Below, in pieces: positions 1-20,130 of a stretch of DNA of 20,130 bases (positions are counted from its first letter, which is position 1; each line of letters opens with the position of its first letter). Both the position numbers and the translations under genes were made by a program. Location of the stretch: the IMG/VR virus record IMGVR_UViG_3300049846_001141; one strand, written 5' to 3'. The notes beneath the pieces were generated by a model. The model made no database searches and had not been told where the DNA came from. It saw only the letters and a program-made list of their open reading frames with translations. The DNA comes from an uncultured virus (IMG/VR IMGVR_UViG_3300049846_001141). Taxonomy: Duplodnaviria; Heunggongvirae; Uroviricota; Caudoviricetes.

Positions 1-872
1 TCGGCTTCGATGCGGAGATCCTGCTGCACACCTTCCAGGATGGTTCCTGACTTGGTGAGATAGCAGTAGAACTCGCGCTGGTGGCCGGCTGTGCCAGGGG
101 CAACGGTGTTCACCAGGGGGTCCATAATCACGCGGCAACCAGCGAATTCGCCGATTGCACGGGCACCGACGCCCACGCCGCCACCGCCCCAAACCACGGC
201 GCCAGAGGCAGCCAGGGCAGAGGTCGAGAAGGTCAGCAGGCCCACCTGGTACAGGTAGAAGCCCACGGAGGGGTGAACCACCAGGGTGTCCAGTTCGTCG
301 CCGCGCTCACCCAGCAGGGCGCGGGCGCGGGCCACGGAGGCACCAGTCAGGAAGTTGGCTTCGCCAGCGCCGGAGGCGGCGGCAACGCCCAGGTCCAGGC
401 TGTTGGCGGACAGCGCAGTGCCGAACAAACCAGCAAGCTGGCTGAACAAGCGGGCGCTGTTCAGTTTGTTGATGGCGTCGGCAAGCTGGTTGCGGATGTG
501 AAGCATCGGGTCTTCACCGGCCGCGAGCATCGCGACGTCGTCTACCGCGTATGCGAAACCGCGATGGCAGATGGTAGCGATCTGGGTCGCAGTGCCGATC
601 TTCTGAGGAGTCAGATAGCCGGCGTTGCTGGTGCCCCAGGTAGCCGTCCCGTTCATGATCTCCTCAGTAGGAGCCACGGGGTTGAACTCGGGCACTTGGA
701 TGCGGGTACCGCCTTCGCGGGCATCCAGCAGGCTGTTGCGAACAACAGCGCCGCTCTTCAGGAAGAGGCTGCGGTCCTTAATCGCCTCAGACACATAGGT
801 GCTGAGGTTATTGCGCTTGACGATGTCCGCCAGAAGGACACCGCCGGAATAGTTCTGAAATGGGGCGGCCAT
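1..872 (-). CDS. Major capsid protein (3' end runs off the window)
   Basis: Not in the ORF track. ATG at 872 with GGAG RBS; open frame MAAPFQNYSGGVLLADIVKRNNLSTYVSEAIKDRSLFLKSGAVVRNSLLDAREGGTRIQVPEFNP...HRGFAYAVDDVAMLAAGEDPMLHIRNQLADAI... typical of phage coat proteins; directly follows scaffold and portal. Confidence 0.9.
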   Translation of the reverse strand, partial: MAAPFQNYSGGVLLADIVKRNNLSTYVSEAIKDRSLFLKSGAVVRNSLLDAREGGTRIQVPEFNPVAPTEEIMNGTATWGTSNAGYLTPQKIGTATQIATICHRGFAYAVDDVAMLAAGEDPMLHIRNQLADAINKLNSARLFSQLAGLFGTALSANSLDLGVAAASGAGEANFLTGASVARARALLGERGDELDTLVVHPSVGFYLYQVGLLTFSTSALAASGAVVWGGGGVGVGARAIGEFAGCRVIMDPLVNTVAPGTAGHQREFYCYLTKSGTILEGVQQDLRIEA

Positions 873-902
873 TTCAAGCTCCAGTGATTGGGTTTGCGGG
901 GG

Positions 903-939
903 TTCAAGTCACAGACTTGAAGTGGTGTCCCACGGGGAC
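903..939 (-). promoter_or_regulatory. Tandem hairpins in the scaffold-capsid intergenic leader
   Basis: Minus strand GTCCC-CGT-GGGAC (927-939) and TTCAAGTC-TGT-GACTTGAA (903-921); no U-tract, so not a terminator. Confidence 0.5.
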
Positions 940-1659
940 TTACCGACCGGCTTCTCTCTTCAGCACAGCTGCGAGATCAGGGTCGGAGGCTTCCAAGGCC
1001 ATTTGCCTCGTTAAGTTAATACTACCTTCCTTCCATGGGTTAGCCATTCCGGGGGCAACATTAGATGCTGGTGTTGGTTTGGCGCCCATACCAGCGGCAG
1101 AACTCGGTTTGAAATGATGTTCAAAACCAGAGCCTGGGTTCTTTAAGTTGCTCAGATATGTACCAATGTTCTGCTCTACACCGCCGTTCAGAATCACCAC
1201 GTTTCCGTTGGCGTCCCTGCGGAGATTGCTTTGCAGAAGTTGGAGCATTTGCTCTGAGTTGATAGCTCCAGCCTGGTTGATGGCGGCAAGAGCGCTCGTG
1301 CGGATAGTGGCTTGCTCGTTGGAGGCCCGGAGGTCTTCCAGTTGGCGTTCCAGGTCCGCGATGCGGAGTTCTTTTTCTTGGGCGGTTTTGTTGGCTTCCT
1401 CCCAGAGGTCTTTCCATTGGCCTTGGTCTTCCAGCGTTTTCTTGCGCTGGTCGTCCTGCTTTTTGTAGACCTCGTCGAGTTTGTTTTTTATGCCTTGGAA
1501 TTTCTCCTCGGCTTCTGTTGCTTGAGTTTTCAGCGCTGCAATCTGACTTTCGTATTCGCTACGGAGAGCGCCGAGGTCAGCTTGAGGAGCGGTGTCGACT
1601 CCAGCCACGGGCTGGTCAGGAATCACCACGGGTGTCTCCTGGATGACTTGCTCTTCCAT
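940..1659 (-). CDS. Capsid scaffolding protein
   Basis: Acidic coiled-coil protein (LEDQGQWKDLWEE..., C-terminal G-rich linker and NPW motif) immediately upstream of the capsid gene. ATG at 1659 preferred over the track's TTG at 1665. Confidence 0.8.
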   Translation of the reverse strand: MEEQVIQETPVVIPDQPVAGVDTAPQADLGALRSEYESQIAALKTQATEAEEKFQGIKNKLDEVYKKQDDQRKKTLEDQGQWKDLWEEANKTAQEKELRIADLERQLEDLRASNEQATIRTSALAAINQAGAINSEQMLQLLQSNLRRDANGNVVILNGGVEQNIGTYLSNLKNPGSGFEHHFKPSSAAGMGAKPTPASNVAPGMANPWKEGSINLTRQMALEASDPDLAAVLKREAGR

Positions 1660-1661
1660 AC

Positions 1662-1856
1662 TCAAAATTCGTATTCAGCGGTTTGGGAAATTGTTTCTTC
1701 GGTAACGTTGCGGCGCTTGGCACGCACAGGTTTTTGTTCTGCAGGCTCGGGTGCAGGCGCAGGTGCAGGTGCAGGTGCAGGTGCAGCTTCCCGGAGTTCG
1801 ACCAATTCCCAGCGGAATGTGCCGTCCGGTTGTTGCACGTAATCCAGGCTTTTCAC
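1662..1856 (-). CDS. Small hypothetical protein with Ala-Pro linker
   Basis: 64 aa, GTG start, fills the portal-scaffold gap; TAGACT -10-like hexamer upstream near 1885. Confidence 0.65.
   Translation of the reverse strand: MKSLDYVQQPDGTFRWELVELREAAPAPAPAPAPAPEPAEQKPVRAKRRNVTEETISQTAEYEF
1750..1785. repeat. Hexanucleotide tandem repeat (GGYGCA)x6 encoding (AP)n
   Basis: ggtgca ggcgca ggtgca ggtgca ggtgca ggtgca read directly. Confidence 0.9.
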
Positions 1857-1902
1857 CAGTGGATAACGGTAACGACGTTTCTAGTCTAGAACAAAAGAGG
1901 GT

Positions 1903-3417
1903 TTAGCTCTCTTCGAGGTCTTCACGCTCTTCTTCTGTTGCCTCTTCTTCGGCAGATTCCTGTGGTTCCAGCTGTTCGTCGTCGGTGTGGGGCAACATGC
2001 CAGTGCTAAGGATTTCGCCTTGGCGCAGAATGTCGCGGAATTCTTCGCGGTCGATGACCTGCTGTGCGAACAGGGAAGTCAGCGCCGTAATGTCTTGGCC
2101 GATCAGGCGGTCAATGTCGAAGTCGCGGCTGATGTAGACCTTCGGGGGCTCCAGTTGGAGGTAGGTGGCGGCGTAGTTGAAGGCTTGCTGCAAGGTCTGC
2201 TGGAGGTCCATCGAGACCATCGACAGCATGGAGTTGGTGTCGACACGATCCAGGCGGCGGGCGTCGGCAGATTCGGCAACAAACTTTTGTTGGCTCAGTG
2301 TGCTGATGCCCAGTGTTGCCATTTGCTGCTGCAGTTCGCGGATTTCGTTGGTCTGCGCTTCGAACGCGCTAGACGCAGGCTCCACGTAATAGACCTTGTT
2401 ACCGGGTTGAGTGGCAATCGCGTAGTTGACGCCGACCGCCATGTCCTTGGTCTGGTCGTCCCAGCCCTCTAGGACGAGCATTGGTTGGGATGCGATGTGG
2501 AGGCTATGGATGAGGTCGGCTTGGCGTTGGAAGTGCGCGAGGTTTAGGTATGCAATGTCCAGTAGGGGTGGCTTGCTAACCAGGGTGTCGGTTTTGTTGG
2601 CGTACAGCGTTACGAGAGGGATTTCGCCCAGGCTGTAACTGCCGGTTTCGACTAGCTCGTAGTCGCTGGTGGTGGCAGAGGTGGTGTCGTAGCTGTTGGG
2701 GTAGGGCATTGAGCCCACCATTTCTTTGCGGGTCTCGCTCTGGCGGTAGATGCGGTAACGGCCGGGTTCGATGACGCGGACTTGGTCGTAAACCTTTTCG
2801 CCGAATTCGCCGTCGGGCAGCACGGCTTTTTCGCCGATGCGGACCTGGATCAATTTGCCGTAGTTGACTTCGCGGTCCAGGCGCCAGCCGTAGACGTTCG
2901 CAGGGTCGACTTCGATCCAGTAGGGGCGGCGGTTGAGGGCGCGTTCTTCAGCAAGACTTCGCGCTCCAGAGGGAGCGGGGAAGTCCACCAAGGTGTGGCA
3001 GTGGCCATAGGTCAGGGCGCAGATCAGCGTGCGACGTGCATATTCGTCCAAGTCAGAGCCGCAACCGTCGACGTCCTTGGCGAAAACTTCGCTCCAGTAC
3101 GGGTCGCCTTCAAGAGTGATTGGCTTGCGCAGGATTAGGCCGGAGGCGGCGCGGATTAAACGCTGCGTATAAGGAGAGAAAACAGCGCGGTTGACACGGC
3201 TCAAATAGGCCGAGTAGTCCTCGCGGGGTTCCAGTGGGAGGAAGGCTTCGCTGTTCTCGCGCAGGTATTCCGTGCCAAGCGTCACCGCTTTCATGATTTC
3301 CCAGCCCTTCATCTGGTCCAGCACGGCGCGGGTGCGGGTGAAGGGGTTGTCAGATCCGCCCATGTAGGTGGAGCTGACGAGGTGGGTGCGGATCTGGCCG
3401 GGGACTGAGTACGTCAT
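1903..3417 (-). CDS. Portal protein (DUF4055-like)
   Basis: 504 aa; motifs FLPLEPRE..YSAYLSR, DVDGCGSDLDEY, KPPLLDIAYLNLAHFQRQAD, ESADARRLD characteristic of DUF4055-type portals; position between terminase and scaffold. Confidence 0.9.
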   Translation of the reverse strand: MTYSVPGQIRTHLVSSTYMGGSDNPFTRTRAVLDQMKGWEIMKAVTLGTEYLRENSEAFLPLEPREDYSAYLSRVNRAVFSPYTQRLIRAASGLILRKPITLEGDPYWSEVFAKDVDGCGSDLDEYARRTLICALTYGHCHTLVDFPAPSGARSLAEERALNRRPYWIEVDPANVYGWRLDREVNYGKLIQVRIGEKAVLPDGEFGEKVYDQVRVIEPGRYRIYRQSETRKEMVGSMPYPNSYDTTSATTSDYELVETGSYSLGEIPLVTLYANKTDTLVSKPPLLDIAYLNLAHFQRQADLIHSLHIASQPMLVLEGWDDQTKDMAVGVNYAIATQPGNKVYYVEPASSAFEAQTNEIRELQQQMATLGISTLSQQKFVAESADARRLDRVDTNSMLSMVSMDLQQTLQQAFNYAATYLQLEPPKVYISRDFDIDRLIGQDITALTSLFAQQVIDREEFRDILRQGEILSTGMLPHTDDEQLEPQESAEEEATEEEREDLEES

Positions 3418-3421
3418 TTAG

Positions 3422-3700
3422 TCACCACTTGGTGCGATCCGCCCAGTAAGCGGCTGACATTTTTCCTTTTTTAATGTTAGCTGCATGGCGTGCTTTGAAA
3501 GCTTCGCGGCGTTTGCGGTCCGCTTCGCTTTCGCCGGCTTTCTTGGGTGAGCCAGTCACACCCTGTTGGCCGAAGCGGATTAGTTTTACTTCGCCGTCCT
3601 GTTTTGCGAGGACTGCGTGTGATTTAGTCGGGTGATTTGGGGTGCGTTTGGGTTTGTTGTAGCCCTCGAAGCGCTCGCCGCGATACTCAATCATCGTCAT
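3422..3700 (-). CDS. Conserved basic phage protein (GYNKPKRTP...KLIRFGQQG...FKARH...SAAYW type)
   Basis: 92 aa, K/R-rich, motif pattern familiar from aquatic phage head modules; function unknown. Confidence 0.8.
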   Translation of the reverse strand: MTMIEYRGERFEGYNKPKRTPNHPTKSHAVLAKQDGEVKLIRFGQQGVTGSPKKAGESEADRKRREAFKARHAANIKKGKMSAAYWADRTKW

Positions 3701-3881
3701 CCTCCTCGTCGTCGGGGTCGGTGATAGGTACCAGCACTTCGATACCTTGAGTCAACATAGTTACGAAACCCCCGATAATTTCGGGGTTTTGGGGGGTCTT
3801 AAATACAAAGGTGGCGTGCGTTAGACCGTCCTCGGCGTCGATTTCGATGTGGACGCAGCCGCCATTGATGGTTTGGATCAT
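3687..3881 (-). CDS. Hypothetical protein with acidic C-terminal tail
   Basis: 64 aa, overlaps both neighbours, ends DPDDEEDDDD. Confidence 0.7.
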   Translation of the reverse strand: MIQTINGGCVHIEIDAEDGLTHATFVFKTPQNPEIIGGFVTMLTQGIEVLVPITDPDDEEDDDD

Positions 3882-4249
3882 TAGCCGTCGGATAGTGCTC
3901 CAAGCGTTACGGTTACGGTCGGACCGGCGTTTGTTAACGCAGTTACGTAAAAAACGTAGTCGCGAACCGGTTTGTCCTGGATGAAATAGAGGTAGGTGCC
4001 GTTGGCGCTGATGCGTTGGGCTCCAGCGTGTTTGGTGGCGGCTGCGACAAGTCCGAAGTCGTCGTTGCCGGTCAAACTTCCGCCGAAGTCAATGTCAATG
4101 TGGCCGCTGACAAAACCAGTTACCTTGACCTGAAAACAGGTATGGCCGGCAACAACGTTGCGGAAAAATAGCGAGCCAACATCAGTAAGGCTTTGGCTGG
4201 GGTAGATCGTGAGTTCGCCGTCGTAGACGGTGCCGGTTCCAGTGGCCAT
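3881..4249 (-). CDS. Hypothetical beta-rich protein, possibly virion-associated
   Basis: 122 aa, G/T/V-rich alternating pattern, in the late operon with tight coupling to neighbours. Confidence 0.7.
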   Translation of the reverse strand: MATGTGTVYDGELTIYPSQSLTDVGSLFFRNVVAGHTCFQVKVTGFVSGHIDIDFGGSLTGNDDFGLVAAATKHAGAQRISANGTYLYFIQDKPVRDYVFYVTALTNAGPTVTVTLGALSDG

Positions 4250-4252
4250 GGG

Positions 4253-4417
4253 TTACTTTTTGCGGGGTTTCTTGGCGGTTTTGGCCGCTGCTTTGAAGTC
4301 GGCGGCTGTTGGGGCGCCTTTGCTGCCGGGTTTGCGCATCTTTTCGCCGGATCCAGCGGCGATGCGCTTGCGTTTGGCGTTGATGTTGTCGTATAAGCCT
4401 TTTTTCTTGGGTGCCAT
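4253..4417 (-). CDS. Small highly basic phage protein (54 aa)
   Basis: Not in the track: MAPKKKGLYDNINAKRKRIAAGSGEKMRKPGSKGAPTAADFKAAAKTAKKPRKK; fits exactly between neighbours; 18/54 residues K or R. Confidence 0.85.
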   Translation of the reverse strand: MAPKKKGLYDNINAKRKRIAAGSGEKMRKPGSKGAPTAADFKAAAKTAKKPRKK

Positions 4418-4419
4418 GG

Positions 4420-4569
4420 CTATTTCTTGCGCTTTTGGGCGGCTTTTTTCGCTTTGCGGGCGGTGTCGTAAGCAATAGCGGAGGCTTGCTTTTGGTCGTA
4501 GCCCTCTTTCACCAGCATCCGGATGTTCTCGGAGATGGTTTTCTGGGAATAGCCGCGTTTTAGGGGCAT
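4420..4569 (-). CDS. Small basic phage protein (49 aa, [17 protein letters not shown] type)
   Basis: C-terminal part of track ORF 4420..4812 with ATG at 4569; TAGACT -10-like hexamer about 20 nt upstream. Confidence 0.85.
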
Positions 4570-4600
4570 CGCACCAGTGCTTTGTTGCAGTCTAAAGCCC

Positions 4601-5851
4601 TTAATAGAGGCGATAGCTGGTTTGACCCAGCGTGCCGGCCTTGGCGAGGTTGAACTGCTGTAAACACAGGTAGCCAAAGGCGTCGAAGGCGTGGTCCACA
4701 CCAAGATTCTTGTTGGGGAGGCCCGTGCCAGGGGCGTAGGTGAGGGTGCGGAGGGACTTGATGAGTTCTTTGCAGCGGGGGTGGATGTAGGTGCGGCGGG
4801 TTCCAGTCGCATCGAGAAGGGCGGTGTTGACGGCGGTGATCTTGTCGCGGATTTTCCAGGGGGCTTTTGGGCTGGAGACGTTGAAGCCGCTGCGGCGGAG
4901 GATGTTGTGGTCGGTCAGACCCACGCCGCTGGTTTTGCGGGCGCCACCAGTGGGGTCCGGGCAGGCGATCACGCGGCGATCCACGCCGAAACGGCGGGTG
5001 ACTTCCTCGGCGAAGTCCCAGGTGGTGGCGCCGCCAGTGAGGATAATTTCGTCGAAAACATAGAGTGTTTCATTATCTTTTACAGCGCAAATTCCTGACA
5101 TCGGGCTAACATTAAAGTCGACGCCAAGCAGTAGCGGTAGGACAGAAATATCTGATGCTTCGGTTGAAATGTTTTCGTCGCCGAATGATATTGCAACGAG
5201 GCCGCTGAGGTTCTCGAAGCTGGCCTCGAATTCTTGGCGGAAGGTGCGGGCGTCGAGTTGGCCTCTTGCGGCTTCAATCTCCTCCGGGGGGACGTTGTCG
5301 CCTTCAATCGTCGTGAATTGCCAGCGGCTCCAGTTGTCGTCGCCGCTATCCGCGTATTGCCAGAGTTCGTAGAACCAGCTGGCGGTGCCATCCGGGGTGG
5401 AGATGAAGAGTGCCCAGCCTTGTTTGTCGGCGAGGGCGGGGCGGATAACCTCGAACCAGACTTCGCTGGACATAAATGCGGCTTCGTCGAGGACGACTCC
5501 AGCGAGGCTTCTGCCTCGCAGAGCCATTGCGTTTTCGGTGCCTTTCAGCTCGATTGTTGAGCCGTTTACTAGTTCGATCTTCAAATCCGTCTCATTTTTG
5601 GCCTTAATCCATGCTTTAGGGACTAACTTTTTCAATAATTTCCACACAATATCCTTACTCATGCGGTACGTTGGAGCACAATAAAAGAACGTTTCTCCGG
5701 GTCGTTCTATAGCTCCACGCAGAAGTTCCACGCAGGAGAGGTAGCTCTTACCGAAGCGGCGTCCGGCGACTAGGACGCGGAAGCGCTTGCGGCTTGAGAA
5801 AACTTGGCCCTGGGCGTAACGGAGGCTGACCGCTCCAGCAGATTCGGGCAT
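4601..5851 (-). CDS. terL: Terminase large subunit
   Basis: Walker A AGRRFGKS, Walker B VVLDEAAF, motif III ISTP, nuclease GVDFNV and C-terminal DHAFDAFGY. Confidence 0.95.
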
Positions 5852-5967
5852 TTTTATCTGGGGGGTACCTTCTAGTGTATTGCAGGAATCGCAACCCCTC
5901 CCCCCGGTGTGTAACAGAGGAAGGAATTGCGAATGTATCAGTAAGTTCCCTACGCCCAGCCCTGCGC

Positions 5968-5982
5968 GTTAAGTTTTGCAAC
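5968..5982. promoter_or_regulatory. GTWAAG-N4-GCRAC motif (HLR1/RpaB-like); further copies at 8216-8230 and 14599-14613
   Basis: GTTAAGTTTTGCAAC (+5968), GTTAAGATGTGCAAC (- strand, 8216-8230), GTAAAGATGTGCGAC (+14599); all intergenic. Confidence 0.4.
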
Positions 5983-5996
5983 CCGCCCCCCAGGAA

Positions 5997-6011
5997 TGAG
6001 AATGATTCTCA
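5997..6011. promoter_or_regulatory. 7-1-7 palindrome TGAGAAT-G-ATTCTCA (Fur-box-like), copy 1
   Basis: Perfect 7-1-7 inverted repeat, extendable to 11-1-11 with one mismatch (5993-6015); resembles the Fur 7-1-7 consensus TGATAATnATTATCA. Confidence 0.6.
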
Positions 6012-6044
6012 CTCCCGCAGGGGCAAGCGGTGCGGCGTCAGTCG

Positions 6045-6188
6045 CTAGCGGCCGAGCACGAGCAGTCGGCACTCAGCCTGGCCGCGGCCGGTAGCCTCGC
6101 AACGTGCCAGCTGGGCGGCATTGTCGGCGCCCATAGCTAGGACGCCAACGCCGATCAGTAGGACGGCGAGTAGGTGGAGACGTGTCAT
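6045..6188 (-). CDS. Small single-pass membrane protein with a Cys pair (47 aa)
   Basis: Not in the track: MTRLHLLAVLLIGVGVLAMGADNAAQLARCEATGRGQAECRLLVLGR; has its own promoter-like element upstream. Confidence 0.7.
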   Translation of the reverse strand: MTRLHLLAVLLIGVGVLAMGADNAAQLARCEATGRGQAECRLLVLGR

Positions 6189-6214
6189 AGGGAAGCGTGG
6201 TGAGCTTGCCTCCC

Positions 6215-6243
6215 ATTGTTGCACACTATCGGCCAGCGGTCAA
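6215..6243 (-). promoter_or_regulatory. sigma70-like promoter TTGACC-N17-AACAAT
   Basis: Exact 17-nt spacing upstream of the 6045..6188 gene; same architecture as 14623-14651. Confidence 0.5.
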
Positions 6244-6698
6244 GGCTGGCGCCGATCCTCCACGGTGATTTCCAGGCGAGGCGCTGCAGCCGCTGCGGCT
6301 TCCGGTGCGACCTCACCAACCACAGCGCCGAGGTCGCGCATCAGCAGCTGAGCGCTTCCGATCTGACCCTTACGAATTGCCACGTCGATAGCGCGTAGGC
6401 GCATCCCCTGGAGACGTGAAACTATCGACTCCCTATCCTTCTGCCAGTCCTGCTCGTTCCACTGTTTTACAGCATCCCAATCTCTCCAGGCTGTAACTTC
6501 GCCGATGCCTTCACGATCAGCATGATCTAGCACCAACTGCCGAACGGTCAAACCCGTTAGCTGGCGTTTGTACAAACGCTTCCTACGCTCTTCAATAACA
6601 GCGTCAGGATTCCGCTTACCGTATGGGCGCTGCGTATTCTTTACAGCTTCCGGCGCAATCTCCGGCGCTTCGCTGTTAGCTTCCGGTGCGTCGCTCAC
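6240..6698 (-). CDS. Probable terminase small subunit (HTH-like helical protein)
   Basis: Upstream of terL; helical protein with HTH-like segment (LTVRQLVLDHADREGIGEVTAWRDW) and C-terminal beta tail (PRLEITVED). GTG at 6698 preferred because a TAGTAT -10 lies at 6725-6730. Confidence 0.6.
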   Translation of the reverse strand: MSDAPEANSEAPEIAPEAVKNTQRPYGKRNPDAVIEERRKRLYKRQLTGLTVRQLVLDHADREGIGEVTAWRDWDAVKQWNEQDWQKDRESIVSRLQGMRLRAIDVAIRKGQIGSAQLLMRDLGAVVGEVAPEAAAAAAPRLEITVEDRRQP

Positions 6699-6748
6699 TG
6701 TTAAGATCCGCTGCGTTTGATTCAATACTAGCGCCACCACTGCGGCAC

Positions 6749-6776
6749 AATAAAAGCCCGACCATAAGGCCGGGCC
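6749..6776 (-). terminator. Intrinsic terminator of the leftward early operon
   Basis: Minus strand GGCCCGGCC-TTAT-GGTCGGGCT followed by TTTATT, just after the stop of 6798..7445. Confidence 0.75.
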
Positions 6777-6797
6777 GTTGATCGGTAAGGGCGCCAG

Positions 6798-7445
6798 TCA
6801 GCAAGGCCGGAAGACTGCCCATTGGCTCCCGTTGATCCGTTGCAACCAGTAGGCGTCACCAATCTCTAGTTCGCGCCAGGCAGCCTGCCAGTCAATGCAA
6901 CCTAGCGGCCATACTTGGGTGCCATCCGTCATCCCCAATTCTTCCGCTAACTGCTGAGCGTATTCTGCGCCAGCTTGTTCTGAGCTATAGCCTTCTGCCT
7001 CGCCTTGGTAGCAGTCTTTGTAGGTATCGGGATCGACGCCAGAAGCGCAAAGCTCAGAGACAACCGGCACCAAAGCCGCAGGGTCAGAGTCTGCAGCAAA
7101 GCCGCAATGCTCCAGGCACTCTGCCCATTCTTCCTGCAACCAGAATCCGAAACAAGAGCCATCGCCTTCGGACGCGCCAAAGTAGAAACCAGTCGGCGCC
7201 AGATCATTCAGGCGGTCGAAAGCCCAGGCAGTAGCCTCATCCCAGGCGTCGCACGGTTCCGGGCCGATAAGGTCCGAAGCGTAAGCGGCGCACTGCTGCA
7301 GATCGGAACGGAACGGTTCCGGTATGTCTTGCCCCAAGCGGTCAAAAGCGCCAAGGTAGGCATCGGCCAGATGGTCGGTGCGCAACGTGTCAGTGCTGAC
7401 GATCCAGGGGAAGGACGCCAGCTGTTCGGTGGTGTAGCGAGTCAT
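6798..7445 (-). CDS. Acidic protein with ArdA-like antirestriction C-terminal domain
   Basis: C-terminus YQGE...AEYAQQLAEELG...CIDWQAAWRELEIGDAY...AVFR matches the ArdA domain-3 pattern; N-terminal part has a LAPTGFYFGASEGDGSCFGFW motif; very D/E-rich. Confidence 0.6.
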   Translation of the reverse strand: MTRYTTEQLASFPWIVSTDTLRTDHLADAYLGAFDRLGQDIPEPFRSDLQQCAAYASDLIGPEPCDAWDEATAWAFDRLNDLAPTGFYFGASEGDGSCFGFWLQEEWAECLEHCGFAADSDPAALVPVVSELCASGVDPDTYKDCYQGEAEGYSSEQAGAEYAQQLAEELGMTDGTQVWPLGCIDWQAAWRELEIGDAYWLQRINGSQWAVFRPC

Positions 7446-7477
7446 GGTGTGAGCCTATGGGTTGGGTCTCGTGAAAT

Positions 7478-7506
7478 ACAGTAAGCCCGGACGGGCCAGC
7501 CGTCAA
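7478..7506 (-). promoter_or_regulatory. Near-consensus sigma70 promoter TTGACG-N17-TACTGT
   Basis: cgtcaa at 7501-7506 and acagta at 7478-7483 on +, 17 nt apart, directly upstream of the ArdA-like gene. Confidence 0.75.
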
Positions 7507-7946
7507 GCGTTACAGGCTAGGTAGATTCGCCCGCCGTCTCCTACGTAGGCGCCGATCTCACCCTGCGCAATCGCTAACTGCTCCATCGTCTCGCAGCAGT
7601 CACGCTCCACGCCGGGCCGCCACCGATCCGTCATGCTGACGCCGTGGCCGTCTCGCGCCAGTACGTAGGCGTGTTCCACGCGGTCGACGCCTAGCAGATC
7701 TTCAACGGAAAGCTCGCCTAGGCCGTATTCCAGCAGGCAGCCATCGGCAAGGTCGCGCCAGGCATAGTACTGATCAGACAATGCCTGCATGTCTTCCCGC
7801 CATGCGGCGGACATGTCGTGATCACGCTCCAGCGGTTCGCCGTTGTCATCTGACGTGGCCCATAGGATCGTCTCCCATAGCGCGGCGTCAACCATGCTCG
7901 GGCGCCAGCCTGCGGATTCTGCGGGATGGATGGTGCGGTTTTTCAT
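7503..7946 (-). CDS. Conserved phage early hypothetical protein
   Basis: 147 aa acidic protein; LWATSDDNGEPL...HAYVLARDGHGVSMTDR...GEIGAYVGDGGRIY resembles a diverged member of the GHDFWLTRNGHGAGFWD-type phage family (recalled, not searched). Confidence 0.75.
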   Translation of the reverse strand: MKNRTIHPAESAGWRPSMVDAALWETILWATSDDNGEPLERDHDMSAAWREDMQALSDQYYAWRDLADGCLLEYGLGELSVEDLLGVDRVEHAYVLARDGHGVSMTDRWRPGVERDCCETMEQLAIAQGEIGAYVGDGGRIYLACNA

Positions 7947-7949
7947 CGC

Positions 7950-8153
7950 TCAGGCCTCGCAAGTTGGGTTGATCTGAAGCGCTGCCAGAATCGCGCCAGT
8001 GGTTTGGTACGGGAAGTGCTGGCAGGTCGCACCGGCAAAGCGCCAGCAGCGGAACGTGCCAGACCAGTAAAGGTCTGAGGGATCTACACCAGCGGCCACA
8101 AGCTGAGCGGCTGTTGCTGGTGGGTGTGCTTGATCTCTGTAGTGGGTTTGCAT
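7950..8153 (-). CDS. Hypothetical protein
   Basis: 67 aa, ATG start, first gene of the leftward early operon, 3 nt from the next gene. Confidence 0.6.
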   Translation of the reverse strand: MQTHYRDQAHPPATAAQLVAAGVDPSDLYWSGTFRCWRFAGATCQHFPYQTTGAILAALQINPTCEA

Positions 8154-8204
8154 GGTTGCCTAGGTGTGGCTGCCCCAGATCCTAGCCTCAGCTCCAGCCC
8201 CTCT

Positions 8205-8264
8205 CTGCTGTTACTGTTGCACATCTTAACGTGGCTGGCAGCTGGCGGTGCTGCTGTTACTGTT
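8205..8264. promoter_or_regulatory. Divergent promoter region with 14-bp direct repeat CTGCTGTTACTGTT
   Basis: Repeat at 8205-8218 and 8251-8264; + strand CTGGCA-N17-TACTGT with TGn extension (8235-8263); - strand CTGCCA-N17-AACAGT (8241-8213). Confidence 0.6.
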
Positions 8265-8304
8265 AGAGGGTATCCCTCAAGCCGTACCCCGGCAGGATCG
8301 CACC

Positions 8305-8490
8305 ATGGCCACAACAGGAAAGGTCGTAACCGTCACCCTCTCGGGTGAGCACTGGTTACGTGTAGAACGTGCACTTCACGGCGCAGCTGCTCAGCTCCAC
8401 CGCACCGGCAACACCGCAGAAGCCAAGCGGTGCCAGCACACCCGCGAACTGATCCAGCACGTGATCACCCGTTGGGAGGTTGCGGAGTGA
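8305..8490 (+). CDS. Hypothetical protein (61 aa)
   Basis: ATG at 8305 with AGGA upstream; GTGA overlap with the next gene. Confidence 0.65.
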   Translation: MATTGKVVTVTLSGEHWLRVERALHGAAAQLHRTGNTAEAKRCQHTRELIQHVITRWEVAE

Positions 8491-8897
8491 GCGGCGGCGA
8501 ATGGACGACAAAGGGGCGCCAGCGAGAAGCCCGAGAAGCGGAGCGCGAACAGTTACGCCTGGAGAAGCGCCACCTAAGAGACCTCCGTTGGGCCATTGAG
8601 CGCTCCAGCATCGAAGCTTCGGATTGGGCCGACCTTTTAACGCTCCAGCAGGCCCACGGTAAAGAAGGTCCGCTCCAGCTGTGGCGGGAGCTTGTGCCGT
8701 ACTGGCGGGATTGCCAGCGCGTTAATGGTGGCGCCGATATCCCGGCGGATAGTTTTCCACAACTTCCGGGACTTTTAACGCGCGGCGCTCCAGCCGCTAG
8801 CGCTCCAGCGGCACGGGTCAAGGCATCGCCGGGGGCAGCCCGTAAGGTTCGCTCCAATAAAGGCAAAGCCCAGCCCAGCCGGAAGCGCTCCAGCTGA
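8487..8897 (+). CDS. Hypothetical protein with basic low-complexity tail
   Basis: GTG at 8487 overlapping the upstream TGA; MSGGEWTTKGRQREAREAEREQLRLEKRHLRDLRWAIER...; followed by a GC hairpin. Confidence 0.7.
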   Translation: MSGGEWTTKGRQREAREAEREQLRLEKRHLRDLRWAIERSSIEASDWADLLTLQQAHGKEGPLQLWRELVPYWRDCQRVNGGADIPADSFPQLPGLLTRGAPAASAPAARVKASPGAARKVRSNKGKAQPSRKRSS

Positions 8898-8903
8898 CCT
8901 CAC

Positions 8904-8924
8904 CGGCTCCCACCACGGGAGCCG
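8904..8924 (+). terminator. GC-rich hairpin after the rightward early operon (possible terminator)
   Basis: CGGCTCCC-ACCAC-GGGAGCCG, 8-bp perfect stem, only a weak pyrimidine tail. Confidence 0.45.
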
Positions 8925-8942
8925 ATTCCCTCTGCCTTGGCT

Positions 8943-8957
8943 TGAGAATGATTCTCA
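8943..8957. promoter_or_regulatory. 7-1-7 palindrome TGAGAAT-G-ATTCTCA (Fur-box-like), copy 2
   Basis: Identical 15-mer to 5997-6011; identity extends to 19/20 (TGAGAATGATTCTCAyTCCC). Confidence 0.6.
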
Positions 8958-9087
8958 TTCCCAGTGAGACTCATGAGACGCACCACGAGACAGCCGTAGG
9001 CGGAAATACCGGCCACGCTCCAGCAGACCTCCCATGCTGGGAGGAAGTATTAGCAGAATCGCCAATAAATACCAGGTATTGGCATTA

Positions 9088-9514
9088 TGAATGGTCAAAA
9101 CAATACCTGAATGGCCTTGAATGGCGTTCCAGTCATGAATGGCTTTTCGTCGAGGCCGTTAGGCCGAGACATGAATGGCCGTTTGTAGGTTCTCGAAATA
9201 TGAATGGCAGCGTTCCATGAATGAATTTTCTGCCTGTTCCAGTTCTGCTGCATCCATGTAGTGGACGTTGGGGGTGCCGCATCGACGTGCCAGCACGATG
9301 ACGGCGCCGGATGCTTTTAGGCCGGTTAAATGTTTGAGTCCCAGTGAATACGCTCCACACTGGTCGATGTATGAATGGCCGCTGGGAAGCCTGTCGTCGC
9401 GGTCGGTTTTACGTCCCACGCTAGTCTTCCAGTCGACAACATGAATGCCTTGTTTTCCTTTTACGGTGAGTAAGGCATCTGCCGTTCCAGCAAAACCTGC
9501 TGGGTGGTGAATGG
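9088..9514 (+). repeat. Array of co-oriented TGAATGG heptamers
   Basis: Exact copies at 9088, 9108, 9118, 9136, 9172, 9201, 9372, 9508; one-mismatch copies at 9218 and 9442. Confidence 0.85.
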
Positions 9515-9995
9515 AAAATTCGGAGGCGAAAATCTCCGTGACGTTTTCGGCGATCCAGTCAGATAGTGAACGAGCGTAACCTTTTGCACTGAATCCTACG
9601 GGGGGAACATTGGGGCGTACCCTTTTGAGTGCCCATTGTGTGATGGGAGCAGGAATACGCGCCAGGCCTTGTTCGTCCCAGCGAATAGAGTTTCTTTTGT
9701 TTGCTGTAGAACGTGCTAATTGCATTGAAGTTTTTAATAAATACTCTGCTTGATTGTGTGTCATGTTGCCTCTATTTGCTGCAACATTGCGCTGACAGGT
9801 GGCTTCTACTTCCCCGAGGCGTGCAGCCCAGCGTTCCAGTCCGGTGGTGTCGCTTGTCTCTTTTAGTATTCTAGTTACACTGTGATACACGTTACCGTTA
9901 ATGTCCCGGTAGATCCTGCCGCCGGGGTCGGATTCGTCATCACGTTCCAGCTTCCAACGCCTTAATCCAGCAAGTGTGTCTTGTGTATTAGGCAT
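9159..9995 (-). CDS. PD-(D/E)XK exonuclease (RecB/lambda-exo-like superfamily)
   Basis: YHSVTRIL, RGNMTH, SE..I...GFAGTADALL, VVDWKTS and QCGAY motifs; ATG at 9995 downstream of a TAGAAT -10 at about 10020. Confidence 0.85.
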   Translation of the reverse strand: MPNTQDTLAGLRRWKLERDDESDPGGRIYRDINGNVYHSVTRILKETSDTTGLERWAARLGEVEATCQRNVAANRGNMTHNQAEYLLKTSMQLARSTANKRNSIRWDEQGLARIPAPITQWALKRVRPNVPPVGFSAKGYARSLSDWIAENVTEIFASEFSIHHPAGFAGTADALLTVKGKQGIHVVDWKTSVGRKTDRDDRLPSGHSYIDQCGAYSLGLKHLTGLKASGAVIVLARRCGTPNVHYMDAAELEQAENSFMERCHSYFENLQTAIHVSA

Positions 9996-10033
9996 TGAAG
10001 GTACTATTTCCCTTCTGGATTCTAGTACAGGTG

Positions 10034-10588
10034 TCAACACTTGAAAATTTTGCTGGTGGCCTTTGCGTGAAAACGCTTGATTGCACCAGGGGATGCCTGT
10101 GGTAAGCCTTTTTCAGGCGTGTGTTCCCCGTGCAGCAGGGCCGCTGCGGCTAAGTAAGCCTCCCGAGCCTCTTGCTCTGTTGCGTAGTGCCCCAGGTAGT
10201 ACTGCACGCCATCAATCCCGATTAAAGCCCTGTAGGTGCCGCTTGGGGTCCTCGTGTAGCCCTTTACGTTGCTGCGGTTGCAGTGATTGCCGGAACGGGT
10301 GGTCGAACGCAGGTTCCAGGGGCTGTTGTTGGCTCTGTTGCGGTCTATGTGGTCTATCTCCAGGGGCTCCGTACCTGTGACCCACTTCCAGACAAGACGA
10401 TGGGCTGAAAATTTGTCGTGGCGAATTTCGCCGACTATGTAACCCTTTGTGAATCGGCAACCAAACGGTTTACCTATGCGGTAGGGATTCTTGTGGGTGC
10501 GCCAGTAAAGCGTCCCAGTAAATGGATCTAGTGAAAACAGCTCCCACAGCTCTTCCGCAGCCGGTAGGGGCTTGTAAGCTTTCGCCAT
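10034..10588 (-). CDS. Free-standing HNH homing endonuclease with AP2-like C-terminal DNA-binding domain
   Basis: SAHRLVWKWVTG...IDHIDRNRANNSPWNLR (HNH_3 type) followed by YRALIGIDGVQYYLGHYATEQEAREAY..AA..LHGE (AP2-like). Confidence 0.9.
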   Translation of the reverse strand: MAKAYKPLPAAEELWELFSLDPFTGTLYWRTHKNPYRIGKPFGCRFTKGYIVGEIRHDKFSAHRLVWKWVTGTEPLEIDHIDRNRANNSPWNLRSTTRSGNHCNRSNVKGYTRTPSGTYRALIGIDGVQYYLGHYATEQEAREAYLAAAALLHGEHTPEKGLPQASPGAIKRFHAKATSKIFKC

Positions 10589-10611
10589 CGCCTATTCCTG
10601 GTAGGTGGTCG

Positions 10612-10650
10612 GGGGCAGGGTGTTGGAAGCACCGCTGCCCCACCATTTTA
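10612..10650 (-). promoter_or_regulatory. -10 hexamer and leader hairpin of the HNH gene
   Basis: Minus strand TAAAAT (10645-10650) followed by GGGGCAG-C-GGTG-CTTCCAA-CACC-CTGCCCC. Confidence 0.5.
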
Positions 10651-10654
10651 CCTA

Positions 10655-11236
10655 TCAGGCAGGCTTAAAGGGGTTTGTTCCCTCCAGGAGCCTCGAAATA
10701 TCGAAGCCGTCAGACTTCGCTTCCAGCCATGCTGCGTCAATAAATTCTTGAGATCCTTTCTTTCTAGGTACCGGACGAACTGAATACTCAGTCGTTAAAC
10801 CTGAGCCTTTTTTTGATACGGAAAAATCCCAATCAAGCAAGTTGCTATAGTCATCAAGCTGACTAATCGCATCAATTTCTTTCAAAATTGATTTTTGGGT
10901 AATCTGTAGTACTTGAACTTTTCCAGCGTCATATACGTACACGGGGATTGCTATAGCAAACTTCACATCTGCTGTTCCAGGGCCACCGCGTCCTTCGCGG
11001 GGCTCGAACTCGCCCATTTCGGCAACCACGTCCTCATAAGTGGGCTCGTATGAAAACCGGAAAGGTTTGTTGACCCCGTTTGCTTGCCCCCAGCACTCGT
11101 GAAATTCCAGAGGTTCGTCAGTGAGTAGGGCGAAGCGGACGGATCCACCATCGGGGAGTTTGCTGAGGCTCAGGTAGCCGCCGCCGCTGTTGCCGCCGTT
11201 GACGTTTGCAGATGCGGATTTTGAAAGGAAAGCCAT
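10655..11236 (-). CDS. Probable single-stranded DNA-binding protein (gp32-like)
   Basis: ATG at 11236 (MAFLSKSAS...); GGYLSLSKLPDGGSVRFALL and WDFSVSKKGSGLTTEYSVRPVP pattern, C-terminal NPF; lies between primase and exonuclease. Confidence 0.6.
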   Translation of the reverse strand: MAFLSKSASANVNGGNSGGGYLSLSKLPDGGSVRFALLTDEPLEFHECWGQANGVNKPFRFSYEPTYEDVVAEMGEFEPREGRGGPGTADVKFAIAIPVYVYDAGKVQVLQITQKSILKEIDAISQLDDYSNLLDWDFSVSKKGSGLTTEYSVRPVPRKKGSQEFIDAAWLEAKSDGFDISRLLEGTNPFKPA

Positions 11237-11377
11237 TTGTGTAGGTGTTTGGTGTGGTCGGCTGAGTGCCAACGAGTAACACACTAACACGCCTTGACAC
11301 CGATGGCTAGGCTGAAAAAACGCCCCACAGCGGAAAAGCTGCAGGGCGTGTGGAACATTCTCATGTGAGACTCTAAC

Positions 11378-13774
11378 ATGTCGCAAGGTAAGACGCAGGA
11401 TCTGCTGGCTTTTGTGCGCCAGTTGCCTGTGGGGATGGCGTATGCACCGATCTACGCCAAAGGCGAGAAACTGCCCTCAGGGTCGGTAAGCAAGGGCAAG
11501 ACGCCCACAAAGCGCAGTCATGACGAGGTGATGAGCCCGGCTGACGTCGCTCTGCAGATTGAGCGCCAGCCGAAGGTGTTCCAAGCGGTGGGCGTCTTTA
11601 CGGGCGGTCGCAGCATGGGACTCGTGATTCTTGATGTGGATCGGAATCTCAGTCGTCTCAAAAAGAAATGGGGCGAGTCGCTGGAGGGTGCTCCAGTCGT
11701 TACCTCGACCAAGGCGAACGCGGCGAAGTACCTGTTCCGTGTCCCTGAAAATTTGTGGGGCTCGGTGCAGGGTTTTGGCCTGTCCGATACCGGGGCTGGG
11801 TACGAGGTGCTCTGGGGCCGTCAGGGCGTCATCTACGGGGCTTATCCGGGCTCCAGTGATGGGAAGGCACCAGAAGGTCAATACGGCTTTGAAGGGGACT
11901 TGGAGGCGATTCCAGAGGCTCCTGCGTGGCTGATCGCTGAGATGAAGGAGCGGGCTGGCAAAGGTGTTGAGGATGCCGGCTTCATCAGGAACCGCAAGGC
12001 GCTTGATTTCTCGGATCGAGATCCAGCTGAGGTGGCTGAGATCATTCAGTCGGCACTGAAGGTCATTCCGGGGCAGGGGGCTGGTAGCCGGGACCACTGG
12101 GTCAAGGTGGGGATGGCGATCCACTCGGAGTTGCCGACTGACCTAGGGCTAACGCTGTGGTCTGCGTGGTCTGCGGAAGATCCGGAGTTTTCACAGGAAT
12201 GGGAGGAGGGCAATCCCTGCGAAGCCGCTTGGAGGAGCTTCAGGAAGGGCCCTGTAAGCCTCGGGACGCTCTTCTGGATGGCGGACCAGCAGATGCCTGG
12301 GCGGCTGTGGCTTGCGGAGGATCTGCGGAAGGTTGTTGAGGAGGTTGAGGGCGATAACGTCACGCGGATTCGGCAAGTCGTCATTACCTATGCCGAGGTG
12401 ATCCGCCGGGCCAAGGAGATCCAGCAGATTCAAAACCCGGCGGAAGCGGCGCACGCCATGAATGTTTTGGCGCTGGAAGCTGGGTATCGGGATGCTGGGG
12501 CTCTGGAGCGGTTGCTGATCGCTCAGATGCAGTTCGAGCAGCAAGATGACGAGATGGCGATGGACAACCTGCTCAACAAAGATCTGAAGTTTGAGTACCT
12601 GATCCCAGATCTGCTGCCCTGCCCTGGGACCGTGATGATTCACGGCGCTGGTGGGGATGGCAAATCCATGTCCGCTTGGACGATTGCCAAGCACGTGGCC
12701 CGTGGGATTCCATTCTCCGTGCGCGGGGATCTTGTTCCAGTGGAAGCTGGTCCCGTTTTGATCCTCAACGGCGACCAGTCAGAGGTCCAGGTTCAGCAGC
12801 AGCTTCGGGATCTGGAGTTCCAGCCGTCGGATCCGGTGACCGTGGTAATGGGGTGGGACCTGAACTGGTATTACCGCTTCGTCAAGCTGATCGAGAAGCA
12901 CCAGCCGAAGCTCGTGATCATCGACTCGATCACGGGCTGCAGCAGGGGATCGGCGTTCGACGAAAACAAAAAGGAGTTTGCGAGCCCGATCTACTGGTTA
13001 GCCAACAACAACGGACGCATGTTCCCGGCTTGCACCATCCTGCTGATCCACCACGCCAACAAAACTGGCGGCTTCCGGGGTTCCACGGCCATTAGGGACG
13101 CTGTGGATGAGGTGTGGGGGCTGCGGCGGCCGGACAAAAAACAGGTTGAGCAGACCGGCTACAACGCTCGCCTCATCACCGTGGAGAAGTCCAGGGCTGG
13201 CCGAGATGGCTCCAAGCTGCTGATGAAGCTCGAAAACGACCTCACCTTCTCCCTCGCGGATTACGTGGAGGTCGATACCGACAGCGCCAGCCCGGCATCA
13301 ATCGTGGATCGGGTGCTCCAGCGCCTCAGGGCTGCTCACCCGCGTGCTCTGAGCCGCTCTGACCTCGCTGCGGATGCCCTGTGCGGTGGAAGTGTCGCCG
13401 CTATCGGCAAGGCGCTCCAGAGGCTTGCTTCGCGGGGATTGGTTGAGGTGGTCGGTCAGACCTCCACAGGTGCCAGACCTTCCAATCTGTACCAAGCAAT
13501 TCTCTCGCGTGATATGTGTGTGAAAGTGTGTCCTGAATTGGGAAAACCCAGTCAGGGACTGGAAAGTAAAAAAGGACAGCCCTTGGACGTGTCCTCTTTT
13601 GCTGGGGAGACTGGAGCAAAAAAGGACAGCCCTACCCTGTGTCCCGATTTGTTTCCCAGTCGTACCAAGGGGTTTGGTGAAAGAGGACAGCTTTTTGAAG
13701 GCTCCCCAAGGGATGAACGCTCTCCTGAGGAGTTGGCAAGGCTGATGCAGGAAGCCGCACGGATGTGGGACTGA
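11378..13774 (+). CDS. PrimPol-PriCT2-RecA-like (AAA_25/SF4) primase-helicase
   Basis: N-terminal Prim-Pol (GLVILDVD), PriCT-2 (RDHWVKVGMAIH...LWSAWS), Walker A GAGGDGKS, Walker B VIIDS, LIHHANK/RGSTAIRDAVD, C-terminal wHTH-like region. Confidence 0.9.
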   Translation: MSQGKTQDLLAFVRQLPVGMAYAPIYAKGEKLPSGSVSKGKTPTKRSHDEVMSPADVALQIERQPKVFQAVGVFTGGRSMGLVILDVDRNLSRLKKKWGESLEGAPVVTSTKANAAKYLFRVPENLWGSVQGFGLSDTGAGYEVLWGRQGVIYGAYPGSSDGKAPEGQYGFEGDLEAIPEAPAWLIAEMKERAGKGVEDAGFIRNRKALDFSDRDPAEVAEIIQSALKVIPGQGAGSRDHWVKVGMAIHSELPTDLGLTLWSAWSAEDPEFSQEWEEGNPCEAAWRSFRKGPVSLGTLFWMADQQMPGRLWLAEDLRKVVEEVEGDNVTRIRQVVITYAEVIRRAKEIQQIQNPAEAAHAMNVLALEAGYRDAGALERLLIAQMQFEQQDDEMAMDNLLNKDLKFEYLIPDLLPCPGTVMIHGAGGDGKSMSAWTIAKHVARGIPFSVRGDLVPVEAGPVLILNGDQSEVQVQQQLRDLEFQPSDPVTVVMGWDLNWYYRFVKLIEKHQPKLVIIDSITGCSRGSAFDENKKEFASPIYWLANNNGRMFPACTILLIHHANKTGGFRGSTAIRDAVDEVWGLRRPDKKQVEQTGYNARLITVEKSRAGRDGSKLLMKLENDLTFSLADYVEVDTDSASPASIVDRVLQRLRAAHPRALSRSDLAADALCGGSVAAIGKALQRLASRGLVEVVGQTSTGARPSNLYQAILSRDMCVKVCPELGKPSQGLESKKGQPLDVSSFAGETGAKKDSPTLCPDLFPSRTKGFGERGQLFEGSPRDERSPEELARLMQEAARMWD
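13529..13689. repeat. Dyad-symmetric TGTCC/GGACA array (candidate replication origin)
   Basis: TGTCC 13529, GGACA 13574, TGTCC 13590, GGACA 13624, TGTCC 13640, GGACA 13685; 16-bp direct repeat AAAAAAGGACAGCCCT at 13568 and 13618. Confidence 0.7.
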
Positions 13775-14118
13775 TGGGGCAGTTCAACCCGCCTAACTTT
13801 TTCCTAGGGCTCATGCGCGTTGTCGCGTGGGTTTTTTGGAGGGATCCCGTGGCCAAGCCTGAACCGCCCCAGCCGAAGCGTCCCAGGAAGCCGATCCTGG
13901 GGTACACCGTCGGTGACATTCCCTTTGAGCTGATGGCCGTGGTCCGGGTCTCCTGGTACCGCAAAGGAATGGCCTACGAAGTTGAGGAGTACCAGATCCA
14001 CGAGTGCGAAGACGCTCAGGATCAGTTCCACTACGTCGTTGGTACGGCCCTAAAGCAAGGCGCCGACGTGTGCGTGCTTACGCAGTACGAACCCGAAGAG
14101 CTAGGGGTTCCAACGTGA
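13774..14118 (+). CDS. Hypothetical protein
   Basis: ATG at 13774 overlapping the primase TGA; 114 aa. Confidence 0.7.
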   Translation: MGQFNPPNFFLGLMRVVAWVFWRDPVAKPEPPQPKRPRKPILGYTVGDIPFELMAVVRVSWYRKGMAYEVEEYQIHECEDAQDQFHYVVGTALKQGADVCVLTQYEPEELGVPT

Positions 14119-14198
14119 TCCCGCCCGTGATCGTGTTCGGGCTGACGTGGCTGCTGGGGATGCTGGCAGTCACCGTCTACCTGACTTTGGTAGCTTGA
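14115..14198 (+). CDS. 27-aa hydrophobic membrane peptide
   Basis: GTGA overlap with the upstream stop, AGGGG RBS-like; MIPPVIVFGLTWLLGMLAVTVYLTLVA. Confidence 0.5.
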   Translation: MIPPVIVFGLTWLLGMLAVTVYLTLVA

Positions 14199-14348
14199 GC
14201 TGGTTCCCGCTCTGCGCCTCGTTCGCATCGGGCACTGGTGCGCGTTGGGCATATAGCCCAGAAGGCGGCCCGGTTCTGGAGGCGTCCGATAACGTCTCCC
14301 CGAATAACACCCTCTAAGCCTCTCAACGATGCTCAAACCTGGGGGTCG
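14197..14348 (+). ncRNA. Putative structured RNA upstream of the tRNA-like element
   Basis: No credible ORF; closing stem GAGCTGG/CCGGTTC (14197-14276), internal hairpin TGGGC-ATATA-GCCCA, hairpin GGAGGCGT-CCGATA-ACGTCTCC (14278-14299). Confidence 0.35.
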
Positions 14349-14350
14349 CT

Positions 14351-14420
14351 GGAAGTGAAGCCAAAGGGAAAGGCACGCGGACAACGCACTCAGTAGCTGG
14401 TTCGAGTCCAGCCGCTTCCT
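14351..14420 (+). ncRNA. tRNA-like RNA lacking a canonical anticodon arm (pseudo-tRNA or t-element)
   Basis: Acceptor stem GGAAGTG/CGCTTCC, D arm GCC-AAAGGGAAA-GGC, T arm GCTGG-TTCGAGT-CCAGC; the 21 nt between D and T arms cannot form a 5-bp stem with 7-nt loop; no encoded CCA. Confidence 0.7.
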
Positions 14421-14429
14421 TTCAAATGG

Positions 14430-14485
14430 GTGCCCGGTGGCCGGTCCTCACGCGGTGCCGGCCTCACCGCTGCCGGGCGCAGCGG
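14430..14485 (+). ncRNA. Compact GC-rich structured element with possible pseudoknot
   Basis: GTGCCCGG/CCGGGCGC outer stem, GGCCGGTCC/GGTGCCGGCC inner hairpin, CCGCT (14467) complementary to AGCGG (14481). Confidence 0.45.
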
Positions 14486-14555
14486 ACGACTGAGATCCGA
14501 GATCTACAGAACCCTTACGATAACGCCCCAAACCCACTGGTGTGACTGGGTTGGA

Positions 14556-14585
14556 GGCATTACATAATTGTAATTATGTTATGCC
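14556..14585. repeat. AT-rich 14-2-14 inverted repeat (operator-like)
   Basis: GGCAT-T-ACATAATT-GT-AATTATGT-T-ATGCC, one mismatched pair. Confidence 0.7.
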
Positions 14586-14611
14586 CACGCCAGCGATTGT
14601 AAAGATGTGCG

Positions 14612-14641
14612 ACAGCCCGGCCTTGACGCTGGGCTGTTTTT
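14612..14641 (+). terminator. Intrinsic terminator closing the non-coding locus
   Basis: ACAGCCCGGC-CTTGAC-GCTGGGCTGT then TTTT. Confidence 0.65.
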
Positions 14642-14651
14642 GTGTAACGCT
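14623..14651 (+). promoter_or_regulatory. sigma70-like promoter TTGACG-N17-AACGCT overlapping the terminator
   Basis: -35 lies in the terminator loop; followed by a 5' hairpin CGCCCG-GAGAGA-CGGGCG and ATG at 14697. Confidence 0.5.
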
Positions 14652-14696
14652 AAGGGCACGCCCGGAGAGACGGGCGCACTTACTACTGAATTACAA

Positions 14697-14936
14697 ATGG
14701 ACACGCTGCACACTCAAATCGAAAACACCAAGCTCAGCCCGTGGTACTTCGCGGTCAACTGGGGCATCATCACGCTCCAGCAGAAGATTGCGGAGATGGA
14801 GGCACGCGGCCAAGATCCCATCTACGACATCAAACAGCTGGAGAAGCTCCAGGACTTGGAGCAGTTTCTCAAGATGAGCTGGGACATGTGGCTGGCTCGT
14901 TATGAAACCAGCGAAACTGCACAGGAGGTCAAGTGA
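14697..14936 (+). CDS. Hypothetical protein (79 aa)
   Basis: ATG at 14697 in the frame of track ORF 14607..14936; GTGA overlap with next gene. Confidence 0.75.
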   Translation: MDTLHTQIENTKLSPWYFAVNWGIITLQQKIAEMEARGQDPIYDIKQLEKLQDLEQFLKMSWDMWLARYETSETAQEVK

Positions 14937-15187
14937 AGGTACTGGACATTGAGGAGCTGCGATTTGAGGGCGACCATCTCGTTGTCGATGCCCTTGTTGA
15001 TGACGCTGTTTTGGTCTATGCGCAGACGGAACTTGACCCGCCCGAGTGGGGGCCTGCCCTGTGCCGAGGCACCCTCTACTTTTCAGATGAAGACTTGATT
15101 CCAGCCACCGATGCACAACTCCGAGCCATGCTCACCGACCGCGTCGATGACTGGGCTCCAATCGACACGTCTGATTGGTACGACTGA
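14933..15187 (+). CDS. Hypothetical acidic protein
   Basis: 84 aa, GGAGG RBS, coupled to upstream gene. Confidence 0.75.
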   Translation: MKVLDIEELRFEGDHLVVDALVDDAVLVYAQTELDPPEWGPALCRGTLYFSDEDLIPATDAQLRAMLTDRVDDWAPIDTSDWYD

Positions 15188-15437
15188 ATCACGCGAGCTT
15201 CGTAACGCGGACGATTACGACGATTGGGAAGTGGGACTCGAACCCATCCCCGGCGATACCCACTGGGTCAGGATCAAAACTCTGACCCAGCTTTACCGCC
15301 ACATGATTTACGTGTTCGCCACCAGCGACACCATCAGCTCCACCCGCTTAGCCAACCTGGCTATCCACGAGATTCTCAAGTTGAGACTCACGGATCTCAC
15401 CCGGTTGCGCCAGCAGGATCCGAACTTCTTCGCATGA
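15147..15437 (+). CDS. Hypothetical protein (start uncertain)
   Basis: Frame of track ORF 15111..15437; ATGA overlap with next gene. Confidence 0.6.
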   Translation: MTGLQSTRLIGTTESRELRNADDYDDWEVGLEPIPGDTHWVRIKTLTQLYRHMIYVFATSDTISSTRLANLAIHEILKLRLTDLTRLRQQDPNFFA

Positions 15438-15622
15438 ATTACGACGCACACGAGGATTACTACCGGCAGTCACGCGGTTACAACTGGCATGACATGCACG
15501 AGCTGCGCAAGCAGCCTCGGCCTACCAGCACGGAAGTGCCGGAGGTGTTCAAAGACATGTTCTCCGACCGGGCTGCTTACGATGCCTGGGTCGATGAACG
15601 ACGCAAACTTTATTTCGGCTGA
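15434..15622 (+). CDS. Hypothetical protein (62 aa)
   Basis: MNYDAHEDYYRQSRGYNWHD...; ATGA and TGATG couplings on both sides. Confidence 0.7.
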   Translation: MNYDAHEDYYRQSRGYNWHDMHELRKQPRPTSTEVPEVFKDMFSDRAAYDAWVDERRKLYFG

Positions 15623-15882
15623 TGACTGAAAATTCAATGGTGCCGTTCTACCGCTCGTATCTGCTGAACGGGCGGACGGTTTACTTGGACAAGCTCTCGG
15701 AGTTGTCAGACACCGAGCTGCACATGCTCAATATCGACACCATGGCAGCGCTCCAGGAAGCGCGGCATGAGTACGAAAACATTGAAAACAAACAGTCCGA
15801 GGAGGCTGGGCCTGCTTATCGCCGCCTAAAAGTGGCTGGTTATTTCCAGGCTGCGATCAAACTGGAACTTGAAAATGGCTAG
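15622..15882 (+). CDS. Hypothetical protein
   Basis: 86 aa, coupled to upstream stop. Confidence 0.75.
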   Translation: MTENSMVPFYRSYLLNGRTVYLDKLSELSDTELHMLNIDTMAALQEARHEYENIENKQSEEAGPAYRRLKVAGYFQAAIKLELENG

Positions 15883-15903
15883 TTCTACACACTTCTCTTT
15901 CTC

Positions 15904-16254
15904 ATGACTGACAACAACCATCCGATTACTCCGCCGCCTGATCTGATTGAAGACTGGGTTGAGATAGCCAAGCCGCTGCCTCAACGACCTCCTAATCCAG
16001 GCGAGCTTGCAGCACTGGCCGCCCGCTGGGGCGCTGATCAGGAGTTGGAGGCGTGCATCTTACTGATGCTCGAAAAAGGCTGGATGAACCAGTCATTTGC
16101 CGACAACCTCCGCGACGCCCGCCGCCCCAAGCCGCTGAGCTTGAAGGAGCAGGCACTACAAGCGTTGGACCTTTTGAAAGTGGATGCCTCTACTCACGGT
16201 CTTGGCTTTGACTCATCTGCCATCCGCCGCGCTCTTGAATCCCTGCCCGAGTAG
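15904..16254 (+). CDS. Conserved phage hypothetical protein (ITPPP...AARWGADQELEAC...ARRPKP.SLKEQAL type)
   Basis: 116 aa; motif set recalled from cyanophage hypotheticals (not searched). Confidence 0.75.
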   Translation: MTDNNHPITPPPDLIEDWVEIAKPLPQRPPNPGELAALAARWGADQELEACILLMLEKGWMNQSFADNLRDARRPKPLSLKEQALQALDLLKVDASTHGLGFDSSAIRRALESLPE

Positions 16255-16268
16255 ACAACATCACTTCT

Positions 16269-16436
16269 ATGCGTAATTACTTTCTTGCCACACTGGCAAT
16301 CCTCATCCTTGTTGTCGGCTACGTATTTCTTTTGCAGTCTGCTAACGACCGTGTTGAAGCCAGATGCGCTGCTGCTGGTGGTCAGGTATTGACACAGCCC
16401 GGCGAAGTATCCAAATGCTTACGCCTTGCCCAGTAG
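16269..16436 (+). CDS. Small single-pass membrane protein with a Cys pair (55 aa)
   Basis: Not in the track: MRNYFLATLAILILVVGYVFLLQSANDRVEARCAAAGGQVLTQPGEVSKCLRLAQ. Confidence 0.7.
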   Translation: MRNYFLATLAILILVVGYVFLLQSANDRVEARCAAAGGQVLTQPGEVSKCLRLAQ

Positions 16437-16525
16437 TCCGATCACCTAGCTAACTCCTAGTTTCCGCCTAATTAGGAGTTGACACAGACCCGCTCTTCCC
16501 TACTACACTGCACACGTTCCATCCG

Positions 16526-16921
16526 ATGAACATGTACATCCTTTCTGAAGCCCAGTTCGACGAGATCGTCAAAGCTCTGGATGCTGCCCGCTTTGTTGTT
16601 GATACGTGCCAGCACGTTCAGATTGATCTGACTAATCCCAAGCAGACCATTCCGCTGCCCGCTGGCGAGAAGATTGTTCGCGCCCAAGCGAAGTCTCAAG
16701 GTAAGACTCGTAAGTCCAGCCGCAAAGGCAAGCGTGGGCACTCGGTGTTGACTGAGCCCAAAGTGCTGGAAATTAAGCGCCAGTTGGCTGCTGGTGGAAA
16801 ATCAGTGGCCAAGATCGCTAAGGAGTTTGGCGTTCATGCCACAACGGTGAATTGCATCAAATGGAATAAGACCTGGAAACATGTGGTGCTCCAGCAGGAA
16901 ACCGTTGCGGCTGCGGCGTGA
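16526..16921 (+). CDS. HTH DNA-binding protein
   Basis: C-terminal LTEPKVLEIKRQLAAGGKSVAKIAKEFGVHATTVNCIKWNKTWKHV; TTGACA (16479) and TACACT (16504) upstream. Confidence 0.75.
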   Translation: MNMYILSEAQFDEIVKALDAARFVVDTCQHVQIDLTNPKQTIPLPAGEKIVRAQAKSQGKTRKSSRKGKRGHSVLTEPKVLEIKRQLAAGGKSVAKIAKEFGVHATTVNCIKWNKTWKHVVLQQETVAAAA

Positions 16922-17427
16922 TCCTGGCGGATATCGACATTTTCACGCTGGCGCGAAGGGAGCTTGTCACTCCATTCGATAAGGAGCTAGTGAATCCAGC
17001 GAGTCTTGATGTGAGACTCGGCGAGAACTTGCTGGTGGAGTTGCCGTCAACGCCCGAGCTAGTGCCTTACTCCATTGCAGGGCACACGCAAAAAAAGCCG
17101 TTCATGCTCCAGCCGCATGAGTTCGTTCTGGCTGAAACGCTGGAGGAGTTCAAGTTGCCCGACTGTATTGCTGGGCAACTGGCGCTCAAGTCGAGCCGGG
17201 CTAGGGAAGGTATCGAGCATTTGCTTGCTGGGTATATCGACCCTGGCTACTGCGGGAGGCTAACGCTGGAACTGCAAAATGCGCGTTCTATGCACCCGGT
17301 TGCGTTGTGGCCTGGGATGCGGATTGCGCAGATTGTGTTCCATCGGATGACGATGCTGCCCAGCAAGGACTACTCCCACACTGGGAGATACCAAGGCGAC
17401 AAAGCTGTTCAGGCGTCAAAAGGATGA
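16918..17427 (+). CDS. dcd: dCTP deaminase
   Basis: NPASLDVRLG, KSSRAREG, AGYIDPGYCGRLTLEL, GMRIAQIVF, GRYQG motifs. Confidence 0.92.
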   Translation: MILADIDIFTLARRELVTPFDKELVNPASLDVRLGENLLVELPSTPELVPYSIAGHTQKKPFMLQPHEFVLAETLEEFKLPDCIAGQLALKSSRAREGIEHLLAGYIDPGYCGRLTLELQNARSMHPVALWPGMRIAQIVFHRMTMLPSKDYSHTGRYQGDKAVQASKG

Positions 17428-17666
17428 ACGACAACGTGAGTCGCCCCAGTCATTACACGGCTGGGAAGGTTGAAGTCATTGATGTGATCGAAGATTGGGT
17501 ACGGCACGCGCCTGACCCGATTGTTGGTGGCTTGCATTGGCAGGTCATTAAGTACATCAGTCGGGCGTGGCTGAAGAAAGATCCGTATGAGGATTTTCGT
17601 AAGGCTCGCTGGTATCTGAACCGCCTCATCAATACATTGGCTACGGAGGCGTACCAAGACCGATGA
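17424..17666 (+). CDS. DUF3310 family protein (T7 gp1.7-like putative nucleotide kinase domain)
   Basis: DNVSRPSHYTAGKVEVIDVI...IKYISRAWLK...EDFRKARWYL; ATG at 17424. Confidence 0.85.
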   Translation: MNDNVSRPSHYTAGKVEVIDVIEDWVRHAPDPIVGGLHWQVIKYISRAWLKKDPYEDFRKARWYLNRLINTLATEAYQDR

Positions 17667-17827
17667 GGCATTGGTGGCGAGTTGTCGCCAAGGCCCTGGG
17701 AGAAAAGGCGCACCAGCACGACCGGGTTGCTGATCAGGTTGCACTGGTGCGTTTTTGTATCTTGGCGGCCTACATGACTACAAACATTTTCATTTGCGCA
17801 GGCGTTATCAGGCACTGGAATGGCTAA
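17663..17827 (+). CDS. Small conserved cyanophage-type membrane protein (54 aa)
   Basis: Not in the track: MRHWWRVVAKALGEKAHQHDRVADQVALVRFCILAAYMTTNIFICAGVIRHWNG; overlaps both neighbours. Confidence 0.8.
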   Translation: MRHWWRVVAKALGEKAHQHDRVADQVALVRFCILAAYMTTNIFICAGVIRHWNG

Positions 17828-18290
17828 CCATTGCACTCACACTTTCAGACGAATCACCAACATTCATCAGTGGAAACATAAGCCGAACCTGTATACCTAC
17901 AGGCTGAAGTGCAAATGTTGTGGGCACCGGTGGAATGTTTACTTTGACCGGGTTGCCAAGAAAGAGGTGCAGGTGTCTCTGCGGGACATGCCCAACAACC
18001 GTCGCAGGATGACACCGAAAGAAGTGAAAATGATTTTGGAGGATTGGCGGTTTGATCACACCTTGGCTAACGCTTTAGGTATATCGCGTCAGTCAATTCA
18101 TTCAATCCGAACAGGACGGACGTACAAAGATGTCTGTCCTGAGATCCCGCGCCGTCGATTGAAGCAGCGCCAGCAGCAAGGAAACGGTTGCATCAAATGC
18201 AAGCACTGGCACAAAGACATGTGCGATTTTGATATTCCTGAAGCTGGTGAGGCCGGATTTTTTACCGAATGTATTCTTTTTTCTGAGTAA
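17820..18290 (+). CDS. Zn-ribbon/HTH protein with Cys-rich C-terminus
   Basis: CKCCGHRW, LANALGISRQSIHSIRTGRTYKDV HTH, CIKCKHW...C...C. Confidence 0.7.
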   Translation: MANHCTHTFRRITNIHQWKHKPNLYTYRLKCKCCGHRWNVYFDRVAKKEVQVSLRDMPNNRRRMTPKEVKMILEDWRFDHTLANALGISRQSIHSIRTGRTYKDVCPEIPRRRLKQRQQQGNGCIKCKHWHKDMCDFDIPEAGEAGFFTECILFSE

Positions 18291-18565
18291 TGGCAGTCAC
18301 TATTAACAGCAGGCCGTGCCAGAAGTGCGGCAAGCACACGACTAATCCGGTCATGTGTATGAGGTGTTATCGCTCCAGTCCTGCGGGCCTTGAGGAGATT
18401 CGAATGGACCGGTTGCGCCAGAGTTACAAACCTCAGGCGGATGGGGGGCCTTGTAAGCACTGCGTTCATTGGGGGAAACGGTGTTTGCTTGGACTTCCCG
18501 AAGGTGGGACACTCGCGGCGGCGGTGTTGTGTTCGGCGAGGGAGGTTGAAAGTCTGCTAGAGTAG
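18290..18565 (+). CDS. Cys-rich putative zinc-finger protein
   Basis: CQKCG...CMRCY and CKHCVHW..RC.LGLPE...C. Confidence 0.7.
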   Translation: MAVTINSRPCQKCGKHTTNPVMCMRCYRSSPAGLEEIRMDRLRQSYKPQADGGPCKHCVHWGKRCLLGLPEGGTLAAAVLCSAREVESLLE

Positions 18566-18590
18566 TAGGGTACAAGTTGCCCTACCAGGC

Positions 18591-20130
18591 TTGGACTTTT
18601 TTCTTGGCATCGAGCATCTGCATACGCTCGACGATGAACGGCTGATCGCGTTTGACTCGGAGACAACGCAGCTCCAGCCAAAGATGGGCGGGATGCGGTT
18701 AGTGCAGTTGGGTGCCCCAGGTAAACCGCCTGTGGTGCTCGACTGCTTTGATTTGGACGACAACGACTGGATCGTTGTTGAGGAGTTTTTCAGCGTGGAG
18801 CGCACATGGGTAGCGCACAATGCTGTTTTTGATCTTGGATGGCTTCAGGAACACGAAATTTATCCAGCGGGAAAGGTTTTGTGCACCATGCTGGCCAGTC
18901 GGATTCTTACTAACGGGATGCCAAATGTGAAGCATGGGCTACAGCATTTGGTGAAGCGTTATCTGCACGAGGATATTTCTAAAGAAGAGCAGAAGAGCGA
19001 TTGGTCGGGTGAGTTGACCGAGAGCCAGCTGGAATATGCGGCGAAGGATGTGCTGGTGCTTTTGGATTTGTTTGATCAGATTCAGCAGCGCATGGCGACG
19101 GCGGCGCTCCACCCGGCTTGGTACTTGGAGTGCAATGCTTTGCCGGCAATGGCACAGTTGTGGCGTACTGGTCTTCCTTTTAAAAAGCAGTTATTAGAGA
19201 AGTTAATAGAAGATTTGGATATTGAGCACTACGAAGTTGGTGAAAAGTTCATCGAAGATTTTGATACCGCTTTACCTGAAGGCCACAAACTTTGCCGGGG
19301 TATTGATGGAAAGTTGCTGTACCAGACAAAGCCTGGACCCAAAGGTAAAAAAGTAGATCCGAATGTTTTCAACCTCAATAGTCCTGCGCAGTTACTGAAA
19401 AAGTTCACTGCGTTGTTGGGTGAGGCGCCGATTGATGCGAAAAATGGCAAGCCAAGTGCCAGTCGGATGGCGCTCCAGGAATACGTTGGTGATCACAAAG
19501 TTGTTGCTGATTACTTGCGGTGGAAAAAGGTTGAAAAGAAGCGGCAAATGGCGGAAACATTGCTGAAGAACTTGGCAAAGGATGGATTTATTCGTGCCAG
19601 CTACATGCAGATGGGGGCTGATACTGGAAGGATGAGTTGCATGAGTCCCAACTTGCAACAGATTCCGAGGGATCAGCGGTTTAGGGCTTGTGTTCAGGTG
19701 CCAGAGGGGTGGAAGTTTGTGGTGGCGGACTATGGGCAGATGGAGTTGAGGTTGGCGGCGGCAGAAGCTAAGGATTCTCTTATGACTCAGGTGTTCCAGC
19801 AGGGGAAAGACCTCCATACGATTACGGCGACGCAGATTTATGGGGTCGCGGAGGATGAAGTTACAAAGGAACAGCGCCAGGTTAGTAAGAGCGCAAACTT
19901 CGGATTGCTCTATGGAAGTGGTGCAAAAGGGCTCAGGAATTATGCGGCAGCAACTGGAATCCAGATGGATCTTGCTGAGGCGGCGGAAGTGCGGGAAAAG
20001 TTCCACGCTGCATATAAAGGCATCTCCGCATGGCAGCGCAAAAATGCTCGCGATGCTGATGCGGCTAAGGACAATCCATCTATCCGCATACGCATCTCGG
20101 GCTTGCGGCGGTTTTTACCGGGCGAGAACA
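18591..20130 (+). CDS. polA: Family A DNA polymerase with 3'-5' exonuclease (3' end runs off the window)
   Basis: Not in the track. TTG start MDFFLGIEHL...; ExoI AFDSET, ExoII AHNAVFDL, ExoIII YAAKDV, TGRMSCMSPNLQQIP, motif A ADYGQMELR, motif B RQVSKSANFGLLYG; extended -10 TGC-TAGAGT near 18555-18563. Confidence 0.95.
   Translation, partial: MDFFLGIEHLHTLDDERLIAFDSETTQLQPKMGGMRLVQLGAPGKPPVVLDCFDLDDNDWIVVEEFFSVERTWVAHNAVFDLGWLQEHEIYPAGKVLCTMLASRILTNGMPNVKHGLQHLVKRYLHEDISKEEQKSDWSGELTESQLEYAAKDVLVLLDLFDQIQQRMATAALHPAWYLECNALPAMAQLWRTGLPFKKQLLEKLIEDLDIEHYEVGEKFIEDFDTALPEGHKLCRGIDGKLLYQTKPGPKGKKVDPNVFNLNSPAQLLKKFTALLGEAPIDAKNGKPSASRMALQEYVGDHKVVADYLRWKKVEKKRQMAETLLKNLAKDGFIRASYMQMGADTGRMSCMSPNLQQIPRDQRFRACVQVPEGWKFVVADYGQMELRLAAAEAKDSLMTQVFQQGKDLHTITATQIYGVAEDEVTKEQRQVSKSANFGLLYGSGAKGLRNYAAATGIQMDLAEAAEVREKFHAAYKGISAWQRKNARDADAAKDNPSIRIRISGLRRFLPGEN

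Follow-up and report, generated by a model that had tools for sequence, protein, structure and literature searches.

A one-strand DNA motif across the genome of an uncultured cyanophage-like virus, possibly a Chi-type signal for host RecBCD

Why should a short asymmetric word lie on one strand of a phage genome over many kilobases, in genes of either direction alike? The question is raised by the window analysed here, a stretch of 20,130 nucleotides that makes up the latter half of a viral record of 39,837 bp (IMG/VR IMGVR_UViG_3300049846_001141); the 108-bp terminal overlap of the record falls within the DNA polymerase gene, which makes it a circular or permuted assembly. A first-pass annotation had listed 29 copies of GCTCCAG on the plus strand and two on the minus strand, where base composition predicts about two per strand. 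All 29 are present together with one more at 3091, giving 30 against 2 (the latter at 12503 and 13611), and none of 100 dinucleotide shuffles (4.11 ± 2.04, both strands) reached the total of 32. The polarity is also present in the rest of the 39.8-kb genome (41:6, plus to minus, overall) and recurs in relatives. The original observation is confirmed, and it is stronger than first described.

GCTCCAG is one of four variants of a degenerate motif, (C)G-Y-K-C-C-A-G or GYKCCAG, with 122 copies on the plus strand and 19 on the minus strand of the whole genome (the others being GTTCCAG 30:3, GCGCCAG 29:7 and GTGCCAG 22:3). All single-base variants outside this set stand at background level without skew, so that the motif is sharply bounded. 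C is favoured at its 5' edge (57 of the 122 sites against ~25% expected), and the octamer CGYKCCAG is found 57:4; this amounts to 3.1 heptamers and 1.4 octamers per kb. Outside one density peak the copies are spread evenly at ~5 per 2 kb, they are spaced with no regularity beyond that of random placement (CV 1.02, with 2096 bp as the widest gap), and the polarity never flips along the genome. The complement strings GCTGGAGC and GCTGGCGC occur 19:1 and 12:3.

This excess is not accounted for by coding. Under two whole-genome null models, a synonymous-codon shuffle and a codon permutation, the expected counts were 40.5 ± 5.2 (maximum 58) on the plus strand and 18.7 ± 3.6 on the minus strand for the former, and 27.8 and 15.8 for the latter, against 122 and 19 observed; the enrichment thus survives the codon shuffling that the first-pass annotation had named as a check. 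Because the minus-strand count lies at the synonymous expectation, the pattern is enrichment of one strand with no avoidance on the other. When homology-supported genes only were considered arm by arm (500 shuffles), sense GYKCCAG occurred 21 times in plus-arm genes against 4.2 ± 1.9 (maximum 10), and sense CTGGMRC 39 times in minus-arm genes against 14.5 ± 3.0 (maximum 23). The same DNA strand is therefore enriched in both arms despite their differing sense strands, which bears out the earlier claim that polarity regardless of gene strand and reading frame marks a signal at the DNA level. Likewise, the six copies within ORF 8487-8897 do occupy all three frames, with the peptides as first quoted; this ORF is poorly conserved.

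At aligned places, motif sites are kept in 16 of 28 cases in relative G303, 8 of 28 in G306 and 9 of 28 in G304, as against fractions of 0.24, 0.14 and 0.11, respectively, for other 7-mers; they are retained 2-3 times better, while new ones also arise and the total stays steady at 22-28. Relatives likewise show the polarity, the maximum in density upstream of the terminase gene and the adjoining ATGAATGG iterons, and the motif persists while the identity of the primase-helicase drops to 40-52%. Its edges vary, the 5' C being nearly obligatory in G304-G306 and the 3' G relaxed in G307; divergence of a reader encoded by the phage would account for this as readily as divergence of the hosts, which weighs against a Chi-type role. 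The plus strand is G- and T-rich in this phage, G303 and G306; in G304, G305 and G307 the GC skew is either close to zero or reversed, yet the motif polarity holds there. In this phage the skew is 0.078 with the motif copies and 0.081 after their deletion. The motif is a DNA-level signal independent of coding and conserved in relatives.

The coordinates of the features are collected in Table 1. All seven extended copies reported by the first-pass annotation for the cluster were found again. The GCGCCAG variant prevails in the left part of the dense zone, and relatives have an equivalent peak 4-7 kb upstream of the portal gene. The adjacent repeats are candidate origin or operator iterons, with TGAATGGC repeats at the corresponding place in G303, G304 and G306. 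The terminase, portal and head genes are all on the minus strand, and the terminase orientation makes packaging towards lower coordinates likely.

Table 1. Positions of the motif features and of the genes discussed (window coordinates)
Feature	Position	Strand	Remarks
Polar motif field GYKCCAG	878..19478	+	within the window 79 on + and 8 on -; continues into the other genome half
Portal protein	1903..3417	-	query for finding relatives
Large terminase subunit	4601..5851	-	indicates the likely packaging direction
Dense motif zone	6791..9293	+	25 copies in 2.5 kb, 0 on -; between terminase-proximal ORFs and exonuclease gene
Cluster of seven extended copies CGCTCCAGC (complement GCTGGAGCG)	8601..9025	+	six of the seven in ORF 8487-8897
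Candidate iteron array	9088..9225	+	seven (C/T)(A/T)TGAATGG-type direct repeats beside the cluster; two more at 9372 and 9508
PD-(D/E)XK exonuclease	9159..10040	-	nearest solved relative by sequence: mitochondrial exonuclease MGME1
Putative single-strand DNA-binding protein	10655..11386	-	weak family matches only
Primase-helicase, Prim-Pol + PriCT_2 + AAA_25 domains	11378..13774	+	opens the plus arm
Family A DNA polymerase with 3'-5' exonuclease domain	18591..20129	+	crosses the record end into the first 395 genome bases

The sole recognised recombination nuclease of the phage is MGME1-like, not lambda-Exo-like, and family matches revealed neither a single-strand annealing protein nor a RecBCD inhibitor among its genes. 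No solved relative was found for the putative single-strand DNA-binding protein. Comparison of the primase-helicase with the S-2L PrimPol detected no similarity, and with the PrimPol of S-LBS1 it shares just 29% identity over 126 residues. Synechococcus phage S-CBS1 has an endolysin 58% identical to that of the present phage; of the 209 phage records matching this endolysin, 180 are Synechococcus phages or cyanophages, and the tail protein matches S-CBS1, S-CBS3 and S-LBS1 only. The phage shares these lysin and tail genes with Synechococcus siphoviruses, and freshwater picocyanobacteria are its candidate host group.

Together the observations point to a signal whose effect depends on its orientation, and which an enzyme moving one way along the phage chromosome reads on single-stranded DNA. 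The likeliest reader, which we name tentatively, is the host RecBCD helicase-nuclease, with the motif as its Chi-type regulatory sequence. We infer that RecBCD would enter from the low-coordinate side at a double-strand end, possibly one made by terminase in its first cut, upstream of the terminase gene, or at the free end of a rolling-circle tail, and would travel towards higher coordinates, reading 5'-(G)CTGG(A/C)(A/G)C(G)-3' on the minus strand and reaching each copy from its 3' side. At the motif, degradation would halt and RecA loading would begin, so that concatemers might be retained and recombined instead of being destroyed. The dense zone with its seven perfect copies would be the first DNA crossed by an incoming RecBCD, and the even background of ~2.5 copies per kb would perhaps guard ends arising anywhere in a permuted genome.

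The Chi reading given by the first-pass annotation gains support from the GCTGG of the complement, from the lambda-like orientation, from the position of the density peak immediately upstream of the terminase region (in this phage and in its relatives), and from RecC, a family match to which is present in 53 of the 61 genomes of the candidate host family (the cyanobacterial family of one binned relative). The complement, (G)CTGG(A/C)(A/G)C(G), has GCTGG in common with E. coli Chi GCTGGTGG, and one of its four variants, that with CG, equals the Pseudomonas Chi octamer GCTGGCGC (PMC12315714 quotes both sequences); according to PMC5101192, marine Synechococcus and Prochlorococcus carry recBCD. 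The passages of Zheng et al. (2025, PMC12315714) on Chi-rich phages that use host RecBCD (the lambdoid LLS, Pseudomonas phage MD8 and P1) describe close parallels: a short asymmetric word that exceeds every other in the phage in skew or in frequency, a polarity of 7:1 or more, a concentration towards the packaging-gene end, upstream of the terminase region, in LLS and MD8, location on the sense strand of packaging and head genes, a GCTGG core, and a host class with RecBCD. Unlike those described there, the present word is degenerate, covers the whole genome evenly and is 3-6 times denser, and its density, well above the one Chi per 1.86 kb given there for LLS, counts against Chi; the phage is non-lambdoid with its own replisome.

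The part of the Chi reading that did not stand is the host-chromosome test. Known Chi sites are usually leading-strand biased and over-represented in the host chromosome. In samples of 400 kb from each of four complete Cyanobiaceae chromosomes, the leading-strand share of CTGGMRC was 0.44, 0.44, 0.45 and 0.53, all four variants had z of -0.9 to 1.3 under a maximal-order Markov model, and they ranked from 101 to 5831 among 6503 skewed 7-mers, so that the word is neither over-represented nor replichore-biased there. Because the phage's own host strain may not be among them, this weakens the Chi reading without refuting it. The translocase-orienting alternative of the first-pass annotation fares worse. 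KOPS, which orient FtsK, resemble the motif, as do replichore-skewed host octamers, in being polar, over-represented short words read by a translocating enzyme; they are, however, defined by strong host leading-strand skew flipping at origin and terminus, whereas the phage word is unskewed in the sampled hosts and never flips in the phage, and without the skew that such a signal requires this alternative is not supported. In one host sample, a different word, GTGAGGGT, occurs 35:1.

Nearly as plausible as Chi, though doubtful when taken alone, is recognition by the phage's own primase-helicase. The enzyme would track the plus strand as lagging-strand template during unidirectional, rolling-circle-type replication, its helix-bundle (PriCT) domain would bind 5'-GYKCCAG-3' with the primer beginning at the adjacent 5' base, and the cluster beside the iterons would be a loading or first-priming zone; a site of 7-8 nt being rare by chance, selection would raise its copies on that one strand only. 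The passages of PMC8718748 on archaeo-eukaryotic-type primases describe template motifs read through a helix-bundle domain, with GTG for pRN1 ORF904 and, for the NrS-1 phage primase-polymerase, GTG and an 8-nt site, TTTGGTTA, with synthesis starting at the first base upstream. The phage enzyme has the corresponding Prim-Pol and PriCT_2 domains, fused here to a helicase and known from sequence, and the preference for C where synthesis would start suits initiation with a purine (G). The minus-strand count at exactly the shuffle expectation, as if one template strand alone needed sites, the even density, the clade-specificity (the signal is absent from the sampled hosts, and no arm-independent polarity was found in four cultured cyanophages sharing genes or hosts, S-CBS1, S-LBS1, KBS-S-2A and S-H1, which also weighs against Chi), the adjoining conserved iterons and the G/T-rich plus strand of this phage, G303 and G306, resembling one that spends time single-stranded, all agree with this. 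Against it, we found no earlier case in which primase sites are enriched on one strand throughout a genome, and the T7 primase sites [GT][GT]GTC, as counted here, are unpolarised (187:215). The motif is kept while the enzyme diverges, its spacing is irregular, and the GC skew of G304, G305 and G307 does not follow; replication would need to be strictly unidirectional, and priming alone leaves the peak upstream of the terminase genes unexplained.

An unlikely third reading has the motif serve another direction-reading factor, such as a nicking HNH endonuclease, a polar barrier to forks or motors, or a decoy for a DNA-tracking host defence. The phage has three HNH endonuclease genes, one adjoining the exonuclease gene, and many ORFs without a family match, and the signal is specific to the clade; no gene could be linked to the motif, however, and no earlier example of such sites being enriched was found in the literature searched. 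In phage T5 and some Pseudomonas phages one strand carries single-strand interruptions, but a handful per genome, which ~120 nicks would far exceed. We consider it very improbable that the motif lacks a function and simply results from codon use, from the amino-acid composition or from mutation biased by strand. CTGGMRC is indeed favoured on the sense strand, by ~1.5:1 in host genes and up to 21:3 in other cyanophages (S-CBS1), and G/T-rich skewed words are common to the plus strand and the leading strands of hosts; yet the plus-arm polarity opposes that sense preference, the motif is sharply bounded, its removal does not lower the GC skew, its sites are better kept than other 7-mers, and its polarity persists in relatives of opposite skew. 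Least probable of all, and barely credible, is evasion of a Type III or Type ISP restriction enzyme needing two inversely oriented asymmetric sites. Such recognition sites may, like the motif, be asymmetric, degenerate and of 7 bp, and the one-way EcoP15I sites of phage T7 (CAGCAG, 0:36 as counted here) are explained as avoidance of inverted pairs. Evasion, however, depletes the minority orientation without enriching the other, and T7 has all its genes on one strand; here the minority orientation is undepleted, the plus strand holds three times the synonymous expectation across both gene orientations, and the sites are retained by selection.

Some 120 copies on one strand, whatever the direction of the genes, point to a direction-reading DNA machine acting on this phage chromosome; it may be an end-processing nuclease of the host or the phage's own primase.

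The excess and polarity of GCTCCAG reported in the first-pass annotation hold up on recounting: the window has 30 copies on the + strand, including one at window position 3091 that was missing from the annotation's list, and 2 on the - strand, against 4.1 on both strands summed in shuffled sequences, where none of 100 shuffles reached the observed count. The claimed polarity extends to the rest of the phage genome (G000), with GCTCCAG at 41:6 overall. At the top of an unbiased ranking of words by strand skew stand GCTCCAG, GTTCCAG, GCGCCAG and GTGCCAG, which merge into G-Y-K-C-C-A-G (GYKCCAG; complement CTGGMRC), found 122 times on + and 19 times on - in G000, while the remaining single-base variants are all at background and without skew. 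C is favoured on either side of the heptamer. The base directly 5' is C at 57 of the 122 sites and a pyrimidine at 80, and the octamer CGYKCCAG stands at 57:4. Among complement-strand words in G000 we count GCTGGAGC at 19:1, GCTGGAAC at 10:1, GCTGGCGC at 12:3 and GCTGGCAC at 8:1. Sites occur at about 5 per 2 kb throughout, rising to 13 and 16 per 2 kb between genome positions 26 and 30 kb; their spacing is random-like (CV 1.02), and the polarity does not flip anywhere around the phage circle.

Could coding alone produce such a pattern? Synonymous shuffling within genes gives an expectation of 40.5 ± 5.2 (maximum 58) for GYKCCAG on the + strand, against 122 observed, and of 18.7 ± 3.6 on the - strand, against 19; the + strand thus holds about three times as many copies as codon use explains, with the - strand at expectation, and the excess survives the codon-preserving check that the first-pass annotation had proposed. 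Codon permutation predicts 27.8 on + and 15.8 on -, and Markov models of orders 1-3 predict 16-42 against the observed 122. A maximal-order Markov model within the phage (39.5 for GCTCCAG) carries no information here, since the motif itself enriches the sub-words. CTGGMRC does prefer the sense strand of genes, by about 1.5:1 in sampled picocyanobacteria and also in other cyanophages (21:3 in S-CBS1), so that a share of the minus-arm polarity is ordinary. The plus arm, where the enrichment opposes this coding preference, is the deciding evidence against a coding origin: in its homology-supported genes sense GYKCCAG occurs 21 times against 4.2 ± 1.9 expected (maximum 10 in 500 shuffles), and in those of the minus arm sense CTGGMRC occurs 39 times against 14.5 ± 3.0 (maximum 23). 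Both arms are enriched, with copies in all three frames in each, which bears out the earlier proposal of a DNA-level polarity irrespective of gene strand and frame.

These arms are the two divergent halves into which family searches divide G000 (see the table). The viral record is 39,837 bp long, the window being its bases 19708-39837, and IMG/VR lists it as 100% complete with direct terminal repeats; the repeat, of 108 bp, lies inside the DNA polymerase gene and therefore represents the overlapping ends of a circular or permuted assembly. Family searches recognised neither an annealing protein nor a RecBCD inhibitor in G000, in which many ORFs are without assignment. The phage nuclease is nearest to MGME1, a flap and single-strand exonuclease, and not to lambda Exo; this likeness may point to work on flaps or primers rather than in recombination. 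A conserved 166-residue ORF, possibly the small terminase, adjoins the large terminase, upstream of it in G000 and the relative G303, downstream in the relatives G304 and G306; in a further relative, G307, this ORF is on the opposite strand.

Arms, genes and other features of the phage genome, with positions in the genome or in the window
Feature	Position	Strand	Content or evidence
Minus arm, up to large terminase	within genome about 600-31093	-	endolysin, integrase, tail proteins, major capsid protein, scaffold, portal, large terminase
Minus arm, beyond large terminase	within genome about 600-31093	-	small unassigned ORFs, PD-(D/E)XK exonuclease, HNH endonuclease, weak SSB match
Plus arm	genome 31085 via record end to about 574	+	Prim-Pol/PriCT_2/AAA_25 primase-helicase, dCTP deaminase, family A DNA polymerase
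Motif peak	window 6791-9293		between terminase-proximal ORFs and exonuclease gene
Exonuclease	window 9159-10040	-	best solved relative by sequence: mitochondrial genome maintenance exonuclease MGME1, E 5e-06, residues 153-284
Iterons	window 9088-9225, 9372, 9508	+	nine one-way TGAATG(G/A) copies, mostly ATGAATGG; 3' end of, and downstream of, exonuclease gene; candidate replication origin or operator
Primase-helicase	window 11378-13774		Prim-Pol 26.5 bits, PriCT_2 59.7, AAA_25 66.3; each above cut-off
abiF RNA motif (RF03085)	window 14310-14346	+	Rfam 52.8 bits vs gathering score 37
tRNA-like stretch	window about 14393-14420	+	resembles tRNA T-arm and acceptor 3' half (GGTTCGAGTCC...)

The signal is shared by the relatives of this phage. 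The portal protein leads to more than 433 related viral contigs in the viral collection, and across 80 loci among these portal relatives (742 kb) the motif occurs 1488 times in the window's orientation against 198 times in the opposite one; the polarity holds in relatives too. Five complete or largely complete relatives (G303-G307; CheckV completeness 79-100%), whose portals are 82-87% and primase-helicases 40-79% identical to those of G000, share the two-arm layout and have motif counts of 107:28, 68:14, 59:20, 70:9 and 51:22. The plus-arm reversal, measured in ORFs of at least 150 codons, is clear in G303 (39:13), G304 (20:6) and G306 (24:6) and unclear in G305 and G307 (9:7 each). A density peak 4-7 kb upstream of the portal, in the terminase-exonuclease interval, recurs in all long loci of the closer relatives and in G303-G306, G307 being without it, and TGAATGGC repeats adjoin the peak in G000, G303, G304 and G306. 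In five orthologous genes, 16 of 28 G000 sites are kept at the aligned place in G303, 8 of 28 in G306 and 9 of 28 in G304, where the kept fractions of other 7-mers are 0.24, 0.14 and 0.11, respectively; new sites make up 8 of 24, 15 of 23 and 13 of 22 of these relatives' own. Sites are thus both preserved and replaced while their number is held. The edges of the motif drift: G304-G306 almost always have the 5' C, and G307 is relaxed at the 3' G. G000, G303 and G306 have a positive GC skew; in G304, G305 and G307 it is near zero or reversed. Taken together, the motif is confirmed as a selected, one-strand, clade-wide DNA signal.

The host is likely a picocyanobacterium, judging from protein matches and freshwater occurrence. 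Synechococcus phage S-CBS1 has an endolysin 58% identical to the one encoded here, which matches 209 records, 180 of them from Synechococcus phages or cyanophages; a 760-residue tail protein matches S-CBS1, S-CBS3 and S-LBS1 only; the portal is 32-37% identical to the portals of S-2L, S-H1 and KBS-S-2A; and at least 0.79 of window 5800-9300 is contained in each of four freshwater or freshwater-sediment metagenome runs, one of which may be the source sample. The two genome-collection matches to the portal, in a Verrucomicrobiota MAG and a cyanobacterial MAG, might be taken for prophages, but tblastx against G000 shows the whole contigs to be phage, carried over in binning. The family of the latter MAG, Cyanobiaceae, was taken as the candidate host family. 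RecC (PF04257) scores above cut-off in 53 of 61 genomes of this family, in agreement with PMC5101192, the available part of which names no Chi for picocyanobacteria. Over 50 bases, the abiF RNA motif region shares 96% identity with a sequence of Synechococcus phage S-SZBM1 that is annotated as tRNA-Ala, and ARAGORN finds no tRNA within the window. Because an integrase gene is present, the neighbouring tRNA-like stretch may be an attachment-site core; the region holding both (window 14290-14440, 151 bases) had no match in any of the 301 genomes searched in the candidate host family.

The first-pass annotation read the word as a Chi-type or translocase-orienting signal of the host, for which over-representation and leading-strand skew in host chromosomes were to be expected. 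Four complete chromosomes from the candidate host family (G+C about 40, 55, 61 and 64%) were each represented by 20 pieces of 20 kb, which we oriented by the sign of their GC skew, leaving out two with a skew sign unlike their neighbours (L168, L192) and one filled by a giant gene (L120). The motif is neither replichore-polar nor specially abundant in the four sampled genomes. The leading-strand fraction of CTGGMRC is 0.44, 0.44, 0.45 and 0.53 in a sample covering 15-20% of each chromosome, and the true host may differ from these genomes; the fractions of the octamers are like those of the heptamer. With three host genomes pooled, the four motif variants rank 101, 478, 2460 and 5831 of 6503 skewed 7-mers, the most skewed being G/T-rich, and against maximal-order Markov expectation none of the four is over-represented in the sampled hosts (z -0.9 to 1.3). 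Within this sample of 15-20% per chromosome, and for a true host that may differ, a translocase-orienting (KOPS-like) role is excluded by the missing leading-strand skew in the four genomes and the absence of a flip in the phage, and a host Chi is weakened by the lack of host skew and abundance. The omitted piece L120 (G012:C1:1-20000) has the motif at 29:7, but a single open frame exceeding 6,600 codons fills it and distorts word counts. This frame, which probably codes for a giant cell-surface protein, has a lowered G+C (0.54, compared with about 0.61) and a strong GC skew. In the 420-kb sample of the same Synechococcus-type genome, G012 (L135-L154 and L120), GTGAGGGT occurs 35 times on the leading and once on the lagging strand, and GCTGTTGC at 73:17; GTGAGGGT is a candidate KOPS-like word of that genome on these counts.

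What, then, would read the signal? The best-supported mechanism, which we put forward tentatively, is a Chi-type signal for host RecBCD, to our knowledge the sole known mechanism that yields such a pattern in phages. RecBCD would read GCTGGAGCG on linear duplex in an orientation-specific manner. The complement, (G)CTGG(A/C)(A/G)C(G), contains the GCTGG common to E. coli and Pseudomonas Chi sequences, and the Pseudomonas Chi octamer GCTGGCGC is one of its variants. The orientation of the motif relative to the direction of the terminase and head genes matches the lambda convention. Packaging usually proceeds from upstream of the terminase gene towards the head genes, and if it does so here, the peak would occupy the 'right end'. 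In Pseudomonas phage MD8, GCTGGCGC stands at 32:0 and is the commonest phage octamer, only 43rd in the host, and the Chi-rich phages described in the available part of the same article are without recombination modules (Zheng et al. 2025, PMC12315714). The Chi part of the first-pass reading agrees with sequence, orientation and peak position, but its host-genome test failed in the sampled genomes. A neutral by-product is rejected because it would account neither for the reversal in the plus arm nor for the sharp boundaries of the motif and the retention of its sites; orientation-based evasion of restriction (Type III/ISP) is rejected because the minority orientation is undepleted (19 against 18.7 ± 3.6).

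Close behind the Chi reading ranks one that we consider rather unlikely in its own right, namely that the Prim-Pol/PriCT_2 primase-helicase of the phage recognises the heptamer on its template, and that the enriched strand is the lagging-strand template in one-way copying of the genome. The phage encodes Prim-Pol plus PriCT_2 fused to a helicase, and template reading of this kind is known for AEP primases, whose helix-bundle domain binds specific template words, the phage NrS-1 primase reading an 8-nt word and starting at the first upstream base (described in the available part of PMC8718748). Enrichment of one strand with the other untouched, the even coverage of the genome, a cluster adjoining the iteron array and a G/T-rich + strand in three of the six genomes would all suit a priming site, as would, by a weak criterion, the C preferred directly 5' of the motif, which fits a purine start. 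However, the primase sites of T7, [GT][GT]GTC, are unpolar (187:215, one control only), the motif outlasts divergence of the primase-helicase to 40% identity, and the scheme would require replication to be unidirectional.

Outside this clade we met no clear parallel. Viral contigs were scanned for pairs of CGCTCCAGC copies no more than 45 bases apart, and the 80 loci examined among the matches listed included no unrelated phage with a clear clustered polar motif; the most polar loci at about 51-59% G+C among those matches (L225, L236, L258) are relatives of this phage. Closer inspection covered five of the polar loci that share no protein similarity with it and one whose sole likeness is a 26% polymerase match. 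The four among them with about 70% G+C may reflect sense-strand codon effects, in sequences where ORF calls are unreliable. No explanation emerged for a few small low-G+C loci, such as L283 (7:0) and L274 (13:2, where a single tight repeat array supplies most copies). The count of GCTGGGGC in S-2L (L092), 19:3, was rejected as support, 8 of the copies lying in a low-complexity coding repeat; this G+C-rich repeat (L092 15990-16619) adjoins the annealing-protein gene, and the polarity of the word is unconvincing. A word-by-word search of five cultured cyanophages, underpowered as it is, gave nothing clear in the way of arm-independent polar words. In T7 (L155), GCTGGTG, which has 7 of the 8 bases of E. 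coli Chi, stands at 21:0 and CAGCAG at 0:36, but all T7 genes are on one strand and coding confounds both. Literature searches on strand-biased phage motifs and on PrimPol priming sites turned up no report of the motif, and searching with the octamers yielded primer lists only.

Irrespective of which reading is correct, this is a strong signal conserved across an abundant environmental phage clade. Should it prove to be a primase site, a primase would for the first time be seen to have shaped a whole genome through its sequence requirement, a new way for a replication enzyme to imprint one, and the direction of replication, its origin and the specificity of the primase would be readable from sequence alone. 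If it is Chi, it would be the first candidate Chi for the RecBCD of picocyanobacteria, which are among the most abundant phototrophs and for which we know of no Chi, and the 'Chi-rich phage' strategy of enteric and Pseudomonas phages would then extend to cyanophages that encode a replisome of their own.

Follow-up and report, generated by a model that had tools for sequence, protein, structure and literature searches.

What does a seven-letter DNA word do when it is repeated many times on one strand, at one place in a phage genome, and partly within the coding sequence of a nuclease gene? The question is raised by a locus of an uncultured member of the Caudoviricetes (IMG/VR record IMGVR_UViG_3300049846_001141), of which one stretch of 20,130 nucleotides, here called the window, was analysed. 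The word is TGAATGG, with an extended consensus of nine letters, (A)TGAATGG(C); on the minus strand, the sense strand for the nuclease operon, it reads CCATTCA. Eight exact copies lie within 427 bp (9088-9514), all on the plus strand, and two near copies share their orientation (Table 1). Shuffled controls gave a mean of 2.82 copies and a maximum of 7, and eight or more were reached in none of 100 shuffles. There is no other copy in the window and no further plus-strand copy in the whole genome of 39,837 bp, in which the sole minus-strand copy is found at genome position 8769. The array is real, polar and unique in the genome; the first-pass annotation, which had counted eight exact and two near copies on one strand and noticed no other in the window, was right in each of these respects. 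Given the nuclease stop codon at 9159-9161, the four copies at 9088-9142 are intergenic; the copies at 9172 and 9201 fall in the final 16 codons of the nuclease, and those at 9372 and 9508 lie deeper in the gene. The exact in-gene copies encode SIH, GHS, CHS and AIH, i.e., they stand in different reading frames, as had also been claimed.

Table 1. Positions of the array, its copies and the neighbouring genes and elements in the window.
Feature	Position	Strand	Remark
Exact TGAATGG copies	9088, 9108, 9118, 9136, 9172, 9201, 9372, 9508	+	exact word count
Core array, six exact boxes	9088..9207	+	6 copies within 120 bp
Near copy TGAATGA, codons SFM of nuclease	9218..9224	+	7-mer kept in 0.68 of aligned relatives
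Exact copy, codons GHS of nuclease	9372..9378	+	kept in 0.56; rank 18/282 same-phase windows
Near copy TGAATGC, codons GIH of nuclease	9442..9448	+	kept in 0.33 of relatives, not above background
Exact copy, codons SIH of nuclease	9508..9514	+	kept in 0.55; rank 44/282 same-phase windows
terS-like gene	6240..6740	-	assigned by position and predicted fold only
Convergent gene, function not assigned	8430..8897	+	probable start near 8487
Hairpin CGGCTCCC-ACCAC-GGGAGCCG	8904..8924		directly past the convergent + strand gene
Perfect 7-1-7 palindrome TGAGAATGATTCTCA (Fur-like)	8943..8957		second copy at 5997-6011, upstream of terL
GAGAC x3 (- strand: GTCTC x3, part of GTCTCATGAGTCTCA)	8966..8991	+	follows the array in many relatives
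Hairpin CCTCCCA-TGC-TGGGAGG	9028..9044		stem kept in relatives, letters changed
Hairpin GCCAATA-N9-TATTGGC	9061..9083		close subgroup of relatives only
Predicted MGME1-like PD-(D/E)XK single-strand DNA exonuclease gene	9159..10040	-	likely true start near 9995 (MPNTQD...)
HNH_3 homing-type endonuclease gene	10034..10588	-	present, absent or moved past the nuclease among relatives
SSB-like gene, 193 aa from ATG at 11236	10655..11236	-	PHROG 1192/1607; start inferred from relatives
PrimPol-helicase gene (Prim-Pol, PriCT_2, AAA_25)	11378..13774	+	domain matches; candidate reader

The exonuclease that carries the array is, by sequence profile and predicted fold, MGME1-like with a PD-(D/E)XK core. 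Its product matches Pfam PDDEXK_1 and a PHROG exonuclease family, its pattern of substitutions across codon positions fits coding, and its profile aligns to human MGME1 with an E value of 7e-17; for the AF2 model (pLDDT 92) the best Foldseek match is also MGME1 (E 2.4e-11, TM up to 0.76). The nuclease belongs to a replication module of T7/mitochondrion-like composition, consisting of a family A polymerase, a PrimPol-helicase, an SSB and the MGME1-like exonuclease, and the SSB-like gene is the first in the leftward operon. On the other side of the array, the convergent gene shows substitution rates of 0.169, 0.093 and 0.415 at codon positions 1, 2 and 3, which fits plus-strand coding, and Pfam, PHROG and a further search gave no family match for its product. 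The search with the nuclease returned 822 related proteins, and the viral loci that code for a relative number more than 580. None of the isolate phages carries the nuclease according to the protein search, and the nucleotide search of the isolate-phage collection gave no match; the isolate proteins that were found are remote only (portal 37% to cyanophage S-2L, TerL about 43% to Vibrio phages and S-2L). As to the host, the bins of relatives disagree. One is assigned to Gammaproteobacteria and another to Ilumatobacteraceae, a different phylum, which makes the link between phage and bin doubtful for the former (G006, 3.8 Mb). A Chi-like or otherwise host-read word should be over-represented in the host genome; the 333 copies in this bin, on both strands, are not above simple expectation.

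The first-pass annotation had named the lack of an equivalent array in relatives as the outcome that would count against it, and the comparison gave the opposite. In the region from -60 to +400 of the nuclease stop, examined in 68 distinct relatives with at least 400 bp after the nuclease gene, at least three copies are present in 57 of 68 and at least two in 66 of 68; reverse-orientation copies are absent from the array zone in all 68 regions. The spacers vary freely and are unrelated between subgroups, while the word is conserved. The 137 distinct spacings between adjacent copies peak at 12-13, 18-21, 24, 36 and 38-39 and do not fall at multiples of 10.5, i.e., the boxes are not helically phased, although some arrays are tight, with boxes 9-13 or 18-20 bp apart. 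The location of the density peak differs among groups of loci: just past the nuclease stop in group A (70 loci, 11.6 per kb), within the nuclease gene in group B (37 loci, 10.4 per kb) and at the nuclease in the low-GC group C (25 loci, 5.9 per kb), with reverse-orientation copies almost absent at the peak in all three. In distant relatives, with nucleases 41-56% identical and GC contents of 30-60%, the word is found within the nuclease gene in three reading frames. Nuclease, array and a Prim-Pol ORF of 787 aa occur together even in one complete genome in which nuclease identity is down to 28%. Prim-Pol ORFs are also present in two further array-bearing genomes (G007 and G017), and complete relatives contain a single array zone per genome. 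A scan based on the alignment of close relatives recovered mainly the same loci again, and a scan with P0125 found no locus. Lineages devoid of the word show other oriented heptamers, namely CCTAAGC (13:1, L137 contig) and GCCTCCT (13:3, L139 contig).

The proposal that the word is written into the exonuclease coding sequence, for which a check at synonymous positions had been suggested, was borne out when observed copies were compared with 2000 synonymous-codon shuffles per gene. The nuclease gene of the window has four copies, against a shuffle mean of 0.48 and a maximum of 3. In five distant relatives, the nuclease gene has four to five copies, spread over as many as three frames, where shuffling gives means of 0.36-0.70 and at most 3-4 copies and reaches the observed number in 0 of 2000; the signal is weaker in one close relative (L034, four copies, P=0.001) and in one low-GC distant relative (L142, two copies, P=0.027). 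HNH genes inserted in the array contain seven and four copies of the word, and the group B cluster occupies the middle of the reading frame (nt 315-545 of about 800). Individual positions are not equally retained. The copy at 9201 is kept in only 0.11 of relatives, and the deep copies at 9372 and 9508 overlap near-invariant or invariant residues; their conservation is high but not exceptional. Taken together with the conservation described above, the codon-shuffle tests support the general part of the earlier proposal, a polar multi-site cis platform that is partly coding. To judge from these comparisons, the array is under selection, also within coding sequence, and is co-inherited with the replication module; it is thus a functional signal, and most probably one that serves replication.

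How might such a signal be used? Our proposal is a strand-specific element of replication at which priming or loading would take place, with the PrimPol-helicase as the lead candidate for its reader, and we give this reading a probability of roughly one in three. On this view, 3-10 CCATTCA/TGAATGG boxes are gathered in a zone where the SSB-(HNH)-exonuclease operon ends, and a conserved phage replication protein would recognise them one at a time. The primase/helix-bundle part of the AEP-type PrimPol-helicase would bind the word in single-stranded DNA, and priming or loading at the zone would then make it an origin, perhaps for second-strand synthesis on the displaced G/T-rich strand. Boxes that are read singly, at no set spacing and irrespective of frame, are well suited to single-strand recognition, and the restriction to one zone per genome in complete relatives is as expected of an origin. 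The strand that contains TGAATGG is G-rich and T-rich along the entire genome and would remain single-stranded longest if replication ran in one direction. The N-terminal AEP/PriCT_2 blocks are the best-conserved part of the PrimPol (0.87-0.93), which matches an invariant word, whereas its C-terminal 118 aa reach 0.34-0.51. The AT content of the array region (9044-9243) is 0.51-0.59, compared with 0.32-0.42 on the left (g155p) side; it is 0.42-0.51 through the nuclease gene past the array and 0.58-0.63 at 9644-9793, and there is no distinct AT-rich block. GC skew shows no discontinuity at the array. Against the PrimPol as reader stands the distance of its gene, which lies 2.2 kb from the array and not next to it. 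In the oppositely transcribed PrimPol genes themselves, 48 forward and 7 reverse copies were counted, but these reduce to 8 against 6 independent sites, which is no real orientation bias and gives no support for independence from the direction of transcription. That the array is read as DNA, that the PrimPol reads it and that initiation is the outcome are each conjectural steps, and the narrowest form of the proposal, a dedicated single-strand origin of heptamer boxes, read by the PrimPol on the displaced strand in phages with a mitochondrion-like replisome, is put forward tentatively, as possible but rather improbable.

A close known counterpart is provided by a phage enzyme. The NrS-1 phage PrimPol needs template words (8-mer, GTG(A/G)) that are bound by its helix-bundle domain, and enzymes of this type start synthesis only at specific short words in a single-stranded template (PMC8718748). 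The protein encoded here is likewise a phage Prim-Pol with a helix-bundle/PriCT-type domain and a helicase, and the signal is, like AEP primase words, strand-specific and independent of spacing and frame (no reversed copy in 68 regions; three frames). The published words are different, 4-8 nt long and not reported there as clustered arrays. The array, by comparison, has 3-10 copies in one zone per genome. pRN1 ORF904 is another AEP primase-polymerase with template recognition words, and known primase words in general are short and dispersed rather than clustered, a point against the proposal.

Origins made of iterons offer a second comparison. They lie in or beside replication genes, as in the case of lambda ori within gene O, SPP1 oriL/oriR, P4 ori/crr and SaPI ori. 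The array shares with them short direct repeats within a replication module, partly coding, at one or two places per genome and in a setting AT-richer than its left flank, and the number of direct repeats at one locus (6 in 120 bp, 8 in 427 bp) exceeds the three that such an origin requires at least. It differs from them in its irregular spacing, regular helical phasing being absent from the 137 spacings, and in its carrier gene, which is the MGME1-like exonuclease and not an initiator; the array lies in or after this gene and neither in nor next to that of the initiator. In systems of the P4/SaPI type, the C-terminal domain of the primase-helicase reads the iterons, and iteron and initiator co-vary. 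The opposite is seen here. The word is invariant and the C-terminal domain is the most variable part of the PrimPol, which excludes reading of the P4 type. The mitochondrial light-strand origin resembles the array in its surroundings, since a family A polymerase, a primase-helicase, an SSB and an MGME1-like exonuclease are common to both, one strand is G/T-rich genome-wide and the signal is on that strand. That origin, which serves a T7-like replisome, is a single stem-loop primed by RNA polymerase, in contrast to an unstructured array of boxes; strand displacement is moreover suggested here by skew only.

The alternative that fares best is that the word acts in RNA. The boxes, as CCAUUCA in the 3' part and 3' UTR of the SSB-(HNH)-exonuclease transcript, would be a multi-site platform for an RNA-binding factor that governs whether transcripts end at or continue past the convergent early/late junction, or else how the mRNA decays or the cistrons on either side are translated; where there is a second array behind terS, the transcript of the late operon would be included. 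Its main strength is a point that weighs against the replication reading. Every array stands on the sense strand of the surrounding genes (nuclease, terS, L227, L229), typically from the final codons or the stop codon into the gap downstream, an arrangement that is accounted for at least equally well by an RNA element. Hairpins devoid of T-runs come after the array on the sense strand, and the spacing of the boxes is free, with peaks near 12, 24 and 36 nt. When the folding of 60 distinct arrays was predicted, the box nucleotides of the sense RNA stayed unpaired more often (0.54 vs 0.44, in 48 of 60), with no such bias in the antisense RNA (0.42 vs 0.40, in 32 of 60); however, the bias may reflect no more than composition, the word being free of G, and in single-strand folds of the window array the boxes are not consistently placed in loops. 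Within 6000-12000, contigs from RNA libraries (four runs, four studies) cover 9484-11857 best and, in two runs, 9118-9388; these contigs may derive from DNA and carry no transcript ends, strand or expression level, and gaps in their coverage have no meaning. Among the genes common to all array-bearing lineages, which are those of DNA replication and packaging, no conserved RNA-binding protein is evident. In group B, where the cluster is mid-ORF, any bound factor would be swept off by translating ribosomes. On the sense strand, the C/G ratio (1.3-1.5) is unremarkable against the genome median of 1.14 and the 90th percentile of 1.75, so composition gives a plain Rho-loading site little support, and a Rho site would not need an invariant 7-mer. 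Known platforms of this kind (TRAP, HutP and CsrB-type repeats) likewise repeat a short single-stranded word many times, with spacers that vary, at the ends of cistrons and on the sense strand, but the word is not known to match any of their motifs, no candidate RNA-binding protein emerged, and the Rfam search gave no match. Likewise, a scan for promoters and terminators at the array revealed nothing above chance, and a tRNA search found none. We regard control at the level of RNA as possible, though on balance doubtful.

Packaging is a less probable alternative. The boxes would form pac, recognised by the terminase of a phage that packages by headfuls, and would mark the place, at or next to the array, where packaging begins; a terminase recognition array was among the suggestions of the first-pass annotation. 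Sites such as P1 pac and SPP1 pacL/pacR consist of repeated short boxes, and the array is, like these, a unique cluster of a short asymmetric word in a genome with a headful-type TerL. This TerL is of the Terminase_6N type and the best-conserved protein across groups (70-94%), and the circular closure of the assemblies agrees with permuted genomes. In some relatives, a second array directly follows or precedes the terS-like gene (L020, L041/L046, L049, L061, L069), and a contig in which family genes are not detectable (L229) has an irregular array of nine boxes that lies 0.6 kb downstream of a PHROG terS; both observations point toward packaging and away from replication. Unlike the boxes of P1 and SPP1, however, the main array lies kilobases from terS (2.35 kb, in the window and in all relatives) and in or beside a replication gene in every lineage; it is only the extra arrays of the relatives just named that flank the terS-like gene. 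Nor does the site follow the specificity domain of TerS. Among 61 distinct aligned sequences, the HTH of the terS-like protein is of at least two very different types, and both accompany the same CCATTCA arrays. In a family that is so highly mosaic, a distant pac would be separated from its reader. The terS-like gene itself is a positional assignment, combined with a helical HTH model: its product had no family match, and the model, an HTH with long helices, gave no significant match in the PDB. A related suggestion, an array at a terminal-repeat boundary, finds no support: the 108-bp identical contig ends lie inside the DNA polymerase gene and no terminal repeat is near the array, which indicates assembly closure and not a terminus at this place. 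A pac function is therefore considered unlikely.

Still less room is left for a platform on double-stranded DNA at the convergent junction, whether an operator or enhancer, a polar barrier or terminus, or an injection stop as in T5. The array does lie between convergent genes, beside the conserved, regulatory-looking GTCTCATGAGTCTCA element and a palindrome that recurs upstream of terL, and the tight arrays mentioned above would fit it. However, overall helical phasing is absent, and boxes inside ORFs, in three frames and spread over 100-450 bp, are unlike cooperative operator arrays. A replication terminus, as proposed at first, finds no support in the cumulative GC skew, which rises monotonically (minimum at 203, maximum at 39,707) and has no turning point at the array, and the T5-like injection stop requires a fixed leading end, of which nothing gives an indication. 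The neighbouring elements are also missing from many relatives that keep the array. The hairpin GCCAATA...TATTGGC was located where it had been noted, next to the array. The palindrome TGAGAATGATTCTCA (two matches vs a shuffle mean of 0.05) is found in 15 of 168 loci, and the GTCTC triplet, under a strict pattern, in roughly half of the loci, being the start of a small membrane-protein ORF in some relatives; copies of CGCTCCAGC fall in the convergent gene in three frames, and the last copy of CGCTCCAGC stands at 9016. What had been described as a composite cis-element of about 900 bp is hence a mosaic and not a unit, in which the array alone is near-universal, and we consider a double-strand platform very unlikely. 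The remaining view, already disfavoured and the least probable of all, is that the boxes are debris with no function of their own, e.g., remnants of HNH gene ends (unit CCATTCACTGGAACG, which encodes NPFTGT at the HNH N-terminus) that were dispersed through slippage and gene conversion: a 15-nt unit is common to arrays and HNH genes, these genes enter and leave the locus among relatives, (ATTC)n slippage products adjoin a second array and pure (CCATTCA)n microsatellites exist in unrelated viral contigs, but most box units are unlike HNH genes, the word is never reversed in the zone, it is kept while spacers diverge, down to 28-50% protein identity and across 30-60% GC, and codon choice enriches it at several sites within the nuclease gene.

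Signals in cis, such as origins and pac sites, are almost unknown for uncultured environmental phages, although they decide replication, packaging and recombination, and the literature search on the word found no relevant account. A single word of 7-9 nt provides a sharply defined and testable signal that is common to hundreds of phage genomes from freshwater and other aquatic habitats. It is kept across genomes of 30% to 60% GC and forced into the coding sequences of the exonuclease and of invading HNH genes, and selection at synonymous sites is evidently so strong that it moulds the choice of codons in two genes unrelated to each other. If the PrimPol does read the boxes, they would be the first natural phage origin set by words of an AEP primase and, with primase words in place of initiator iterons, an origin of a new type in phages; the MGME1-like nuclease would then be linked to a mitochondrion-style mode of replication.

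The window makes up the second half of a viral contig of 39,837 bp (G000:C1:19708-39837), and the eight exact and two near copies of TGAATGG that the first-pass annotation described on one strand were all recovered. Elsewhere in the genome, the word is absent from the + strand and occurs once on the - strand, far from the array. In dinucleotide-preserving shuffles with both strands pooled, eight copies were reached in 0 of 100 (maximum 7, mean 2.82). The hairpin reported to adjoin the array was found at 9061-9083, and the CGCTCCAGC cluster, said to end where the array starts, ends at 9016. The extended word is (A)TGAATGG(C), exact as a 9-mer in four copies and with one mismatch in four more; a matrix of 294 distinct instances from relatives shows A at -1 (0.55), C at +7 (0.60), and little else. 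Four boxes are placed in the gap and two within the final 16 nuclease codons. A fraction of 0.90 of the aligned relatives retains the box at 9172, which ranks sixth of 282 same-phase 7-mers; the near copy at 9218 is retained in 0.68 and the boxes at 9372 and 9508 in 0.56 and 0.55, with weak retention at 9201 (0.11) and at the near copy 9442 (0.33). Since 9372 and 9508 overlap near-invariant residues, their conservation is partly protein-driven. The functional core of the array in this genome is 9088-9224.

Boxes of the array and surrounding genes (window positions)
Feature	Position	Orientation and remarks
TGAATGG, exact copies	9088, 9108, 9118, 9136, 9172, 9201, 9372, 9508	+
Near copy TGAATGA	9218	
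Near copy TGAATGC	9442	
Late-gene block (capsid, scaffold, portal, TerL, terS-like)		leftward; long
Portal	1903-3417	leftward block
TerL	4601-5851	leftward block
terS-like gene (assigned by position and predicted fold)	6240-6740	leftward block
Short gene, convergent with nuclease operon	8430-8897	+
PD-(D/E)XK nuclease	9159-10040	leftward operon
HNH_3 endonuclease	10034-10588	leftward operon
SSB-like gene	10655-11236	leftward operon
PrimPol-helicase (PrimPol)	11378-13774	rightward
dCTP-deaminase-like gene		rightward, in series with PrimPol and polymerase
Family A DNA polymerase		rightward; crosses the contig end into the contig's first 395 bases

This layout is based on ORFs, a family search, and the substitution pattern. 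Substitution rates between relatives at codon positions 1, 2, and 3 of the short gene are 0.169, 0.093, and 0.415, by which it is judged a genuine + strand coding gene, and the gap at 8898-9158 lacks codon periodicity (0.20, 0.20, and 0.22); thus, the array lies at the ends of two convergent transcription units. A tyrosine integrase and an endolysin are also encoded in the genome. The contig ends share 108 identical bp within the polymerase gene, which indicates a circular assembly and not a physical terminus, leaving the terminal-repeat boundary proposed earlier unsupported. The longest-ORF starts of the SSB-like and PrimPol genes overlap (11236-11378); relatives place the SSB-like start at the ATG at 11236, and the resulting divergent gap of ~140 bp is probably the early promoter region. 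The product first annotated as an exonuclease is not a generic one but an MGME1-like nuclease. A profile built from 19 homologues hits human MGME1 (E 7e-17), and for the confident structure model (pLDDT 92.1), the nine best Foldseek matches are MGME1 structures (E 2.4e-11 to 7.8e-10), ahead of RecE, AdnAB, Dna2, and Cas4. With the family A polymerase, PrimPol, and the SSB-like protein, it constitutes a T7- or mitochondrion-like replication module. The nuclease family is very large and environmental (822 proteins at E <= 1e-5). The HNH_3 gene is mobile within the locus, being found, depending on the genome, in the SSB-nuclease interval, after the nuclease, or not at all (IMG/VR loci L027, L028, L035, L048, L051, L053, L074, L079, and L080); when located after the nuclease, it carries 2-7 boxes within its coding sequence.

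The conservation across relatives called for by the first-pass annotation was borne out. A nuclease-guided scan of IMG/VR, in which 80 of 148 confirmed loci were examined, revealed clusters of CCATTCA (the word in nuclease sense) at the nuclease 3' end and just past it in nearly all of the 80. After removal of identical regions and with at least 400 bp required downstream of the nuclease, 68 distinct loci were left. Between -60 and +400 of the nuclease stop, at least two copies are retained in 66 of these (L081 has one, L073 none) and at least three in 57, with opposite-orientation copies in 0 of 68. CCATTCA is by far the commonest repeated 7-mer of the 68 downstream segments; it is constant across subgroups, with spacers varying in length and sequence, and arrays expand as units of box plus spacer are duplicated. 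In two complete relatives, the word is almost restricted to the array locus (6 of 9 copies in G002, 8 of 10 in G003). The synteny is constant, with PrimPol, then SSB, (HNH), nuclease, and array, facing a convergent gene followed by terS-like gene, small ORF, and TerL. Identity levels change from gene to gene independently of one another, which marks the population as a mosaic.

A protein search of 1.8 billion representative sequences extended the nuclease homologues down to 40-50% identity, and alignment of these deep homologues yielded 80 further loci of at least 581 confirmed. When all distinct loci were aligned at the nuclease stop and the word was counted in 250-bp bins, its density was maximal at the nuclease in all three groups: 11.6 per kb at 0..+250 and 6.2 at -250..0 in group A (70 loci, at least 70% identity), and, at -500..-250, 10.4 per kb inside the gene in group B (37 loci, GC >=0.48) and 5.9 in group C (25 loci, GC <0.48). 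In reverse orientation, the density is zero or nearly so in each. The in-gene copies of group B encode AIQ, AIH, SIH, HHS, PFI, and THS, thus occupying all three frames. Synonymous codons were also shuffled within each gene (2000 shuffles per gene). The window's nuclease has four copies against a mean of 0.48 and a maximum of 3, and five group B nucleases have 4-5 against means of 0.36-0.70 and maxima of 3-4, the observed count never being reached. The group A nuclease of L034 has four copies (P=0.001), a low-GC nuclease two (P=0.027), and two HNH genes inside the array of some relatives have 7 and 4 against means of 1.81 and 0.77. These excesses indicate that codon choice is skewed so as to spell out the word. 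In complete group B genomes, 10-12 copies share one orientation and 1-3 have the other, crowded into a stretch of 3-4 kb that runs from the SSB gene to a point past the nuclease; among them, the G010 lineage has no word cluster. A complete genome with a 28%-identical nuclease (tblastn) has an array directly after the gene and a 787-aa Prim-Pol ORF. In the L137 and L139 lineages (G012, G013), no CCATTCA cluster is present and other strongly oriented heptamers cluster at the nuclease, with orientation ratios of 13:1 for CCTAAGC (28-kb contig) and 13:3 for GCCTCCT (53-kb genome).

Other elements neighbor the array. GCTCCAGC occurs 19 times on + vs once on - in the genome, and the 9-mer CGCTCCAGC 11 times vs 0, with seven copies within 8601-9016 that occupy all three frames of the gene 8430-8897 (RSS, LQ, APA). 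Distant relatives carry a related word, TGGNNCG(T), past the nuclease gene in nuclease-sense orientation (TGGAACG, TGGAGCG, and, in low-GC genomes, TGGATCG). Within arrays, this word is often directly adjacent to the box (CTGGAACG-CCATTCA); CGCTCCAGC/TGGNNCG(T) looks like a second oriented word. The perfect 7-1-7 palindrome TGAGAATGATTCTCA, with an architecture that we take to resemble a Fur-type box, occurs twice (shuffle mean 0.05), in the gap upstream of terL (5997-6011) and between the array and the convergent gene (8943-8957); some relatives have it at the same two positions, and 15 of 168 loci contain at least one copy. Three GTCTC motifs within GTCTCATGAGTCTCA (8966-8999) recur in L008, L020, L029, and others; many relatives have them either 13-23 or 94-134 bp past the array. 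In several, the ATG of this element opens a small hydrophobic ORF (MSLIATALVLIGVG...), to which the window's small ORF between terS-like gene and terL (about 6194-6045) is similar in its hydrophobic core. In L004/L005, a hairpin with the opposite-orientation word in its stem (TGAATGGGACAC ... GTGTCCCATTC) is present three times at ~430-570, close to the PrimPol 3' end.

A serious rival to a DNA element, which we nevertheless consider somewhat doubtful, is an RNA element of the SSB-exonuclease transcript. It is suggested by the placement of every array on the sense strand of neighboring genes, by the tendency of arrays to begin at a stop codon, and by predicted folds: in sense RNA, boxes are less paired than the remaining region in 48 of 60 arrays (0.54 vs 0.44), a difference not seen in antisense RNA. 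However, group B clusters sit mid-ORF, the C/G ratio is ordinary, Rfam gave no match, and no conserved RNA-binding candidate is found among the shared genes. An apparent orientation bias of the copies in the oppositely transcribed PrimPol gene, considered as a discriminator between DNA and RNA, was set aside because it came down to 8 vs 6 independent sites.

A packaging signal (pac) would account for second tight arrays (spacings 9-16 bp) adjoining the terS-like gene in L020, L041/L046, L049, L061, and L069, immediately after it or, in L069, just before, in sense orientation throughout. However, the position of the main array speaks against it, as does the diversity of the terS-like protein, whose 61 distinct sequences have only a C-terminal tail in common and include at least two strongly divergent HTH types; packaging is therefore unlikely. 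The terS-terL gap is variable and repeat-rich in the family; in L020 (7402-7660), an (ATTC)n microsatellite, the second array, and a 16-bp tandem repeat of about five copies follow one another. Scanning IMG/VR for the pattern of three boxes 2-30 nt apart gave at least 122 loci; among the matches listed, 40 have family genes and 82 do not, and the 14 inspected of the latter (18 overall) are mostly microsatellites or coding repeats. Two of them stand out: in L229, a PHROG terS is followed after 0.6 kb by nine boxes in an irregular array, and in L221, a 13-bp tandem array adjoins an HNH gene and a weak match to a "replication initiation protein"; on both contigs, which are fragments, neither family nuclease nor PrimPol was detectable. 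Box spacings show no 10.5-bp phasing, and this free spacing is easier to reconcile with box-by-box reading of a single strand than with a cooperative platform on duplex DNA. A regulator or roadblock acting on duplex DNA, including the terminus and injection-stop ideas, is very unlikely, and that an array written into codon choice has no function is hardly credible. Of the first-pass interpretation, the generic polar multi-site platform remains reasonable, but its three specific mechanisms are unsupported.

The word is invariant across genomes of 30%-60% GC and down to 28-50% protein identity, so its reader must be conserved, and the divergent HTH types count against the terS-like protein in that role. 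In PrimPol, the Prim-Pol/PriCT_2 blocks are the most conserved (0.87-0.93) and the C-terminal 118 residues the most variable (0.34-0.51), which excludes a P4/SaPI-style match between iterons and a C-terminal domain. PrimPols of this kind depend on particular template words to which the helix-bundle domain binds; for NrS-1 PrimPol, these are an 8-mer and GTG(A/G) (PMC8718748). The strand bearing TGAATGG is enriched in G and T over nearly the entire genome, whatever the gene orientation, and the cumulative GC skew of the contig rises from 203 to 39,707 with no turn. This is compatible with exposure of the + strand by one-directional or strand-displacement replication, a step that we infer. We conclude that the array is genuine, a polar cis-element under strong selection in a widespread family of uncultured phages. 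With a probability of about 0.35, it may serve as a priming or loading zone for replication, in which a conserved replication protein, with PrimPol as the first candidate, would recognize the boxes as DNA.

What the first reader, a model, noticed from the sequence alone, without database searches (positions are those of the whole stretch)
14351..14420. Anticodon-less tRNA mimic in the middle of a ncRNA locus
Seen: intact 7-bp acceptor stem, canonical T arm with TTCGAGT loop and a D arm with GG, but A at position 8 and only a 3-bp GCG/CGC mini-stem in place of the anticodon arm. Decay confined to one arm suggests the elbow and acceptor are under selection. Known: RNase P, RNase Z and CCA-adding enzyme read the acceptor/T half, while anticodon nucleases and decoding need the anticodon loop. 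Inference: either a processing tag that releases the flanking structured RNAs, or a non-decoding decoy for tRNA-binding host proteins or defence systems.
Basis: partly seen in the sequence, partly recalled or inferred. Interest (0 to 1): 0.75.

Follow-up and report, generated by a model that had tools for sequence, protein, structure and literature searches.

The report
Phage tRNA look-alike without anticodon
A virus that probably infects freshwater cyanobacteria carries a small tRNA-shaped RNA gene that cannot read codons; it belongs to a large unannotated family in such viruses, and here it probably helps cut free a neighbouring RNA that may disarm a bacterial suicide defence.

Summary
Window 14351-14420 (+) folds as a cloverleaf: 7-bp acceptor stem, 3-bp D stem, canonical T arm. 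In place of the anticodon arm it has a 3-bp stem closing a GACAA pentaloop. ARAGORN calls nothing; Rfam tRNA gives 33.1 bits in a sensitive search.

It is not a decaying pseudogene. It belongs to a conserved tRNA-like (TLS) family with at least 113 distinct sequences in viral contigs. Six cultured cyanomyoviruses, including S-PM2, also carry it, unannotated. All helices covary and the loop is GAYAA. Published structural work shows GACAA adopting a GNRA-like fold.

The element starts 4 nt after an Rfam abiF RNA (14310-14346), the antitoxin RNA of AbiF toxin systems. This complete 39.8-kb phage has no AbiF gene. In viral contigs, 33 of 96 distinct abiF motifs are followed within 2-9 nt by a tRNA or tRNA-like helix, against 0.6% of control windows.

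Best reading (inferred, not shown): host RNase P and RNase Z excise a non-decoding TLS, and its 5' cut also makes the 3' end of the orphan abiF RNA. The conserved mini-arm implies a further, unknown function. No expression data were obtained.

The parts
14204..14233 (+). Conserved block or hairpin that opens the non-coding locus, just after the small ORF that ends at 14198.
   Evidence: The same block (TTCCCGCTCTGC...GCATCGGGC) heads the locus in relatives L403, L404, L405 and L421. Its 9-mer is found in 17 of 80 primase relatives.
14278..14299 (+). Hairpin: 7-bp stem with the 8-nt loop UCCGAUAA.
   Evidence: Read. A blastn match to the Synechococcus phage S-CBS2 intergenic region covers 14267-14303. 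The stem covaries with L126 and L256, whose loops are UCCGUUAA and UCCGACAA.
14306..14309 (+). AACA leader directly before the abiF motif.
   Evidence: The same four bases precede the motif in L070, L023, L041 and S-CREM1.
14310..14346 (+). abiF RNA (Rfam RF03085), the antitoxin-type RNA of AbiF systems. It is orphan here.
   Evidence: 52.8 bits against a gathering score of 37; 60.3 bits with my own model R2. No Abi_2 (PF07751) match in the complete 39,837-bp genome.
14347..14350 (+). 4-nt spacer CGCU. The predicted RNase P cut lies between U14350 and G14351.
   Evidence: Spacing is shown; the cut is inferred. UCACU follows the motif in 30 distinct viral contexts. tRNAs start 2-9 nt after the motif in 21 of 96 contexts.
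14351..14420 (+). tRNA-like RNA (TLS), 70 nt, lacking an anticodon arm.
14377..14387 (+). Mini-arm: 3-bp stem GCG/CGC closing the GACAA pentaloop (14380-14384).
   Evidence: Loop conservation and stem covariation. GNRA-like fold of GACAA: passages of PMC12550061.
14396..14412 (+). T arm, GCTGG-TTCGAGT-CCAGC.
14424..14495 (+). G+C-rich structured block downstream of the TLS; a separate conserved module.
   Evidence: Contigs with unrelated flanks in all four runs laid (X18, X20, X15, X4) carry it. A similar block follows the TLS in L263.
14611..14638 (+). Intrinsic terminator-like hairpin (11 pairs) with a T run. Probable end of the non-coding transcription unit.
   Evidence: The next ORF begins at ATG 14697.

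Best explanation
The element is a selected gene for a non-decoding, tRNA-shaped RNA. It belongs to a family widespread in aquatic, mostly cyanophage-like viruses. The family keeps the acceptor stem and the D/T elbow, and replaces the anticodon arm with a 3-bp stem capped by a GNRA-like GAYAA pentaloop.

It lies in a mosaic locus of small structured RNAs (about 14199-14640) that is probably transcribed as one precursor. Host RNase P would cut at its 5' end, between U14350 and G14351. RNase Z or exonucleases, then the CCA-adding enzyme, would finish its 3' end after T14420.

The RNase P cut would also create the 3' end of the orphan abiF RNA 4 nt upstream. A phage that carries the antitoxin RNA but not the AbiF nuclease could in this way mature that RNA using host tRNA enzymes alone.

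The freed TLS cannot decode. Its conserved mini-arm implies a further role of its own, probably as a stable protein-binding tRNA mimic.

Shown: structure, conservation, covariation, the adjacency statistics, and the absence of an AbiF gene. Inferred: transcription, the cuts, antitoxin mimicry by the abiF RNA, and any binding partner.
For: Structure and membership. For the 19-sequence sub-type alignment, 341 of 342 cells pair and covariation is 0.675 against 0.163.

The nearest relative, L126, differs by double changes at acceptor pairs 1 and 3 and a one-sided change at pair 6. Its D arm, mini-arm and T arm are identical. Across this sub-type the acceptor sequences differ widely but stay paired. 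That fits selection for a helix, which RNase P and RNase Z need, and not for a particular aminoacylation identity. Discriminators vary: A 49, T 39, C 19, G 6 of 113.

Family size. There are 113 distinct TLS. A scan with the D arm and T loop fixed but the middle left free gave 120 sites. Their 39 distinct middles are all 24-25 nt; none is a canonical arm.

TLS in relatives of this phage. The TLS occurs at the same locus in 4 of 80 primase relatives: L421, L405, L406, L422. No relative has an ordinary tRNA there.

Genome content. Infernal finds no tRNA or other TLS in the rest of the genome (for the one ARAGORN call, see evidence against). A role in supplying codons is therefore unlikely.

Punctuation. 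Of 96 distinct viral abiF contexts, 21 have an ARAGORN tRNA and 29 an acceptor/T-arm helix starting 2-9 nt after the motif, 33 in union. Control windows in the same loci give 37 and 53 of 8,784. The tRNA identities vary: Ile, Leu, Arg, Met, Ala, Tyr, Gln, Val.

Of 146 TLS loci, 31 hold an abiF-type RNA within 300 nt, all on the TLS strand. In 12 of 20 distinct arrangements the gap is 4-8 nt, in either order. For the window's own sub-type the share is 13 of 26 loci.

The cut site has U at -1 and G at +1. T is the commonest -1 base in the family, 59 of 113. CCA is encoded in only 3 of 113.

Orphan antitoxin. The genome has no Abi_2 match. Only 4 of 80 ORFs downstream of viral abiF motifs are Abi_2. 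abiF RNAs bind and neutralise AbiF, and AbiF processes its own RNA (passages).
Against: No expression, RNA end or cleavage data exist for this element.

The link to abiF is not obligatory. 115 of 146 TLS loci have no abiF RNA within 300 nt. The four relatives with a TLS have none, and 0 of 80 relatives have an abiF RNA. By my criteria, 63 of 96 viral abiF contexts have no adjacent tRNA-like helix. Both elements tend to sit in tRNA arrays, which confounds their co-occurrence.

A pure processing role does not explain the conserved GAYAA mini-arm.

In tRNA arrays the TLS usually sits 3-4 nt before tRNA-Val(tac), in 29 of 126 contexts. That tRNA needs no helper.

The window copy has A8, where 99 of 113 family members have T8. 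This might weaken the tRNA core.

The host is unknown, and whether it has AbiF was not tested. The phage-type abiF variant occurs in only 3 contigs among the species genomes. All 3 are MAG contigs that look phage-derived.

ARAGORN calls one 'tRNA-Stop(tta)' at genome 13369-13445. Rfam does not support it at E 0.01 or below.
Confidence: 0.55

Rival explanations
1. Stand-alone effector. The TLS is mainly a decoy, sponge or tRNA-bodied display of a GNRA-like hairpin for some protein, such as a tRNA-targeting defence factor or a phage regulator. Its position beside abiF only reflects two accessory RNA modules sharing one array.
For: The loop is conserved and the stem covaries. The family mostly occurs without abiF, including in 4 relatives of this phage. 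It is kept in six cultured cyanomyoviruses. The GACAA loop of P22 boxB is a protein-binding GNRA-like fold.
Against: No partner is known or predicted. Acceptor stem and discriminator vary freely, so the acceptor end is not read by sequence. When abiF is near, it is on the same strand and in 12 of 20 distinct arrangements only 4-8 nt away. That is tighter than mere co-residence requires. This reading is not exclusive of the best explanation.
Confidence: 0.3
2. An unusual but working tRNA that is aminoacylated and decodes with a non-standard anticodon arm.
For: The Rfam tRNA score is above gathering. ARAGORN labels many family members as tRNAs. Length is near-canonical at 70-72 nt.
Against: There is no 7-nt loop, no U33 and no 5-bp stem in any of the 39 distinct middles. 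ARAGORN's labels are inconsistent across 126 distinct contexts: Leu(caa) 53, none 33, His(atg) 29, ???(ca) 7, ???(gaca) 2, Leu(aag) 1, Arg(acg) 1. Discriminator and first base pair vary.
Confidence: 0.03
3. A decaying tRNA pseudogene of no function.
For: ARAGORN makes no call in the window. The window copy has A8. Most relatives of this phage lack the element.
Against: 341 of 342 cells pair, with 11 of 18 pairs changed on both sides. The truncated arm is the same in 113 distinct sequences from unlike phage types.
Confidence: 0.02
4. A DNA-level element, such as an attP-like integration core derived from a host tRNA or a recombination hot spot of a cassette locus, and not a functional RNA.
For: The locus is mosaic among relatives. 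One contig in an RNA-library run joins 14305 to 14430 and so lacks abiF plus TLS. This is weak: the shorter side is 28 nt, at 85% likeness.
Against: Compensatory changes preserve RNA helices, which a DNA site would not require. The family also sits in lytic T4-like cyanomyoviruses.
Confidence: 0.03

Closest known systems
Canonical tRNA (Rfam RF00005), including phage-encoded tRNAs
   Same: Acceptor stem, D arm with GG, T arm with TTCGA, 70 nt. The TLS sits among tRNAs in many phages.
   Different: No anticodon stem-loop, only a 3-bp stem with a 5-nt loop. A8 in this copy. No consistent identity elements. tRNA finders skip it or label it inconsistently.
mascRNA of MALAT1 and the MEN-beta tRNA-like element, where RNase P makes the 3' end of the upstream RNA (recalled; no paper read here)
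   Same: Works like it, by inference. A non-decoding cloverleaf lies directly downstream of a functional non-coding RNA, so one RNase P cut matures both.
   Different: Those are eukaryotic nuclear lncRNAs. Here it is a phage, the upstream RNA is a 37-nt antitoxin-type motif, and the TLS family also occurs alone.
AbiF toxin / abiF RNA (AbiFr, RCd22) type III-like toxin-antitoxin systems
   Same: The neighbour at 14310-14346 matches the abiF RNA family well above its gathering score. In those systems that RNA binds and neutralises the HEPN RNase AbiF (abstract; passages).
   Different: There is no AbiF gene in this complete phage genome. The RNA lies in a tRNA-like context and not upstream of abiF. 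It is a single motif, not the two motifs of RCd22.
Phage pseudo-ToxI, an RNA antitoxin mimic that lets phage PhiTE escape ToxIN (PMC3475682; search listing and start of abstract only)
   Same: Precedent for a phage carrying an orphan RNA antitoxin as counter-defence. This is the role I infer for the abiF RNA that the TLS would mature.
   Different: A different toxin family. ToxI repeats are cut by ToxN itself, and no tRNA-like element is involved.
P22 boxB hairpin with GACAA pentaloop (PDB 1A4T; passages of PMC12550061)
   Same: The same five loop letters. The GNRA-like fold with the pyrimidine looped out fits the C/T variation at loop position 3.
   Different: boxB is a nut-site hairpin in an mRNA leader, read by N protein. 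Here the loop caps a 3-bp stem inside a tRNA body, the closing pair varies, and no N-like protein was sought.
T4 species 1 and 2 stable RNAs in the tRNA cluster, and engineered 'tRNA scaffolds' (both recalled; no paper read)
   Same: tRNA-processed, non-decoding small RNAs encoded among phage tRNAs. In engineered scaffolds a tRNA body is used as a stable chassis with the anticodon arm replaced.
   Different: No sequence relation was tested. The scaffold is man-made.

Membership tests
tRNA (decoding) | 7-bp acceptor stem, D arm with G18 G19, and T arm with TTCRA loop | tested here: met
   Covariation.
tRNA (decoding) | 5-bp anticodon stem with a 7-nt loop carrying U33 and an anticodon | tested here: not met
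   Only a 3-bp stem plus the GACAA loop. Rfam treats the arm as a 16-nt insertion. 0 of 39 distinct family middles is canonical.
tRNA (decoding) | Recognised by tRNA finders or models | tested here: inconclusive
   ARAGORN: none. Rfam: 33.1 bits against 29, but only in the sensitive run. Five other family members were not listed at E 0.01 or below: L277:1501-1572, L023:519-590, L011:636-707, L405 and L421.
tRNA (decoding) | Aminoacylation and use on the ribosome | not testable with these tools
   Variable discriminator and first pair argue against one identity.
tmRNA (tRNA-like domain) | Acceptor/T-arm domain joined to a tag reading frame and pseudoknots | tested here: not met
   ARAGORN's tmRNA search found none. 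No Rfam tmRNA hit. The two acceptor strands lie only 55 nt apart.
GAYAA mini-arm TLS family (defined here) | Acceptor, D and T arms, plus a 3-bp stem closing GAYAA and an 8-9-nt linker; 70-72 nt in total | tested here: met
   The window copy scores 90.3 bits with model R1, but it is one of R1's four training sequences. Independent members are L421 at 88.5 bits, L405, L406 and L422 at 52, L011 at 40.8 and S-CREM1 at 38.7. Alignment.
RNase P/Z-processed tRNA-like 3'-end signal (mascRNA type) | A functional RNA ends a few nt upstream of a cloverleaf | tested here: met
   abiF ends at 14346 and the TLS starts at 14351. The arrangement recurs.
RNase P/Z-processed tRNA-like 3'-end signal (mascRNA type) | Demonstrated RNase P cleavage and a released small RNA with CCA | not testable with these tools
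   No usable RNA reads were obtained; see Tried and rejected.
AbiF toxin-antitoxin system | abiF RNA motif present | tested here: met
   RF03085, 52.8 bits.
AbiF toxin-antitoxin system | Adjacent Abi_2 (HEPN) toxin gene | tested here: not met
   No PF07751 match in the 39,837-bp genome at E 1 or below. No Abi_2 among the 27 window ORFs scanned.
boxB/N antitermination site | GNRA-like pentaloop hairpin | tested here: inconclusive
   The loop letters match P22's. The fold itself was not modelled.
boxB/N antitermination site | boxA/boxB nut context and an N-type arginine-rich protein | not tested
   No search was made. The element sits inside a tRNA body, not in an mRNA leader.

The most novel reading that the evidence does not exclude
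Aquatic phages carry RNA-only counter-defence cassettes matured by the host's own tRNA enzymes. One component is an orphan abiF antitoxin RNA that would silence AbiF-type HEPN suicide nucleases. Beside it sits a 'natural tRNA scaffold': a nuclease-hardened tRNA body that displays a boxB-like GNRA-fold hairpin where the anticodon loop was. This second RNA would act as a stable decoy or adaptor for a still unknown tRNA-binding defence or regulatory protein. The TLS family, present but unannotated in model cyanophages such as S-PM2, would then be a new class of phage effector RNA.
Probability: 0.2. Interest if true: 0.85.

Novelty: new variant of a known kind. Interest (0 to 1): 0.64.

Why it matters
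If the reading holds, three things follow.

First, annotation. A common phage RNA gene is missed or mislabelled. It is unannotated in all 10 matching GenBank phage records, which represent six cultured cyanophages. ARAGORN's labels for it are inconsistent.

Second, mechanism. tRNA punctuation would be a general way for phages to mature foreign small RNAs without their cognate nuclease. Here that RNA is an antitoxin-type RNA whose toxin family is the proposed ancestor of Cas13 (review passages).

Third, an open question becomes testable. The family keeps exactly the part of a tRNA that processing enzymes read, and seals the part that anticodon nucleases and the ribosome read. S-PM2, S-CREM1 and S-SZBM1 offer culturable systems in which to ask what such an RNA does.

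Tried and rejected
RNA evidence. One run search and one laying of X18, X20, X15 and X4 were made. No contig of the three RNA-labelled runs covers 14318-14422. All four runs are kept as assembled contigs, so they could not show RNA ends in any case. This says nothing either way about expression.

Joints. In X20, joints 14305>14430, 14185>14424 and 14215>14434 hint that relatives lack abiF plus TLS. The shorter sides are 24-34 nt at 85% likeness, so I count them only as a weak hint.

A promoter I withdrew. TTGACA-17/18-TATAGT/TATAAT lies just before the TLS in L251, L255, L265 and L269. Those bases lie in covarying hairpins right after a wcaG RNA, so I withdrew the promoter reading.

Host AbiF. 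The single genome-contig scan, for the phage-type abiF variant, gave only 3 MAG contigs that look phage-derived. I had no handle on a cyanobacterial genome, so whether likely hosts carry AbiF is untested.

ARAGORN's 'tRNA-Stop(tta)' at genome 13369-13445 has no Rfam support at E 0.01 or below. I treat it as a false call.

The window TLS has no blastn match in the phage collection at E 0.05 or below. Only the other sub-type is in cultured phages.

The first MAFFT alignment (A1) shifted L011 by one column, so I did not use it for counts.

Ideas considered but not tested: that the D arm resembles tRNA-Gln/Glu, and a link to glutamyl-tRNA reductase.

Literature. Searches found no paper describing this TLS family or the abiF-tRNA adjacency. 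The S-CREM1 paper notes the abiF RNA without giving a function or a tRNA link (passages). Subscription journals and supplements were not seen.

Earlier notes of this scan hold nothing for this genome or this sequence.

Full report
WHAT IS THERE

The window is the right-hand 20,130 bases of a 39,837-bp virus record with direct terminal repeats, rated complete.

It encodes capsid, scaffold, portal and large terminase on the minus strand. On the plus strand it encodes a primase-helicase (11378-13774), a dCTP deaminase-like protein and a family A DNA polymerase. The nearest cultured relatives by portal protein are cyanophage S-2L (37% identity) and Synechococcus siphoviruses S-H1 and KBS-S-2A (about 32%). 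DNA runs that hold the stretch are mostly freshwater. A cyanobacterial host is therefore likely, but this is inferred.

Between a small ORF ending at 14198 and an ORF starting at 14697 lie about 500 non-coding bases. They end in a terminator-like hairpin at 14611-14638.

THE OBSERVATION

The isolated 70-mer has that cloverleaf as its minimum-energy fold, at 0.84 of the ensemble. The energy z-score of -1.92 alone is unremarkable.

ARAGORN calls nothing in the window. Rfam's tRNA model reaches 33.1 bits (gathering score 29, E 9.3e-5) in a sensitive search, and treats the anticodon arm as a 16-nt insertion.

The 37 bases at 14310-14346, ending 4 nt before the element, are an abiF RNA: RF03085, 52.8 bits against a gathering score of 37.

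NOT A LONE DECAYED COPY

Two viral contigs found only through their abiF motif, L070 and L011, carry the same architecture after the motif. Their mini-stems are GCC/GGC and CCC/GGG, and the loop is again GACAA.

A metagenome scan added L126, a close relative of the whole locus. Against the window it has double compensatory changes at acceptor pairs 1 and 3 and a one-sided change at pair 6. Its D arm, mini-arm and T arm are identical.

A covariance model built from four sequences then found unannotated copies in Synechococcus phage S-CREM1 and in L023, L041 and L009.

In all I count 113 distinct sequences.

Those scans fixed the loop letters, so I repeated one with only the D arm and T loop fixed. 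It gave 120 sites with 39 distinct middle regions, 38 of 25 nt and one of 24 nt. None has a canonical anticodon arm. The loop is GACAA in 33, GATAA in 4, AACAA in 1 and GTCAA in 1. The mini-stem is fully paired in 37 of 39, with at least 8 stem sequences.

On an ungapped MAFFT alignment of 19 distinct sequences of the window's sub-type:
- 341 of 342 pair cells are standard pairs.
- 11 of 18 pairs change on both sides.
- Covariation is 0.675, against 0.163 in shuffles (0 of 500 reach it) and at most 0.108 for slid partners.

The D stem, the loop and two T-stem pairs were fixed by the retrieval pattern. The acceptor stem, the mini-stem and three T-stem pairs were not, and those are where the changes fall.

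Blastn finds the other sub-type in 10 GenBank records of six cultured cyanomyoviruses: S-CREM1, DSL-LC03, S-PM2, S-RIM8, S-RIM32 and S-SZBM1. No feature is annotated under any of the 10 matches. In S-PM2 it lies 4 nt before a tRNA inside a tRNA cluster.

ARAGORN's labels over 126 distinct contexts are inconsistent: Leu(caa) 53, no, His(atg) 29, ???(ca) 7, ???(gaca) 2, Leu(aag) 1, Arg(acg) 1.

THE MINI-ARM

The pattern G-A-Y-A-A on a freely covarying 3-bp stem matches a known structure. A survey of GNRA-like motifs reports that the GACAA pentaloop of the phage P22 boxB RNA (PDB 1A4T) adopts a GNRA fold. The cytosine is looped out and touches the N peptide (passages of PMC12550061). That fits C/T variation at the third loop letter.

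The anticodon arm has therefore been replaced by a compact, probably very stable capped hairpin. It has not eroded. Whether a protein or another RNA reads the loop is unknown.

THE LINK WITH abiF RNA

According to a preprint and a review, abiF RNAs are the antitoxins of AbiF (Abi_2, HEPN RNase) systems. They bind and neutralise the toxin, and the toxin processes its own RNA (abstract; passages).

This phage has the RNA but no Abi_2 gene anywhere in its complete genome. Only 4 of 80 ORFs downstream of them are Abi_2.

Among 96 distinct contexts with at least 100 nt downstream:
- 21 have an ARAGORN tRNA starting 2-9 nt after the motif.
- 29 have an acceptor/T-arm helix starting there.
- The union is 33.
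- Other 8-nt windows of the same loci give 37 and 53 of 8,784.

The tRNAs have many identities: Ile, Leu, Arg, Met, Ala, Tyr, Gln, Val. Several of the elements are degenerate in other ways. In S-CREM1 and S-SZBM1 the spacer is the same 4 nt as in the window.

Seen from the TLS side, a model of the abiF motif finds such an RNA within 300 nt in 31 of 146 TLS loci, and in 13 of 26 loci of the window's sub-type. It is always on the TLS strand. In 12 of 20 distinct arrangements the gap is 4-8 nt, with abiF either before or after the TLS.

RELATIVES OF THIS PHAGE

Eighty viral loci encode a primase 72-96% identical to the window's. By the table, 67 of them extend at least 700 nt beyond the primase gene.
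- None has an abiF RNA.
- None has an ordinary tRNA in the locus. The single ARAGORN call, in L407, lies inside the primase gene.
- Four have the TLS at the same place: L421 with the window's core but a different, fully paired acceptor stem, and L405, L406 and L422 with the other sub-type.

The locus is a mosaic of small structured modules behind a shared opening block. In the rest of this genome, Rfam finds no tRNA at E 0.01 or below and model R1 finds no further TLS. ARAGORN's one 'tRNA-Stop(tta)' call has no Rfam support.

HOW IT MOST LIKELY WORKS

Shown:
- a conserved, non-decoding tRNA-shaped RNA gene;
- strong selection for its helices and its loop;
- repeated same-strand placement a few bases from abiF RNAs and tRNAs;
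- an orphan abiF RNA.

Inferred: the locus is transcribed as a precursor. RNase P cuts between U14350 and G14351. U at -1 and G at +1 are what I recall as the preferred context for the bacterial enzyme, and T is the commonest -1 base in the family, 59 of 113. The 3' end would be made after T14420 and CCA added, since CCA is encoded in only 3 of 113.

That one cut would also give the abiF RNA its 3' end. This is attractive because a phage without AbiF cannot rely on the toxin to process the RNA.

By analogy with pseudo-ToxI of phage PhiTE, the abiF RNA would act as an antitoxin mimic (PMC3475682; listing and start of abstract only).

I put this combined reading at 0.55.

It does not explain the family as a whole. 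Most members have no abiF neighbour, and the conserved mini-arm points to a role of the mature TLS itself. A working tRNA, a pseudogene or a DNA-level site are each unlikely.

COMPARISON AND NOVELTY

It works like the tRNA-like 3'-end signals of MALAT1 and MEN-beta, and resembles the non-decoding stable RNAs of the T4 tRNA cluster (both recalled, not read here). It is not a member of the decoding tRNAs, because the anticodon arm test fails. It is not a tmRNA, and the locus is not an AbiF system, because there is no toxin gene.

My ten literature searches found no description of this family or of the abiF-tRNA adjacency. The S-CREM1 paper only reports the abiF RNA.

Earlier notes of this scan describe other phage tRNA look-alikes with sealed pentaloop arms: e1-3438164 (CAAAA loop) and e1-5392784. 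They suggest a wider theme. I did not test them.

I rate the element a new variant of a known kind, with interest 0.64.

LIMITS

- No expression or cleavage data were obtained.
- The host and its AbiF content are unknown.
- The helix detector is home-made and misses degenerate elements.
- Co-occurrence of the TLS and abiF RNA is confounded by both living in tRNA arrays.

Noticed in passing
window 14278-14299: Hairpin with a 7-bp stem and the loop UCCGAUAA. The stem covaries with L126 (loop UCCGUUAA) and L256 (loop UCCGACAA), and the stretch matches an intergenic region of Synechococcus phage S-CBS2. It is a separate conserved small RNA module with no Rfam family.
   Followed up: partly
window 14424-14495: G+C-rich structured block. 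It recurs in contigs with unrelated flanks in all four runs laid (X18, X20, X15, X4), and a similar block follows the TLS in L263. It looks like another mobile RNA module.
   Followed up: partly
window 14204-14233: Conserved block that opens the non-coding locus in this phage and in relatives L403, L404, L405 and L421. Its 9-mer occurs in 17 of 80 primase relatives. Behind it the content differs from phage to phage.
   Followed up: partly
window 14557-14585: A+T-rich near-palindrome in an otherwise 56% G+C window. The only promoter-like hit of the region lies on the minus strand at 14603-14576.
   Followed up: no
L026, L029, L035, L046, L049, L085, L278-L280 (after their abiF motifs): A second kind of odd tRNA-like element follows abiF RNAs. 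It is 69-70 nt, with a reduced D arm and an anticodon arm that can be drawn as a 6-bp stem with a 5-nt loop (NNATA). ARAGORN calls these Ile(gat) or Met(cat).
   Followed up: partly
L005, L007, L019, L025, L032, L039, L064, L072, L119: A third kind follows abiF. It has an acceptor stem and a T arm with the loop TGCAATT, and a single-stranded AAGACAGCG stretch where the D arm should be. ARAGORN makes no call.
   Followed up: no
L223, L227, L239, L257, L270, L271: abiF-type RNAs with an extra small hairpin of about 12 nt inserted in the conserved loop region. They score 28-34 bits with my model R2. In three of the loci this RNA ends 4 nt before a TLS.
   Followed up: partly
G000 contig C1 13369-13445 (outside the window): ARAGORN calls a 'tRNA-Stop(tta)'. 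Rfam gives no tRNA match there at E 0.01 or below, so it is probably a false call.
   Followed up: yes
L277 (S-PM2, NC_006820 163158-166229): The feature table returned for this stretch lists no tRNA. Rfam finds 9 tRNAs in it, and two of them overlap annotated hypothetical ORFs.
   Followed up: no
L251 405-512 (minus strand): A wcaG RNA (RF01761, 47.6 bits) lies about 40 nt upstream of a TLS on the same strand. This is another case of a catalogued cyanophage RNA motif followed by the TLS.
   Followed up: no
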